Virus record (IMG/VR): IMGVR_UViG_3300033076_001232
Coordinates: 78,435 to 142,434 of that record
Strand: one strand, 5' to 3'
DNA: 64,000 nucleotides
Source of the DNA: a virus
Taxonomy: Duplodnaviria; Heunggongvirae; Uroviricota; Caudoviricetes
The notes under the pieces are model-generated. The model had not been told where the DNA came from. It searched no databases and was given only the letters and a program-made list of their open reading frames with translations. Positions 1 to 64,000 of the stretch are shown piece after piece (position 1 is the first letter of the stretch; each line of letters begins with the position of its first letter). The translations under genes and the position numbers were made by a program.

Positions 1-1
1 T

Positions 2-1315
2 GAAGATGATTGGTTTAATATTGCTGGAACATATTCAGGATCACCAAACTCTTCCGTATTAACTACCGCATCTCTTACCATTAATTCTAATGTTGGAAAC
101 TCCTCATCTTCTAATAGTAACGTGACGTATTATAAGATGGGTCCATCTGAAATTTATTCTCTTGATGAAATTGGTATGAGTGGTCCTTATTATAATGTAA
201 GCTATCTTGCCTCTTCGGGTTCTCTTGGACTTGGTGGATCTAGCTTGGTTTTTTCGGTGGATCAATCTACATACGGAGCTACCGCTTCGTTTGTAAATCA
301 ATATTTTCATTCGACGAATGAGGTTTTTTATTTTATTCCGAATACCACTGATTTGGTAAAAACTGATACTCCTAGTCCGGTAAGAATGAAGAGTATCATA
401 GATAAATCAGCTTGGGACATAGCCAGATTATCATATTTGTCTAATGATGCTTTTTCTTTAGGAAGCTATATACTCCCTGAAGGAGTTAAGGATGTGCTGG
501 TGAATAAATTATGTATAACCGATTATACCACAACTTCACCAAACACCCTGACTAATTTAAATACTACGAGAGGATGGGAAATATCTGACATAGTTGAGCT
601 TTTAAAGAATACCTACTATTCATCATCATCTTCTAAATTCCTAGAAAACTGGAGTTCTTTCCCTATCTCCAAAGAGCTTTTTAGTTCCAGTGTTGGTGGT
701 TATAATTGGACGGGTGGATATTCTTTTTCTGGATATTATGCTGGAATTTTAGTTCCGTCGTCTTACTTTTTTGAAATATACTACGGAAGTGGGATTACGG
801 TCAGTCTATCTGCAAATGTTTATAACTCTGCTGGTGTTCTACTAGGTTCTGAGACTATCGAATTATCAGCAAGAAGTGATCAGGGTAACAGCCCAGATGG
901 CTTTATAATGACCACAAATAATACAGCTCATGGATCAAGAATTGGTATAGCAAAGATTATAAATGATGCTTTGAATCTTGGTAATTTTAGCGGGAATTTT
1001 TTAATAGAATCCAGTACAGCATATACAGCATATCACCAGCAAACCAGTGATTATTTTCCTGGTATGAGAATATCGATATTAGATCCATATAACTCCTATT
1101 ATGATGATAATATTGGCTATATCTCTATTAATTGGTCTAATACATATTTAAGTGGTTTAGTCTCCTTGAGAATTACTGATTCATCACCTCTATTTGCTTC
1201 ATTTACTTCAGATGGAGCCACGAGTTTTACTGGTATCAGAAACACTGCTTGTAGACTTACTCCTACATATACTAGAGTAAGAAAAGGCTGGATAATGGGA
1301 GGAGAAATTGGATAA
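2..1315 (+). CDS. 5'-truncated Ser/Gly/Tyr-rich putative virion structural protein
   Basis: The frame is open from position 2 (GAA GAT GAT TGG...), in frame with track ORF 122..1315, so the true start lies upstream of the window. Composition matches the neighbouring structural genes. Confidence 0.6.
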   Translation, partial: EDDWFNIAGTYSGSPNSSVLTTASLTINSNVGNSSSSNSNVTYYKMGPSEIYSLDEIGMSGPYYNVSYLASSGSLGLGGSSLVFSVDQSTYGATASFVNQYFHSTNEVFYFIPNTTDLVKTDTPSPVRMKSIIDKSAWDIARLSYLSNDAFSLGSYILPEGVKDVLVNKLCITDYTTTSPNTLTNLNTTRGWEISDIVELLKNTYYSSSSSKFLENWSSFPISKELFSSSVGGYNWTGGYSFSGYYAGILVPSSYFFEIYYGSGITVSLSANVYNSAGVLLGSETIELSARSDQGNSPDGFIMTTNNTAHGSRIGIAKIINDALNLGNFSGNFLIESSTAYTAYHQQTSDYFPGMRISILDPYNSYYDDNIGYISINWSNTYLSGLVSLRITDSSPLFASFTSDGATSFTGIRNTACRLTPTYTRVRKGWIMGGEIG

Positions 1316-1339
1316 ATCGATAACAAATAGAATAATAAA

Positions 1340-4300
1340 ATGCCGAGTTACAATATAGCTATAAATCAAATAGACACGGATAACGAGTTTTTCGTTTGGG
1401 GATGTGGACAAGACTTAAGAAGGTTTAATGGATCCTCCTGGGAATATTATAATTACACAAACTCAGCAGTTCCTAGTTCATCTCCATATTATTTAGATAC
1501 GAGATCGATATCAATAGATCCTGAAGATAAAGTTTGGTGTGGAGTAGCACAAGGTCCAACCGCTGGGTTAAATGAAGTTGCGGTGTTTTATGTTAATTCA
1601 AACGACGTTTATGAAGGTGAGAGATGGAATTTTTCTGATCTTGGAACATTTACCGAGCCCCAAGAGATCTCACACATCTACGCTTGTCCTTTTGGAGATG
1701 ATATTTTAGCTTTCTCTACCCCGTTAAATGGAATAGGTGGAACTGGAGCCTCCGGTTATGTTTCTAGTGAAATCAACGGAGTTACTGGAGGAAGACTTTT
1801 TTATTATCTAAAAGAAACCGATGAATGGAAAGAGACAGTTCCAGATTATACATGGCCTCACATATATGACATAAGAGCCAAAGGATACGACGGTAAGGAC
1901 TATTTTTATTATGTCGGTACATCTGAGGGATTATTCACTATACCTCAGGGAACTTTAGAGTATAATTCCCTAATTGGCGGGGAAAAATATATTGAACAAG
2001 CCACAGTCTATAATACAAAAACCAGCGGGATCATTTCGGATTATATTTACAGTTTAGATCTAGACGAGAATGGTAATCTTTGGATAGGAACAGATTTGGG
2101 ACTTTCATTTTTCGACGGCTACCAATTCTGGAATTATCCGATTTCTACAGGTCCTATAACTAAGGTGGTTTCTAGACCTAATGGCCATGTTTTCTATTCA
2201 TCCGGTGATGGTGAAAAGTCGGAGGGTACTGGTATTTGGCATTTTAACGGAACAACCCATACGCAATTCAATTTATCTAACTCTAGCTTACCTGATAATA
2301 ATGTGTTGGATATCAAATTGGTCAATAGAAACATAACTCAAAACGGCCTGACTGTTTATGAGAATTCTCTATGGGTTTTAAGTGTGAATGAGATTTCTGC
2401 ATTTAATTACGATATTCCGCATGTCTACGGATCATCTAAATATGAAGGTGCAACCGGATGGAATTTTACATACTTCACAGGAACAGGAGGAACTAGTGCT
2501 CCTCTACCAAAAGTTGACAAATATACTTGGCTTTATCCTGATTGGAGGACTTACCAGGACGATTATCTTGCTCTTAAATTTCCTGGATTAGATCCTAGAA
2601 ATCTATTTCTAACAACAGAACTTGAAGCCATAGCGGATGGAAGAGCTGGAGAGCAAGCTTACTGGGACAATTGGCCGGTTGCTTCTTATGAGCAATCATT
2701 AATTGTTGAATCTATAACCGGACCGAATTGGAATTCTGTTATACAAGTGGTACAACAGTCCAGTGCGGGAGTAACTGGATATGTGAATATTACATCGTCA
2801 ACATCGATCACTACCAAAGACGGTACTAAGTATTATGTTGGTGGGTACATCACTGGGGATTTGGTAGTTGACTTTGGTTATTATAATGATTCTTCATTAG
2901 CTACACTTTCACAATTAAATCCAACTATAGGAGGATCTACGAATGTATCTGTAGACGATTACAGCTCCTTAGATAATGGAAAGATGGGATTCATAGTTTC
3001 TTATAATGAAAAGGGAAATGTTGATTCGATACTTCCTTTCAGAGGATACAGTACGGAAATCCAAGATTTGGCTCCTTCCCCAGACGGTGAATTTATAATT
3101 GCTACCGGAATATTCGATAGGTTTATGGAAAGTGGACCTTATGTTTGGGATTCTAAGGAGGGAGAGGTAGTTTTAAGAGGTGGACCAACCGGTGCTCCTT
3201 CCGGTGTAACTACGAGGAATGTTGCCGGTCTAACGTCAGGCTCTTATCCTTGGATTTATCAGGACTCTTTTTTAATTAATGATGACTGGACATATCTCAA
3301 CTCTGATTTTGGTCAAACATCTACGAGATTTGATTTGGGGTTTTCTGGATCTGCAACTTGGGAAAACATAGATAGAATATACGTCAACTATGATTCAGTT
3401 GGTGGTAATTATTCTTCTGATATGAACTCTCTGACTACTGCGAATTCAATCAGACTTAATTACGTACCGACCTTTGCTAGAGCTTATTACACAATAAAAT
3501 CTATAGTTACCTTACCTAATAATCCTACTGGGCTATTATTTAATGTCGCATATTCGGAATTTCAGAATGTCGGAGCAACTTCCGGTACTTTTGCACAGAC
3601 CAGCGGTGACACTTTCAATTTAGATTTTTGGGATTCCAGTCAATATTCATATCCACTAGTAACTGATCTTTCTTCAAGATCCACAGTTTGGAATGCTAAT
3701 GACTATACAGCCAATTCTATCTTTGTTGCAAAAATAGGATCAGATCTGGGTAATACGTTTACTTTTAATGGCTTAGCTGCTACTGGGGATTATAACCGTA
3801 ATTTAAGAAGTTCATATAGAGGACTTTCATTCAGAAATTTCCCTGGTAAATATTTCTTAGATTCAACTTTGGGTGACATTAAAGAATCTAAGGTTGATGT
3901 AACCAAATATTCTGTTAATCTAGGTTTAAGATCTACTCCATATTTTACTCCCACGTCTTATACAGCTGAGATTAGTACATTAAAAAACTCTTGGGTAAGA
4001 AGTAATGACTATACGTCAGCTCCTGATTATATTTTAGGCTCTACCACCGACATATCTCAAAACTGGACATATGATTCAGTTTTATCATACGTTAGATTGT
4101 CAGTGGATGATCTAGCTCTTGTGTCTGGATCTACTTCGGAAAGCATTTATCCAGGAACTGGATCTACCTCTGCCGATCGAATGATTAAATCGGTTAAATC
4201 ATCGGAAGATAATAATTCCACGTTAATATCCGGCGTTTCTAACAGGAACTTTAATTTCGGTGGAATTGGTCTAACTGGGATATCTGATGTCTATACTCCT

Positions 4301-5422
4301 TTCTACGAGATATTGAATAATGATGGTATTGGAGTAACTGGATCTTTCCTAAATGGAACAACCGGATCTTCATCATATCCAGTAGCAGCTAAAGATGATT
4401 CATCTTACTACTTAACATCCGTTTTTGGAACAGCTGGATTCTATTTTGGTGATAATTTTTCTTCTGGTATGACGGAAGGAACTAATTTGTTAACAGCAAG
4501 AATAACTGGACAGGGTACAACTCTAAGTACTTTTAATAATCACATAGATCTAGATCCTGTTGGAATATCTTTGGAGAATGCTTGGATTTTACCTAACGAT
4601 AATTATCTAATCGATTATAGAGAAACAACTGGAGCAACATCATATTCGGTAGGACTACTAAAAACTAATAGGTTAAATAAAAACCTTGATAGTAAGGTTA
4701 TCCAGATCTCGGAAAATAATACTTTTAATCAGAATATAAGTCTAACCTCCAACGTTGATTCATCCGGAAATATACTCTTATCCGGATACAACTACGGTGC
4801 AACTGGATCTGGATTCATAGATGTTGATCAAAATTCAGGATTTACTTTTTTAAGTAAACAATACGTACCTGATTTGGGCATAAATTTAGGAAACATAATA
4901 TCCAGAGCAGGATCTGGAGCTTGGACGTGGTGCGACGTACACTCCACAGATAGAGGAATGCAGGTTCCTCTCCTCTCTACTGTTATTTTCAGCAATTATG
5001 CTTCCAATATCTACGGAAAGCAGAATAACACATGGATACTTTCAAATTCAATAACCGGAGAAGAGATACTTAATGTGAAAAGTACACCTTACTTTATATT
5101 TACATTCTCTGAAGCTGGCAATTACACTATATTTAATCAGGTAGAAGATTCATTCGGAAACGTTTATGCAGTTACCAAGCCTGGATTTATAGAGGTTGTC
5201 AATCACAAAGTTAAAAAACCAGAAGATAAGAATCCTGATTATGTTGATTCATTCGACTACGGTCAACCTGAACCTTTTGCAGGAAGAGACACTCAAGCTC
5301 TCAAATTATCCAAGGATTTAGCAGAGGAGCAAAGAAGAATTATGGAGCAAGCACCACAACCACCAATAGGGACAGGATTAGTTATTCCAAATAACCCTGA
5401 CGCTACATTTAGGGAAGATTAA
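1340..5422 (+). CDS. Large putative tail/virion protein with beta-propeller repeats and C-terminal PKD/Ig-like domain
   Basis: 1360 aa. Two-component-regulator-propeller-like repeats (IISDYIYSLDLDENGNLWIGTDLGLSFFDG; SSLPDNNVLDI) and a PKD-like end (FTFSEAGNYTIFNQVEDSFGN). Confidence 0.6.
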   Translation: MPSYNIAINQIDTDNEFFVWGCGQDLRRFNGSSWEYYNYTNSAVPSSSPYYLDTRSISIDPEDKVWCGVAQGPTAGLNEVAVFYVNSNDVYEGERWNFSDLGTFTEPQEISHIYACPFGDDILAFSTPLNGIGGTGASGYVSSEINGVTGGRLFYYLKETDEWKETVPDYTWPHIYDIRAKGYDGKDYFYYVGTSEGLFTIPQGTLEYNSLIGGEKYIEQATVYNTKTSGIISDYIYSLDLDENGNLWIGTDLGLSFFDGYQFWNYPISTGPITKVVSRPNGHVFYSSGDGEKSEGTGIWHFNGTTHTQFNLSNSSLPDNNVLDIKLVNRNITQNGLTVYENSLWVLSVNEISAFNYDIPHVYGSSKYEGATGWNFTYFTGTGGTSAPLPKVDKYTWLYPDWRTYQDDYLALKFPGLDPRNLFLTTELEAIADGRAGEQAYWDNWPVASYEQSLIVESITGPNWNSVIQVVQQSSAGVTGYVNITSSTSITTKDGTKYYVGGYITGDLVVDFGYYNDSSLATLSQLNPTIGGSTNVSVDDYSSLDNGKMGFIVSYNEKGNVDSILPFRGYSTEIQDLAPSPDGEFIIATGIFDRFMESGPYVWDSKEGEVVLRGGPTGAPSGVTTRNVAGLTSGSYPWIYQDSFLINDDWTYLNSDFGQTSTRFDLGFSGSATWENIDRIYVNYDSVGGNYSSDMNSLTTANSIRLNYVPTFARAYYTIKSIVTLPNNPTGLLFNVAYSEFQNVGATSGTFAQTSGDTFNLDFWDSSQYSYPLVTDLSSRSTVWNANDYTANSIFVAKIGSDLGNTFTFNGLAATGDYNRNLRSSYRGLSFRNFPGKYFLDSTLGDIKESKVDVTKYSVNLGLRSTPYFTPTSYTAEISTLKNSWVRSNDYTSAPDYILGSTTDISQNWTYDSVLSYVRLSVDDLALVSGSTSESIYPGTGSTSADRMIKSVKSSEDNNSTLISGVSNRNFNFGGIGLTGISDVYTPFYEILNNDGIGVTGSFLNGTTGSSSYPVAAKDDSSYYLTSVFGTAGFYFGDNFSSGMTEGTNLLTARITGQGTTLSTFNNHIDLDPVGISLENAWILPNDNYLIDYRETTGATSYSVGLLKTNRLNKNLDSKVIQISENNTFNQNISLTSNVDSSGNILLSGYNYGATGSGFIDVDQNSGFTFLSKQYVPDLGINLGNIISRAGSGAWTWCDVHSTDRGMQVPLLSTVIFSNYASNIYGKQNNTWILSNSITGEEILNVKSTPYFIFTFSEAGNYTIFNQVEDSFGNVYAVTKPGFIEVVNHKVKKPEDKNPDYVDSFDYGQPEPFAGRDTQALKLSKDLAEEQRRIMEQAPQPPIGTGLVIPNNPDATFRED

Positions 5423-6168
5423 GGATTTTTTTCCTCCCAATCATCAAATGTTTCCTCTATAATTTTAACAATAGGATCTCTTACGATATCTGCAACCTCA
5501 AACTTCATTGTTCCTATATCTGGCTTGCTTTCAAACAGATTGACTACTAAATCTAGTGATGATAGCTTGGAGTTTTTCATGTCGATTTGTTTAGTGTCTC
5601 CTGTAATGATCATCTTTGTGTCTGTGCCTATCCTCGTCATAGTAGATCTCATGTTCTTGCGGGTAATGTTCTGAGCTTCGTCGACAATGATAATTGAATT
5701 ATCGATGGATCTACCTCTAATGTATGCTAAAGGTAAAACTTCAATAAATCCTTGATCTAGCATAATCTGCGTCATTGCTTCTCCTATTAACTTATGGAAG
5801 TTGTCTAGGAATGATATAGTAAATGGGTACATCTTTTCTTTAAGATCCCCTTTTAGGAATCCAACCTCCTCTCCTTCAAGTACAGTAACACTTTTAACTA
5901 GAATAATTTTTTTAAATCTAGGATCACTCTTTAGAAGCTTTAATGCCTGAGCACACGCAACATATGTTTTACCAGTTCCTGCTGGTCCTGCGGCTATTGT
6001 TATTTTATTTTGATTTATCAGACCTATAAGTTTTTTCTGACTTTCGTTTTTATACTTATATTCAACTTTAAGTCTTTGTACATCAAATTTGGATGAATTT
6101 GGTGGTTGATATCCGATAGGAAATGTTTCATAAAACTCATCATCGGTCATTCTTTTCTTTCTAGCCAT
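5419..6168 (-). CDS. phoH: PhoH-family ATPase
   Basis: GPAGTGKT Walker A, YIRGRS, IIVDEAQN, ITGDTKQID and DIVRDPIV motifs. Confidence 0.93.
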   Translation of the reverse strand: MARKKRMTDDEFYETFPIGYQPPNSSKFDVQRLKVEYKYKNESQKKLIGLINQNKITIAAGPAGTGKTYVACAQALKLLKSDPRFKKIILVKSVTVLEGEEVGFLKGDLKEKMYPFTISFLDNFHKLIGEAMTQIMLDQGFIEVLPLAYIRGRSIDNSIIIVDEAQNITRKNMRSTMTRIGTDTKMIITGDTKQIDMKNSKLSSLDLVVNLFESKPDIGTMKFEVADIVRDPIVKIIEETFDDWEEKNP

Positions 6169-6354
6169 TTAATATTTGTTTTTTTGTTTTGATTGGGTAT
6201 GATTCACCCTTAAGGTAACCCTTAAAAATTAGAGATATTTTTCGTGATTTGGAGAAATAAAACATCTTTTTTGTAGTTAAAGAGATGTCTTTAAAATATT
6301 TTTTAAGGAGTTTGAATCTTTGTCCCTTCATATTTAAGTGTTGTCTGTGACATC

Positions 6355-6362
6355 GATATATA
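6355..6362 (+). promoter_or_regulatory. GATATATA putative late promoter
   Basis: Exact motif 30 nt upstream of ATG 6393; recurs at many gene junctions. Confidence 0.65.
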
Positions 6363-6392
6363 TTTCGCTTTTAAAACAAACAACTAACAAAA

Positions 6393-7298
6393 ATGGCAAC
6401 TGTAAACATTAATGAAATTTTAGGTTCGGATTCAATATCTGGATCCAGAGTAACCATTAACTCCAATTTCCTGACTCTTCAGAATTGGATTAATGGATAT
6501 GTTAACGTATTTGGAATCGATACTGTTAACGGCATTTTAGATCTCACTGGTGCTTCAACCGGTAGAATCTCTGCTAAGATTGGTAAGTTTGATTCCATTT
6601 CACTTCCATCAACTGGTGCATCGACAGCATCTATTAATAATCTAGGTCAAGCTTCTTTTGCTAGTGTACAAACCACTACATTTACAGCTTCTGGAGCCGT
6701 TACAGCTTCTTCAACGATAACATTTGGTACATCCTCAGTTTTCACAGTAGGAGGTACAGCAAGCTTCAATGGACCGTTAAGCGCTAATGCAGCTTTATAC
6801 CTCGGAGTTCAAGGACATGTAATAAGCCAGAATACAACATATTCTTCAGGAGCTACTGCAGGTACAGCATTTCCGGCTAATACAGCAGGAGGTGGTGGTA
6901 GATACACATCGGTGAATTCCCCTTATGCTGTAACAGGTTTGGAAGACGTTATTTACGCTGAGTGTGGTCCAACTGGATTCTATATGAAAGTTGTTGACGG
7001 AACTTCTCCGGTAGGTGGAACTCTTCCTAACTTACCACAGGGAACTAGAATTACCATAGTAAATACTACTGCAGCTACTGGATACATCCGTACAGGAGTA
7101 ACTGGATCAACTAGTTACTACACTGGATTTAATACTGCTTCTGCTTATGGAGGATTTTCTACGTCAGGAATTGTTATCCCTCAGAATAAAGCATACAGAT
7201 CATCAGTTACTTTACAATGGGAACCTAGAGTTGGTCAGGGACAAGCTACACAAAACGGATCTTGGATAGTTATCGGATCTTCTAATGTGACAGTTTAA
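6393..7298 (+). CDS. Putative baseplate/fibre-attachment protein
   Basis: N-terminus INEILGSDSISGSRVTINSNF resembles the D..x..KINxNF motif of T4 gp9/gp10 N-termini and of the three fibre genes at 18.6-23.5 kb; Thr/Ser/Gly-rich. Confidence 0.5.
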   Translation: MATVNINEILGSDSISGSRVTINSNFLTLQNWINGYVNVFGIDTVNGILDLTGASTGRISAKIGKFDSISLPSTGASTASINNLGQASFASVQTTTFTASGAVTASSTITFGTSSVFTVGGTASFNGPLSANAALYLGVQGHVISQNTTYSSGATAGTAFPANTAGGGGRYTSVNSPYAVTGLEDVIYAECGPTGFYMKVVDGTSPVGGTLPNLPQGTRITIVNTTAATGYIRTGVTGSTSYYTGFNTASAYGGFSTSGIVIPQNKAYRSSVTLQWEPRVGQGQATQNGSWIVIGSSNVTV

Positions 7299-7318
7299 TT
7301 ATAAAATTAGAAAAATAA

Positions 7319-9517
7319 ATGGCAAAGACACCTTTCATAAGGCCTTTACAGATACAGGGAGGAACTTTCTATACCTTTTCATCGTCAGCAGAAGATCTCT
7401 CTTTTACTTTCAATAATTCTGTAAATAAATTCAGATTTTCAAAGTTTGCTTTGTTAAATATCCCAGATATTGACAATAGCTCTAGTTCTTATGATAATAT
7501 TATCAGATTGAATGGACCTGACAGCGCTTTTTTAGATTGGGCTAATAACACTCAACAGATAATAACAGGTAATGCCAACATTGATTTCTCTCAGAGTTTT
7601 CAGAGTTATTGTTTGAATTTAGAAAGCACAGTAATTAGTACAGACGATTATAATTCCGATCTAAAGCAGAATGTTTCTGAGAGAATATTTTTTAAATGGT
7701 TAAGAGAAATCGGGGCCATAAGATTTAGAGCTGCGAATAGCTCGGAGGTAGTTTCCACGTTAGATCAGAATACGGTAACAACAGTAAGTGGACTTCCCGT
7801 TACTGAGAAAAGATATGTAGAAGGTGATGCTACAGCAGGAACTACTGGAGCATATGGAATGACTGGAGCTTCTTATAATAGAGTAGTCCAATATATCGGT
7901 AACCTTGATATCGTCAACTCAGTTAAAAATTCTACCAACACGTATTCTGAGGTTTACGTTATGGTTCCAACCAAAGACGGTAATACTCCTTCCGTACTTT
8001 TTAAAAATATAGTAGATCAGAATTATTATCCAGATTATCAATGGACGAACGATCCTAGTAATCCTTTGAATGATGAGTATCTTTTCGGAAGAAATTATGA
8101 TGATGTCAACCCTAGCGGTTTGACAACTTTGGCTATTTTTGATGATGATGTTCTTGGATCTCCTACTGCTACTTATTTTGACACTGGAGTAAGTGGGGCA
8201 ACCGCTTCAGGTAATTGGTATTCTCCGAGAGATACCGCTAATACCTATTTTACTGATCCATCGTTTGTGGATCCCTCCAATTATATACTAACTAAGTCGG
8301 ATAACTCACAATCATTAACTTATGTTAGAAGTAAGCTCGACTCTATAGGGATAGACTTCGATCCAAATTCATACCAGCAAATAGTATCAGATCCGAATAT
8401 ATCAACATTAGAAGAATTTAATTCAACCGCAGCGGCAGCAGATTTTGAGTTTAATGCAGTTTTAATCTATTATGATGTATATGATCCAGCTAACACTTCA
8501 GATGTTGCTACGAACTTATATGGGGTTCTTTTCTTAGATGATGTTAATATTACTAGTGGTGATGTATTCATTCCTAGATTACAAAAGAATAGACCAAATC
8601 CAGTAACAAAATTAAACGGTAACTCTTACGGATTTAAGATCAATCTTAAATTTGATACCGACATAGATCAGACTGGAGTAGAACAGGCGATAAATGATTA
8701 TTCACCATTCTCATTGTCCATGTTCATGGATGCGATGAACGTCCTACAAGATGCTAGTTCGACCTTAAATAATACTGTTGTTCAATTCATAGATGTATCG
8801 GAGAGGGTTTCTAATCTTGAAACTTTGGTTCTTTCTACTGAAACATCTCTGGATCTGAATGCAAGAATAACATCGCTGGAACAAACGATAGCTGCAAATC
8901 AGGCACTATTCAATAACACGCAAGCTGTTATGAACCTGATTAATCAGAACTATGATTTGGTTAGAGCATTAATAAATAACGAGACTAGTGTAGAGGTTTC
9001 GTATAATTTGGATTTGTTGAAACAAGGAACTGGAATTCTTTTAGATAGAGCAGTTCCTAATGAGGTTACAGTTAAAAACAGTAATCAGGATTTCAATATT
9101 GGAGCCAATAATGGTAAGGGTACTTTAACCCAAACCGGGGCCAATGAGATAGCCCTATTGGAATTTTCCAACTATTTTAAACACGTAAATAACGGAAATC
9201 CAATTACTCTTACCCAAGACTTAACTATCCGTATTAAGGATACAAATAAATGGAAGAATGGGCAAAGATTTAGATTCTCATTTGGAGATCCGATATACCC
9301 AGGTAATTTCTTAGTAAAGATCTTAACTGATTCACAAGGTCTTTATCCTTTAACTAGTCCTAGTGGAGTTGCTTACTCGACTAACATTATAACATTGGAT
9401 GAATCTATTTTCTCTAGTGAATCTTACAAACCTGTTTTTGAGATAGTTTGTATAGATCAGCAAAATTTGAAATTCCAGGTTGATATAATAGGAAAAAGTT
9501 TGACCAACAATAATTAA
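7319..9517 (+). CDS. Putative virion structural protein (baseplate/tail region)
   Basis: 732 aa ORF in the structural operon with a central coiled coil (ERVSNLETL...RITSLEQTIAAN). No recognised catalytic motif. Confidence 0.5.
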   Translation: MAKTPFIRPLQIQGGTFYTFSSSAEDLSFTFNNSVNKFRFSKFALLNIPDIDNSSSSYDNIIRLNGPDSAFLDWANNTQQIITGNANIDFSQSFQSYCLNLESTVISTDDYNSDLKQNVSERIFFKWLREIGAIRFRAANSSEVVSTLDQNTVTTVSGLPVTEKRYVEGDATAGTTGAYGMTGASYNRVVQYIGNLDIVNSVKNSTNTYSEVYVMVPTKDGNTPSVLFKNIVDQNYYPDYQWTNDPSNPLNDEYLFGRNYDDVNPSGLTTLAIFDDDVLGSPTATYFDTGVSGATASGNWYSPRDTANTYFTDPSFVDPSNYILTKSDNSQSLTYVRSKLDSIGIDFDPNSYQQIVSDPNISTLEEFNSTAAAADFEFNAVLIYYDVYDPANTSDVATNLYGVLFLDDVNITSGDVFIPRLQKNRPNPVTKLNGNSYGFKINLKFDTDIDQTGVEQAINDYSPFSLSMFMDAMNVLQDASSTLNNTVVQFIDVSERVSNLETLVLSTETSLDLNARITSLEQTIAANQALFNNTQAVMNLINQNYDLVRALINNETSVEVSYNLDLLKQGTGILLDRAVPNEVTVKNSNQDFNIGANNGKGTLTQTGANEIALLEFSNYFKHVNNGNPITLTQDLTIRIKDTNKWKNGQRFRFSFGDPIYPGNFLVKILTDSQGLYPLTSPSGVAYSTNIITLDESIFSSESYKPVFEIVCIDQQNLKFQVDIIGKSLTNNN

Positions 9518-9534
9518 AAACAAAGGTACCTAAA

Positions 9535-12500
9535 ATGGCAGGAACACAAAATAGTATTAGCTCTTTATTAGCTCAATTTCTTAGATTACAGAAGAACTCT
9601 TTGGAGATAATGAATGGTCTCACGGAGGCAACAGTTTCTACTAACGAAACTGTTAGCATAGAAGTTCTTGACGAGCAGGGACTTCCTAAGAACGCTAACG
9701 TACCATCTTACGGATATCTGAAGAGTCAAATAGATCGCTTAGATAATAACGTAAAAGCACTAGCTGGAATTGGAGAAACCTCTGCTACTGTTAGAAACCC
9801 GGATGGCACATATTCGCAGATTTTTAAATATAGTACTTTAAGAGAACCTCCAAGAATAACTAATTTGGAAGTTCCTAGCACGTTTAGTGTGAAGGATAAC
9901 TGGTTCTTTGAAAGTTTTTTAAACCCGCTACTTTACATTAATATCAATGTAACTGGTCAGATCCAGGATTTAGCTGACAGAATAGTAGTAAAAAGAATTA
10001 TAGCTAACACAGAAACAGATGAGCAAAAGCAGTATTTCGATCTTCAACTTAAAGGTAGAAATGATCTATCTTATGACCAATTTATTTCCCTATTGGGAGA
10101 TAACGGTATTGGCTATTTCGTCGATGAGGATATAGTCCAGCTTCCCCTGAGAACCCTTCGATATATCGGAGGATTTTCTGTACTGGGGTATTATGACGAT
10201 ACGGTTACAACCACAGATCAATTTGGTAACCAGGTACAACAGTTAAGAAGAAATTACAAACTAGATAAACTAACTTATACTGATACAGCATCGGGTGTTC
10301 CTGATGGTAAATCTCTTTCCCCTAAGGATACTATCACTACAGAGGACGGAAGCAGATATCAGATAACATCTGTTAATTTAGATCAAACTTCAATACAGGT
10401 AAAAAGAATATCAGGATATCAACCTATACAGATAGGTGCTAATGTTCTAAATATCTCATCACCTGATTTTGGTTCTAGATATGCTCAAGTAAATGTTGGG
10501 TATAATGAAAGACAGGGTATTTTCTTCAAGAGTATTGATGATGATTTCAATATAGTAGCAGCAGTTTGGTCTACCGGTATTATATTTTGGAGCAATGAAC
10601 TTAGAACAAAAAATTCTAACGGTGAAATTGTTACCTTGGAGAACTATTATTTGAACGAGGTTTCTGATTTTGGTAAAATATTTCTAGGTGCAGCTAAAGA
10701 GAAGCCAATCCCTGCAATAGAGGGATTAACCCCCGATGCTCCTTTAGTTACTAATAGTAGCTTTAAGGTTGTTCAGATCAACAAGCAGGTAACCCAATCA
10801 GTTTCTATAAAAACAATAGAAAGTAAGCTTAACGCAAAAACTGCTTTAAAGAGTGAGCTCGCTGCATTGGATTCTGCAATCAATGATGCACAAGCCCAAT
10901 TAAATATAGGACTTAGCCAGACTACTTCATCTTCAAATACATCTGGATCTAATACTAACAAATCTATTGCTGCTAGCGCAACTACATCACCTCCGGGTGT
11001 AAATAGCGACTCAGTTAAGGCTAATCTAAATAACCTTATCAATGAGAAGACTAAGAAGTCCCAACTATATTCTTCTTTAGTAGAGGAGGTTAGCACATTG
11101 ACTAAGGACGTTCCTCAGATAGTAACTCCACCTAAGTATAGAGTTAGAGGATTTTGGCCAATTCCTGCTCCTAAAGAAGATCCAAACACAGGAACTCAGA
11201 GTGTAATCCAATTTGCAGTTAGATACCGATATCTAACAGATGGTGGATCAGCTCAACCTTCAGAGCAAATAGAATTTGTAGATAACGATGGTCAGAAAAA
11301 AAATGCTGCATTTTCTAATTGGACTGAATATAAAACTGACATCAGAAAAAAAGTATACGATACAAATAAAGGTATTTATGTCTGGGCAGATGAGATTACA
11401 TCCGATTCTAATGTACAAAACATAAACCAATTAGATATTCCGATTACAAAAGGGGAAAGAGTTGAAATTCAAGTAGCTTCAATTTCTGAAGCAGGATGGC
11501 CAAGTAATCCATTAGCTTCTGGATATTCAGAATCTGTTATAATTTCATTCCCTGACGATCTTAGCGTTAATGGAATATCCGATACACTGGTTAAAAATAA
11601 TCAGGATGCTGCTGTAGTGGAAGTTCAGAAATCATTAACTTCTCAAGGTCTTCCTATACACCTTTCGCAACAGTTTACTGAGAATGGTAAGACATATGTC
11701 CATGATTCTACTAGCATAGCTAGTGGATTCTATAATTCTAGCGGTTTAGTTGTGAGTCTTTTTGATAAGCTCCAAGAGATGCAGAATCAAATACTTATAC
11801 TTACTGCTCAATTGAATAACGCTAAGGGCATTCTTGAAGTTTATGTTGTAGATTCAACCAACAATAAAATAAAGGTTTCTAAAGGATCTTTGGTTAAGAT
11901 CAATGCTGGTTATTACAGTGACATTTTCACTAATCCATTGACAACCGATGCTGGTAAAGTAGCCTCATTTACATACAATGTTCAGCTTTATAACAGTCAA
12001 GCTTCTATGGTAGAGCTTGCTTCCTTGATCCCTGGAGGTCTTGGTGTTAAAGCTCCATCTACAGTTTCACCAAATACCTATCCAATAGGATATGATGATA
12101 ATTTAAGATATGGCGATTGTCCAATATCAATAACGTCTCTTACATTGACAGACCCTGCTATTGAGGACAATACTTATTTTAGACAGGCTCCACCTTTTGC
12201 TTCAGCAAGTTCATATTCGCAATACATCTATCCTAGATTTAAAAGCGTCGGATATGACCAGGATCTTTACAATGGCGGGGTAACTAACGCTTCTAGTTTT
12301 ACTGCATTATACGATCCAAACTATGCTTATGATGGATCTATATCGGGAACTATAAATTTTGGGATCAGCGGAACTTATCCTCAAAACGGAACGATCATGA
12401 TACCTTATGATCCATCTAATACACCATCGGTAGTTTCAGGAGCCACAGCTTCTAATATCTGGTTAGGTTCATTCAGTGGTACTACTGGAGGAACCCCTAA

Positions 12501-13143
12501 TGGTGGTGGTGCTATTTCTGAGTTCTGTGTCGATATAAATCACCCATATCTAGTATCGGTAGGTGAGAGTTATTCGTTTGTAAACTATGCTGATTTGGTT
12601 AAGCCTTATGCTGCTAGTACTAAAGTATATCCTCCTTTTAGACATACTCAGACATTCTGGGGAGATACCACATTAGATTATTATTGGGCTCAACAGTCTT
12701 ACCGTACACCAGTAACTTTTGCTACTGGAGCTACCGCTTCGAGAGACGATAGAATGTATGCAGATAAATTAGGATTTACCTCAAATGATGAATATCTAAT
12801 TGGTAAATTCTCATGCGGTGCCTATTTATATCTAGGACCGGCAACGGCATCTTCTGTTCAAGTAGACGGAAGCACCTCTCTATCTACTAGAATGCTAGCA
12901 GATGGTGAGACAAATGCTATAAACATTCCTTTAATCTTCCAATTTAGAGCTGTTGATAAAGCAGGATTTATTGGAGGATGGAGAAAATCCGGGACCTTAT
13001 CGAATATTACATACACTAAAAAACTTGGTGTTGACGTCCAAGTTAAAAACGAGGATACCTTCTCATTTGATGTCCAAGTGAGTGGTTCTTATAAAAATGA
13101 TACTCTAGTTGCTCCTAACTTTGACAGCGGAACTACTAGCTAA
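9535..13143 (+). CDS. Large putative virion structural protein with coiled coils
   Basis: 1202 aa with coiled-coil segments and a beta-rich FN3-like segment (QFAVRYRY...EIQVASISEAGWP); operon context. Confidence 0.5.
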   Translation: MAGTQNSISSLLAQFLRLQKNSLEIMNGLTEATVSTNETVSIEVLDEQGLPKNANVPSYGYLKSQIDRLDNNVKALAGIGETSATVRNPDGTYSQIFKYSTLREPPRITNLEVPSTFSVKDNWFFESFLNPLLYININVTGQIQDLADRIVVKRIIANTETDEQKQYFDLQLKGRNDLSYDQFISLLGDNGIGYFVDEDIVQLPLRTLRYIGGFSVLGYYDDTVTTTDQFGNQVQQLRRNYKLDKLTYTDTASGVPDGKSLSPKDTITTEDGSRYQITSVNLDQTSIQVKRISGYQPIQIGANVLNISSPDFGSRYAQVNVGYNERQGIFFKSIDDDFNIVAAVWSTGIIFWSNELRTKNSNGEIVTLENYYLNEVSDFGKIFLGAAKEKPIPAIEGLTPDAPLVTNSSFKVVQINKQVTQSVSIKTIESKLNAKTALKSELAALDSAINDAQAQLNIGLSQTTSSSNTSGSNTNKSIAASATTSPPGVNSDSVKANLNNLINEKTKKSQLYSSLVEEVSTLTKDVPQIVTPPKYRVRGFWPIPAPKEDPNTGTQSVIQFAVRYRYLTDGGSAQPSEQIEFVDNDGQKKNAAFSNWTEYKTDIRKKVYDTNKGIYVWADEITSDSNVQNINQLDIPITKGERVEIQVASISEAGWPSNPLASGYSESVIISFPDDLSVNGISDTLVKNNQDAAVVEVQKSLTSQGLPIHLSQQFTENGKTYVHDSTSIASGFYNSSGLVVSLFDKLQEMQNQILILTAQLNNAKGILEVYVVDSTNNKIKVSKGSLVKINAGYYSDIFTNPLTTDAGKVASFTYNVQLYNSQASMVELASLIPGGLGVKAPSTVSPNTYPIGYDDNLRYGDCPISITSLTLTDPAIEDNTYFRQAPPFASASSYSQYIYPRFKSVGYDQDLYNGGVTNASSFTALYDPNYAYDGSISGTINFGISGTYPQNGTIMIPYDPSNTPSVVSGATASNIWLGSFSGTTGGTPNGGGAISEFCVDINHPYLVSVGESYSFVNYADLVKPYAASTKVYPPFRHTQTFWGDTTLDYYWAQQSYRTPVTFATGATASRDDRMYADKLGFTSNDEYLIGKFSCGAYLYLGPATASSVQVDGSTSLSTRMLADGETNAINIPLIFQFRAVDKAGFIGGWRKSGTLSNITYTKKLGVDVQVKNEDTFSFDVQVSGSYKNDTLVAPNFDSGTTS

Positions 13144-13162
13144 ACAAACTAAAAAATGATTT

Positions 13163-16100
13163 ATGTCCGGAGCTAAACTTTTTGATTTTAACTCTTCCTT
13201 TTCTGTAATTAGAACGAATCCGAGACTAACCGGTAACTTTAAGATTACCTTGGATTCAGGCGGGAATATTGCGTTTAACTCTATGAACGTAAATAATATT
13301 CTAAGCAATGATCGCTATAAAAAATTCAACATTACGGGTGAAAATAGCTTTGCCCAGGACATTTATAACTACTTTAATGAAGGGAATCTTTCCAATGAAA
13401 TAATATTCCAAATTGGTGCATTTACTAATGGCCAATTCCAAGCAGCTACTAAATTTGATGAGCAGTATGACTTCTTCTATGGTAGTGGAGCAGCAGCTTT
13501 CCCTGATAAGAATTACCAGGAAAACTTTAGCTATTTTGCTCCCCTATGGGTAAAAAATGAAATACCTGATTATTTCGTAGTCCTAAAGGTCCCAAATCCT
13601 CTTAATTATCCATATTCTACCAATCAGACGGTAATATCACCAGGTACTAAATATAAGGTTGTCCAGAATTATACCAGTTCGGGAAATTTTGTAGTATCTT
13701 ATGGGGTTAACCAATCAGGTAACCCGGTTCAATATTCTGACGGTGACATATTTACTGGTAATAATCAAGCTACAACTTATACCGTTATTAGCGGGAGCGG
13801 ATCTGTTGTTATTTTTGATGAATTGGCTAATCTTAGTTTAGTTAATGACGTAGAAAATACATTTAAGAACAAAATACTTCCTAATTGCTCAGTAGTTAAA
13901 ACCTATGATTTAACAGAGAATAGCCGAATTGGTAAATATATTAGGAAGATATTTAATGACGCAAATTTTTCAAATTCTCCATTAGAGATAAGCTGGGGTC
14001 CTAACTCATATAGCTATTATAGAGGAATCTCAGTTGCTGATGGCGTATTTACAAAAAAGGGAGAGATACTTTCATCATATCTTACTAAAGACGATTCAGA
14101 TTCAATGATAGATTTTGAATCTTACATTACTAATGGATTCTACCGAAATAATATCATTTGTCCGAATCTTCTAAATATGGAGTTTTTGTTCGATGATCCT
14201 GATTCTGATGATTATACCATCAATAGATACATGGGATTCTATGTCTCCAGAAATGATATAGCAAATCTCCGACTAAATGGGGATTTCTTCTATGAGTATC
14301 GAGATTTGGACGGTAATAATGATCTACCTAAACCAACTAGAAATGAATTTGGATATTATTACGATACAACACCCTACGGAGTAACCTCAGATAGTGGGAT
14401 CAGACTTTTTTACGAAAATGCTTCTGGATATCTTCCAGGATCAGACGATGTCAATTTATATGATCCGAATAAATTGTTTTATCTTACCGATAAGAATGGG
14501 AATTTCTATAGTCTTAAAAGAGATGAAGGATACACTTCACCAGGAGGTAATTCACCAGATTATACGTATGGGCCATTCGATTACGTCACCGGATCTTTTT
14601 CTGCTACCGGATCAACAGGAGCTACCTCGGGATCTTTAGTTATTAGTAACACTGAGACCAATCTACTTAATTTTACTGGAATTAGCGATAAGATAGCTAG
14701 TATACCAGGAAGCACCCCATCGAGTGCGGGTAGATCTTATTTGGAGGTTGAATTTACTAAATCCTACGATCTCTCCAGTCAGATAACTTTTAAGATATAC
14801 TGGCCTAACGGGTCATATAAAGAAGGGCCTAGAAGATATGATTTAATCCAGTCTAACGATCTTTCTTCTATTATCCAATGGATTGATGGATCTTACTACA
14901 GTAGCGGCAATACACACTTCTATAATCCAATTGCTTCTGACACCTCTTCGATTGCCTTGTCTTTTTCTAACTTAGCAGATGCTGTAAATTCAGCAACTTG
15001 GGACGCAGGAACTAATTTATCATCCGCTGTGATTAGACTTAAGGATTATGGAACATATGGGAATGAATCTTATAGCATTAGTGTTTTTGATAACTATAGC
15101 TATTTCGAGAATAATTTCCAGAAGGAATGGAATAATTCATCAGCATATTCTTTGAATAATATAGTTATTTATAACGGGTATTATTATAAAGCAAACACCG
15201 CTATATCTGTTCCAACCCCAGGTACATTTAATGATTCACCAGATACTTCCAGTGACTGGAATTTATATTTCACATTTTCTAGCACCGGGTACATTAAAGT
15301 TAACGGAGTGGATGCTTCCAACTTAAGTGGAATAGTTTATTTCGAAGGAGGAACAAGGTTACCGAATAATCGAATTCTTTTCCCATCAAACTATGAAGGG
15401 TTTGTCAATGATGGAGATTTTATTCTTACTAAGACTGGAAAGACTAAAATTAAATCTGTTGGTCGATATGTTGACGATCCCGTAATAGATAGTGATACCA
15501 AAAAAGTAACTGGATTTAATAACTTTACCTACTCTAGAGTAGCTGTCCTGGAGGACGAGAATGCTGAAGTTGATTTTGGATCTGATAAATCATTTAACGT
15601 ATATAAATCTGCTAGTTTATATCTAGGTGTATTCAGTTTCTTTGACACTAAAGAATTTGATTTTGATTTCTTTAGTTCTAACTATGGGTACACTCCTACA
15701 TCTGAAACATATAAGTACTTCCAGATTCAGCCCGGTGCTTCCGGATCTATTCTACCGAATATACCTTACATTATAAAACAAGGGCAGGTATCATACAATG
15801 GTACTTTATATTCGCAGGGAAGTATATTTTACGGAGCTACTGGATTTGGATTTTACGTTAACGCAAATCCTAATCAGAATGATCCGGTTGTTGTTTTTCC
15901 AGCTGAATATTCTAAAATAAATTATAGCTCAACCCCAACCAATTACTCTACTATTGACTATAATGACGATTTAAATGCCTTTAACGGATTCATCGGAATA
16001 CAAGGACTTGATAGTAACCCTTTGTCTAGTACTGCAACTAAGCTCAATGTTTTCAATAAAGGAAAATTAAATAACGAGTACGACTATCTGGAGGAGAATT

Positions 16101-18649
16101 ATACACCGACAAGATCGAACGTTTCTAGAATAGTTCCATTTATAAATAAATGGGGATATTCATCAGGAACTGATGCTAGAGGTAACTTATACCGATTAAA
16201 TTCAAGTCCAGCTTTTACTCCAACTAACTTTTCTCCTAGCTTAGATAGAGATACATCGGATCCTAGGTATATTACACATGAATGGCTTCTGTTGGAATCC
16301 CCACCTAGACAATTTCCTGTGGATGAAATGCAGGATCAAAATAGCTACCTGCCAGGAAAAGTCGATTTAAATAAAGCTAGAAGCGCAGATCCTGCCGACT
16401 ATCTATATCTTTCATCGTTTTTTACTGTCGAGCCATCCGATTATAGCAGTCAGTACGAGGATCTTTCTTCTTACACTAAGGAATTATTTACCCCATTTGT
16501 TTATAATGAATCTACAGGTTTTTATGAAACCCTTTTCCGAGGAATTAAAATAGTTCTTAAAAAAAGATCCGGATTAACCGACACCGAATCCGATTCATTA
16601 GATAGGTACATTCCATCGTATAGAGGATATGAAAAATATAAATTTTCTGCAGTAATTAGAGTTGTAGAAGAGGATGATTCAATAATACAAGAGCCAGTAA
16701 CATACGAGATTATTGAGAATACCCAACAACAGTTTATCTTATTTGTCTGCTATGTATTAATGGGTGACTATAAATCTATGACACTCGGTCACACTGGATC
16801 TACCGGCGGTGATCCTATTCTAGATTACACTCTTCTATATTCTCTCAGCAACAAAGAAAAATTGACATATCCGCTTAATAACGGGGATAGGTATTATTCG
16901 GTTGATGATATAAAATTAAGCTGTGGCTTGGATTTATCTCTTGCTTCTGGAAGTATAGTTAACCAAACATTATATCCAGGGATAATTTATTCTATAGAGA
17001 ATCCTTTGTATGATACAGATTTAAGGGAAGAAATTAGGGTTTATTATAATCCTAATTCACCAGGTGCTACTTCAGGTCCTTCCCCTACTGGTAAGGGTAG
17101 TTTTTACGTTACTGATTTGGCAACTACATATCCTTGGCCTACTGGAGTTGCTAAGGACTTTCTTGAATTTGGAAAGGTTGCTACAGGATCTGCCCCTTAT
17201 ACTTTCACGGTTCCTTTTTCTACTTCTTCACCGGTAACTGTTCCTGTTGGACCTTCTTCGGTATATAAGGGAGAACCAGTATTTCAAGTAGAAGGAGGTG
17301 AAGGATATTATGATTTTATTTTAAAGAGAACATCGGCAGCAGATATAGCTAAGAGAGTTAATGAGGGATCACCATATATTACCTATAAGACTTACACTTG
17401 GAATACCTCTACTTTAACTACTGATATTTCGGATAACTCTTTTGAACTTTATTTGCAAAAACCGACTAGAGTGATAAAAGATAGAGGATCAAGAGCGGTT
17501 AAGTTTTTCGGAGGACCTATGACGGTGGGTGATTATAATCCAACATCGTACATCATAGAAAAGAATCAAAATCTTCCATCGACTCTTCTAAGATATTCAG
17601 GAGGATATTCTCCTTTATTTAGAAAAATCTTACATTTTGATAGAGATAAAACTGACACTTTATACGGTGACAATTCTATAGATCTATCATTCAGAAATTG
17701 TAATTTTGCTCCAAATAAGAAGTACTTTGGTATTTCTAGAAATCTACCTTTCACTAAAGTATCACTGACTAATAATATTCTGAATCCGGTTGAAAAATTA
17801 CCAGAGGGTGCAGTTTATCCTCTAGTTGGACAGAGCCCTATATCTATAAAGGACTTCAATATATTTTCATCATCTTGGGATCCTGGATATTATCAGAGAT
17901 TTTTAAATCCATCAAATTTTGTTTATGTAGCTGGTACTAGATCAATGAAGGAATATAAGACATTCCTGGGATCTAAAATCATGAAAACCCCTGATGTCCT
18001 TTCTTTTGGTAATTACATAACGCTTCAGATATCCAGAGATAATGGAAATGTCAATTCGAATGCGATAAATCAGAGCATATCTAGCTATATTAAATCAGTA
18101 CAGGAGATCACACCAGCTAATTCCACACAGGAGATTGGATCCGTTGGACCTTATCTATCGGGGGTAGATTACGATAAGTTAGATCCTAGTATATTCAAGG
18201 ACGCAGAGATTATTTGGCAATACTTTCCGCTTTCTAATCAAGTAAGAGGTACAATAAGATTGGACAGAATTCTGAGAAGATATCTTTTAAACTCTGGTAT
18301 AAAACAAGTTTTTATTGACAATATAATTTCAGAATTTGGTGTGGGAGACCCTGATTCAATAAATGATGACGTCAATAACTATATAGATCTGAATGTTCTC
18401 CCTCTATATCAGGGTAATTCTTTAGATCTTTTTGTTAGCAAAAGCACCGAGAATAATAATGGATTTTATAGCGACAATCTCTTAGTTAGAGGAGACATCT
18501 CAGCTTCTAATAGGTTCCAGCTTGGATTTTTTCCCGACCCCAATTACAAACTAACTAAGCAAACAAATTTAATTTATAACTTCGAATACAATCTGGAAGG
18601 AAACTATAACTATTCTATGTTGTTTAATCTTGGAGTAAATAAAATATAA
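13163..18649 (+). CDS. Very large putative baseplate/tail protein with a CBM5/12-like module
   Basis: 1828 aa in the structural operon. WNNSSAYSLNNIVIYNGYYYKAN...PDTSSDW resembles a CBM5/12 aromatic module. Confidence 0.5.
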   Translation: MSGAKLFDFNSSFSVIRTNPRLTGNFKITLDSGGNIAFNSMNVNNILSNDRYKKFNITGENSFAQDIYNYFNEGNLSNEIIFQIGAFTNGQFQAATKFDEQYDFFYGSGAAAFPDKNYQENFSYFAPLWVKNEIPDYFVVLKVPNPLNYPYSTNQTVISPGTKYKVVQNYTSSGNFVVSYGVNQSGNPVQYSDGDIFTGNNQATTYTVISGSGSVVIFDELANLSLVNDVENTFKNKILPNCSVVKTYDLTENSRIGKYIRKIFNDANFSNSPLEISWGPNSYSYYRGISVADGVFTKKGEILSSYLTKDDSDSMIDFESYITNGFYRNNIICPNLLNMEFLFDDPDSDDYTINRYMGFYVSRNDIANLRLNGDFFYEYRDLDGNNDLPKPTRNEFGYYYDTTPYGVTSDSGIRLFYENASGYLPGSDDVNLYDPNKLFYLTDKNGNFYSLKRDEGYTSPGGNSPDYTYGPFDYVTGSFSATGSTGATSGSLVISNTETNLLNFTGISDKIASIPGSTPSSAGRSYLEVEFTKSYDLSSQITFKIYWPNGSYKEGPRRYDLIQSNDLSSIIQWIDGSYYSSGNTHFYNPIASDTSSIALSFSNLADAVNSATWDAGTNLSSAVIRLKDYGTYGNESYSISVFDNYSYFENNFQKEWNNSSAYSLNNIVIYNGYYYKANTAISVPTPGTFNDSPDTSSDWNLYFTFSSTGYIKVNGVDASNLSGIVYFEGGTRLPNNRILFPSNYEGFVNDGDFILTKTGKTKIKSVGRYVDDPVIDSDTKKVTGFNNFTYSRVAVLEDENAEVDFGSDKSFNVYKSASLYLGVFSFFDTKEFDFDFFSSNYGYTPTSETYKYFQIQPGASGSILPNIPYIIKQGQVSYNGTLYSQGSIFYGATGFGFYVNANPNQNDPVVVFPAEYSKINYSSTPTNYSTIDYNDDLNAFNGFIGIQGLDSNPLSSTATKLNVFNKGKLNNEYDYLEENYTPTRSNVSRIVPFINKWGYSSGTDARGNLYRLNSSPAFTPTNFSPSLDRDTSDPRYITHEWLLLESPPRQFPVDEMQDQNSYLPGKVDLNKARSADPADYLYLSSFFTVEPSDYSSQYEDLSSYTKELFTPFVYNESTGFYETLFRGIKIVLKKRSGLTDTESDSLDRYIPSYRGYEKYKFSAVIRVVEEDDSIIQEPVTYEIIENTQQQFILFVCYVLMGDYKSMTLGHTGSTGGDPILDYTLLYSLSNKEKLTYPLNNGDRYYSVDDIKLSCGLDLSLASGSIVNQTLYPGIIYSIENPLYDTDLREEIRVYYNPNSPGATSGPSPTGKGSFYVTDLATTYPWPTGVAKDFLEFGKVATGSAPYTFTVPFSTSSPVTVPVGPSSVYKGEPVFQVEGGEGYYDFILKRTSAADIAKRVNEGSPYITYKTYTWNTSTLTTDISDNSFELYLQKPTRVIKDRGSRAVKFFGGPMTVGDYNPTSYIIEKNQNLPSTLLRYSGGYSPLFRKILHFDRDKTDTLYGDNSIDLSFRNCNFAPNKKYFGISRNLPFTKVSLTNNILNPVEKLPEGAVYPLVGQSPISIKDFNIFSSSWDPGYYQRFLNPSNFVYVAGTRSMKEYKTFLGSKIMKTPDVLSFGNYITLQISRDNGNVNSNAINQSISSYIKSVQEITPANSTQEIGSVGPYLSGVDYDKLDPSIFKDAEIIWQYFPLSNQVRGTIRLDRILRRYLLNSGIKQVFIDNIISEFGVGDPDSINDDVNNYIDLNVLPLYQGNSLDLFVSKSTENNNGFYSDNLLVRGDISASNRFQLGFFPDPNYKLTKQTNLIYNFEYNLEGNYNYSMLFNLGVNKI

Positions 18650-18652
18650 GGC

Positions 18653-20209
18653 ATGCCAATAACTAATATTCAGTACATAAATAACGGTGATGATGAATCG
18701 GAATTTATCGATAAGGTAAATCATAACTTCGATGAAATAATAGAAGCACATGGCGGATCACAGGGACTTGTTGGTCCAACTGGATCTATAGGTGCTATTG
18801 GTGATACTGGTATCGTTGGTCATACTGGAGTATCAGGTCCAAGAGGGACTAGATGGTTTGCTCAGTCTACACAGCCATTCGGAACTGGTAATACAGTAAT
18901 GGAGGGAGATTTTTGGGTTGATACATTAACCGGAGAAATATATGAATTCACGGATTCAGGATGGACAGATACTGGCTATTCGCTGAATTCGGGTTCTTCT
19001 ATTTTCACGACAGTACAGTCATCGTTAATCAGTGGGGGTACGGGAAGTTCGGTATTATTAAATCAGGTTTTACCTGTCGACTATGTTTTTGTTTTAGCCG
19101 ATGCAACTAATTCATCCGGTATTTTGAATGAAAATTTATCTAAGTTCGTAATTTCTACAGATACCACAGTTAATGATTCTCCTATTTTAGAATTCTCTAG
19201 AACTGATTTAGAGGACGGGACAATATCTGATTATTCTTTGCATCCGACATTTGAGTGGTTGAATTTTTCTTCTGCAGACACTGGTATTTTATTACAGATA
19301 CCCGGTGGGGCTTTTTATGTAGGAGCCTCAGGTGGATTTGAATCAATTTCGAATTCATTAACTGTAACTTCATCGACTAGCTCATTCAATGTTAACTACG
19401 GAACTACTTCAGGATCTGGAATTTATGGGACTGGAGGTATTAATTTTAACTCTCCGAGTGGATCTTTCCATATTATCAGTCCATATTTTAATGTTACCGG
19501 TCCTTCTGGGTCTTTGGATAGCCCAGTCGTTACCACCATGAGTGCTTCACCCACTATACCTTATTCAATTTACTCGTTATCTTCCGGTACTGGAGATGCC
19601 CTCGTTACTACTAGATCTGGTGACTCTTTCAGCAATCTTTCCCATACAGTTTATCACGTATCTCTAGAAACTTCCTCTGGAAAGGAATTTTATATTGATA
19701 CCAAGGGTAAAATAATGACTAAAAAAGTCTATTCACCTATAACCTATTCTAATCCATCATCTGCCTCTGCAACTGGAACAATAGGATCAAATCTCGTAAG
19801 TTGGTACAATATAACTGCTCATTCTGCTAATACCGGAAATAGATTACTTCTCGGAAATACTATGGCTTTAACCCCATCGGGTATAACAACGAGTAGCTAT
19901 ATAGGAATAGGTTTATCTAATGTGAATTTAGTCGGAATAGGAACTACTGGTGGTATAGAAAATAACGAGTCGATAGATCTCAGCGTATACTTCTCCCCTA
20001 ATTCTGTCCAAAGCGGGTATTCCGACGGAATAAAATATATTGGAAGATTTACTGGATCAGCAGCAGTAACCAATCTAGTAACTCTGCCTTTCAATGCAAC
20101 TTCTATAGATTTTACTATCTCTAGAGGAGTAACCGGATCCACAACTACGAGTGTTTATTACAAGGCATATGGATCAGCTGGTGGATCAGGAGGATCTTTT
20201 ATCCTTTGA
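18653..20209 (+). CDS. Collagen-like tail fibre protein, paralog 1
   Basis: KVNHNF motif, 11 Gly-X-Y triplets followed by W, GDFWVDT; paralogous to the next two genes. Confidence 0.7.
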   Translation: MPITNIQYINNGDDESEFIDKVNHNFDEIIEAHGGSQGLVGPTGSIGAIGDTGIVGHTGVSGPRGTRWFAQSTQPFGTGNTVMEGDFWVDTLTGEIYEFTDSGWTDTGYSLNSGSSIFTTVQSSLISGGTGSSVLLNQVLPVDYVFVLADATNSSGILNENLSKFVISTDTTVNDSPILEFSRTDLEDGTISDYSLHPTFEWLNFSSADTGILLQIPGGAFYVGASGGFESISNSLTVTSSTSSFNVNYGTTSGSGIYGTGGINFNSPSGSFHIISPYFNVTGPSGSLDSPVVTTMSASPTIPYSIYSLSSGTGDALVTTRSGDSFSNLSHTVYHVSLETSSGKEFYIDTKGKIMTKKVYSPITYSNPSSASATGTIGSNLVSWYNITAHSANTGNRLLLGNTMALTPSGITTSSYIGIGLSNVNLVGIGTTGGIENNESIDLSVYFSPNSVQSGYSDGIKYIGRFTGSAAVTNLVTLPFNATSIDFTISRGVTGSTTTSVYYKAYGSAGGSGGSFIL

Positions 20210-20215
20210 TATATA
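20208..20215 (+). promoter_or_regulatory. GATATATA putative late promoter
   Basis: Exact motif overlapping the upstream TGA stop, 18 nt before ATG 20234. Confidence 0.55.
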
Positions 20216-20233
20216 ATATAGTAAAATTAAAAG

Positions 20234-21907
20234 ATGTCTGAACTAAAGCTTCTAAGAATAGAGGACGGAGATTCTCAAAAGAATATAACCGATAAGGTCA
20301 ATTATAACTTCCAAGAGCTATTAGCTTATGGTGGAGGTCCTTACGGCAGAATCGGAGAGGAAGGTCCACAAGGATTTAAGGGATCAATCGGTCCCACTGG
20401 ATCTTATGGAGATCTTGGACAAAGAGGAACTATCTGGACAGTAGGTCCTTGTCAGCCTACAAATTCCACCTCTATCAGCAATGACTTCTGGATGAAAACA
20501 GATGAGAATAATGCAGTTTACATTTTCTCTAGTTCAGGTTGGTCTCTATATGGGGTTTATGTTTCAGCTAATGATCTTTTTGATGTTTTAGGACCGATTA
20601 GCACCTCTTCGGGGATTTCGTCTAAATATGGATACTTCCTATCATCAGGATCTCCTATATCTTACACAATGGTACTTAGTGATAGTACGATTGCCAGCGG
20701 AACATCAACTTCGCCTAATCCTATACCAAATCCGCAGTATTCTAAGATGGTTATTTCTATCTATGGGAATGATTCTTCTAAGAATATAATGGAATTTAAT
20801 AAGAGCGATTATCAATCAACATTATCTTATAATTCAAGCACCCCTAAATTCTACTGGTTGCAAGGTGCGACATCGGATAGAGGATCATATGGTCTAGGAT
20901 TCAAAAACGGAGGGAGAACATCAATCAGAACAACCTCCGATATCGTCTTACAGTCGACCAGTGGATCTGTAGATTTTACTTCAACTGGGATTAATATTAA
21001 TTCTTCGTCGTTTGGAGATGCTGTTATTTTTAATCTTTCCAACGGAATAACTATAAATACAGGAACGGGAACAGCTTATTTTTCCACCTCCAATTTTAGT
21101 TACGATGGATCTAAATATACCACTTCAACACAAATAAGAACTTTTGGTAATTCAAATCTTCCTTCACTTACTATAGTTTGTGATAGATTTTATGATAGCG
21201 GGATAAGATATTATTATGCAGGCCCAAGTACTTCTAGCGCTACTCTTATGAGCGTATACCAAACCCAGGGAGCAAGAGATATATTTAAAGTCTTTGGTAA
21301 TGGTGAGATCAGCATGTTTAGAAGAGTAAACACGATCCAAAACAACCAGAATTTATCATCAACGGTTAACTCGACAGTTGGTGGTGTTAGTATAGATTGG
21401 GTAACTTTAATACCTACTATTGCTACCACGGTTGGAAGTGGTAGTTACATTTGGGTAAACAGAGGCACCGACATATCAATATCTAAATCTGTAGTTCCAG
21501 TTACACAGAGAGGTGTTTGTATATGGGCTCCTGCTACTGGAGGTACCTCGGGCATTTATAATAGAGGATGGATGAATCTATTAGAAAATGGGGAGGCTAT
21601 TACTATGAGGGTACATGCCAACAATCCAGGATCTACTGCTGATGTTTTTAGATATGTTGGGTTAAACACATCAGAAAATCAAGGTCTAGCACCGAATAAT
21701 ACAACATCATCTAACTACTCTTATGCAGATCTCAGTGGATCCAGTTTTGTTGGTGCTTCTACCATAGATTTTACTATAGTTAATATCCAAGGAACGGGTG
21801 GAACATCCGGAAACAGAAGATGGTTTAATGTATATTATTCAGCCTGGGGAGGTGGATTAACTGGTGCTAAATGTGGAGTACTTTCAACTTATAATGCTAC
21901 AGCTTAA
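20234..21907 (+). CDS. Collagen-like tail fibre protein, paralog 2
   Basis: KVNYNF motif, 11 Gly-X-Y triplets followed by W, NDFWMKT. Confidence 0.7.
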   Translation: MSELKLLRIEDGDSQKNITDKVNYNFQELLAYGGGPYGRIGEEGPQGFKGSIGPTGSYGDLGQRGTIWTVGPCQPTNSTSISNDFWMKTDENNAVYIFSSSGWSLYGVYVSANDLFDVLGPISTSSGISSKYGYFLSSGSPISYTMVLSDSTIASGTSTSPNPIPNPQYSKMVISIYGNDSSKNIMEFNKSDYQSTLSYNSSTPKFYWLQGATSDRGSYGLGFKNGGRTSIRTTSDIVLQSTSGSVDFTSTGININSSSFGDAVIFNLSNGITINTGTGTAYFSTSNFSYDGSKYTTSTQIRTFGNSNLPSLTIVCDRFYDSGIRYYYAGPSTSSATLMSVYQTQGARDIFKVFGNGEISMFRRVNTIQNNQNLSSTVNSTVGGVSIDWVTLIPTIATTVGSGSYIWVNRGTDISISKSVVPVTQRGVCIWAPATGGTSGIYNRGWMNLLENGEAITMRVHANNPGSTADVFRYVGLNTSENQGLAPNNTTSSNYSYADLSGSSFVGASTIDFTIVNIQGTGGTSGNRRWFNVYYSAWGGGLTGAKCGVLSTYNATA

Positions 21908-21909
21908 AT

Positions 21910-23556
21910 ATGAAATTTAATACTAAATACGTATTCCAGGGAGATTCTAAAAAAGTTGTTGTAGATAAAATCAACTATAACTTTGATCAGGTACTTTCTT
22001 TTGGTGTTGGTCCGGATGGGCATCAAGGTCCTATGGGAGCAACAGGTATATTCGGACCTGCTGGAAAAAAAGGAGCAACAGGAACTACTGGTGAAAGAGC
22101 CAGTAAATGGGATATTGGGACTAATCAACCATCAGGATCTAATCAGTACGATCTATGGATAAAAGATGACGGGGATTTAGATTCTTATAGTGCGACAGGA
22201 GCATGGAATTTTACTGGATTTAATTTTTTTAACTCTCTATATTTTAAATCGTATAATTGGATACAAGGACCTGCGGGAGTAACTGATAAGTATGTGATAG
22301 GATTTAAAGATACACTTAGCGCTTCTAGTTATTCTTTCGTTGTTGCAGACAGTACTTTATCTGCAACTAATTCTAATCCAAATAAATCTAAGTTAGTTAT
22401 TTCTACTGAAGATCAAATACAAAGGCCAATACTTTCTTTTAGTAAAAGTGGATCTTCTTCTCCTGGATTTCCTTCTTTTTATTGGTCTTCTCTCGGTTCT
22501 TCTACCGATTTAACATTTACGTCGAGCGGTAATATAAGTATTATCTCATATCTTCCACTTAAAGTTACTACAGCTACATCTGGAAGAATTCTATTAGATG
22601 CAAACAAGATAACGATTAATTCCCAGTCGAGAGCTAATTTTACCGGAGTTGGTGATTTATTATTTAGCACGAATACTACTGTAGGTGGTGGATCATCTTT
22701 CAACATTAGTTCTACTTCTCTCGATATTACAACTAGTTCTTTTTACCATAAGTCACCTCTTTATATTAGAACCTATAATTTTGGTTTAACTGGAGGATAC
22801 GCATTAAATTCAGCTCCAACGACAACCTTAGCTAACGGGGGTATTAGACTGGAAGTATCTGCAGCCTCTGCTAGTAGAATATTTAGAATAAATGACCTGA
22901 GCGGATCTTCTGTTTTGTCGGCTAGACCATATTCAAGCACAGCAGGAAATATGGGACAAACCTTATTTGGAGCTACTGGTTCGTCAGCAGGTGCAACCGC
23001 AGGTCCATACTCATACCATGTATCTAAAGCTAACTTATTGAGAAATTCTACCGTAAATAGAACCGCAAGAATAGCTAGTTCTAATTGTTCAGGAGCCACT
23101 TTTCAAAGAAGAAATGTTTTTGTACTTTCAGCTGATTCTTTCTCAAGTAACGCTATTGTAGTAACCCCGACTTCATACACCACTGCCGATGCTGGTGTAT
23201 ATCTGGAGCTTCCGACCTCATATCTAAGTAATTTATCAGGTGTATATTCTTCATCTTTTAATTATACCTATAGAATAATGCTTAATGATGAAAGTTCGAA
23301 TCCCCTTACTAGGTATCTTATAGGTATCGTTTATTATTTCTGGACAAGTGCATCAGCAGGTTGTTACCAGTTTAGAAATTTTAACACTGGATCTGATACG
23401 ACATGCAGATACGTAGATATAACTTATCTACCCCCTGCAAATACATATAACCAGAACCCTAGAATATTCTATAAAACATGTAATGGTACCAGTGGTTACG
23501 TGAATCTAGGAAGCGTATATAATATCCAAAGCCCTCCTCTAGAGGAAGAAAGATAG
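21910..23556 (+). CDS. Collagen-like tail fibre protein, paralog 3
   Basis: KINYNF motif, 10 Gly-X-Y triplets plus ASK followed by W, YDLWIKD. Confidence 0.7.
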   Translation: MKFNTKYVFQGDSKKVVVDKINYNFDQVLSFGVGPDGHQGPMGATGIFGPAGKKGATGTTGERASKWDIGTNQPSGSNQYDLWIKDDGDLDSYSATGAWNFTGFNFFNSLYFKSYNWIQGPAGVTDKYVIGFKDTLSASSYSFVVADSTLSATNSNPNKSKLVISTEDQIQRPILSFSKSGSSSPGFPSFYWSSLGSSTDLTFTSSGNISIISYLPLKVTTATSGRILLDANKITINSQSRANFTGVGDLLFSTNTTVGGGSSFNISSTSLDITTSSFYHKSPLYIRTYNFGLTGGYALNSAPTTTLANGGIRLEVSAASASRIFRINDLSGSSVLSARPYSSTAGNMGQTLFGATGSSAGATAGPYSYHVSKANLLRNSTVNRTARIASSNCSGATFQRRNVFVLSADSFSSNAIVVTPTSYTTADAGVYLELPTSYLSNLSGVYSSSFNYTYRIMLNDESSNPLTRYLIGIVYYFWTSASAGCYQFRNFNTGSDTTCRYVDITYLPPANTYNQNPRIFYKTCNGTSGYVNLGSVYNIQSPPLEEER

Positions 23557-23581
23557 TAAATAATAAAATAAAAAGTTTAAT

Positions 23582-23842
23582 ATGATAAATCTAACATCCC
23601 AGGAAAGAGAGAAGATAATGTCACTCTCTAAAGATTTTGTTGAAATTCACCAGGAGATTATGAAGGTGGAGGAAACTATTAAGGAGATGGAATCCAGAGC
23701 ATCTTCGCTCGTATCAAAGTTGGATTCTTGTAGAAACGAGGAGTTTCGGTTTGTTTCTGAATTGTCTGATAAATACGGGGAGGGATCATTAAACCCATTC
23801 ACTCTAACTTGGGAAATCAAGAAGGAAAAAGAAATTATTTAA
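23582..23842 (+). CDS. Small coiled-coil hypothetical protein (possible fibre assembly chaperone)
   Basis: 86 aa helical ORF ending LSDKYGEGSLNPFTLTW. The chaperone role is inferred only from its position after the fibre genes. Confidence 0.45.
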   Translation: MINLTSQEREKIMSLSKDFVEIHQEIMKVEETIKEMESRASSLVSKLDSCRNEEFRFVSELSDKYGEGSLNPFTLTWEIKKEKEII

Positions 23843-23843
23843 A

Positions 23844-24677
23844 ATGGAAAGAATTAAAAAAGCTTTAAATCTTATTACGTCTAGAGGATTTATGGTGGTC
23901 GTCATAGCTATCTTGATTATGCTATTTCTTAAGCAGTGTGGAGCTACGAGAAATGCAGAGGCGGAAGCAAAGAGAGAGCACAACAATTATTTAGCTTCAA
24001 TAGATTCAGTGAGAACTATTAAAAAGGAAAGAGATCATGCAATATATGAAAAATCAGCTTTTCAATTGAGAGTTGATGAACTAACTGAGGAGCAGAAAGA
24101 GATTATAGAAAAATTGGATCTCAATACTAACGGTAGAGGTAATACGCCAAGAACTGTAATTCAATATGTTGTTCAATATAAAGAAGTAGTTAAAAATATA
24201 CCATCTACCGTGGAGAAAGATCCTAACGGAGGTGAATCTATAGCTTTCACTCATAACCCAGAATTAAAAGGTAAGAATAAATTTAAAATCTCGGGTAAAG
24301 TACCTTATACTGTAGAGATATTAAAGGATTCTACCGATTCTACCAAATATTTTGCTGAGATTACACCAGGAGGAACAACGTTGGACATTGAGCAAAATAT
24401 AGATCTAGTTACTGGAATTTATATGGATCCTAAAAGCAAAAGGATAATGACCAGAGTGAGTACTACATTTCCTGGATTAACTTTTAGTGAAATAAATTCT
24501 TTTGACATCACAGACAGTCCGGAAACCAGATCTTTAATGAAAGCTGCTAGAAAGGAGTTTGGTCTGGGTATAAATCTGGGATATGGTTTAGGATTCGGCT
24601 CCAAGGGAATTAATCCAGGAGTTTATGTTGGTATAGGACTTCACTACTCCCCTAAATTTTTACAATTCGGAAAATAA
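23844..24677 (+). CDS. Spanin-like membrane protein (Bacteroidota-phage type)
   Basis: N-terminal TM helix (FMVVVIAILIMLFL), coiled coil, and a C-terminal amphipathic beta-hairpin FGLGINLGYGLGFG...VYVGIGLHYSP. Confidence 0.55.
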   Translation: MERIKKALNLITSRGFMVVVIAILIMLFLKQCGATRNAEAEAKREHNNYLASIDSVRTIKKERDHAIYEKSAFQLRVDELTEEQKEIIEKLDLNTNGRGNTPRTVIQYVVQYKEVVKNIPSTVEKDPNGGESIAFTHNPELKGKNKFKISGKVPYTVEILKDSTDSTKYFAEITPGGTTLDIEQNIDLVTGIYMDPKSKRIMTRVSTTFPGLTFSEINSFDITDSPETRSLMKAARKEFGLGINLGYGLGFGSKGINPGVYVGIGLHYSPKFLQFGK

Positions 24678-24685
24678 ATTAGAAA

Positions 24686-27004
24686 ATGGCATTTACTACG
24701 ACGTCTAAATTTGTTCAGATTACTCCATATCTTTTAATGGAGTATATGTATGCCGATGAGCCTACACCAGAATCATATTTTGTGAATACTGGTTCTACCA
24801 CGGTGGGTTATGAAAAACTTGTGAATGGATATTTTAATAATGATGTACAGGTTTTTAATCCAGGGGTTGATTATTCTATCACAAAGAACACTGCGGATGA
24901 CAGCGTGGTTAGAATAGGTGAAAGTTCTTTCGTAACACTAGATGCCAATTTAATAATACCATTTAACGATTACAGCGACGAGTTAACAAACACTGTTGAT
25001 CTGCCAATCACGTTTCCTTCGAATCTTTTAGTTGTATATGATTCAGTTAGATATCACATCAGAGCTGGTTATAATCTGAATAATATTGATGGTCTTATCA
25101 TGTCGATTGAATACCAGGATCAGGATAGATCTTACGTCACTGTTTCCCAAATCGTCATTAAAAAAGGAACTCAGCAATTCTATACTTTAAATCCTAGTCC
25201 TATAAATATTGGAGCTAATATCTATGACAAATATTTTGAGATAAAAATTCCAAATCTAAAAGATATGGGAGATAAGTATTTGGCTGCATCTTCAACATTT
25301 AAACCGCAAACCCTTGCATCACTGATTAGTAAAAGTGGTAATGGATTTGTTTATGGAGCTCCTCTCAGAATTACCGCTTGGCAAATCCAAAATACCGTGG
25401 ATTTTAATGGCTACGAAAGATACAATACTGCTAGAGTAGCTACTTTATCTTTAGAACAGGAGGATCCATTCTCCAATATAGGAGCAACAATAAAGGAATC
25501 CGATCAGGGTCAGTTTTTTGAATATTATGCCACCGACAATGAAGGGTTTATCGAGGACTTTATTCTATTTCAAAACTCTATAGGGAATGGTTATTATATA
25601 AGTCACGAAATTGAGGTATTGGAACAGATAGGTGCTGCACTAATCCAGACTTCACAGTTTCAATCAATTCAAACTACTGCATACGATACACCTAATTACT
25701 ATAGACCAATCGTAAGGAATGCTGGTGTTGCTGTAAGCTTTATGCTCAGATATACTATGTCTCTAGTAAATAGCGTGGATCAGTCAAGAGTAACAAGAAT
25801 ATCTACCTACACCTCAAATAATCCCTCGCAGTGGGGAACGACGATAACACCATTACAGTTAAGCAATTTCCCACAGGTACAGAAAATATACAATAGAGTA
25901 TATTCTCAGCCTCAGATCAATGTTTCAGGAGGTCAAGGTTCACCTAAAGCCAAGGAGATAGTTAAATACGTGAATATCTTTGTAGATCAAAATTTCGTTA
26001 CAGCTAGTTTTAGTAATCTCAAGTTTGTTAATGCACAATTAAGCTCAGAGAAAGGAGCGGGAGAAACGATAGCATATGGAACTGGTAAATTGACAGTTGC
26101 AATATCCCCGTTTGATAACTTTTATAAATTCTCTTTCGTTAAAAGTGGACCATCAGGAGATCCGCTTCAAATAGATCTAAGTAACTCCGGGAAATTTAAT
26201 ATTTCATTTGTAAATGCTAAGGGAAATAAGATACAGGTTCCAGCTCTTGACGATAAGAATTTGGCTGATCCAGTTAAGGGTGAGCTTGCATTTAAAATCG
26301 ACGAGTCTATTTCTACACAAATCCTACAGCTTACTGATAGAAGATTCTTTATTACAAATGGAACTAGTGTAAGCCAAGAAACCACATCAGTGGTTGATAA
26401 GAATACTCTTAAGATAAGACCTGTTTCTAAGAATGCTTTAGAAAACACAATCCAAAGCGTAGTTGAATCTAGAAGAGCACAAGCTAATTCAATCAAAGGT
26501 TCAAATACATCGGTAACACCTTCTGCAAATAGCGTAATTGGGTCAGTCAACAACACCAATTCAGTAATGTACTGGGGATATTGGAAAAAAGAGGGTGAGC
26601 AGGATTTTGCAACTGGAGCAACCGGGGCAACATCTATTGCTACAACTACATCCGGGACTAGTGGAATTGGATTTGTCGGAAGCCTGGAATCACCATCTAC
26701 TCCTTCTGTTAGAAGTATAAAACCAGCTGCTGGAGTTACCGGATCTGCTCCTAGTGCATCTTCGTCATCGGGAGGGCAAACTAACCAAACTTTAACCGGA
26801 TCTACTCTTATAGCAGCACTGAGCGCTGAAATGGCAGGTTATAAAGCTATTGGATGGAGTGATACCAGCATAGTAGATTATTTCCTTACACCAGGTAAGC
26901 CGGGAAGAATTAAATATCCTAATATCACCACAGCCGATGTTATAAAAGCCGGTAATGGTATATTGGCTCCTGGAACAATAGCTAATTTAAACTCTAGACC
27001 ATAA
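24686..27004 (+). CDS. Putative virion structural protein
   Basis: 772 aa, beta-rich, with a low-complexity ATGATGATS/Ser-rich C-terminal linker; operon context. Confidence 0.45.
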   Translation: MAFTTTSKFVQITPYLLMEYMYADEPTPESYFVNTGSTTVGYEKLVNGYFNNDVQVFNPGVDYSITKNTADDSVVRIGESSFVTLDANLIIPFNDYSDELTNTVDLPITFPSNLLVVYDSVRYHIRAGYNLNNIDGLIMSIEYQDQDRSYVTVSQIVIKKGTQQFYTLNPSPINIGANIYDKYFEIKIPNLKDMGDKYLAASSTFKPQTLASLISKSGNGFVYGAPLRITAWQIQNTVDFNGYERYNTARVATLSLEQEDPFSNIGATIKESDQGQFFEYYATDNEGFIEDFILFQNSIGNGYYISHEIEVLEQIGAALIQTSQFQSIQTTAYDTPNYYRPIVRNAGVAVSFMLRYTMSLVNSVDQSRVTRISTYTSNNPSQWGTTITPLQLSNFPQVQKIYNRVYSQPQINVSGGQGSPKAKEIVKYVNIFVDQNFVTASFSNLKFVNAQLSSEKGAGETIAYGTGKLTVAISPFDNFYKFSFVKSGPSGDPLQIDLSNSGKFNISFVNAKGNKIQVPALDDKNLADPVKGELAFKIDESISTQILQLTDRRFFITNGTSVSQETTSVVDKNTLKIRPVSKNALENTIQSVVESRRAQANSIKGSNTSVTPSANSVIGSVNNTNSVMYWGYWKKEGEQDFATGATGATSIATTTSGTSGIGFVGSLESPSTPSVRSIKPAAGVTGSAPSASSSSGGQTNQTLTGSTLIAALSAEMAGYKAIGWSDTSIVDYFLTPGKPGRIKYPNITTADVIKAGNGILAPGTIANLNSRP

Positions 27005-27005
27005 T

Positions 27006-27554
27006 ATGTTACTTAATCCGAAACAGAATAGTTTTTTCTTCCAATTTCCTAAAGGATTCTTTCCTGAGATAGTTGTTGAAAAATATATGCCTTATCTTAA
27101 GAAGCAGCCTATTCCATTCGATTCATTATCATCTTATGTGAATAGCACAATTCAAACTATAACATTTCCTGGATTACAGATAGATTCAGTAGAGCAGGTT
27201 AGACCATTAGGAAAAAAGATTACATATAGAGGATCCACTCCAATACAGGATCTCTTCAGTAAGGATTTGAACATCCAATTCCGATTAGTTGATGGATTCA
27301 TTAATTACTTTATCTTATTGGATACACTACTCTGGTATATAAGTTTTGCACAGGAGCAAGTTTTTATACAGGATCTACCTCTTAGAATACTGGACAGTGA
27401 GGGAAATGTAGTTGTATCTGCAACTTTCCAGAAAGCTATTTTCACCTCTTTTTCTGAACTTCAGTTTGCATACACCTCTAACGCAGCTCAGGATGCTAAT
27501 TTTAGCATGGGCTTTAAGTTCAACTACTTAGATATAAAATTAGAATCTAAGTAA
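27006..27554 (+). CDS. Tail-tube-fold protein (T4 gp3/gp19/gp54-like)
   Basis: 182 aa. QTITFPGLQI and DLNIQFRLVDGFINYFILLDTL resemble gp3-type tube terminator motifs; ends with F.F.Y strands. Confidence 0.5.
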   Translation: MLLNPKQNSFFFQFPKGFFPEIVVEKYMPYLKKQPIPFDSLSSYVNSTIQTITFPGLQIDSVEQVRPLGKKITYRGSTPIQDLFSKDLNIQFRLVDGFINYFILLDTLLWYISFAQEQVFIQDLPLRILDSEGNVVVSATFQKAIFTSFSELQFAYTSNAAQDANFSMGFKFNYLDIKLESK

Positions 27555-27562
27555 GATATATA
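27555..27562 (+). promoter_or_regulatory. GATATATA putative late promoter
   Basis: Exact motif immediately after the upstream stop, 18 nt before ATG 27581. Confidence 0.6.
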
Positions 27563-27580
27563 GATCAAATAAGGAAAGAA

Positions 27581-27820
27581 ATGAAAAAATATTCAGAAGC
27601 GCAGGAACTAAATGAGATGAAATACGGACAACCTCTTTTCACTGAGAAAGATCGTATGAAAGATCTATTGGTAGCAGCATCAGGTAACGATCAAAGAGTT
27701 TTGAATGATATAGTTAACTGTTTAACCGACGAGCAAATGAAGAAATGCTACGATAAACTTTCTAAAGTTTATGGTTACACAGGTAGCACTGGTCAAAAAG
27801 TAGTTCCACCTAGCCTATAA
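27581..27820 (+). CDS. Small hypothetical protein with capsid-targeting-like leader
   Basis: Starts MKKYSEAQELNE and follows GATATATA. Confidence 0.55.
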   Translation: MKKYSEAQELNEMKYGQPLFTEKDRMKDLLVAASGNDQRVLNDIVNCLTDEQMKKCYDKLSKVYGYTGSTGQKVVPPSL

Positions 27821-27826
27821 TTTTTA

Positions 27827-28537
27827 ATGAACCTAGTAGGTATAGATTTTTCAATCAATTCCCCGGCATTTTGTTGCTTTAAGAATGGTGTTTACACGTG
27901 GGGATCTGTAACCAGATCCGATCGGTCTAAAGAATCACTCTTAAAAAATACCAAGAAACCTTATCATTGGCTAGATGCTGATGATAATTTTATTTTGGAC
28001 TTTATCGACAAGGAGGATCTCCCATCAGACTACAGTGAGAGAGAAAGAATGAAAATAGTGTACTTTTTAAGCGTTGTAGACAGCCTTTGGGATTCTATCA
28101 AGGGTGTAATGGGTAATTCACATTTTAGTGTCGCTATGGAGGGTTTAAGCTTCTCCTCGAATGGTAATGCGCTCATAGACATATCTATGGCTACGGCTTT
28201 ATTAAGAGAACGAATAATTAAAGAAATAGGGGTCGAATCATTTTATGTTTTCTCCCCAACCAGCATAAAAAAGTTTGCATTAAAAGGTAATGCAAAAAAA
28301 GATGAGCTTTATGAAGCTCTATGTAATTTTAAGGAAGACGAAACAAATTTAGGAGTATTTACTAGAATGTTAGTATCTAACAAAGAGGAATGGATAACAA
28401 AGGCCAAGCAGGTCAACAAACCCATTGATGATATTGTGGATGCAACTTGGATTAATTTGTATTTAAAAAAGGAATTAGAGGGAATTTATGGAATTAAGGG
28501 AAATCTTGAAAGTGAAACAGCTACTACGCCGATCTGA
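27827..28537 (+). CDS. RuvC-like (RNase H fold) Holliday junction resolvase/nuclease
   Basis: VGIDFSINSPA, AMEGLSFSS, SPTSIKKFALKGNAKKDEL and DDIVDA acidic motifs. Confidence 0.75.
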   Translation: MNLVGIDFSINSPAFCCFKNGVYTWGSVTRSDRSKESLLKNTKKPYHWLDADDNFILDFIDKEDLPSDYSERERMKIVYFLSVVDSLWDSIKGVMGNSHFSVAMEGLSFSSNGNALIDISMATALLRERIIKEIGVESFYVFSPTSIKKFALKGNAKKDELYEALCNFKEDETNLGVFTRMLVSNKEEWITKAKQVNKPIDDIVDATWINLYLKKELEGIYGIKGNLESETATTPI

Positions 28538-28697
28538 TAGCAATTGGATCGCTCTCATAAATAAAAAATCACAAAACATAATCAACTTTAGGGCCGGACC
28601 ATAAATCCGATCCAATTTTCTGTGGGTTATCCGATAGCCATAAAAATCGGAACAAAAAGAAAAATTTGAATAAAAACTAAAATTAATTTAAAAAACA

Positions 28698-29672
28698 ATG
28701 AGCAATTTAGACATTTTTAATTTGGACGCAGAGTCTTTCGTAACAAAGACCAACCAAGCAGGAGGATCAAAAGATCTTGAATTTTACAAACCTTATCCAG
28801 AGGATGGGAAGGATGGAGTTTATAAATCTCTAATCAGATTTGTACCTAACCCAGAAAATCCAGCTAAATCAAAGATCCACAAATACTATGTGTATTTGAA
28901 TGATCCAGTAAGCGGAAACGGATTTGCAGTTGACTGTCCATCCACGGTGGGCAAGAAATCAATTCTTAAGGATCTTTTCTGGAAATTGAAGAATTCGCAT
29001 TCTGCAGCAGATCAGGAATTGGCAAAAGCATTCTCGAGAAAAGAGGATTTTTATTCTCTAGTTCAGATCGTACAGGATAAAAATAATCCAGATTTAGAGG
29101 GTAAGATCATGATTTTCAAATTCGGTAAGAAAATCAATGAAATGATCGAAGCTCAGCTTCAGCCTGAGTATGGTGATGCTTGCAATCCTTTCGACTTATT
29201 TGAGGGAAGAGAATTTGCTATTAGCGTTAGAAAAGTTGGTGAGTGGAACAACTACGATTTATGTTCATTCGTAGGTGAGAGAACACCAATTAAGATTGAG
29301 GGTACACCGATGAAGAAGTCACAAGAGGATATGAACAAAATTCTCGAGTATCTAAACAGTGGACCTAGAAACTTATCATCTTTTGATTACAAAGATTGGG
29401 ACGATGAGGTAAACGAGAAAGTAATGGCTGTAATCAGAAATACAGTTCCTGAGCAAAGAATCGTGAACGAGATAGTAGGTGGAGTATCATCTGCTCCTTC
29501 TAAGCCAAATCCGGTTCAACAACCTAGCTACTCTGCTCCTTCATCATCTTCTCAGATGCTAGAGGAAGTATCTAATACTAAGGTAGGTGGACAGACTCCA
29601 AGAGAAACCCCAGTAGAAACTCCATCTTCTTCTGCTGGATCTTCATTAGATGATCTTTACGCAGATCTATAA
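28698..29672 (+). CDS. gp32: T4 gp32-like single-stranded DNA-binding protein
   Basis: IRFVP, FYSLVQIVQD...EGKIMIFKFGKKI and NPFDLFEG motifs; acidic tail SLDDLYADL. Confidence 0.85.
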   Translation: MSNLDIFNLDAESFVTKTNQAGGSKDLEFYKPYPEDGKDGVYKSLIRFVPNPENPAKSKIHKYYVYLNDPVSGNGFAVDCPSTVGKKSILKDLFWKLKNSHSAADQELAKAFSRKEDFYSLVQIVQDKNNPDLEGKIMIFKFGKKINEMIEAQLQPEYGDACNPFDLFEGREFAISVRKVGEWNNYDLCSFVGERTPIKIEGTPMKKSQEDMNKILEYLNSGPRNLSSFDYKDWDDEVNEKVMAVIRNTVPEQRIVNEIVGGVSSAPSKPNPVQQPSYSAPSSSSQMLEEVSNTKVGGQTPRETPVETPSSSAGSSLDDLYADL

Positions 29673-29684
29673 TAAAAACATAAC

Positions 29685-29718
29685 ATGGGGACTATTCATA
29701 GACTAGTCCCCATTTTTT
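29685..29718 (+). terminator. Rho-independent terminator
   Basis: ATGGGGACTA / TAGTCCCCAT 10-bp stem followed by a T-run. Confidence 0.75.
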
Positions 29719-29725
29719 ATCCCCT

Positions 29726-30790
29726 ATGGACACTTTAAAAGTAGAATCATTAGTTAGGGAAGTACTGGTTAGACAATTTCCAGGAAATCCAGGAAAGCAG
29801 ATAGTTTATCGAGGAGGAAATCGATTAAACATCTCGTGTCCATATTGTGGGGATTCTAATGATTCGAGAAAGAAAAGAGGAAATTTCTATCTAGATACAT
29901 TAGCATATAAGTGCTATAATGGAGGATGTGGAATATTTAAGGATTCTATTAGTTTCTTTAAAGATTTTTCTGTTTATAACAAGCTATCAGGACAGGAAAG
30001 GACAGAAATAAAATCAATCCTGGACGAAAACAGAGGAAAAAGAAAGAGCATCTACGGAAAAATAGATATCTCATTATTTTTCCAGAACGATATTAATGAG
30101 ATCACGATCAGCAGATCTGATTTCATGGCAAAATTGGGTCTTCAGAACGTATTCGGCTCACCGATACAGAGATACATTCAGAGAAGACATCAGAAGATGG
30201 ATAACAGGTTCGCTTGGGATCCAAAAAGAGAGAAGCTATATCTCTTTAATCTTACCCCCGATGATAAGATATTGGGATTGCAGGTAAGAAATATGCAATC
30301 AGTTAAGGGAAGTTCTAAATATCTTACCTACAAGTTGAGTGGGATATACGAGAAACTTCTGAGGGTAACTGACGAGGATACTTTAAATAAAGCCAGAGAG
30401 GTAGATCCAATATCTCATGTGTTTAATATAGGAACTCTGGATTTCAGTTTTCCTATTACCGTTTTCGAAGGACCTATGGATTCTTGGTTTTGGAATAATT
30501 CGGTAGGATTATGCTCTATAGAAAACAAATTTCCATTTGAAGTAGATGGTATCAGATATTGGTATGACTGGGATAAAGCTGGCATAGAAAAAAGTATGGA
30601 TCTATTAAGTAAAGGCTTTATCGTTTTTAACTGGGGAAAATTCCTGGAAGAGAATGACATAACTAAAAACAGAAAATGGGATCTGAATGATCTGGTTATT
30701 CATCTCAGATCTACTGGGAAGAAAATAAAGAGACTGGATGGATATTTTACTGATGATGTATTAGATCTAAGATATTTTATCAATGAGTGA
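29726..30790 (+). CDS. T4 gp61-like DNA primase
   Basis: Zn-binding CPYCGDS...YKCYNGGC; TOPRIM VFEGPMDS and WYDWDKAG. Confidence 0.85.
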   Translation: MDTLKVESLVREVLVRQFPGNPGKQIVYRGGNRLNISCPYCGDSNDSRKKRGNFYLDTLAYKCYNGGCGIFKDSISFFKDFSVYNKLSGQERTEIKSILDENRGKRKSIYGKIDISLFFQNDINEITISRSDFMAKLGLQNVFGSPIQRYIQRRHQKMDNRFAWDPKREKLYLFNLTPDDKILGLQVRNMQSVKGSSKYLTYKLSGIYEKLLRVTDEDTLNKAREVDPISHVFNIGTLDFSFPITVFEGPMDSWFWNNSVGLCSIENKFPFEVDGIRYWYDWDKAGIEKSMDLLSKGFIVFNWGKFLEENDITKNRKWDLNDLVIHLRSTGKKIKRLDGYFTDDVLDLRYFINE

Positions 30791-31025
30791 GGAAGAAATA
30801 AATAGCAAAATAGAGGAATGGGAATCTGGATTAAGTGGAGCGCTTCAGCCTAAACTAAAGTACCCGATTAAAATAGTGGGATCAGATCTCTTAAAAGTAA
30901 ATACTGAATTTCTCGAACCGAACATAGATCCGCCCAAGGAAAAAATTAAAAAGCAATCACCTCATTCAGCAAAAGTGGTGGATATATCAAATAGGAAAAA
31001 AAATAATAAGAAAAAACTATTCTAA
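30783..31025 (+). CDS. Hypothetical protein
   Basis: 80 aa ORF overlapping both neighbours in the operon. Confidence 0.5.
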   Translation: MSEEEINSKIEEWESGLSGALQPKLKYPIKIVGSDLLKVNTEFLEPNIDPPKEKIKKQSPHSAKVVDISNRKKNNKKKLF

Positions 31026-31471
31026 TGTCAAATACAGATAAAACTGATTTTAATAAGATATTCGAGCAAGAAAGATCTGAGTGGAAAGAGAGAATACAAG
31101 TTCTAGCTATAGAGATGAAGGACATTAAAACTTTGGCCAAAGCACAAGTTGATCTTTTTAGTCAAAGACAGGTATTATTGGAGTACAGCTATAAGCTAGC
31201 TTCAATCGTTTCCAAGCTAAATTCGAAATATAGGACTGAAAAATCAAGAAAACTGAAGGATTATTCGGAAAGAAGTGATGTCAGATACGGAGCGAACGAG
31301 AAAACTGTTTTGATCGAGGGAGACATTAGTGAAATAACAGAAAAAATAGAACTAGTGGAGGGTCACAGAAAGTTTATGGATCAAACTGTACAAACTATTG
31401 ACCATATGCTTTATGGAATAAAATCGAGGATAGCTCTAGAAGAGTATCTGAGAGGATCCACAGTGAAATAA
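31025..31471 (+). CDS. uvsY: UvsY-like recombination mediator
   Basis: 148 aa all-helical protein ending QTIDHMLYGIKSRIALEEYLRG, directly upstream of uvsW as in T4-like phages. Confidence 0.7.
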   Translation: MSNTDKTDFNKIFEQERSEWKERIQVLAIEMKDIKTLAKAQVDLFSQRQVLLEYSYKLASIVSKLNSKYRTEKSRKLKDYSERSDVRYGANEKTVLIEGDISEITEKIELVEGHRKFMDQTVQTIDHMLYGIKSRIALEEYLRGSTVK

Positions 31472-31480
31472 GATAACGAT

Positions 31481-33019
31481 ATGCTAAAATTTCAAGTTTC
31501 GGAGGATCATCAGTGGATGATATTAGTGGAAGCGCTTGATGAGGTAGAGAAGAAACAAATAGACATTTCTCTAACACAGAAAATACACAACTTCTACTTC
31601 CATCCTCTGGTTAAGAAAAAAATATGGGACGGGAGCATCTGCTTTATAGAAAAAAAAGGAGGCTTATGGAAAGTTCCAATTGGACTCTGGAGAGAAGTTC
31701 TAGAGATAGGTGAAAAGTACCAGATAGAGATTACCATAAAAGGTCTAGAGGATATTATAATAAACAGCATCACTCTGGAGGACTTTACTGAGTGGGTTAA
31801 TAATTTTTTCAAGGACGGTGTAGGTGGAGATCCTAATAAAAAGCCAAGAGATTATCAGATAGAGACCGCATGGAAAATAATAAGATACAGATATTCGGTT
31901 TCTGAGGTTGCTACCTCATCAGGTAAAACTCTAATATCTTTTATGATTTTTGCTTATCTCAAATCAAAGGGATTAATCAGGAAGTTTTTGATGATTGTTC
32001 CTAACACCAATCTAGTATTCCAGGGAAGCGATGATTTTATTGATTATGGTCTAGAGAAGCTCGATGTTAGGATTCAGCAAATAGGAGGTGGTAGCAAAAT
32101 AAGAGAGGGATGTGATTTAATTATAGGAACATTCCAATCTTTAGTTAAGCAGGATTCTGATTTTTATGATGGTGTAGATGCTGTATTTGTTGACGAAGCA
32201 CACCACACTAACAGTATGTCTATTAAAAAAATAGTTGCCCATTGTATGCAATCTAAATGGAGATTTGGACTAACTGGAACCCTAACAAAAAAAGGCACAG
32301 CTGACTATTTAACAATCCAGCAATTTTTGGGACCTTTGGTTGTTGAGATTCCACCGAGCTATCTTTTTGATAACAATTATGCTACGCCGGTATCAATTCG
32401 TGTCATTATTATGGATTGGCTGGAACCTGAGTACAAGCACAAATTAGCAGAATTAAAGACAAACTCTAACAACATAGAGGGAAATGAAATCTACAATATA
32501 GAAAGAAAGCTAGTTGTAGAGAGTAAAAAAAGACTAAATTATGTTGTTGATTTTATTAGGAGAGGATCTAAAAATTCATTAGTTCTTTTTCAGTCAGTTA
32601 AAGATGAGTACGGGAAGCAAATATGGAATTTAATAAGGGAGAAAAGTAGCGATAAAGAGGTCTTTTATGTCGACGGAGACACCAGCGAAAATCTGAGGGA
32701 AGAATACAAAGCAAGAATGTCTTCGGGTGAAAATAAGGTCCTAGTTGCAACATACGGTACTTTTTCCACCGGTATTTCAATTAACAACATACATAATATC
32801 TTTCTGGTAGAATCGTATAAGAGTGAGATTCTCATAAAGCAAAGCTTAGGTAGGGGGATGAGAAAAATGGACGGCAAGGACAAAGTTAATGTCATTGATT
32901 TCGTTGATGATTTTTCCACCGGAAAGTACCAAAACTACCTACTTAAGCACAGCAAAGAAAGGATAGAGATTTATAAGAAAGAATTCTTTGAATATAAAAT
33001 ATACAATGTAAAACTCTAA
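31481..33019 (+). CDS. uvsW: UvsW-like SF2 helicase
   Basis: PRDYQ, ATSSGKT, VDEAHH, GLTGT and QSLGRGMR motifs. Confidence 0.9.
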   Translation: MLKFQVSEDHQWMILVEALDEVEKKQIDISLTQKIHNFYFHPLVKKKIWDGSICFIEKKGGLWKVPIGLWREVLEIGEKYQIEITIKGLEDIIINSITLEDFTEWVNNFFKDGVGGDPNKKPRDYQIETAWKIIRYRYSVSEVATSSGKTLISFMIFAYLKSKGLIRKFLMIVPNTNLVFQGSDDFIDYGLEKLDVRIQQIGGGSKIREGCDLIIGTFQSLVKQDSDFYDGVDAVFVDEAHHTNSMSIKKIVAHCMQSKWRFGLTGTLTKKGTADYLTIQQFLGPLVVEIPPSYLFDNNYATPVSIRVIIMDWLEPEYKHKLAELKTNSNNIEGNEIYNIERKLVVESKKRLNYVVDFIRRGSKNSLVLFQSVKDEYGKQIWNLIREKSSDKEVFYVDGDTSENLREEYKARMSSGENKVLVATYGTFSTGISINNIHNIFLVESYKSEILIKQSLGRGMRKMDGKDKVNVIDFVDDFSTGKYQNYLLKHSKERIEIYKKEFFEYKIYNVKL

Positions 33020-33030
33020 TTTAGTTTGGG

Positions 33031-33038
33031 GATATATA
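33031..33038 (+). promoter_or_regulatory. GATATATA putative late promoter
   Basis: Exact motif 18 nt before ATG 33057. Confidence 0.65.
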
Positions 33039-33056
33039 CATAAAAAGTTTTTTGTG

Positions 33057-33602
33057 ATGAGAATTAAAAAGTTTGACACTTTTGTATCGGAGAATTTAAA
33101 CGAGGATGTTTCCCAATATAAAGGAAAGACCACATTTAGTAAGTGGCTTAGAGCCATAGATGACCGGATTAAAACCGATGTGAATGACGCATCTTTCTAT
33201 TCACGATATTCTGATCCTAGGACCGATAAATACGTTTCTGCAAATAAAGCTGCGGCTCTAATTCCTGGAGCATTTAGGCTTATTGCTGGAGCAGGTGCAG
33301 CGGTGGCTGATTTCTTTTCCAAAGGTGACAATAAAGACACAGTTTCTAAATATTCTAAAGAGGATCTAGCATCTAAAAAAGACGAGATTGTGAAAAAATG
33401 GGAGGAAGAGAATATAAAATCCGATTCTACCGAGGCAGACGCTGAAAAGTTCTACAAATCAGGTGTACTAAAGGGTAAAAAGTTCTTTGGCCCTGAATAC
33501 GATCCAGTAAAACCTAAAAACAAAGAGGAAGAGATCTATACCGATTACATAAATGATGTAATGGAAAGGTACTATAAAAGAACATCGAAGCATGCCAGAT
33601 AA
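33057..33602 (+). CDS. Putative internal head protein with capsid-targeting-like leader
   Basis: Starts MRIKKFDTFVSENLNE; contains a hydrophobic helix AAALIPGAFRLIAGAGAAVADFF. ATG 33057 is preferred over GTG 33054. Confidence 0.6.
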   Translation: MRIKKFDTFVSENLNEDVSQYKGKTTFSKWLRAIDDRIKTDVNDASFYSRYSDPRTDKYVSANKAAALIPGAFRLIAGAGAAVADFFSKGDNKDTVSKYSKEDLASKKDEIVKKWEEENIKSDSTEADAEKFYKSGVLKGKKFFGPEYDPVKPKNKEEEIYTDYINDVMERYYKRTSKHAR

Positions 33603-34521
33603 TCTGATGAATTTTTCTATATTCTCCAAGCTTTTTGAAGGTGGTAATGCTATAAAAACAGCTAGAAGTATTAGAGAAGATGAGTTTCCTAAAACAATGG
33701 ATAGTATAAAATCAATACTTTTCCCAGTTCTTGGTATAGATCCCACAAAGGAAGGATCTGAATATTTGGTAATAGGAAGCATAGGAAAGAAAAAAAATCC
33801 GGATGATACTTCTGGTGATCTTGATATCGGATATGACAGCAGTTGGTTTGCAAGAAAACATGGGGTTACACCTAAAGAAACCTCTGCTGAAGTTTATAGA
33901 TTGATCTCAGAGTCTCTCCCTGAAAAATTGGGATTTAATCCCGAGGTCAACTACATGAAAGGACTAAATATTGTAAGTTTAGGTTGGCCAATTCAAGAGG
34001 ATCCAAATAAAGGTATAGTTCAGTTAGATTTAATCCCCGTTTCAAGTATGGAATGGGCCAAATTCATATACTATTCACCAAATTATAAGATATCCGAGAG
34101 CAAATATAAATCTGCACATAGAAACTGGCTTCTTGCTGCTATATTAGCATCAAGAAGACAAACATTAAAATCAGATCCAAGCGGACAAATAATGGACTAC
34201 GACTCCCCTGTTTTGATGCTTAGTGATGGTCTATTCTGGCACACAAAATCTTATGCTAGTAAAATTAAGGATAGACTTAAGAATCCCAAAAAAGTTGAGG
34301 GAAGCGAAAGATTTATTACTAGAGATCCCCAGGAGTTTATAGATTTTACATTAGGTCCGGGATATTCTCAGGATGAGGTAAAAACTTTCGAACAAGTTCT
34401 GAGCATTATTAATGATCCGGAATTCGAACTATACGATAACCTGGAAGAGATTAAGGATAGGTTTGTAGAATATCTAAAAAGAACAGGATTAGAAATACCA
34501 GCCGAAATAAATCAGATTTAA
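33592..34521 (+). CDS. Pol-beta-superfamily nucleotidyltransferase-like protein
   Basis: IGSIGKK...SGDLDIG (GS...DxD) and third Asp in VQLDL; leader LMNFSIFSKLFE. Confidence 0.7.
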   Translation: MPDNLMNFSIFSKLFEGGNAIKTARSIREDEFPKTMDSIKSILFPVLGIDPTKEGSEYLVIGSIGKKKNPDDTSGDLDIGYDSSWFARKHGVTPKETSAEVYRLISESLPEKLGFNPEVNYMKGLNIVSLGWPIQEDPNKGIVQLDLIPVSSMEWAKFIYYSPNYKISESKYKSAHRNWLLAAILASRRQTLKSDPSGQIMDYDSPVLMLSDGLFWHTKSYASKIKDRLKNPKKVEGSERFITRDPQEFIDFTLGPGYSQDEVKTFEQVLSIINDPEFELYDNLEEIKDRFVEYLKRTGLEIPAEINQI

Positions 34522-34523
34522 GG

Positions 34524-34531
34524 GATATAAA
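34524..34531 (+). promoter_or_regulatory. GATATAAA variant of late promoter motif
   Basis: One mismatch to GATATATA, 26 nt before ATG 34558. Confidence 0.35.
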
Positions 34532-34557
34532 ATATACATTATTAAAAGAAGATCGAT

Positions 34558-36558
34558 ATGTCAGGAATAAGTCATCTATACGACATTTATAACAAGAAAG
34601 GAAAGGACTTTGTAGAGAAGCTCTTTAGCTCCTATGTGACCGTTAATGAAAAAATGGACGGATCTGCATTTGTATTCGAGAGAGATCCGGAAACTGGCAA
34701 GTTTATCTTCTACAAGAGAGACCAGAGAAATCCAATAACTATGGTCGATCGAACTCTGATGAAATATTATGAGAAGCCTATAATTTATATTGAGTCTTTA
34801 CCAGCTCATGTTATTAAACAAATCCCGAGAGGATGGAAATTTGGTCTGGAATATTTCGCAAACAGTAACCCTGTTGAGATAGCTTATGATAGAGTACCTA
34901 AGAATAATTTAATACTTTCTTATATAAGGCCCAAAGGAGATTCCGAAATTGACCAGATTACAGATAAGGAAAAACTTGATTCGTGGGCTGATTTATTAGG
35001 GATAGAAAAACCGCCTATTATTTTTCAAGGGGTTTTATCCAAAGAACAAAAAGAACAAATATTAGATTTTCTTAGAACTCCGTTCAATGATTTAGTTAGC
35101 GAATATAAAACTAAGAGCTTTGTCAGATTTATTTTAGGTGTTCTTAATCCAGAGGTTCAATCGAGTGCACTTAATGATGATTTAGATAAGCCCATCGAGG
35201 GGATAGTATTTAGATTTAGCGCTGATCCGGAGAAAGAAGGTGAAATATTCACATCTAAAATGGTAGATCCAGTTTTCACTGAAATGGCTAAATCAAAAGC
35301 ATCAAGAAGATCTGAGCAAAAGCCTAGTGATTTTTTAGGCATAACCATTCTGGACGTCATGAATTTCATTTTAGATAAGGGTGTAGATACATTCAGAGTA
35401 AATGGTGACAGTGAAGATGAGAGATATATTTCTTTCATTTCAGATGTGTTCTCTAAATTCCTGAGTGAGTATGGATACAAATATAAGGGATCTGATTTTC
35501 AGGAGCCAGATTATTTGAAAAAGGACGAATTCAGATTAAATCGCGAAATGATCAAGGATCCACGAGTTTTAAAATGGATCGAAGAAGATGATTCGTACGA
35601 GTCTCTATTTAAGTTAATTCTTAATTCATTCAGAAAAATCAAAAAGAGAGCTGGAGGAATAATAACACCAGGAATAATTGACCAGTTCAATTTATTGGTT
35701 TCTGATATAGATCAATTAGTTAGAAAAAAGAAGACCGCTAAAGTTGTTGAATCTGAAATACCATCTTTCCTCGATTTTAAAAGAAAGAATGCTCCGGATA
35801 CTAATGTTGATTATTTAACATTGGAAGGAGAGGAAGCTGATGAAAATTTCGAGGACCATTTCTATTCGTATAATGATTTTATTACGGCTTTAGAAACCAT
35901 AGATTCACAGGATAAACCAAAGGTTGATACTAAGAAAATCGACGACGTTTCGGTAAAGGTAAATGACAAAAATAAGCCTGCACAACTACAGAAAGTAAAT
36001 CTAATAGTTGGTAGATTTCAGCCATTTCATAATGGTCATTTGAAAATGGTCGATACGCTAATGGATAAAAATGGTTTACCCACTATTATAGCTGTTGTTC
36101 ATCCGGGACATAATAAATCAGGAAACACTCCATTCACTCCAGAATTAGTGAATAAATATATGGAGGGATTAACTAGGGAATTTCCACAAAAGATTCAGGG
36201 ATACTTTATGGTTAATAGAGGACTTCTTGGACCTATTTGTAGTAGAGCGAAGGAACTTGGATATTCTCCGGTTTCAATAGGAAGTGGTGAGGATAGATCG
36301 GAAGACTATAGAAAGCAGTTTGATTTTCTGAAGAAAATGGGGGGTGATTTCCCTGAATCTATAGAATTGATCGAAACGACAAGAAAACACAGCGGATCGG
36401 ACATCAGAAATTATTTGGACGGCGAGGATTTTCTAGCATTTAAAAAATCTGTTCCTCCATCAATTTCTTCTTTCTATCAGCAATTAGTCTCTTCTAAAAA
36501 AGGAAGAGCTATAGCGGAAAGTCTTTCTGAAGGATTGGAAAATGACAAAAATAAATAA
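34558..36558 (+). CDS. Fusion of RNA-ligase-like (covalent NTase) domain and HxGH nucleotidyltransferase (NMNAT/cytidyltransferase-like) domain
   Basis: N-terminal EKMDGS (KxDG), GLEYF, PPIIFQG, IEGIVFR and KMV motifs; C-terminal VGRFQPFHNGH, GSGEDR and SGSDIR. Confidence 0.72.
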   Translation: MSGISHLYDIYNKKGKDFVEKLFSSYVTVNEKMDGSAFVFERDPETGKFIFYKRDQRNPITMVDRTLMKYYEKPIIYIESLPAHVIKQIPRGWKFGLEYFANSNPVEIAYDRVPKNNLILSYIRPKGDSEIDQITDKEKLDSWADLLGIEKPPIIFQGVLSKEQKEQILDFLRTPFNDLVSEYKTKSFVRFILGVLNPEVQSSALNDDLDKPIEGIVFRFSADPEKEGEIFTSKMVDPVFTEMAKSKASRRSEQKPSDFLGITILDVMNFILDKGVDTFRVNGDSEDERYISFISDVFSKFLSEYGYKYKGSDFQEPDYLKKDEFRLNREMIKDPRVLKWIEEDDSYESLFKLILNSFRKIKKRAGGIITPGIIDQFNLLVSDIDQLVRKKKTAKVVESEIPSFLDFKRKNAPDTNVDYLTLEGEEADENFEDHFYSYNDFITALETIDSQDKPKVDTKKIDDVSVKVNDKNKPAQLQKVNLIVGRFQPFHNGHLKMVDTLMDKNGLPTIIAVVHPGHNKSGNTPFTPELVNKYMEGLTREFPQKIQGYFMVNRGLLGPICSRAKELGYSPVSIGSGEDRSEDYRKQFDFLKKMGGDFPESIELIETTRKHSGSDIRNYLDGEDFLAFKKSVPPSISSFYQQLVSSKKGRAIAESLSEGLENDKNK

Positions 36559-36564
36559 ACAGTA

Positions 36565-37107
36565 ATGAATAGATTCATAACAAATTTTAATGATTTTAGA
36601 TTCTCGGTTAACGAGAGCGATGGGTTTGGAACATCCTCCTTCCTATTAAAGAAAGAATCTGACATTTATCACTATTTCTTTAATCTAGACAAAGAAAACG
36701 GTGAAACCAATGCCTATCACCTAATCATCGGTAAATATTCAGACAGAGAGGTGATCGAAGGACCTAAGAATTCTTATTGTGTGTTAACAATAAATGAGAT
36801 ATCACCCGAAATCGTTGAAGATATAGCTGTTGATAAAGAGGATATTCCTAGAATGAATTCTGAAAAATTCAAAATGGGATCCGACGAGTTATCCAGACTG
36901 ATGAAATATGTTTATAAATGTGTAAACGATTATCTCCAGATCAACCCGAAGGTAATAAGAATCTATGACGAACTTCAAGATAATCTAGTCTATGATGGAA
37001 AGGGAAGCTACCTAGAGTATACGAAATCCATATCCATATCTGAACTTGGATCAAATTGGGCTGTACAGGAGGGATCATCAAAAATGACAGTAATTATCAG
37101 TAGATAA
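36565..37107 (+). CDS. Putative internal head protein with capsid-targeting-like leader
   Basis: Starts MNRFITNFNDFRFSVNES; remainder unrecognised. Confidence 0.55.
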   Translation: MNRFITNFNDFRFSVNESDGFGTSSFLLKKESDIYHYFFNLDKENGETNAYHLIIGKYSDREVIEGPKNSYCVLTINEISPEIVEDIAVDKEDIPRMNSEKFKMGSDELSRLMKYVYKCVNDYLQINPKVIRIYDELQDNLVYDGKGSYLEYTKSISISELGSNWAVQEGSSKMTVIISR

Positions 37108-37159
37108 GAAACTTTTCAAGCCTAATCGGTATAATATTAAACTTAAAAAATAAAAAAAA

Positions 37160-37336
37160 ATGGAAAAATTCGAACAGATCAAAGCTCTTATCGAGCAGAC
37201 ACAGGGAGACGTTGAAAAATTTGCAGCTAAAGGTAATGCAACTGCAGGAACACGCGTAAGAAAAGCTATGCAGGAATTGAAAAACCTAGCACAAGAATTA
37301 CGTGTTGAAATCCAAGAGGCAAAAAACAAAGCTTAA
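37160..37336 (+). CDS. Histone H1-like small basic protein (Bacteroidota type); absent from the ORF track
   Basis: 58 aa, MEKFEQIKALIEQTQGDVEKFAAKGNATAGTRVRKAMQELKNLAQELRVEIQEAKNKA. GNxxAGTRxRKA is the signature. Confidence 0.8.
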   Translation: MEKFEQIKALIEQTQGDVEKFAAKGNATAGTRVRKAMQELKNLAQELRVEIQEAKNKA

Positions 37337-37354
37337 TCTTTTAAATTTTATCAA

Positions 37355-37591
37355 ATGAGTTATTGGGTAGTTAAAACCAAATTCGAATCTGGAGAGGTAA
37401 AAAAGAATGGCGATCCAGTTTATAAAAAAGCAGAATTCTTAGTAGCTGGTGACTCTGTCATCGAGGTAGAAAAGAAAGTTGCTGAGTATATGGACGGCAC
37501 CATAGGAGGCTACGAGTCTTTCCAGGTTACAAAAACCAAAATCGAAGCCGTTATATACGACAAAGACAAATATGAAGAACAACTCCTCTAA
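37355..37591 (+). CDS. DUF4494-like protein
   Basis: YWVVKTKF...EFLVAGDSVIEVEKKVAEYM resembles the Bacteroidota DUF4494 pattern (W..KV+Y...YLVDA.S.TEAE). Confidence 0.55.
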   Translation: MSYWVVKTKFESGEVKKNGDPVYKKAEFLVAGDSVIEVEKKVAEYMDGTIGGYESFQVTKTKIEAVIYDKDKYEEQLL

Positions 37592-37820
37592 TTCCACTGA
37601 AACCAGATTTTATGCTCCGCCACAATCGCCTATAGCAATCCAACCCGGTGATACAGGATTTAAAACTGTAGGGAAAGGATATAATCGATTTATATGGACA
37701 TTTGCAGACTGGCAGAAAGGGAAGAAGAAGATTATAGATCCGGATAAAAACTGGGATCTAGATTCAAAACCTATTACCCAGAAGGAATGGGATAAAAAAC
37801 AAAAAGGCTTATATCTATAA
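37572..37820 (+). CDS. Hypothetical protein
   Basis: 82 aa ORF whose stop lies inside the downstream hairpin. Confidence 0.5.
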   Translation: MKNNSSNSTETRFYAPPQSPIAIQPGDTGFKTVGKGYNRFIWTFADWQKGKKKIIDPDKNWDLDSKPITQKEWDKKQKGLYL

Positions 37821-37828
37821 GCCTTTTT
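37801..37828. terminator. Hairpin terminator (potentially bidirectional)
   Basis: Perfect 13-bp inverted repeat AAAAAGGCTTATA / TATAAGCCTTTTT. Confidence 0.7.
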
Positions 37829-37832
37829 TGTT

Positions 37833-37853
37833 GATATATAGATCGTATAAATA
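37833..37853 (+). promoter_or_regulatory. GATATATA plus T4-type TATAAATA late promoter motifs
   Basis: GATATATA 37833-37840 and TATAAATA 37846-37853, just after a terminator and before ATG 37865. Confidence 0.65.
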
Positions 37854-37864
37854 AAATTTTAATC

Positions 37865-38479
37865 ATGAAGAAATTATTAATAGTTATTTTTTCTGCAGTA
37901 ATCCTATTTGGATGTGCTCATCATAGAGAACAAGTACTGCAGATACACCAAGGACCATATGCCTTCTGTGGAGCTTCAGGAGCAGTACCCACCGGAAGGA
38001 CCATTATTGTAGAGGGAAGAGAGTTTAAAGAGGGTTGTGCTATATGTCCAGTAATGGATGGACCTTCAATTAACAATCTAGCTATTACAGGTGGAAGTCC
38101 ACAATCACCGGATGGAACAGATAGCACCGTATGGTCTTTATTTTGGTATTTCGATCCAGCTACTGATACTGTTCCTCAGTTCAATCCAGCAACACAAGCA
38201 TGGGAATGGATGACGCCAGTAAATAGAGCATTCACAGTAAATACAGATTCTGCAAGTACTAGTATGAGTAACATGTTCTGTATGCCTTGCAAAATTTGGA
38301 AAGTTGAGAATGGAATAACCCTAGCTAAATGTTACGGTCCTCTGAATGAGGCTGCAGTTCCTCTCCGTGTTGCAATACCAGTTAAATCTGGAATGAAATC
38401 AATAACGCAAGCTAAGGATGGAGTTCCATATCCGGTCGGAACACCTATTCCAGTTACTGATATGATAAAAAACAATTAA
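37865..38479 (+). CDS. Cys-rich lipoprotein
   Basis: Signal peptide II MKKLLIVIFSAVILFG-C; six further Cys including CAIC and CMPC. Confidence 0.7.
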   Translation: MKKLLIVIFSAVILFGCAHHREQVLQIHQGPYAFCGASGAVPTGRTIIVEGREFKEGCAICPVMDGPSINNLAITGGSPQSPDGTDSTVWSLFWYFDPATDTVPQFNPATQAWEWMTPVNRAFTVNTDSASTSMSNMFCMPCKIWKVENGITLAKCYGPLNEAAVPLRVAIPVKSGMKSITQAKDGVPYPVGTPIPVTDMIKNN

Positions 38480-38483
38480 AGAT

Positions 38484-38873
38484 ATGCCAGCAAGAAGTAC
38501 AGCACAGCAGAGATTAATGGGACAAGCCTATGCAATTAAGATAGGAGCTATGGAACCGGATGATCTTAATCCGAAATACAGATCAGAGATATTAAATCTT
38601 TCTAAAAGAATGACTAAGGAAGAGTTAAAGAAATATGCTGAAACCCGATATAAGGGACTACCTCATTATGTGGACGAGGCTGAGTCTGCTGGAACTGGTG
38701 AAATCGGGGTTTCATTAGAACCCATACCTTCAGATGTTATGCCTAAGTTTAATCCTCATGGCCCTGGAAAAATTGTACCTTTCCTAGATCCAGATTCTAA
38801 GCAAAAGAAGAAGGGTAAAGGTAATTTACAAAATCTTAAAGATTATAGAGATTGGATTAAGGAAGGAAAATAA
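38484..38873 (+). CDS. DUF3008-like protein
   Basis: MPARSTAQQRLMGQA...EELKKYAET..KGLP pattern. Confidence 0.5.
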   Translation: MPARSTAQQRLMGQAYAIKIGAMEPDDLNPKYRSEILNLSKRMTKEELKKYAETRYKGLPHYVDEAESAGTGEIGVSLEPIPSDVMPKFNPHGPGKIVPFLDPDSKQKKKGKGNLQNLKDYRDWIKEGK

Positions 38874-38875
38874 TA

Positions 38876-39463
38876 ATGGCTCAATTTCCAAAAAATCCCA
38901 CTGTAGGACAGACATTTTTACCTAATCAAACAAATCTATATGTTTGGAGTGGATACCAATGGGTTCCTGGCACAGGTGTTTATGGCTCTTTTTATGATGT
39001 TTTAGATCAAACCGCCTCTGCTAATACTGCAACTCCGATGGTTCTTAGAACTACTGATTTTTCATATGGGGTTTCTATAAAAGCAGATGAGTCGGGTAAT
39101 TTATCCAGAATATCACCAGAACATCCTGGAAGATATAATATCGCATTTTCTGCCCAGATGGATAGGGTTTCTGGATCCGGTATAGCCCAAATTGATATTT
39201 GGCTTAGAATGAATGGAATCGACCTCCCCTGGTCCGGCGGTAAAGTAACAATGTCCGGAAATGCTAACGCATCTAAAGTTGTTGCAGCTTGGAATTATTT
39301 TGTTAAATGTGAATATGACTCGGATTATTTCCAGCTAGTGTGGAGAACAACCGATGCTAACATTAGCATCATAGCCGACTCTGCAAACTCAGCTCAACCT
39401 GATCCAGCTGCATATCCAGCTATACCGTCACTTATAGTGACGATCAATCAAGTCGGATTCTAA
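38876..39463 (+). CDS. Short fibre/decoration protein with C1q/BclA-like jelly-roll head
   Basis: FPKNPTVGQ...YVWSGYQW anchor motif; PGRYNIAFSAQ, IDIWLRMNG, AAWNYFV and PAIPSLIVTINQV. Confidence 0.55.
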   Translation: MAQFPKNPTVGQTFLPNQTNLYVWSGYQWVPGTGVYGSFYDVLDQTASANTATPMVLRTTDFSYGVSIKADESGNLSRISPEHPGRYNIAFSAQMDRVSGSGIAQIDIWLRMNGIDLPWSGGKVTMSGNANASKVVAAWNYFVKCEYDSDYFQLVWRTTDANISIIADSANSAQPDPAAYPAIPSLIVTINQVGF

Positions 39464-39464
39464 A

Positions 39465-39472
39465 GATATATA
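39465..39472 (+). promoter_or_regulatory. GATATATA putative late promoter
   Basis: Exact motif only 5 nt before GTG 39478. Confidence 0.6.
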
Positions 39473-39477
39473 GTATT

Positions 39478-39891
39478 GTGAAACACGTTGTAGATTTCGA
39501 GGAATATGATCCATCTGACGAGTATAAATCCGATTCTCGTAGATCCATTAATTTGGACAGAATTAGAAAATCTGTAGAATATAAGAGGATCATAGAAATG
39601 GGCTTTGATGAGGATACGTCTCATCAACAAGAGCTAAATAACACCATGAAGTTTATCCGAACCAAACACAAGAAAAGGGAGAAGGGTCACGGAGACGTCT
39701 TTTACACAATTCACCCGACCGGAACAGTTCGTAGATATAATCCTATAAGATCAAAGGAAACTCCAGAGGGGAGTGGAAACGATATTAAAAAATTCTTAGA
39801 TCCATTTAAGACCACAGCAGACTATAAAAAGGGATTAAATTACCTATGGCAGTATCTTAAAAGGAAAGAAGAAAAGGGAGATTATAGATAA
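39478..39891 (+). CDS. Putative internal head protein with capsid-targeting-like leader
   Basis: GTG start, MKHVVDFEEYD. Confidence 0.55.
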   Translation: MKHVVDFEEYDPSDEYKSDSRRSINLDRIRKSVEYKRIIEMGFDEDTSHQQELNNTMKFIRTKHKKREKGHGDVFYTIHPTGTVRRYNPIRSKETPEGSGNDIKKFLDPFKTTADYKKGLNYLWQYLKRKEEKGDYR

Positions 39892-39895
39892 AATT

Positions 39896-40126
39896 ATGTG
39901 CGATTGCGGAGGATATAGCTCGGTTGAACATCACAGTTCTAATAAGGGAAGGAAAGAGACCAGCCAGATAGACAATAAATGGATCTTGGATAATCTAGAT
40001 CGAAAGCTTTTGGTACAGAGCCCAATTTATGATATATACAATGATATTATAGGCTACATAACAAAAAGCGAGAACGGAAATGTTATTCGAATATTCTCCC
40101 ATAATATCAAACAAATATTAGATTAA
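39896..40126 (+). CDS. Hypothetical protein
   Basis: 76 aa ORF tightly packed in the operon. Confidence 0.5.
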   Translation: MCDCGGYSSVEHHSSNKGRKETSQIDNKWILDNLDRKLLVQSPIYDIYNDIIGYITKSENGNVIRIFSHNIKQILD

Positions 40127-40130
40127 CTAT

Positions 40131-40601
40131 ATGTTTTATCCAACTGGAAATTCAACACAAGGAAGATGCTTAGTCTGCATGAAGGACGAAGATAGCGAGA
40201 TATCGGAGGCTTTAAAAGAATGTAACGAGTCTTGTGTTACTGAGTGCATGGGAAAATGGCTCGATGAAAATAACTACTGTGTTGAAAAGTGGCAGCTTAA
40301 GGAATATCTTAAATCCAAAGGATGTAATGAAGATAAAATCATGGAAGATATGGGAGCAGCACCAGCTCCAACCGCAGCACCAGCTCCAGGATTAGCTACT
40401 TTGGGAAATGTTCCGGGTATGGGCAATCCGACACCTCCTTCGAATGATGGCACAAATGCTGGATTCTATGATTCTTCTAGAACTGGAAGTGGTGATAAAT
40501 TCACTACTTTAACAGCAGGTACACCAGCAGCTAAAAAGAAGGGCAAGAAAGGTAAAAACCTTATCTCCTACATGGATTTCATTAAGAACAGAAAGAAATA
40601 A
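40131..40601 (+). CDS. Hypothetical protein with Cys-rich N-terminus and Pro/Ala-rich linker
   Basis: ATLGNVPGMGNPTPP...GSGDKF; basic tail ending NLISYMDFIK. Confidence 0.55.
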   Translation: MFYPTGNSTQGRCLVCMKDEDSEISEALKECNESCVTECMGKWLDENNYCVEKWQLKEYLKSKGCNEDKIMEDMGAAPAPTAAPAPGLATLGNVPGMGNPTPPSNDGTNAGFYDSSRTGSGDKFTTLTAGTPAAKKKGKKGKNLISYMDFIKNRKK

Positions 40602-40646
40602 ATCAGAGGTGAATTTTTGACACCTTGTACTTTATAATACTTTGAG

Positions 40647-40672
40647 AAAAGAGACTTTTTGTCTCTTTTTTT
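40647..40672 (+). terminator. Rho-independent terminator
   Basis: AAAAGAGAC / GTCTCTTTT stem with a T-run. Confidence 0.7.
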
Positions 40673-40719
40673 GTGTTGGAATTATTTTTGAATAGCATTG
40701 ATTAAAAAAACAAACCAAT

Positions 40720-41100
40720 ATGAATACTAAAGAATTTAGAACAATGTTTCCAACAATCTTATCATCAAGCCTAAAAGATTCTGTCCTCGACGGAATAATT
40801 AATCTAAAAACAGGCATTTCTAAAAACTCATATAGAAGTGAGGTTAGAGATGGAAATTTACAACTGGAGTTTGCTCTTCCTGGTTTAAATAAGGAAGATA
40901 TTTCTGTTACATCAGAATTAAATCGTCTTATCCTAGAGATCAAGAAATCTAGTAATTGGACTCTGGAAGGAAAGAGTAGCTATATAGTTTCAGATACTTT
41001 TAATCTCGAAGAAACTTCAGCAGAGATGAAAAATGGGGTTCTTTTTGTTACTGTCCCAGAGAAATCTACTAAAGGATCAAAAAAGATATCAATCTCTTAA
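40720..41100 (+). CDS. Small heat shock protein (Hsp20/alpha-crystallin)
   Basis: LEFALPGLNKEDISV...L.LE and AEMKNGVLFVTVP motifs. Confidence 0.85.
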   Translation: MNTKEFRTMFPTILSSSLKDSVLDGIINLKTGISKNSYRSEVRDGNLQLEFALPGLNKEDISVTSELNRLILEIKKSSNWTLEGKSSYIVSDTFNLEETSAEMKNGVLFVTVPEKSTKGSKKISIS

Positions 41101-41127
41101 AAATCTGAAATTTTATGGTTTTTCTGT

Positions 41128-41135
41128 GATATATA
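41128..41135 (+). promoter_or_regulatory. GATATATA putative late promoter
   Basis: Exact motif 36 nt before ATG 41172. Confidence 0.6.
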
Positions 41136-41171
41136 AATGACAATTTAAAAACATAAATAAAATTAACTATC

Positions 41172-42422
41172 ATGGCAAGACCAGTATTAAATTTCGCAGA
41201 TTTCTTAATCGAGTCTGCAAGAATGATCAACGAGGGGTATAGCTTTAGTCAGGCTAAAGAGATACTTTCTCAATATATTAAAAAAGCAACAAAAGCTCAA
41301 GAAGGAGATATAACTTCAATTAAAACGGTTACTCCTGAGCAAATAGCTTTAATCGAAAGAATCGCAGGAAGTGTTTCGGAAGAAGCTGTTAAAGCTTTAG
41401 GTGATGCACTAGGAAATATGTTAAATGTTTCTTTGGATAATAAGAAGATGGAATTGGATGTGGAAAACACTGAGATAGCTATTAATAATCTTAAAGTTAG
41501 TAATGTAGTAGCTGGACAAGTATTTTGTGACGAGATTCCTACTACTTCAGTTAAGACAGCAACACTCGCAGAAAATAAGACATCTTTAGAGGCACTTATC
41601 ACAGCTATAAACTTGTACAATACAGAAGCAAGAAAAGATCAAAAATACTGGTCTCAGAAAAAAGAAGGTGCTGAATTAAAATGGAATAAGAAAGACGGTA
41701 ATGTTGCTAATTCAGTAGAGGATAACCAGATTTTCATAACTAATGCAGATTCTAAGGTTGAGTGGAAGAAGAATACTTTTGCCAATAATATTACCCCATT
41801 AGCCGGTGGGATTGATGCTGGTTCAAATCCAAGTTCTGATGGATTAAAAGTAAACCTAGTTTTATATGGTATTAAAAACGTAGCAGAAGGAGCGGGAGGG
41901 AAAATTTCTGTAAATGAGATCGTTCCTGTTACTATTAAAAAAGGTGGAGGTACGACAGAAAAATCTGTTGATATCCAAGACAACGGGACTTTATTCGCAA
42001 AAGCTAAATCTGAATTATTAGAGAACGGTAAAAGAAACATATTTAATGCTATCCAAACCAACTTTACTTCAGTTAGCAGTGTAGAAGTAATCGGAGGGGC
42101 ATCTAAAGAGGGTGACGAATCTTTCAACAAGAAGCTTTGTTTAGATAGAGCAAATTCAGTAGCTGAATTCCTTAAAGAACTTATCCCTGGTGCTACTATC
42201 ACGGCTTCTAAAGAAACAAATATTCAGCCTCTAGAAAGTACTGAAGATCTAAAAACTTGGAGAAAAGTTACATTGAAAATCACTGGTACTTTAAGTGCAG
42301 TTGAACCAGCTCAGGAAGTTATACAATACGTTGCACAGAATAAGCAGATATCTTCAGATAGATATGACTTATATCAGATTACTCTTTGCTTCTACGCAGC
42401 ACTAGATCAAGAAAATAAATAA
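41172..42422 (+). CDS. Protein with C-terminal OmpA-like (peptidoglycan-binding-type) domain and capsid-targeting-like leader
   Basis: LFAKAKSEL...VEVIGGASKEGDESFNKKLCLDRANSVAEFL...WRKVTLKI; starts VLNFADFLIE; no signal peptide. Confidence 0.65.
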   Translation: MARPVLNFADFLIESARMINEGYSFSQAKEILSQYIKKATKAQEGDITSIKTVTPEQIALIERIAGSVSEEAVKALGDALGNMLNVSLDNKKMELDVENTEIAINNLKVSNVVAGQVFCDEIPTTSVKTATLAENKTSLEALITAINLYNTEARKDQKYWSQKKEGAELKWNKKDGNVANSVEDNQIFITNADSKVEWKKNTFANNITPLAGGIDAGSNPSSDGLKVNLVLYGIKNVAEGAGGKISVNEIVPVTIKKGGGTTEKSVDIQDNGTLFAKAKSELLENGKRNIFNAIQTNFTSVSSVEVIGGASKEGDESFNKKLCLDRANSVAEFLKELIPGATITASKETNIQPLESTEDLKTWRKVTLKITGTLSAVEPAQEVIQYVAQNKQISSDRYDLYQITLCFYAALDQENK

Positions 42423-42434
42423 TAAACCTTATTA

Positions 42435-42472
42435 CACAAAAAAGGAAGCTCTTAAGAGCTTCCTTTTTTGTG
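42435..42472. terminator. Bidirectional terminator between convergent genes
   Basis: Perfect 38-bp palindrome CACAAAAAAGGAAGCTCTT / AAGAGCTTCCTTTTTTGTG. Confidence 0.85.
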
Positions 42473-42483
42473 GTCTTATTTTT

Positions 42484-42957
42484 TTAATCAAAAGAGATTA
42501 CTACGTAGTATACCCCATTTGTTTCGATCTGTTCTACCCAGAATTTCTTAGGACTTCCGTAACGATTGAAGTATGATTTGAATGCTGAATCATTAAGAGT
42601 GCTTAACGCTCTTTCTACGAAGAATTCAGAACCATATGTTTCGATCAAGTCCACTCCTTTGATTGTTTTACCTGTAATATCAGAGGCATTCAATACCGTA
42701 GAGATGTGTCCTTGATTTTGTACAAATCCTTGATCTGTTCCCGTCTGGAATTCTTTTAAGTAGTTGTAGCAACCATTTTTTAGCGTTGCGTCCAATTTGA
42801 TATCCGATCCGTAAGCTTTCTCGAATCCAGACTCGATGCTGTCTTGAACGGATTTTAATTTGTCACCGTTTCCGCCGTTTGCAAAAGCAGTGCTGAAGAA
42901 GAAAGTAAGAGCGATTACCAATCCTGTTACTTTGCCGAAGATGTTTTTTGTTTTCAT
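42484..42957 (-). CDS. Exported protein with Sec signal peptide
   Basis: Start reassigned to ATG 42957: MKTKNIFGKVTGLVIALTFFFSTAFA-NGG; 157 aa. Confidence 0.65.
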   Translation of the reverse strand: MKTKNIFGKVTGLVIALTFFFSTAFANGGNGDKLKSVQDSIESGFEKAYGSDIKLDATLKNGCYNYLKEFQTGTDQGFVQNQGHISTVLNASDITGKTIKGVDLIETYGSEFFVERALSTLNDSAFKSYFNRYGSPKKFWVEQIETNGVYYVVISFD

Positions 42958-42987
42958 AATTTCTATTTTTTTAATTGATTTACATTT

Positions 42988-42995
42988 CAAATATA
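42988..42995 (-). promoter_or_regulatory. Bacteroidota sigmaA-type -7 element (TATATTTG)
   Basis: Matches TAnnTTTG on the minus strand, 30 nt upstream of ATG 42957. Confidence 0.45.
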
Positions 42996-43106
42996 GAACA
43001 CTAATACGAGGGAAAAAAGAAAAACTGTAAAATTTTTTAAAAAAATCTCCTATACGTGCGTGCGCTTTTATTTTTAATATACGCATCGGTTTATTATCTT
43101 TACAAT

Positions 43107-43508
43107 ATGAAAATTAAGGATAGAGAGATTTTAATACAAGAGGATTATCTGAACGATCCCTGGAAAATGTTAGTCTGCTGTATACTACTAAATCAAACAA
43201 ACAATAAGCAGGTTAGACCGATTTTAAGCTCCGTATTTGATCTTATTCCGAATCCCATGTCTGCATCTGGGGTTGATGTCAAAGTGTTAGCAGAGGTCAT
43301 AAAAACCACCGGATTTCAGAATGTAAAAGCTTCAAGGATTAAAAAGCTGAGTCAAAAGTGGACGGAAGGATTTTCTTCCGTTTCAGATCTTCCTGGCATA
43401 GGAAAATATGGAAATGATTCCTGGGAGATATTTATAAATAAAAAAATTGATATTACTCCAACGGATAAAAAGTTGGCTAAGTATTTAGAGGATATCTCTA
43501 TTTCTTAG
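43107..43508 (+). CDS. Minimal MBD4-like HhH-GPD DNA glycosylase
   Basis: DPWKMLVCCILLNQT, TTGFQNVKASRI and DLPGIGKYGNDSWEIF; start reassigned to ATG 43107. Confidence 0.8.
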   Translation: MKIKDREILIQEDYLNDPWKMLVCCILLNQTNNKQVRPILSSVFDLIPNPMSASGVDVKVLAEVIKTTGFQNVKASRIKKLSQKWTEGFSSVSDLPGIGKYGNDSWEIFINKKIDITPTDKKLAKYLEDISIS

Positions 43509-43800
43509 GTTTAGCTTTTTCTCTAAATGCTCCTTTAATATAATCGGTTACCTCGGATCCAGATCTTTTTTTCTCCGATAGGAATTTATTAAAAGCTTCG
43601 GATTTCCCCTCCTTGTCTAGAAACATGTTAATCTCAGCTGATTCGTACATGGCATCAATCACTTCAGGCATCTGTGGATTTGCCGAAGTGTAATTTCTAG
43701 AATTTACTCTAATCTCACTACTTTGACCAGGAACGTCCACGCTACCAGGTGAATCTATCCATTCAAACAGGAATTTGTCGAAATTTTTTAAATTTTTCAT
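43498..43800 (-). CDS. Putative internal head protein with capsid-targeting-like leader
   Basis: Starts MKNLKNFDKFLFE, with a second copy EAFNKFLSE. The variant AATATATA lies 7 nt upstream on the minus strand (43808-43815). Confidence 0.6.
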   Translation of the reverse strand: MKNLKNFDKFLFEWIDSPGSVDVPGQSSEIRVNSRNYTSANPQMPEVIDAMYESAEINMFLDKEGKSEAFNKFLSEKKRSGSEVTDYIKGAFREKAKPKK

Positions 43801-43870
43801 CTAATAGTATATATTCACCCGGAACTTAAGAAAGTCAGATGGATAGAAAAGATACAAAAATCTCAATTTA

Positions 43871-45277
43871 ATGATTATCGACATAGAAAATAAGGGGAGT
43901 TATCTCAAGGTATCACATTTTACAGAAGAAGGAGAATTAGCATTTTTAGAGGTTCCTATTAAAGAAGAGGATAGATTTGTTTGGGAAAGGTGCGGACCAA
44001 ACGATCCTAAGAGAGATAAGGAGTGGACAAACTGGTTGGGCGAGCCAGTCAAGAAACTTAAAACTGAGAGATATGATAAGTATCGGATGGCTCAGATTCT
44101 GATTGATTCTCCAGAGGAACTTACCAAACCCCTATGGGAATACCAAACTCCTCGAAAATACTTTGTCGATATTGAGGTTGAGATTACAGAAGATATGGCG
44201 GCAGCTCTTGACACTGAGAACGCTAGAAATAGAGTTCTTTCGATAGGGATTGCAACAGACAAGAATAAATTGATAGTTCTGGGTCTAGATCCGCTTACAC
44301 CTGAGCAGCAAGCAAGTATTTACAAGAAGGTCAATTCTTACTTCGAAAGAACTGGAGACGAATGGTCATTCAAATATAAGCAGTTTCCCTCCGAGTATGA
44401 TATGCTCTACACTTTCTTTAGAGAGCTCGGACCTCGTATGCCTGTAATTACCGGATGGAACTGGCTAGGATATGACTGGCCTTATTTGCTAAATAGAGCA
44501 AAGAGGATTGGAGTTGATCCTAAAATGATTTCCCCTGGGAATTATTTATTAGGTAAAGCTCAGCTTCCAGCTCACTTGTTAATGGTCGATTACCTGGAGA
44601 TCTACAAAAAATGGGACAGAGTAATTAAGATTAAGGAGAGTAACAGATTAGACTATGTTGCAGATAAGGCTGTTGGATTCAAAAAGATTGAGTACAACGG
44701 AACACTTCGTGATTTATATCAATCTAACTTTGAAGACTTCATTTACTATAACGCAGTTGACTGCGCTCTTGTTCATTATATTGACACCAAGCTTAAGACA
44801 CTTCAGACTTTCTTTAAAATTGCAATGATATCTGGGGTTGAGATAAACAGAGCATTATCACCAGTATGGTCTACCGAGATTATGATGCTTCGAAAATTCT
44901 TAGAAAGAAAACAGGTATTCACCGACGAGAGAAAGGAAGAAGTACATGTTAAATTTGCAGGAGGTTACGTTAAGGAACCGACTAAAGGATTACATGAATG
45001 GATAGCCTGCTATGACTTTGCCTCACTTTATCCGAATACCATGGTTCAATGGGGAATTTCACCGGAAGTATACAAGGGAAAGAATCCATCAGCACCAAAA
45101 GAAACATGGTCGAAAACAGCATCGGGAGCATATTTTGGAGGAGAGGACGAGAGCCCAATTCTAAGGACAATCATTAAAGATCTGTACTCCAGAAGGAGAA
45201 AAACTAAAGATAGAATGTTAGAACTACAGATCGAAATTGACAAGTTAGAAAAATTATTAGAAAAAGAGAAAAATTAA
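43871..45277 (+). CDS. polB: Family B DNA polymerase, N-terminal half (3'-5' exonuclease, motif A, first fingers helix)
   Basis: ExoI DIE, ExoII GWNWLGYD, ExoIII YNAVD and motif A YDFASLYP; ends in a coiled coil and lacks motifs B and C. Confidence 0.9.
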   Translation: MIIDIENKGSYLKVSHFTEEGELAFLEVPIKEEDRFVWERCGPNDPKRDKEWTNWLGEPVKKLKTERYDKYRMAQILIDSPEELTKPLWEYQTPRKYFVDIEVEITEDMAAALDTENARNRVLSIGIATDKNKLIVLGLDPLTPEQQASIYKKVNSYFERTGDEWSFKYKQFPSEYDMLYTFFRELGPRMPVITGWNWLGYDWPYLLNRAKRIGVDPKMISPGNYLLGKAQLPAHLLMVDYLEIYKKWDRVIKIKESNRLDYVADKAVGFKKIEYNGTLRDLYQSNFEDFIYYNAVDCALVHYIDTKLKTLQTFFKIAMISGVEINRALSPVWSTEIMMLRKFLERKQVFTDERKEEVHVKFAGGYVKEPTKGLHEWIACYDFASLYPNTMVQWGISPEVYKGKNPSAPKETWSKTASGAYFGGEDESPILRTIIKDLYSRRRKTKDRMLELQIEIDKLEKLLEKEKN

Positions 45278-45309
45278 CGTACTATGGCCGCCGATCCAGA
45301 GGGTCTTTT

Positions 45310-45317
45310 GATATATA
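45310..45317 (+). promoter_or_regulatory. GATATATA putative promoter in a hairpin loop
   Basis: Exact motif flanked by GGGTCTTTT / AAAAACCC, 53 nt before ATG 45371. Confidence 0.55.
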
Positions 45318-45370
45318 AAAAACCCGGTGGGATTTAGGCCTAGACACAAACCTAGTCAAAAATCACAATT

Positions 45371-45850
45371 ATGGCAAATATAGACAACCAATGCAAAGAT
45401 CTTCTCGTTGAGAATGACTACGTAACGTCCACACACCACCTGGAGAAATTGATGACCCTTCAGAAAAACACTCAAGAGGGGGTTTATGGTTACAAGTTTG
45501 ATAATCTAACCCTCGGAGAGATTAAAGACTTCTGGCTCTGGAATACTAGAGCAATTGAGGATGAAATATCAGAGGCATACGATGCCTTAGGTGGAGTATC
45601 TAATAACGGGGAGACATCAATAGGCAATGCAGTATGGAAGCCATGGAAAAGCAACCATAAGAAGGCTTATGAAATGAAAATATCAGATCTATCTGAAGAT
45701 GATGTAAAAGAACTAAAGATGGAGCTAGTTGATATACAACATTTCATTTTCAATATGATGGTTTCCGTTGGGATGACAGCTGAAGAGCTTTACAATTACT
45801 ACCTCTCCAAGAATAAGGAGAATATTAGAAGACAAGAAAACAATTACTAA
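45371..45850 (+). CDS. All-alpha (dimeric) dUTPase/dCTP pyrophosphatase
   Basis: EDEISEAYD, WKPWK, MELVDIQHF and YLSKNKENIRRQ. Confidence 0.8.
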   Translation: MANIDNQCKDLLVENDYVTSTHHLEKLMTLQKNTQEGVYGYKFDNLTLGEIKDFWLWNTRAIEDEISEAYDALGGVSNNGETSIGNAVWKPWKSNHKKAYEMKISDLSEDDVKELKMELVDIQHFIFNMMVSVGMTAEELYNYYLSKNKENIRRQENNY

Positions 45851-45872
45851 TTAAAAAAAATTAAAGTTAACT

Positions 45873-46856
45873 ATGAAGGAATTATATTCTTTACCTGAGC
45901 CTATTTTACAGGAAAATAAAAATCGTTTCGTTTTATTTCCTATTGATCATCACGACATTTGGGAAATGTACAAAAAACAACAGGCTTGCATCTGGACTGC
46001 AGAGGAGATAGATCTAGCTCAGGATTTGAATGACTGGAGAAATAAGTTAACTGACGATGAAAGGTATTTTGTTAAAAATATTCTAGCTTTCTTTGCTGCT
46101 TCGGATGGTATTGTGAATGAAAATCTAGCCGAGAATTTTGTTTCTGAAGTTCAGTACACAGAAGCTAAGTTTTTCTACGGATTTCAAATTATGATGGAGA
46201 ACATCCATTCAGAAACATATTCGTTACTTATAGACACCTATATCAACGACACTGAAGAAAAGAATAGACTATTTAAAGCCATAGAAACTATTCCAGCTGT
46301 TAAGAAAAAAGCAGAGTGGGCACTAAAATGGGTAGAATCTCCTAACTTCCAGGAGAGATTGGTAGCTTTTGCGGCAGTAGAAGGTATATTCTTTAGCGGA
46401 TCTTTCTGTTCAATATTTTGGCTTAAAAAGAGAGGTTTAATGCCGGGTCTTTCATTTTCCAATGAATTGATATCAAGAGACGAAGGCATGCACTGCGATT
46501 TTGCAGTAATGCTACATAACAACCATCTTGTAAACAAGGTTAGTGAAACTAGAATCAAAGAAATTATCATTAGTGCACTGGAAATAGAGAAGGAATTTAT
46601 TACTGAATCCCTACCCGTTAGACTAATTGGTATGAACTCTGATTTAATGAAACAGTATCTAGAATTTGTAGCTGATAGATTACTGGTAGATCTTGGTTGT
46701 TCTAAGATTTATAACTCAGAAAATCCTTTCGACTTCATGATGAACATTTCTCTCCAAGGAAAAACTAATTTCTTTGAAAAGAGAGTAGGTGAATATCAAA
46801 AAGCTGGAGTAATAAATAAGGCAGAGGATGCTTTTGACTTCGATGCTGAATTTTAA
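45873..46856 (+). CDS. nrdB: Ribonucleotide reductase class Ia beta subunit
   Basis: [38 protein letters not shown] and RDEGMH. Confidence 0.95.
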
Positions 46857-46875
46857 AAATAATAATCTAAATTAA

Positions 46876-49371
46876 ATGTTTGTAATAAAAAGAGACGGTT
46901 CTAAAGAACCAGTTAGGTTTGAAAAAGTTTCAAATAGAATCAAAAAGATGACTTATGGGCTAAACCCAGATCATATTGATTCAATGGAGATAGCTCAGAA
47001 AGTTATAGCTGGTATTTATGACGGCATTTCGACGCAGGAGTTAGATAATCTTGCTGCAGAAACAGCAGCATCGCTTATACCTAAGCATCCGGACTACTCT
47101 ATTCTGGCTTCTAGAATAGCAGTTTCTAGACTACATAAAACAACAAAAAAGAAGTTTTCTGAAACCATCCACGATCTTTATAGTTACGTTGATCCTGAAA
47201 CTAATTTACCAGCTGGTCTAATCAACGACGAGACATACAAGACAGTAATGAAAAACAAGCAGAAGCTTGATGGGGCAGTTATCCACGAGAGAGATTTTGA
47301 TTTTGAGTACTTCGGATTTAAAACTTTGGAAAAAAGCTACCTATTAAAAACTTACGGTCAGACAACAGAAACACCCCAGCACATGTATATGAGAGTTGCT
47401 GTTGGAATTTGGGGAGATGATATGAAGAATGTAATTAAAACATATGAGCTTCTATCCAATCATCTTATGACTCATGCAACCCCAACATTATTTAATGCTG
47501 GAACTAAGAAACCTCAGCTCTCTTCTTGTTTTCTTTTGATGATGTCCGATGATTCAATTCCTGGAATTTATAAGACCTTGTCTGATGTTGCTGTCATTTC
47601 TCAAAATGCCGGTGGTATTGGACTTGCTATTCACAACGTAAGAAGTACTGGTTCTTATATCAAAGGAACAAACGGAACTTCAAATGGTATCGTACCTATG
47701 CTTAAGGTTTTCAACGAAACAGCAAGATATGTCGATCAGGGAGGGGGAAAAAGAAAAGGGTCTTTTGCTATCTACGTAGAACCATGGCATGCTGACATTG
47801 AAGATTTCTTGGACTTGAGAAAAAATACAGGAAAGGAAGAACTTCGTGCAAGAGATCTTTTCTTGGCTTTGTGGACTCCTGACTTATTTATGAAAAGAGT
47901 TAAAGAAAATGGGGATTGGTCGCTATTTTCCCCTTCAGATGTTCCTGGATTATGGGAGCTTTACGGCGATGATTTTGAACTTGCATATGAGAAAGCTGAG
48001 CTATCTGGTAAAGCAAGAAAAACTATTAAAGCTAGAGATCTTTGGACTAAGATCATAGATTCTCAAATAGAAACAGGAACTCCTTATATGCTTTATAAGG
48101 ATGCTGCCAACAAGAAATCAAACCAGCAAAATCTAGGAACGATAAAGAGTTCAAATCTATGTACTGAAATATTGGAGTATACGGATAAGGACGAGCAAGC
48201 AGTTTGTAACTTGGCTTCTATCCCGGTTAACAAGTTTTTGAAATCTACAGATAATAGAACATCTAAAGTTGCAAGAGGAAAATGTGAAGTTGATCATAAA
48301 TCTCTTTATGATGTTGCTTACCAGACAACACTTAACTTAAATAAGGTAATCGAGGTTAATTACTATCCTACTAAGGAGACAGAAAGATCTAACATGAAGC
48401 ACCGTCCTATCGGAATTGGTATCCAAGGTTTAGCAGATCTTTTTGCTATTATGGGACTTCCTTTTACCTCTCTTGAAGCTAAGAAGATTAACGAAGAGGT
48501 ATTCGAGACAATCTACTTTGCATCCATGACCGCATCTGTAGATCTTGCTAAAAAGGAGGGTCATTATGAATCATTCCCTGGATCTCCACTATCTAAGGGT
48601 CAATTCCAATTTAATCTCTGGGGATTTGATGACACAACTCTTTCAGGAAGATGGGACTGGGCTAAATTGAGAAAGGATGTAATGAAGCACGGTGCTAGAA
48701 ACTCCCTTTTATTAGCTCCAATGCCGACTGCTTCTACTGCCCAGATTATGGGCAACAACGAAGCATTCGAGCCTTTTACTTCTAACATCTACACTAGAAG
48801 AACACTAAGTGGTGAATTTATCATAGTAAACAAACACCTAGTTAGAGATTTGATAGCTATTGATCTTTGGGATGAGGATATGAAAAATATGATCATCTTA
48901 AATAAGGGATCTGTTCAGAATATCCAGCAAATACCTGAATCGATAAGAGAAACATATAAGACTGTCTGGGAGATAAAGCAAAAAGATCTAATTGACATGT
49001 CTGCAGGTAGAGGTAAATTTATTTGCCAATCTCAATCTTTAAATCTATTTATTGAGAATGTAAATGCAGCAAAATTAACATCCGCTCATTTCCATTCATG
49101 GGAGCTTGGTCTTAAAACCGGTATGTACTACCTAAGAACTAAATCTGCTGTTGATGCAATTGCAGGTTTAGGTATGGATATGGAAAAAGCTAAGAAGTCT
49201 TTGAAAAATTCAGAAGAAAAAGTTACTTTACAACAAAAAGAAAATACTGAAGAGAAGATAGATAAGATGGGCATGACCAGCGAAGAACTAAGTAAGGCAG
49301 CAGAAAATATGATGTCTGATATAGTTTGTAGCTTGGATAATCCAGACGATTGTTTGGCTTGCGGATCATAA
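46876..49371 (+). CDS. nrdA: Ribonucleotide reductase class Ia alpha subunit with ATP cone
   Basis: VIKRDG ATP cone, TPTLFNAGT, SSCF, SNLCTEI, CNLAS, APMPTAST, KTGMYYLR and C-terminal CLACGS. Confidence 0.96.
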   Translation: MFVIKRDGSKEPVRFEKVSNRIKKMTYGLNPDHIDSMEIAQKVIAGIYDGISTQELDNLAAETAASLIPKHPDYSILASRIAVSRLHKTTKKKFSETIHDLYSYVDPETNLPAGLINDETYKTVMKNKQKLDGAVIHERDFDFEYFGFKTLEKSYLLKTYGQTTETPQHMYMRVAVGIWGDDMKNVIKTYELLSNHLMTHATPTLFNAGTKKPQLSSCFLLMMSDDSIPGIYKTLSDVAVISQNAGGIGLAIHNVRSTGSYIKGTNGTSNGIVPMLKVFNETARYVDQGGGKRKGSFAIYVEPWHADIEDFLDLRKNTGKEELRARDLFLALWTPDLFMKRVKENGDWSLFSPSDVPGLWELYGDDFELAYEKAELSGKARKTIKARDLWTKIIDSQIETGTPYMLYKDAANKKSNQQNLGTIKSSNLCTEILEYTDKDEQAVCNLASIPVNKFLKSTDNRTSKVARGKCEVDHKSLYDVAYQTTLNLNKVIEVNYYPTKETERSNMKHRPIGIGIQGLADLFAIMGLPFTSLEAKKINEEVFETIYFASMTASVDLAKKEGHYESFPGSPLSKGQFQFNLWGFDDTTLSGRWDWAKLRKDVMKHGARNSLLLAPMPTASTAQIMGNNEAFEPFTSNIYTRRTLSGEFIIVNKHLVRDLIAIDLWDEDMKNMIILNKGSVQNIQQIPESIRETYKTVWEIKQKDLIDMSAGRGKFICQSQSLNLFIENVNAAKLTSAHFHSWELGLKTGMYYLRTKSAVDAIAGLGMDMEKAKKSLKNSEEKVTLQQKENTEEKIDKMGMTSEELSKAAENMMSDIVCSLDNPDDCLACGS

Positions 49372-49386
49372 AGACTTTTAAACCAT

Positions 49387-50013
49387 ATGGAGACATTAAA
49401 ATATTTTAACCAATTTTTAAATGAACGAGAACTTCCCGATAGCCAAGGGGAAGTTCTTGTTATTTTAGGGGCACCCGGATCAGGGAAGGGAACCTTATCT
49501 AAGGTACTTCAGGACGAATACGGAATCCACCACATTTCAACTGGGGATCTTATAAGAAAATCAGAAGATGAAGAACTTAAAAAGATTATCGAGGGTGGTA
49601 ATCTAGTCCCAGATTCGATGATGGTAAAAATGCTTAATAAAGAGCTGGAAAAAATAGACGTTGCAAAGGGTATTATTTTTGACGGATTTCCTAGAACAAT
49701 TAAGCAAGCTAAAAAATTAGATTCCATTTTGGGTAAAATGGGATTGGGATTAAATCATGCTATATTTTTAGATCTTGACGAAGAAACAGCTAAGGAAAGA
49801 ATTAGAGAAAGAGCTAAAAAGGAAGATCGTAAGGATGATACCAGCGATGAAATTATAGAGAATAGATTTAAAGAATATCACGATAAAACTTTTCCTCTTT
49901 TAGATTTCTATAAGAGAAGTAGGAAACTTTTAAAGATAGATGCAGAAGGTGGTAAGGATAAGGTTCTAGCATCAGTGGTAGAAAAGTTAGGTCTCAAGAA
50001 GAAAAAGAATTAA
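49387..50013 (+). CDS. adk: Adenylate kinase (short LID) with N-terminal capsid-targeting-like extension
   Basis: GAPGSGKGT, HISTGDL, GNLVPD, FDGFPRT and RKDD; extension METLKYFNQFLNE. Confidence 0.9.
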   Translation: METLKYFNQFLNERELPDSQGEVLVILGAPGSGKGTLSKVLQDEYGIHHISTGDLIRKSEDEELKKIIEGGNLVPDSMMVKMLNKELEKIDVAKGIIFDGFPRTIKQAKKLDSILGKMGLGLNHAIFLDLDEETAKERIRERAKKEDRKDDTSDEIIENRFKEYHDKTFPLLDFYKRSRKLLKIDAEGGKDKVLASVVEKLGLKKKKN

Positions 50014-50032
50014 ATTTTCTAAAATCAAGCAA

Positions 50033-50671
50033 ATGAACACTACTAGTGGAGATTTTGTAAACTCAGTAAGAGAGATTATAAACAAGAAAAAAAATGACGA
50101 GTCTCGGAGAAGATCAATTCTAAGGGAAATATTAGAAACGATATTAGAGACTCTTAAAAAATCGGATAAAGTCGAGATAAGAAGTACTAAAGACTTCGAA
50201 ACTAATGACATTTCTTATTCAACCAATCTTTATTTAGATTCAGAGGACATCATCTCTGATTTTAAATCAATATTAGAAAAATCTGGTATTAATCTCATAG
50301 AAAATAAGATAGACAATAAAAATTTTGTTTATCTAGCAAATCTAGGTAGATCTATATTATCTAATTCCAATTCTGACAGCCTCTGCTTTATAGAGTTAAA
50401 AATTACCGGGAAGTATTTTTTTTCTTTAAGAATCATTTCAAAAAATGATCCCATTAGTTATAGAATATATGAGACTAATTACTTCTATCTGAAACTTTGG
50501 TTCTTTGATGGCTCAAATTTCACTAATCACGAGGTTCAAATTTTAACTCCCGATAGGTCTAAGAAAAAAATGAAGACCGATTTAAATGGAGCACACACTC
50601 TTAACATTAATTTTGATGATCTTGGAGAGATAGTGGATACAAATATTTCTAAAAAAAGAGGAGCAAAATAG
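50033..50671 (+). CDS. Hypothetical protein, weak HU/IHF-like N-terminus
   Basis: 212 aa; ILETILETLKKSDKVEIRSTKDF. Confidence 0.5.
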   Translation: MNTTSGDFVNSVREIINKKKNDESRRRSILREILETILETLKKSDKVEIRSTKDFETNDISYSTNLYLDSEDIISDFKSILEKSGINLIENKIDNKNFVYLANLGRSILSNSNSDSLCFIELKITGKYFFSLRIISKNDPISYRIYETNYFYLKLWFFDGSNFTNHEVQILTPDRSKKKMKTDLNGAHTLNINFDDLGEIVDTNISKKRGAK

Positions 50672-50711
50672 GATAACCAGGATATAATACAAAACAGATA
50701 AACCAATCACA

Positions 50712-51992
50712 ATGTCAAAAACCAAAATGCAAAAGAAAAAACCGGTACCGATGAAAAGTTTAATCTCTCCGGTTATTCCTAAGACTACATCTAATCCAGG
50801 AGAGCAAACTATTAGCTTATGTCTTGTCATGATTGTAAAAGACGAGGAAGACACGATGGAAAGATGTCTTAGAGCAGTAGCTCCATATATAAAATACTGG
50901 GTAATAGTAGACACAGGGTCTAAGGATAAAACGAAGGAGGTAATCACTTCAACTATGGAAGACTTAGGTATTCCGGGAGAACTTCACGAGAGACCATGGG
51001 TAAACTTCGAGGTTAACAGGACGGAAAGCTTAAACCTAGCTAAAGGTAAATGTGATTACAGATGGATCATTGATGCGGATGATACTTTTTTCTCAGAAAC
51101 ATCCTCGATCAATCCTTTTGCTGGACTTGATACAACTCCTGATTGTTATCAGCTTCTTTATAAGTTAAATCAGTTACAATATCACAGAGCACAAATCGTT
51201 AAATCCAATCAGAATTGGATCTATAAGGGGGTTCTTCACGAATACTTATTCCTGGATGAGGAAAAAGTAGAGGTAATTCAATCCCCGATTAAGGGATGCT
51301 ACGTTATGGCAGATATCTCACCTCTAAAAAGAGCATCAAGTCTGGAAGAAAAATACGCTAACGATGCTAAAATATTAGAGGACGCTTTGGTAAAGGAACC
51401 GGACAATGAGAGGTATATGTTCTATCTGGCTCAGAGTTACCGTGATTCAAACCAATTAGAAAAAGCTATCGAGACATATCAGAAGAGAGTTGATATGAAA
51501 GGCTGGGAGGAAGAAGTCTATTATTCGATGTACATGATAGCAAAGATTAGCGAGAGAATGGGTAAGTCAGATTCTGAAGTAATCGATCTATATTCCAGAG
51601 CTTGGGAATATCGACCAGCAAGATTAGAGGCAGTTTTCCATACAATGAGAAAGCTTAGAGATCAGGGAAGACATTTAATTTCATTCGCTTATGGAGACAT
51701 AGCAATTAAAACTAAAGGTACAGGTGATATCCTTTTCATCGAGCCAGAAATATGGCAATGGAGACTTTTGGATGAGTATTCCTTGGCTGCTTATTACATC
51801 GGAAATCCGGAGATAGCTCTAGAGAAAACAACCACTATAGTTCAAGCTCCTTTCTTTAAGGATATTCTACCGGAAGAACAGAAAAGACTTCATAAGAATG
51901 TAGAGTTCTACAAGAAGGGTGCAGAAGAGAAAATGAAGAAAATTCGACATATGCAAGAACTCCAAAAACTCCAGAATTTAAAGAAGGTGTAG
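50712..51992 (+). CDS. GT2-family glycosyltransferase with TPR repeats
   Basis: SLCLVMIVKDEE, VDTGSKD, IDADD (DxD) and GVLHEY; TPR segment RYMFYLAQSY...EEVYYS. Confidence 0.85.
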   Translation: MSKTKMQKKKPVPMKSLISPVIPKTTSNPGEQTISLCLVMIVKDEEDTMERCLRAVAPYIKYWVIVDTGSKDKTKEVITSTMEDLGIPGELHERPWVNFEVNRTESLNLAKGKCDYRWIIDADDTFFSETSSINPFAGLDTTPDCYQLLYKLNQLQYHRAQIVKSNQNWIYKGVLHEYLFLDEEKVEVIQSPIKGCYVMADISPLKRASSLEEKYANDAKILEDALVKEPDNERYMFYLAQSYRDSNQLEKAIETYQKRVDMKGWEEEVYYSMYMIAKISERMGKSDSEVIDLYSRAWEYRPARLEAVFHTMRKLRDQGRHLISFAYGDIAIKTKGTGDILFIEPEIWQWRLLDEYSLAAYYIGNPEIALEKTTTIVQAPFFKDILPEEQKRLHKNVEFYKKGAEEKMKKIRHMQELQKLQNLKKV

Positions 51993-51994
51993 TG

Positions 51995-52011
51995 GATATA
52001 TACTATAAATA
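51995..52011 (+). promoter_or_regulatory. GATATATA plus TATAAATA late promoter motifs
   Basis: GATATATA 51995-52002 and TATAAATA 52004-52011, before ATG 52024. Confidence 0.65.
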
Positions 52012-52023
52012 AAATAGTATACA

Positions 52024-52578
52024 ATGATACATCTTTTAGAATTTGAAGCATTCTCTGGTTTTTATCTTAATGAGAATGATATTAGAGGTGGTATTCCTAT
52101 CTATAACGAAGACGTTTTCATGCAGAGCAATAACGCAAAGCCTGCCATGATGGTTAAGTCAACTGAACTTGTTTCCACTCTAACTAGATTATTGGAGGAT
52201 CAAGAGAATGGAGATTTAGAAAGAATCATCGTTATCGCTGAAATCCCAACCCAAGGTAAAAATGCTCCTCAGTATGTAAGAGACGACGTTGCAGCAGAAA
52301 GAGATAGAATGGCTAAAAGAAAATACGCTCTATATGGGAGCAGAATAGAAAGAGCGGATAGACCTGAGGATGAGGAATACACTGACGCTATTAATATTTT
52401 CGTTGATTCCGAATTTATTGTTAAGGGTGTAATCAATAAATTAGGTAAAGACTATATTATAGCAATTCCTGACTCTAAGAAGAAGAAAGCTGAAGCTAGT
52501 GCTTCCGCTATGGAATACTACACAGTTTACATCGAGCCTAAACAGGTAGATGAGGTATTTTTTGTACCTTCAAAATAA
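52024..52578 (+). CDS. Putative internal head protein with capsid-targeting-like leader
   Basis: Starts MIHLLEFEAFSGFYLNE; has its own promoter motif and terminator. Confidence 0.6.
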   Translation: MIHLLEFEAFSGFYLNENDIRGGIPIYNEDVFMQSNNAKPAMMVKSTELVSTLTRLLEDQENGDLERIIVIAEIPTQGKNAPQYVRDDVAAERDRMAKRKYALYGSRIERADRPEDEEYTDAINIFVDSEFIVKGVINKLGKDYIIAIPDSKKKKAEASASAMEYYTVYIEPKQVDEVFFVPSK

Positions 52579-52596
52579 ACTAAACGAAACATAAAT

Positions 52597-52628
52597 AAAA
52601 AGCCTCGATATTATTATCGGGGCTTTTT
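52597..52628 (+). terminator. Rho-independent terminator
   Basis: AAAAAGCCTCGATA / TATCGGGGCTTTTT stem with one G-U pair. Confidence 0.75.
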
Positions 52629-52638
52629 ATTTGACCGT

Positions 52639-52818
52639 ATGATAGAAATAAGATTTAGGGATATAGATCCGGACACAGGGTTAACATCACAAGATAAACA
52701 AATAGCATTGTGTGAATCGGAAACTTCAGCAGCATGGATTCTACAAGCTTTAAATAAACTCCAATTAGATCTTCCCGATCCCAATAGAGAAATTTACACA
52801 ATTCCAGAAATAAAATAA
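52639..52818 (+). CDS. Small hypothetical protein; absent from the ORF track
   Basis: 59 aa MIEIRFRDIDPDTGLTSQDK...; its TAA overlaps the topoisomerase ATG (TAATG). Confidence 0.55.
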   Translation: MIEIRFRDIDPDTGLTSQDKQIALCESETSAAWILQALNKLQLDLPDPNREIYTIPEIK

Positions 52819-54611
52819 TGGCTACTAGTAAGGTAAACAAAACAATTGAGGTACTAACAGACTTCGAACACATTATCAAAAGACCAACAATGTACGTTGG
52901 ATCTGTTAAGAGAAGCGAAGAGGTTGTTCCGATTATAGGCGATGGATTCATCAAGTCAGTAACCAAAGAGCATTCGGTTGGAATGTATAAACTCTTTGAT
53001 GAGGTTTTCGCAAACTCCGTAGATGAAGCTAAAAGAATGCAAACCCCCATGAAAAAAATAATAGTGGAGGTTTCATCTAAGGAAAATTCAATTGCAATCA
53101 CGGATACTGGAGATGGGTTTACTAATGGATCGGTCATAAATAAAAAGAGTGGGATGAGCAATATCGAAACCGCTGTATCCATGTTGAGAGCGGGATCCAA
53201 TTTTGATAATGATAACATCGACGAATCCATAGTTGGTACTAATGGTATGGGGGTAAGTCTTGTAAATGCACTCTCCTATAAATTTTCAATAGAGACAACA
53301 AACAGTAAGGAAACGTACTCTCAAGAGTGGGACAATTTCAAATCATCAAAGCCCACCATAAAAAATAAAACAAAAAGTAAGTCTACTGGAACTACTGTAA
53401 GATTTACACCTAATTCTAGCGTTTTTGATAATTCTAAATGGGACTATGCAACAATTAGAACTTATCTTTGTCTGAGAAAGAGAGTACTCGAAACAGAGGA
53501 AAAAACTTCACAACTTAAAATCGAATTTATCTGGGATGGAAAAAATGAGATGATCACATCGGAGCTTAATCCGGATTGGTCTGCAAAAACATCTATAGGT
53601 GAATTGTTAATCTGGGAAAAGAAAACCGATTCAGGATCTTTCTCTTTTGTAAATAGTGCACTTTGCACAGGTATCCACCAGAAGATAGTTTACGATAAGA
53701 TTAATGGAGAATTGGAGGATTCACTCGGACACCATTTTTATGACACCTTACTCATTCTAAACCTATCCCCGAAGATAGTGAGATTCGGTGACCAGAATAA
53801 GACAAAGTTTGTTTCTAAGAGAGAGGAGGTAGAACCTACCATAATAAGGAATTTCGATAGTGCTCTAGGTAAGTTTTTCCGTAGTGAGGTCTATAAGAAA
53901 ATCAGAAAATCCGTAGACGATCGAAAAAAAGAGACTGCCCTTAAAAAAATAAGAAAGGAGAAAAAATCGATCAGAATAAAACACTCCAATAAATACTTTC
54001 CACCAACAGCCGGTAGAGCAGAGAATCTTTTTATAGTAGAAGGACTCAGTGCGATGGGTTCGATCCTTCAAAAAAGAGATCCTAAAAAAGATGGGGTTTA
54101 TGCTCTAAAGGGTAAAATAAAAAATGCCAGAAGTTTATCCGATCTTTCTGATAACAGAGAAATACTGGAGCTGATGCAGATTTTAAATTTGGATCCTGCA
54201 GATCGATCATTAAACTGTCCATTCGAAAGAGTAGTTATAGCAACGGATCAGGATCCCGATGGTGCACACATTACATCTCTTTTAATAAACCTATTCTATA
54301 TGTGGTTCCCTTGGATGATCAAAGAGGGAAGAGTTAGCTTCCTTGAAACTCCACTGGTAACTGTCGGTGATAGAACTAAAAGATATTTTTATTCACTGGA
54401 AGAATTCAAAAAGGGTGTAACCAAAAGCGAACGCGGTGCTATTCGATACTTAAAAGGACTCGGTTCTTTGTCTCTAGAAGACTGGGATCATGTTATGAAA
54501 AATAAGAGGATAATAGCTATCAAGGACGACACTAAAGCCAAGATCCATCTAGATATGGCTTTTGGTAAATCGTCAGCAGAAAGAAAGAAGTGGCTGAGCA
54601 CTGGGATGTAA
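52818..54611 (+). CDS. Type II topoisomerase ATPase+TOPRIM subunit (T4 gp39+60 / GyrB-like)
   Basis: HIIKRPTMYVGS, EVFANSVDE, GTNGMGVSLVN, IVEGLSA, ATDQDPDGAHI and YLKGLGS. Confidence 0.92.
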   Translation: MATSKVNKTIEVLTDFEHIIKRPTMYVGSVKRSEEVVPIIGDGFIKSVTKEHSVGMYKLFDEVFANSVDEAKRMQTPMKKIIVEVSSKENSIAITDTGDGFTNGSVINKKSGMSNIETAVSMLRAGSNFDNDNIDESIVGTNGMGVSLVNALSYKFSIETTNSKETYSQEWDNFKSSKPTIKNKTKSKSTGTTVRFTPNSSVFDNSKWDYATIRTYLCLRKRVLETEEKTSQLKIEFIWDGKNEMITSELNPDWSAKTSIGELLIWEKKTDSGSFSFVNSALCTGIHQKIVYDKINGELEDSLGHHFYDTLLILNLSPKIVRFGDQNKTKFVSKREEVEPTIIRNFDSALGKFFRSEVYKKIRKSVDDRKKETALKKIRKEKKSIRIKHSNKYFPPTAGRAENLFIVEGLSAMGSILQKRDPKKDGVYALKGKIKNARSLSDLSDNREILELMQILNLDPADRSLNCPFERVVIATDQDPDGAHITSLLINLFYMWFPWMIKEGRVSFLETPLVTVGDRTKRYFYSLEEFKKGVTKSERGAIRYLKGLGSLSLEDWDHVMKNKRIIAIKDDTKAKIHLDMAFGKSSAERKKWLSTGM

Positions 54612-54647
54612 TTTTTAATCCTCGAATATCTACGTTACTTTTATACT

Positions 54648-54893
54648 ATGTCCGAAAAAAAATCAAGAATCCCAAGAAAAAAGAAAAAGCAAATTCCTGA
54701 AGGAATGTACTGCTATAAGCCAACCTCCGGATGGAAGAAGTTTCCGGATGGCCGATACGGGTACAGTATTAAGCCCTGTCCATTTTATCATCATAAATCT
54801 GACGGAATATTTGGAGGATGGTGTAAACTTATCGAAGGAGAGATAATGGATCAATGTAAATCATGTGGAGAAAAACTTGGAAAAATAAAATAG
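54648..54893 (+). CDS. Small Cys-rich (putative Zn-binding) protein
   Basis: IPEGMYCY...CPFY...WCKL...QCKSCG. Confidence 0.55.
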   Translation: MSEKKSRIPRKKKKQIPEGMYCYKPTSGWKKFPDGRYGYSIKPCPFYHHKSDGIFGGWCKLIEGEIMDQCKSCGEKLGKIK

Positions 54894-54894
54894 T

Positions 54895-55824
54895 ATGGAA
54901 AGAAGATATGGGTATTGTTGTATAAATCTTAGTTTGGACAAGGTCTCAACTAACAGAGGTATGGTTAAACGGACCTTTGAGGAAAGAGGGATCACGTATG
55001 CTTCGGAGTTGGCTCTCAGAAATGTAATTGATCTAAGACAAATTCTAGAATGGAACTTCGATAACGGGATAAGGATGTATAGAATGTCCAGTGATATATT
55101 TCCTTGGTGTTCAGAATACGAAATTAAGGATTTACCCGATTATGAAGCTATCCGGGACATTTTAAGGTCGTGTGGTAACTTTGCAAAAACAACGGGTCAG
55201 AGAATAACTTTCCATCCATCTCCTTACGGAGTTCTGGCTTCGGATAGACCAGAGGTAGTAAAAAAAGCTCTAAAAGAGATCGCACAGCACGCAGAGATCT
55301 TCGATATAATGGAATTAGATCAAAACCATTATTATCCGATTAACGTGCACGTAAACACAACTAAACCATCAAAAGAAGAGGCTGCAGAAAGATTCTGTTT
55401 GCACTTTCAGCTTTTACCTGACTCAGCAAAGAAAAGATTGGTATTAGAAGTGGATGATAAAAGATCACAGTTTCATTCCGTTGATCTATATGAAATGGTA
55501 CACAAAAAAATTGGTATCCCAGTAACTTTTGATTACTTACATAATCAGTGCAATCCACCAGAGGGCTTAACGGAGGAGGAGTCTTTAGGACTATGTCTTT
55601 CTACCTGGCCAGAAGGAATAACCCCAATAACACATTATTCCGATTCCAGAAGAATTTTCGAGGATTCCTCCGCAAAAGAGGTTGCTCATTCCGATTGGAT
55701 TTGGAAATCCCCCGAAACTTATGGTCTTGACTTTGATATAGAGTTTGAGGTTAAAATGAAAGATTTAGCTCTCATGAAATACATAAAAGAAAAAGAACTG
55801 CTATATGAGGTCAAAAAATTCTAA
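54895..55824 (+). CDS. uvsE: UV damage endonuclease
   Basis: GYCCIN, YRMSSDIFP, ITFHP, LEVDD, VTFDYLH, AHSD and FEVKMKD. Confidence 0.92.
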   Translation: MERRYGYCCINLSLDKVSTNRGMVKRTFEERGITYASELALRNVIDLRQILEWNFDNGIRMYRMSSDIFPWCSEYEIKDLPDYEAIRDILRSCGNFAKTTGQRITFHPSPYGVLASDRPEVVKKALKEIAQHAEIFDIMELDQNHYYPINVHVNTTKPSKEEAAERFCLHFQLLPDSAKKRLVLEVDDKRSQFHSVDLYEMVHKKIGIPVTFDYLHNQCNPPEGLTEEESLGLCLSTWPEGITPITHYSDSRRIFEDSSAKEVAHSDWIWKSPETYGLDFDIEFEVKMKDLALMKYIKEKELLYEVKKF

Positions 55825-56047
55825 AGAAATCGATGAGTTTGAGCAACAGATAAACAATCAAGACGTAAACTCACAGATTAAATACAGAGTAGATCGTGCT
55901 CTAGAAGCTTCCATTAAATATGATTATCTAGTAGAGACATTCGGGGAAGAGAAGGTTAATTCCATAGTAAAGGATTCTATCGATCTGTTCGATGTTGACT
56001 TTTACAATGAGGTAAAAGAAAAATTAGAATCAGGTAGAGATGTTTGA
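55805..56047 (+). CDS. Hypothetical protein
   Basis: 80 aa ORF overlapping both neighbours. Confidence 0.5.
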   Translation: MRSKNSKEIDEFEQQINNQDVNSQIKYRVDRALEASIKYDYLVETFGEEKVNSIVKDSIDLFDVDFYNEVKEKLESGRDV

Positions 56048-56396
56048 TGATAATGACGAGGAATTCGAGATGGAGAGAACTAGAGAACCACTTAAGCATC
56101 CCCAATACGATATTCTAAGAAATCACATAGAAAGATCCGTTCAGGATATGTTTCTTACCTCATTAAGAAGTCAGCCAATAGAGCTCGTTTTCATATTTGA
56201 GACTGAAGAACAGATAGACGGGTTTACCAATAGAATTCTAAAGTATTGGGAGAATCTGGAAAAATATGAGATCTGTTCCGAGGTAATTGAATTGAGCAAA
56301 CAGCTGAAAGATAAGTGGAAGGATCGGGATAACTTAGAAAAAACTGAAGGACTTCTTAGAATAAGAGACATCTTCAGATCCACTTTTAATGCTTAA
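56040..56396 (+). CDS. Hypothetical protein (UVR-like helix motif)
   Basis: 118 aa; WENLEKYEICSEV. Confidence 0.5.
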   Translation: MFDDNDEEFEMERTREPLKHPQYDILRNHIERSVQDMFLTSLRSQPIELVFIFETEEQIDGFTNRILKYWENLEKYEICSEVIELSKQLKDKWKDRDNLEKTEGLLRIRDIFRSTFNA

Positions 56397-56399
56397 ATC

Positions 56400-57431
56400 A
56401 TGACCGGAAAGGACTATTATAAAATTCTGGAAGTTAGTAAAAATGCTACTCCCGATGAGATAAAAAAAGCTTACAGAAAACTAGCACATAAGCATCACCC
56501 AGATAAGGCGGGTAATACTGATGGGGCCAAAGAGAAATTCCAGGAAATAGTGGAAGCATACGAGACTCTCTCTAACCCAGATAAGAAATCAGCTTATGAT
56601 AATCCATTTGCCAGAGCTGGACAGAACTGGAACTGGCAGAACGCAAATCCATTCCAAACTGGAGATTTTTCTAGTTTCTTCACAGGAAGGTCTCAGCAAA
56701 GAGAAACGATGATAAACAAGGGAAGAAATCTTAGCTCCTATGTTTCAGTTACTCTAGAGGAGATGATGACCGGATGTATTAAAAAAATTAGGGTAAACAG
56801 GAGAGTTCAGTGTGATCCATGTAAAGGTACTGGAGCTGAAAATGGAGAAACTATAGGATGTCACCACTGTGGTGGAATCGGTAAGGTTAACCGAACAGTC
56901 CAACATACCTTCGGAGAAATAGTTATGCAGGAAGATTGCTACAGCTGTAAAGGGAGCGGAGTAATTTCTAAAACTAACTGTAATAACTGCAGCGGATCCG
57001 GTTTAATAAGAAAAGAGGAAGAACTTGAAACCTCTATTCCCAAGGGATCGATAAGCGGGGTATCATATTTGGTTGTAGGTAAAGGAGACTGGGCAAAATC
57101 TCCAGCTAATCCTGGTGACTTAATTATAAACGTAGAGGAATATGCTCACGCAACATATAGAAGAGATGGAATAAATCTTATACACGATAAGTACCTTTCT
57201 TTTAAGGAGGCATGTTTGGGATCAACCCTAGACATTCCCGATCTTAAAGGTTCCACACTAAGAATAAAAATCCCTCCTGGTACTTCATCAGAGAAGGTTT
57301 TTAGATTACAAGGAAAAGGAATACCTGAATTTAATGGTATCGGAAATGGAGACATTTTGGTTAAGACCTATATAAGGATACCAAGCGATTTAAGTGAAGA
57401 ACAAATAAAAGCTTTAGAATTATTCGAATGA
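56400..57431 (+). CDS. dnaJ: DnaJ chaperone
   Basis: J-domain with HPD, four CxxCxGxG repeats and the C-terminal domain. Confidence 0.95.
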
Positions 57432-57742
57432 TTGAATTTATTATTATTATGCTACTCTTTGGTTTTTCTGTTACAACCACAGTAGTCAACGGATCTATAT
57501 TTGATAACCTGAGAAATTGGGCTCTTGTGAAATTGCCTTTCATTGGTAAGCTACTCACATGTATAATGTGCTTTGGTTTTTGGATTGGCGTTTTGATTTT
57601 CTATCCTCTTAACTTTATGGGATTCTTAGAACCTATTGGGGAAATGCCAATTTGGTTTAACTATATTTTCTACCCGTTCATACAGAGCTCAACTGGAATG
57701 GTTTTAGAATCAGTGATAATATTTTTTAGAAAATCTAAATAA
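57428..57742 (+). CDS. DUF1360-like membrane protein
   Basis: TM helices with IFDNLRNW...[13 protein letters not shown]. Confidence 0.6.
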
Positions 57743-57743
57743 A

Positions 57744-59141
57744 ATGAGTCAGCTTAATATATCAGAGCAAATAAACACCCAATATCGAACATACGCACTA
57801 TATGTTTTACAAAGCAGAGGTATACCAAACTTCTATGACGCTCTAACACCAGTACAGAGATTAATACTTGAAAACTCACCCTCTAGATTCAATAAGACCA
57901 TAGGCTTGGTTGGAGAGGTAATTAAAACCGGACTATATCACCACGGGGATTCATCCCTGGCAGGAGCAATTTCTAAATTAGCCAGACCTTTTGGCTGTTC
58001 ATATGGTGTATTAGAGGGAGACGGATTCTTCGGATCCCCGGTTAATCCAAGTCCATCCGCACCAAGGTATACCTCAGTTAGAGTTAATCAAAAAATAAAG
58101 GATATCATCTTTAAGAACTATGATCTTAATGAGAAAAACCAGGAGGGAGGTCACGATTGGATTCATGTAGAATTTCCAGTTGGTCTATTAACTCATGTTG
58201 TAGGAATAGCGGTTGGGTACAGAAGTAACATCTTACCCAGAAAAATGGAGGACGTTGCTGAGTATCTTCAAGGAACACCTAAACTTCTTAAACCCTACTT
58301 TAGAGATTTCTCTGGAAAGATCACGAAATGGATGAACGAGGATAGTTCTTGGCTCATTGAAAGTGGATTTGAAGTAGATAAGAATAAGAAGTTAGTTAGA
58401 ATCTTTGACTTACCTCCGGTAATGAGATACGATAGCTTTATCAGCAAGCTGGACGATAAATTAGATAGATCTGGACATGATTATAGGATAGAGAATAGAT
58501 CTCAGAGTAAATGTGATCTCATCGTTTCCTTTAGAGGTATGAATCCGGAGACATTTGATGAAGTGGTTGCGATGATTTCCAAATTGACCAAGATCATCGT
58601 GAAGGAGGATGTCATCTTCGTTAAGGACGGTAACGTGATGGAGTTTTCATCTGTCAAGGATTACTTGGATCACTTTAAAACCCACTTAGAGCTTGTCAGA
58701 TTAAAAAGATTAATAAGGGACGAATATGACTTCTCCAGAGAATTAGCTTTTCTTGAGGCAAAATTAAAATTCTTGAATTTTATGATCGCTAAGAAGAGGA
58801 ACAATAAAGAGATTACTGAGTTCGTTTCTCAATTTGAATCCTGGATTTCCTCTAGACTACAGAAAATAGAAGCTGTAAAGCTTAGCGTCGAGCACATAAA
58901 GCAAACCGAGGAGGATATCAAAGAGATCAAGAAAAAAATAGCCCAATTGAAGAAAGATATAAAGGATCAAGAGAAAAACTACAAGAAGGTTTGTAAAGAT
59001 CTGGAGAAAATATCTAAAACGAAGCAGACCAAAATAGTCAACAGCTTATTTGAAGAAACCCAAATTAACGGGATAGAAATATTCCAGGTTGAGGAGGAAG
59101 AAGAAAAAGTTGAGGAAATTGAGGAAGAAGATGAAATTTAA
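57744..59141 (+). CDS. Type II topoisomerase DNA-cleavage subunit (T4 gp52 / GyrA-like)
   Basis: RGIPNFYDALTPVQR, YHHGDSS and catalytic SAPRYT; no gyrase C-terminal domain. Confidence 0.9.
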   Translation: MSQLNISEQINTQYRTYALYVLQSRGIPNFYDALTPVQRLILENSPSRFNKTIGLVGEVIKTGLYHHGDSSLAGAISKLARPFGCSYGVLEGDGFFGSPVNPSPSAPRYTSVRVNQKIKDIIFKNYDLNEKNQEGGHDWIHVEFPVGLLTHVVGIAVGYRSNILPRKMEDVAEYLQGTPKLLKPYFRDFSGKITKWMNEDSSWLIESGFEVDKNKKLVRIFDLPPVMRYDSFISKLDDKLDRSGHDYRIENRSQSKCDLIVSFRGMNPETFDEVVAMISKLTKIIVKEDVIFVKDGNVMEFSSVKDYLDHFKTHLELVRLKRLIRDEYDFSRELAFLEAKLKFLNFMIAKKRNNKEITEFVSQFESWISSRLQKIEAVKLSVEHIKQTEEDIKEIKKKIAQLKKDIKDQEKNYKKVCKDLEKISKTKQTKIVNSLFEETQINGIEIFQVEEEEEKVEEIEEEDEI

Positions 59142-59178
59142 AAGTAAATCCACAGTAAGAACTATTAAAAGATAAAAT

Positions 59179-59943
59179 ATGAGACTGAGAATCACAAGCA
59201 CAGGGAATCTGATCACTCTATTGAAAAGATTAAAATCAGTAGAGAAAAGCGTTATCCTGGAATTAAGGGAGGATGGAATTTTTTCCAAGGTACACACACC
59301 AGACAAATCAGTAATGAAATATTCATCGGTTAAATTCGATGATGTTTTAGAAGGCGACATCGATTGGAAATCAATCAAATGTGACCGAATTAAAATAGGA
59401 ATTATCGACGTTACAAGGCTAATTGACGCTTTTAAGCATTTCAGACCTGAGGAAGAGATCTTTATTGAAATCCCTACAGAAATGGTTGATGGATCATGTA
59501 TATCTACGGAGATCAAATTAATCTCGGCTTCACTTAGTATTAAATTAAAATGTGCAGATCTTTCCTTACTTTCTTATGTTGAAGATTCTATCTTGGATCT
59601 GGTACATAGCAGAGAAGATGCTTTGATGAGATTTAAGATCTACCAATCAGACTTTACTACCATAACATCTCTATGCGGACTAGAAACAAATTCTGAAGAG
59701 ATCCTATGTTTTGATGTAAAGGAAAAGAATGTTTATGCTATTGGTGATTCCTTTAACTATAAATTAAATATCGGATCCTCTGAAATCATTCTGGAGGACG
59801 GATCAAATTCTCCTAACATTTACAAAAAAGAACTATCATACATGGAGCCTGAAACATGCGAGGTATACGTACATGATAATAGAATGGTAATGGTTTCTGA
59901 ACAATCGGCTACTTCAATAGCAATGGGATTAGTAGAAAAATAA
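59179..59943 (+). CDS. DNA sliding clamp (gp45/PCNA-like)
   Basis: 254 aa with a clamp-like pattern (LKRLKSVEKSVILELREDGI...DKSVMKYSSV), directly upstream of the PolB C-half. Confidence 0.65.
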   Translation: MRLRITSTGNLITLLKRLKSVEKSVILELREDGIFSKVHTPDKSVMKYSSVKFDDVLEGDIDWKSIKCDRIKIGIIDVTRLIDAFKHFRPEEEIFIEIPTEMVDGSCISTEIKLISASLSIKLKCADLSLLSYVEDSILDLVHSREDALMRFKIYQSDFTTITSLCGLETNSEEILCFDVKEKNVYAIGDSFNYKLNIGSSEIILEDGSNSPNIYKKELSYMEPETCEVYVHDNRMVMVSEQSATSIAMGLVEK

Positions 59944-59947
59944 GAAT

Positions 59948-61096
59948 ATGACCCAGGAAGAAATACTAGAAATAAAAGAAAGGATAGAAAGTCTTACCTC
60001 GCTCAAGAATGAGCTTAAGAATGAGGAACAGGCAATTAAGTTAACGATGAACTCCATCTACGGAGCGATCGGGAACAACTGGTTTGTTTGCTTCAATCCT
60101 GACGTAGCAGAATCGGTAACGCTTCAGGGACAAGATTTAATAAAATATTCTGAGAAGATTCTACATAAGTACTTTCATGAGCACTGGCATCTTGATAAGG
60201 AGTTACATGAAAAGCTTGGTGTTACTGATGTTAAAAGGGTGATTAAACCTCTGGTAGTTTATGGAGATACTGATTCTAATTATGTTACATTCCAGGAAGT
60301 AGTGGATTCATGTAACTATCAGGGAGACGATAAAGAGCTTATCCTAAAGATAAACGAATATCGATTAAATGATTACTTAAAGAAATGCTTCGATATTTAC
60401 TCTAAAAAATGGAATACCGATAACTATCAGGATTTTGAGCTTGAAACTCTTTCTTATAATGGTATATTCCTAGGTAAGAAAAAATATGTGGTTAACCTTG
60501 CTTATGATTCAGGTATACACACTGACGCCCTTTCTCAATTGAAATTCACAGGGGTGGAGATGATTAAAGGGGGTACACCTCCTTTTGTTAGAGAGAAACT
60601 TGTATATCTGACAAAGTTCATATTCTCAAAAGGTAGAAATTTTGACATTCGTGAGTTTGTTAAGGAGCTTAAGAATATAAAGAAGGACTTTAAAGTTCAG
60701 GAGCCCAAGAGTATTTCAGCTTCAGTGAATATCAATAACTACGAGAAGTTTATACTTAATGACACTACTGGATTCGAGGTGGCTAAGGCATGTCCAATCC
60801 ACGTAAGAGCATCAGGATACCATAATTATTTGCTAAATAATTCTAAATATAAAAGCAAATACTCTTTGATCAGAAGCTCAGAGAAAGTCAACTACTATTT
60901 CGTTAAAACTAAATCGATCGCAGATAACAACGTATTTGCTTATCCACAGGGGACATATCCATATGAGTTTGCCCCGCCGATTGATTATGACGAGCAGTTT
61001 ACTAAAACTATTCTCGATCCCATTAATAGATTCATCGAAGTCATGGGATATAATAAGATAAGTCCGAATCTATTCATGATTAATGCTCTTTTTTGA
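59948..61096 (+). CDS. polB: Family B DNA polymerase, C-terminal half (second fingers helix, motifs B and C, thumb)
   Basis: KLTMNSIYG (motif B), VTLQGQ, YGDTDS (motif C), KKKYV and GVEMIKG; no exonuclease or motif A. Confidence 0.9.
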   Translation: MTQEEILEIKERIESLTSLKNELKNEEQAIKLTMNSIYGAIGNNWFVCFNPDVAESVTLQGQDLIKYSEKILHKYFHEHWHLDKELHEKLGVTDVKRVIKPLVVYGDTDSNYVTFQEVVDSCNYQGDDKELILKINEYRLNDYLKKCFDIYSKKWNTDNYQDFELETLSYNGIFLGKKKYVVNLAYDSGIHTDALSQLKFTGVEMIKGGTPPFVREKLVYLTKFIFSKGRNFDIREFVKELKNIKKDFKVQEPKSISASVNINNYEKFILNDTTGFEVAKACPIHVRASGYHNYLLNNSKYKSKYSLIRSSEKVNYYFVKTKSIADNNVFAYPQGTYPYEFAPPIDYDEQFTKTILDPINRFIEVMGYNKISPNLFMINALF

Positions 61097-61098
61097 TT

Positions 61099-61293
61099 AT
61101 GGGATTTCATAAGAGACACATACCTGAATTAGAGAAATTAAAAGAAATAAGAACCTCTTGCAACGATGATAAAGAATTTTTGGATAGGATCGTTGGTAGA
61201 GCGGATGCTTTCGTCGGTTCTAAAGAATCTATGCAGTATTTGGACCAAGTTTACGAAGAAATCAAAAAAAGAGAAGAAGGTCATGAGGAGTGA
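61099..61293 (+). CDS. Small hypothetical protein
   Basis: MGFHKRHIPELE...; ATG 61099 is preferred over TTG 61093. Confidence 0.55.
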   Translation: MGFHKRHIPELEKLKEIRTSCNDDKEFLDRIVGRADAFVGSKESMQYLDQVYEEIKKREEGHEE

Positions 61294-61576
61294 GGAAGAG
61301 ATTAAAGAATATCTTATAGATTCCTTAAATGCTGTTGTTTTTACCGGCAGGGAATATGAGGAGTATAAATTACTTATGATAGAGGAGGCAAACGATATAC
61401 TTTCTGATAAGAAAAGATACGTGATATCAAGTCCACTCCCTATACACTCAAAATTATCCAGAATTAATGATCTTATAGACTTTTTTACTATCCAGGAGGA
61501 GAAAGAAATAGTCAAAGATTTGACTGCTCTAAGAGATTCGGTTAGACTTCGTTTCTATTTCGAAGAATTCGTATAA
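61283..61576 (+). CDS. Hypothetical protein
   Basis: Start reassigned to ATG 61283 (MRSEEEIKEYL) to avoid a long overlap. Confidence 0.5.
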   Translation: MRSEEEIKEYLIDSLNAVVFTGREYEEYKLLMIEEANDILSDKKRYVISSPLPIHSKLSRINDLIDFFTIQEEKEIVKDLTALRDSVRLRFYFEEFV

Positions 61577-61591
61577 AATCCCTTCGATTGG

Positions 61592-61599
61592 GATATATA
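61592..61599 (+). promoter_or_regulatory. GATATATA putative late promoter
   Basis: Exact motif 21 nt before ATG 61621. Confidence 0.6.
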
Positions 61600-61620
61600 A
61601 GAAGCAAAATAAATTACAAC

Positions 61621-63078
61621 ATGTCATCTAATAGAGTACTTGATTTTTTCTCCTATATTAATGAATCTAAGGGGGAAACTACAAAAATAGTGGTTTTAAC
61701 GGGGAACGTTAAAGGAAGTAAAACATCCAAATCCTTCGAAGAGGAATGTAAGAAGAGAAAAATTGAGTGTCATATAGTAGATGTTAATGATGTCATTTTA
61801 GAAAAGGCTTACAATGGTCACATCATTAAAACCGGAGAGGATCAGATTACGATAGATCCTAATTCTACTGTGATAGTACCAAGAAGAGGGGTCTTAGAAA
61901 ACTCATATACGAAGCAGGTGTTAACGTATTTAGAAGATGCTAGATACTTTACAGTTAATACTCTCGAATCTATGGAAGTGTGCGAGAATAAATACCTCAC
62001 TTCTCAAGTTTTAGAGGAGAGCGGCTTACCAGTTCCTAGATGTGCATTAGTACCCAATGAGGATTTTTTAGACTCTGCATTGAAAGAAATAGGTGGTAAA
62101 TTTCCGGTAGTTATGAAGCTTCTATCAGGTACTCAAGGTATTGGGGTTTCTATAGTTGATTCTTACTCTTCATTAAAATCGGTTTATCAAACGATTAGAA
62201 AGCTTGATGGAAATAATGAGATCCTGATTCAAGAGAAAATAGATTCGAATTTTGACCTTAGAATCCAGGTAATAATTAAGAAATTTGATCCTTTGCAACC
62301 AGATCCAGATAACTGTATGATTCTGGGATCTATGAAGAGACAAGCTGTTAAAAAGGATTTTAGAACAAATTACTCTTTAGGTGGATCTGTTTCTAAATAT
62401 AATATTTCTAAGGAAATAGAAGAAATAGCATGTAAGGCTGCAAATGCAGTTGGATGTCACTGGTGTGGGGTTGATATAATGATAGACTCTAAAACTAAAA
62501 AACCTTACATCTTAGAGGTTAATTCATCTCCAGGAACCGAAGGTATATCACAGGCTATAGGTAAACCTATCGTGGATGATGTAATAGATTACCTGGTAGA
62601 GAAAAGCAATTGGTCTTATTCTAATCTGGAAGTTGGGTATTTAGAGACTTTAGAAATTCCTGGATTAGGTTCAGTTGTAGCCAAATTCGATACTGGTAAC
62701 GGAGCTAAATCATGCAGTATCCACTGTGATGAGGTAGAAGAAATAGACGGTAAACTGAAATGGAAAATCGGTAAGAAAAACTTCGTAAGTGATATAGTTG
62801 GATATTCAGATGCTGAAGTAGGTAAAGATATCCACACCAGACCAATTATCGAGATGGACATTTTATTCCACGGTGTATTGGTACCTGCAGTAAAAATATC
62901 TCCTGTCGACAGAACAGAGAAAAGCACACCATTCTTAGCAAATAGAGGATTTATGAGAAGACTTGGATTAATAGTTAATCCATATAAAGCCTTTGTAGTT
63001 TCGGAAGAGCCTAAGAAAGGATATGGTGCTGGTGCTTCAAAAGGAGAAGCCCACGCCGGAATTAAATTTGAAAAATAA
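61621..63078 (+). CDS. rimK: RimK-family ATP-grasp ligase fused to C-terminal RimB-like retropepsin protease, with capsid-targeting-like leader
   Basis: KLLSGTQGIGV, IQEKI, FRTNYSLGG, GVDI and LEVNSSPGTEGI; then VGYLETLEIPGLG..AKFDTG...SIH; starts VLDFFSYINE. Confidence 0.85.
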   Translation: MSSNRVLDFFSYINESKGETTKIVVLTGNVKGSKTSKSFEEECKKRKIECHIVDVNDVILEKAYNGHIIKTGEDQITIDPNSTVIVPRRGVLENSYTKQVLTYLEDARYFTVNTLESMEVCENKYLTSQVLEESGLPVPRCALVPNEDFLDSALKEIGGKFPVVMKLLSGTQGIGVSIVDSYSSLKSVYQTIRKLDGNNEILIQEKIDSNFDLRIQVIIKKFDPLQPDPDNCMILGSMKRQAVKKDFRTNYSLGGSVSKYNISKEIEEIACKAANAVGCHWCGVDIMIDSKTKKPYILEVNSSPGTEGISQAIGKPIVDDVIDYLVEKSNWSYSNLEVGYLETLEIPGLGSVVAKFDTGNGAKSCSIHCDEVEEIDGKLKWKIGKKNFVSDIVGYSDAEVGKDIHTRPIIEMDILFHGVLVPAVKISPVDRTEKSTPFLANRGFMRRLGLIVNPYKAFVVSEEPKKGYGAGASKGEAHAGIKFEK

Positions 63079-63090
63079 CAAACAGATAAA

Positions 63091-63306
63091 ATGGAAAACC
63101 TAAAAGAGTTTGGTAGCATTAGCGAATCATCTAGCCAAGATGAAAAAACAGAAAAAATCCAAGTTCTTCTTTCCAAAGAAGATTTAACTGACTTGAGTAG
63201 AAAAATCTCCAAAGAAGCTCTTGCTAAAGGAGAAGCACCGGTTTCTATTTCTCATTACGTGAGAAAATTGATTAGAAGAAACCTAGGGAAAACTACTGAG
63301 GATTAA
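63091..63306 (+). CDS. Ribbon-helix-helix-like DNA-binding protein
   Basis: Beta strand EKIQVLLS, then a helix, then SISHYVRKLIRRNL; leader MENLKEFGSISE. Confidence 0.55.
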   Translation: MENLKEFGSISESSSQDEKTEKIQVLLSKEDLTDLSRKISKEALAKGEAPVSISHYVRKLIRRNLGKTTED

Positions 63307-63311
63307 TTTCT

Positions 63312-63632
63312 ATGCGACTGCTAATAGAATTTGACGATTACCTAGAAGATGATCTAGATCTGGGTGAGCCAGAAAAGGCAATGATTCGAAACTGGATACA
63401 GAAGTATGAAAAGTACTTCAATTTCCATAATAGTGGGGAATTCACTGATTCTATTGATCAGATAACAAAAGACTGTATAGAACAATTAGGAATCGATAAA
63501 TCAAAAAGTGATGCAGTTCAAGATTACCTAGAAAGTCTATATACTCTTTCGGATGGACTATCAGTAGTGATGGCTCCTGGACCGGAATTACAATATACAA
63601 ATATAGACCAAGTTCAGAGATTTCAATATTAA
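63312..63632 (+). CDS. Putative internal head protein with capsid-targeting-like leader
   Basis: Starts MRLLIEFDDYLE. Confidence 0.55.
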   Translation: MRLLIEFDDYLEDDLDLGEPEKAMIRNWIQKYEKYFNFHNSGEFTDSIDQITKDCIEQLGIDKSKSDAVQDYLESLYTLSDGLSVVMAPGPELQYTNIDQVQRFQY

Positions 63633-63680
63633 TGTGAAACCTTTTTATATTTCCTTTGTATAAAGGATAAAATATCTTTT

Positions 63681-64000
63681 ATGAATCTTGTTTCAGCTTT
63701 ACAGCAATCCAATACTACCACTGAGAATGGAATGGTAACCAATTCAAGTTCACTCAACAATTGTGTTGATCTGTTCTTTAAGATTGGAGCTTTTAGAGCT
63801 GCTGATGATTCCGATATAATCAGAGCATTTTCTTTAGCTTTTAACGAGAATCCTGTTACTTCTATGAGAATACTTTTCTGGGCTAGAGATGTAAGGGGCG
63901 GAGCTGGCGAGAGAAGGGTATTTAGAATCTGTCTAGACCATTTAACTAAATCCAATCCTGAATCTTTAAAAAGGAACTTGGAGCTTATATCAGAATATGG
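63681..64000 (+). CDS. 3'-truncated DUF2828 (TROVE/vWA-related) protein; absent from the ORF track
   Basis: MNLVSALQ...TENGMVTNSSSLNNCVDLFFKIGA...ILFWARDVRGGAGERRVFR; runs off the window. Confidence 0.75.
   Translation, partial: MNLVSALQQSNTTTENGMVTNSSSLNNCVDLFFKIGAFRAADDSDIIRAFSLAFNENPVTSMRILFWARDVRGGAGERRVFRICLDHLTKSNPESLKRNLELISEY

Follow-up and report, generated by a model that had tools for sequence, protein, structure and literature searches.

A shared N-terminal leader on unrelated proteins of an uncultured jumbo phage is probably a capsid-targeting propeptide

Why should a dozen phage proteins, unrelated in the rest of their sequence, begin with the same kind of short peptide? The preliminary description of the window (the whole stretch of 64,000 nucleotides analysed, to which all coordinates refer) listed 12 such N-termini between positions 27581 and 63632, took them for a capsid-targeting leader and proposed that the proteins bearing it are enzymes packaged in the virion. 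The phage is uncultured, with a genome of 250 kb and about 314 genes, and its leader is known here from sequence alone. Its clade of Bacteroidota-type jumbo phages shows capsid identities of 72-100% and genomes of 230-434 kb.

Genome-wide, 24-35 of the roughly 314 genes, about one protein in ten, bear the leader, whose consensus is M-K-N-I-K-N-F-E-D-F-[IL]-N-E|S. The consensus first proposed, recast as a regular expression and run on the 314 N-termini, on shuffled N-termini (1000 shuffles) and on internal windows, matched 19 N-termini against 1.5 in the shuffled set (sd 1.2, maximum 6) and 0.6-0.7% of internal windows (0.1-0.7% across regular-expression and matrix scans); the pattern first described is real. 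A position weight matrix trained on three other genomes (leave-one-genome-out; at least 10 bits taken as strong) found 24 N-termini in this phage against about 1 expected. Over four genomes the same procedure gave 24, 36, 15 and 65 tagged genes against 0.7-2.5 expected, that is, 15-65 in each of three related jumbo phages. Scanning the genome and its relatives returned more tagged genes than had been claimed, at least 12 of them outside 27581-63632 in the rest of the 250-kb genome.

The 140 tagged proteins of the four genomes, compared by BLASTP from residue 29 to the end so that the leader was excluded, fall into 90 clusters, unrelated outside the leader and mostly confined to one genome. Among these 90 families residue 7 is Phe in 56 and Phe or Tyr in 85, residue 4 is Ile, Leu or Val in 81, and positions 4 and 7 are the most conserved of the leader, which would suit targeting residues as in T4 IPIII, although conservation is no proof of function. 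The Glu that ends the leader falls between residues 10 and 23 (mode 13); P3 is L, I or V in 78 families and P1 is Glu in 80, figures that are partly a product of matrix training. As expected of a T4-type capsid-targeting sequence (CTS), the tag is a short peptide at the extreme N-terminus with a fixed register from Met1, is common to otherwise unrelated proteins, and ends in hydrophobic-x-Glu, an ending for which the regular-expression count is independent of the matrix. Several leaders (among them 39478, g241352 and g241825) are without a clean [LIV]-x-E, and this counts against a capsid-targeting reading.

Positions of the tagged genes and of the motifs near them are given in table 1. All 12 N-termini translate as described, save that the first residue of 39478, given as M, is V in the DNA. 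Nine reach at least 10 bits, 27581 and 63091 are marginal, and 39478, left out of matrix scoring for its GTG start, has clearly tagged orthologues (19 bits) in genomes G001 and G004.

Table 1. Leader-bearing genes and promoter-like motifs in the window
Feature	Position	Strand	Remarks
GATATATA late-promoter-like motif	27555..27562	+	25 nt before the 27581 start
79-aa protein, degenerate leader	27581..27820	+	9.0 bits, marginal; ends ELNE/M; orthologues in relatives tagged
GATATATA motif	33031..33038	+	heads the 33057-37107 operon
181-aa tagged protein	33057..33602	+	29 bits; Phe at 6; ends NLNE/D
309-aa tagged protein	33592..34521	+	12.6 bits; ends KLFE/G
180-aa tagged protein	36565..37107	+	18.6 bits; ends SVNE/S
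GATATATA motif	39465..39472	+	immediately before the GTG start at 39478
137-aa protein, GTG start	39478..39891	+	helical half of leader (V-x-x-F-x-x-Y), without canonical [LIV]-x-E
GATATATA motif	41128..41135	+	before 41172
416-aa tagged protein	41172..42422	+	19.4 bits; FLIE/S; weak OmpA-like peptidoglycan-binding match, E 5e-4, below cut-off
100-aa tagged protein	43498..43800	-	26 bits; FLFE/W
GAATATATA variant motif	43808..43815	-	before the minus-strand tagged gene
GATATATA motif	45310..45317	+	heads MazG-like / RNR small / RNR large / Adk gene string
Adenylate kinase, 21-residue N-terminal add-on	49387..50013	+	at least 10 bits; leader ends FLNE/R; fold starts at residue 23
GATATATA motif	51995..52002	+	before 52024
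184-aa tagged protein	52024..52578	+	28 bits; YLNE/N
GATATATA motif	61592..61599	+	before 61621
RimK-type ATP-grasp ligase, N-terminal add-on of about 24 residues	61621..63078	+	at least 10 bits; YINE/S
71-aa protein, marginal leader	63091..63306	+	7.8 bits; SISE/S
106-aa tagged protein	63312..63632	+	19 bits; DYLE/D; tagged in all four genomes

Seven of these genes had been said to follow GATATATA or its variant directly, and they do (all motif rows of table 1 except 45310). Over the whole genome, [GA]ATATATA stands at most 70 nt upstream of 15 of the 24 tagged genes against 28 of 288 others (odds ratio 15.5, p 6e-9), and the association recurs in the three relatives (odds ratios 7.5-10.4); the remaining nine tagged genes lie at most three closely spaced genes after a motif. 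Judged by the genes downstream of it, which also include those for sheath, head closure, a tape-measure-like protein, fibre, portal, protease and endolysin, the motif is a putative late promoter, and its company suggests that the tagged genes are expressed late. Could the N-termini, then, be shared without any function at the protein level, through an AT-rich codon bias after the start in a host that lacks Shine-Dalgarno sequences, or through a mobile cassette of promoter plus first codons? The 36% G+C of the genome, the richness of the leaders in K, N, F, I and E (AT-rich codons) and the same motif before many of them would suit such an origin, to which we nevertheless give hardly any credence. 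It is contradicted by the shuffled N-termini, made of the same residues, and by synonymous codons: the conserved F, E and N are encoded with the genome-wide mixture, and P3 draws on more than 12 codons. The distance from motif to ATG ranges from 11 to 43 nt, and other late genes stand behind the same promoter without a leader. Codon usage at the conserved positions speaks for protein-level selection on the leader.

The claim that the leader is an add-on to otherwise normal enzymes holds for Adk and RimK, with which solved enzymes align only after residues 21-24: residue 2-3 of adenylate kinases in the PDB pairs with query residue 23-24, where the alignment begins, and for RimK structures the offset is 24 residues. 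The Adk leader is kept in all of the best 120 homologues, with F7, F10 and E13 invariant in 30 aligned homologues, and residues 1-20 have a pLDDT of about 42 in an AF2 model; it is predicted to be disordered, though conserved. Adk is the last gene of a nucleotide-metabolism string and carries an invariant linker, RELPD.QG, after the leader, which could have another role, a point against the capsid reading. Pfam, PHROGs and PDB sequence searches were less kind to other labels. They lent no support to 'Pol-beta NTase' (33592) or 'RHH', nor to the second half of 'RimK-protease', of which the RimK-type ligase stands and the C-terminal region of about 155 aa gave no match; 'OmpA-like' (41172) has a sub-threshold Pfam match (E 5e-4).

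What is tagged is diverse. The Pfam folds differ (ADK, RimK, CHAP, Hydrolase_2, PolyA_pol, Pribosyltran, RNase_T, Phage_lysozyme and AAA_5), and endolysin-like and peptidase-like families, untagged in most genomes, have extra tagged paralogues in G005. Enzymes are present, as the preliminary description held, yet metabolic enzymes are only a part: the cargo consists mostly of cell-wall hydrolases and of proteins without assigned function. CHAP, SleB-like, lysozyme and peptidoglycan-binding proteins would suit a set that needs to meet the cell wall on entry. Against the capsid reading, the pI of tagged proteins is that of the rest of the proteome, not basic as in T4 internal proteins, and adenylate kinase, a CCA-adding/poly(A) polymerase-type enzyme and a phosphoribosyltransferase are odd cargo for a virion. 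No leader is present on tail, neck, portal or capsid proteins, nor on the products of the PolB, RNR, topoisomerase II, UvdE and DnaJ genes; replication genes are untagged.

The head genes are of T4 type. A gp20-type portal (Portal_T4, PF07230, E 5e-58), a capsid protein (Gp23, PF07068, E 2e-41) and a gp21-family protease are all encoded, as a T4-type CTS would lead one to expect; the protease is Peptidase_S77/S80 (PF03420, 34.5 bits in the genome search and 32.3 bits in the Pfam scan, cut-off 27 bits; PF20034) and matches phrog_207, 'head maturation protease' (E 2e-39). Protease and helical scaffold form a single 673-aa protein, with a tail of 13-14 regular 14-residue repeats that are conserved in all four genomes, predicted to be long helices, and leader-like in unit (Y-x-x-Y-L-A-E|N). 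The pattern [FYW]xx[FYW][LIVM]xE occurs 46 times in the proteome: nine times at N-termini, 13 times in the C-terminal repeats of the protease and otherwise as scattered singles. Since the scaffold tail is built of leader-like units, the tag resembles a single, free-standing scaffold repeat. The capsid protein holds INE6, IIE18 and LNE43|SAG, E43 being the predicted maturation site; the tract around LNE43 is identical among the roughly 75 relatives' capsid proteins listed. Three coiled-coil genes directly after the capsid gene carry the leader.

We consider it probable that the leader serves this lineage as its capsid-targeting propeptide and is related to the T4 CTS, with 13 residues in place of 10; head genes, register, shared motif, late context, untagged replication, tail, neck and portal genes and portability all came out as that reading predicts at the sequence level. 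The leader would have two parts: an amphipathic helix, short and N-terminal, with Ile/Leu in position 4, Phe in 7 and an aromatic in 10, and then a protease site, [LIV]-(N)-Glu, after which comes Ser, Asn, Ala or Gly. In the late phase of infection, the helix would let its protein dock on the prohead core as this assembles from the protease-scaffold fusion with its helical tail of 13-14 leader-like units; after closure of the gp23-type shell, the gp21-type protease would cut after Glu in leaders, scaffold repeats and the capsid N-terminal arm (LNE43|S), and mature cargo would be left free in the head to exit with the DNA. As the phage is uncultured, cleavage, encapsidation and ejection are all steps that we infer; packaging and cleavage of the tagged proteins appear likely on this evidence, and their injection as the 'host-takeover kit' of the preliminary description may follow by analogy. 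More tentatively, and with somewhat less than an even chance, the tag may across the clade mimic the scaffold, as a single free copy of the fusion's 14-residue repeat, so that tagged proteins co-assemble with the core and the same cut frees them. If so, roughly one protein in ten, several cell-wall hydrolases and enzymes acting on nucleotides and RNA among them, would be loaded in advance, and sequence alone would suffice to list what is injected. Through the close resemblance of the tag to the T4 head-loading signal, the proteins that would be packaged can be predicted.

The same observations can be read in other ways. The tag might be a head-protease propeptide or assembly tag on core or scaffold accessories, or on enzymes near assembling heads, that are expelled after cleavage or left in the dying cell, with no injected kit. 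This we find unlikely, even with the tagged coiled-coil, scaffold-like genes beside the capsid gene, the degradation and loss from the head of T4 core proteins (PMC9026906) and the cytoplasm as the most sensible place for metabolic enzymes such as Adk; T4 CTS fusions do reach the next host (PMC9026906), and next to the tagged cell-wall hydrolases the same genomes already encode untagged ones for lysis, which suggests a separate entry role for those with the tag. Less probable still is a docking helix for another late partner, be it a chaperone, a membrane or assembly-factory site or the phage-encoded ClpP, with no capsid address. A conserved yet disordered short linear motif would fit such a partner; the phage encodes DnaJ and ClpP, in T4 the gp23 N-terminus brings proteins to GroEL, and chaperonin recruitment is cited as one role of T4 propeptides (PMC10052503). 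Docking leaves unexplained, however, the constant [LIV]-x-Glu ending, common to the capsid site and the scaffold repeats, and the absence of the tag from tail and other large late proteins.

The capsid-targeting reading finds its closest parallel in T4, where the CTS (sequence in PMC8442874) is carried by IPI, IPII, IPIII and the Alt propeptide and is cut off by the prohead protease gp21 (Mullaney and Black 1996; PMC9026906, PMC3012670); in IPIII, targeting depends on residues 4 and 7, and processing on residues 8 and 10 (PMC9026906). Both are N-terminal tags (10-19 residues) on unrelated proteins, with the register M-K-x-hydrophobic(4)-x-x-Phe(7) and an end in [LI]-x-Glu, and both go with a gp20/gp21/gp23-type head and with a variable, lineage-specific set of accessory genes. 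Unlike the T4 CTS, the leader has modally 13 residues rather than 10, with an extra aromatic at 10 and Asn preferred at P2; it marks about 8-10% of all genes (24-65 in each genome), where T4 has a handful; and its cargo, known from genes alone, is non-basic and has enzymes and cell-wall hydrolases. As in the T4 prohead core (gp22 scaffold, gp21 protease, gp67 and gp68), there are a protease and a helical scaffold cut, here by prediction, at hydrophobic-x-Glu, and small coiled-coil core proteins encoded beside the capsid gene; here, in contrast, protease and scaffold are one 673-aa protein, each repeat of which resembles the cargo leader. A fused 'prohead core scaffolding protein and protease' is also annotated in Tenacibaculum phage PTm1. 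In the stretches examined of PTm1 (37% capsid identity) and LR756500.1 (45%), no such leader and no such repeats were found. In phiKZ-like giant phages the cleavage motif is A/S/G-x-E, and most propeptides have 111-254 residues (PMC10052503). There too (phiKZ gp175, SPN3US gp245, 201phi2-1), a distant homologue of gp21 processes many head proteins, cutting after Glu, and the heads hold dozens of proteins, many of them ejected; unlike the leader, these propeptides are no shared portable tag. The leader does not fit a propeptide of phiKZ type: P3 is here L, I or V, not A/S/G, and the leaders are short and shared. Encapsulin cargo-loading peptides, short, disordered and portable, load diverse enzymes into an HK97-fold shell; they usually sit at the C-terminus, attach to the shell protein itself, stay uncleaved and are non-viral. 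By analogy, the leader may resemble them as a short, disordered, portable loading peptide, while being N-terminal and predicted to be cleaved.

Scored in four related jumbo phage genomes, the N-terminal leader of some 13 residues that the preliminary description had likened to a capsid-targeting peptide was both borne out and enlarged. All twelve N-termini originally quoted are present in the sequence as written; nine are strong, two (genes 27581 and 63091, named by their start in the window) are marginal, and 39478, with a GTG start, went unscored, its orthologues reaching 19 bits. The genome concerned is a single record of 250,353 bp (G+C 36%), of which the window spans bases 78435-142434, with nearly every gene on the same strand and about 314 ORFs called by a simple longest-ORF heuristic; it was compared with three whole relatives, G001 (270 kb), G005 (230 kb) and G004 (434 kb). 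Several seemingly untagged orthologues (G001_132716, G004_9022, G004_300600, g232897 and g224556) are start-codon miscalls. Turned into a regular expression ([LIVM]xx[FY]xx[FYW] and, after a gap of 0-8 residues, [LIV]xE) and run on residues 1-25 of each protein, the original consensus matches 19 of 314 genes against 1.5 for shuffled N-termini (maximum 6 in 1000), the background being 0.6% of internal 25-residue windows and 0.7% of windows from an internal Met; strict matches number 22 in G001, 10 in G005 and 41 in G004, where 1-3 are expected. Position weight matrices built in turn from three of the genomes and used to scan the one left out retrieve 24, 36, 15 and 65 N-termini with scores of at least 10 bits, where 0.7-2.5 per genome are expected from internal-Met windows; inspection by eye puts the leader-bearing genes of this genome, variant forms included, at about 35. 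The N-terminus of a true ClpP homologue is weakly leader-like, ending in FSLSE before a Gly, and scores 7 bits, under the 10-bit threshold.

With one representative taken from each of 90 families, the leader consensus reads M-K-N-I-K-N-F-E-D-F-[IL]-N-E, followed by Ser, Asn, Ala or Gly. Residue 7 is Phe or Tyr in 56 of the 90 families; I, L or V stands three residues ahead of the conserved aromatic in 81, and a second aromatic three residues past the first in 84. Between the leader helix and [LIV]-x-Glu lies a spacer of variable length, most commonly none, the Glu falling most often at residue 13; some leaders have no clean cleavage motif. It is the peptide that is under selection rather than any signal in RNA or DNA, since synonymous codons at the leader Phe, Glu and Asn are mixed as they are genome-wide (TTT:TTC 131:75 vs 9652:5335) and more than a dozen codons are in use for the hydrophobic residue at P3. 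An origin in codon bias or in a DNA cassette was rejected by the shuffled N-termini as well as by codon use.

BLASTP comparison of the tagged proteins, 140 over the four genomes, without their first 28 residues yields 90 clusters, most of them confined to a single genome. On adenylate kinase (Adk) and RimK the leader is, as had been proposed, an add-on: solved adenylate kinases match from their residue 2-3 to phage residue 23-24 onward, and RimK structures align at a 24-residue offset. The AlphaFold model of Adk (30 homologues) gives residues 1-20 a pLDDT of about 42 and begins its fold at residue 23, yet F7, F10 and E13 are invariant across that alignment; being disordered in the model while holding invariant residues, the leader is best regarded as a short linear motif. 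An invariant linker follows the leader, and the best 120 database homologues of Adk are all phage-type, about 208 residues long and leader-bearing. The folds to which Pfam assigns the tagged proteins are unrelated: besides these two enzymes (RimK as an ATP-grasp protein), it recognizes a weak OmpA-like domain among tagged proteins of the window; elsewhere in this genome CHAP, a SleB-like hydrolase, a CCA-adding/poly(A) polymerase head domain and a phosphoribosyltransferase are tagged, and in the relatives lysozyme, CHAP, a PG-binding domain, an RNase T-type exonuclease and a MoxR-type AAA ATPase. Adenylate kinase, a CCA-type enzyme and a phosphoribosyltransferase would be an unusual choice of virion cargo. 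Searches of Pfam, PHROGs and PDB sequences gave no function for most tagged proteins of the window, and left unconfirmed the earlier labels "Pol-beta NTase" and "RHH" and the protease domain ascribed to the RimK protein. Across the genomes endolysin-like and peptidase-like families are mostly untagged; G005 has extra tagged paralogues of an endolysin (phrog_181) and of a 200-aa family, for which peptidase is only a guess, both families being untagged in this genome. Such pairs suggest that wall-degrading enzymes come in two forms, a tagged one for "entry" and an untagged one for "exit".

The tagged genes are also distinguished by what precedes them. The motif GATATATA occurs 45 times in this genome, with 37 copies lying on the coding strand, mostly 11-35 nt ahead of start codons, and 45-92 times in each of the four genomes; with its variants GAATATATA and AAATATATA it stands 11-43 nt before the starts of structural, lysis and tagged genes. 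Because it heads structural and lysis genes, namely those for sheath, head-closure, tape-measure-like, fibre, portal, protease, scaffold-like, virion-structural and endolysin proteins, we propose it as the clade's late promoter. The suspected co-occurrence with tagged genes is strong: [GA]ATATATA lies at most 70 nt upstream of 15/24 tagged genes vs 28/288 others (odds ratio 15.5, p 6e-9), with odds ratios of 10.4, 8.4 and 7.5 in the three relatives and of 8.8 (p 3e-5) when tagging is called by the regular expression; the other 9 tagged genes are at most three tightly packed genes downstream of a motif. In the window, tagged genes lie amid replication genes but have late motifs of their own, and the neighbouring genes for the split family-B DNA polymerase (PolB), RNR, topoisomerase II, UvdE and DnaJ are all untagged. 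Nor is the tag general to late genes, since tail, neck and portal proteins lack it. Tightly packed behind one GATATATA motif are a MazG-like NTP pyrophosphohydrolase, both RNR subunits (small and large) and the tagged Adk, a late-type motif being unexpected for nucleotide-metabolism genes. PolB itself comes as two genes with about 14.7 kb between them: one combines the exonuclease domain with the initial third of the polymerase domain, the other covers the remainder, from profile position ~133, and the interval holds RNR, topoisomerase and tagged genes.

The head genes lie upstream of the window. The two gp20-like portal paralogues, of 559 and 535 aa, stand in tandem and are identical over long stretches, Pfam and PHROGs having been checked on the first; such a pair is unusual in a single phage. 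The three genes after the capsid gene (386, 297 and 85 aa) encode charged, coiled-coil-like, tagged proteins whose leader is kept across relatives, as would be expected of core or scaffold proteins. On the N-terminal arm of the capsid protein are three hydrophobic-x-Glu sites, the last, HSLNE43 followed by SAGAY, ending exactly as the leaders do; the tract around this site is identical in every one of about 75 listed capsid proteins of relatives. The protease, whose catalytic domain spans about residues 1-230, carries at residues 297-485 an array of 13-14 tandem 14-residue units Y-S-x-Y-L-A-E-N-[LV]-D-x-x-I-x, each with a motif like a protease site, and every unit of the array is kept in all four genomes. 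The proteome of 78,268 residues has 46 instances of the seven-residue pattern [FYW]xx[FYW][LIVM]xE, 9 of them N-terminal, 13 in the array and the others scattered singles. AlphaFold draws the protease monomer as long helices of low confidence across the repeats, with a small confident helical domain after them (residues 581-626); a complex prediction for the full protein with Adk residues 1-45, run without controls, scored 0.00 and carries no weight for or against binding. From these sequence patterns we suggest that the protein may be a protease-scaffold fusion that would be chopped at every repeat, and that the cargo leader may imitate a single one.

Location of head genes, late-type motifs and other features (L003, L004 and L010 are stretches of this genome outside the window; L119 and L121 are from G005)
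Feature	Location	Strand	Evidence
T4-type portal	L003:8572-10251, upstream of window		PF07230, E 5e-58
Portal paralogues	L003:8572-10251; L003:10273-11880 (genome 28572-31880)		
Prohead protease, gp21-family, N-terminus of 673-aa protein	L004:2671-4692, genome 42671-44692		PF03420 above cut-off; PF20034; phrog_207, E 2e-39
gp23-family capsid protein	directly after 673-aa protease gene		PF07068, E 2e-41
GATATATA and variants	window 6355, 20208, 27555, 33031, 37833, 39465, 40031, 41128, 45310, 51995, 61592	+	
GATATATA and variants	window 43815, 6364	-	
PolB genes	window 43871-45277; 59948-61096		
MazG-like, RNR and Adk genes	window 45371-50013		
ClpP homologue	L010:3727-4401, genome 223727-224401		PF00574, E 5e-60
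G005 tagged paralogues	L121:8956-9873; L119:14850-15920		

Overall, capsid targeting is the best supported reading of the leader and in our judgment a probable one, under which tagged proteins would dock, be cleaved, become encapsidated and be ejected. The chief alternative is a tag that serves assembly or processing, the proteins not being delivered. Should the tag act as in T4, delivered proteins could be listed from sequence, 15-65 per genome and 90 families over the four genomes, providing a catalogue of candidate first-minute effectors (wall-piercing, nucleotide and RNA enzymes), and the tagged unknowns may include anti-defence proteins. The likeness between tag and scaffold repeats offers a testable answer to the old T4 question of what the capsid targeting sequence (CTS) binds, and a portable 13-residue tag with a self-removing site would suit the loading of foreign proteins into capsids of Bacteroidota phages.

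A DNA search with window 30000-37900 found no match among deposited phage genomes. The closest deposited capsid protein, from an uncultured 462-kb phage, is 45% identical, those of Lak megaphages of Prevotella 43-46% and those of Tenacibaculum and Flavobacterium jumbo phages 30-37%; by the same protein IMG/VR holds at least 179 nearer relatives, on contigs of up to 434 kb, the best 80 of them at 72-100% identity. Neither leader nor scaffold repeats were found in the 50-kb stretch around the head genes of Tenacibaculum phage PTm1 or in the 42-kb stretch around the capsid gene of uncultured phage LR756500.1. Our literature search found no paper joining "capsid targeting" and "huge phages"; papers that pair the former with "jumbo" deal with SPN3US and phiKZ-type phages or only cite T4 work. 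The phiKZ/SPN3US systems differ from this leader, having the motif A/S/G-x-E and long, protein-specific propeptides (PMC10052503). In T4, where a portable capsid-targeting tag is established, the internal proteins are diverse and have only the CTS in common, and foreign proteins fitted with the CTS are likewise packaged and reach the next host (PMC9026906; PMC3012670). An Asp in place of the cleavage-site Glu stops processing in T4, whereas targeting persists. The first ten residues of IPIII are enough for encapsidation (PMC9026906; PMC3012670), residues 4 and 7 serving targeting and residues 8 and 10 processing (PMC9026906); the CTS string first cited for comparison is present in PMC8442874. 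Unlike the T4 internal proteins, the tagged proteins are not basic, their pI being no higher than that of the rest and the T4-like signature absent, and unlike the CTS the leader has one extra helical turn before [LI]-x-Glu. The first seven positions are in register with it (M-K-x-hydrophobic-x-x-Phe), and close to the N-terminus of the protease itself, as in T4 gp21, stands a cleavage-type motif, LNE9 here and LIE9 in T4 (PMC9026906). What is of interest is the scale of tagging, the T4-like register and the likeness of the tag to the scaffold's repeats.
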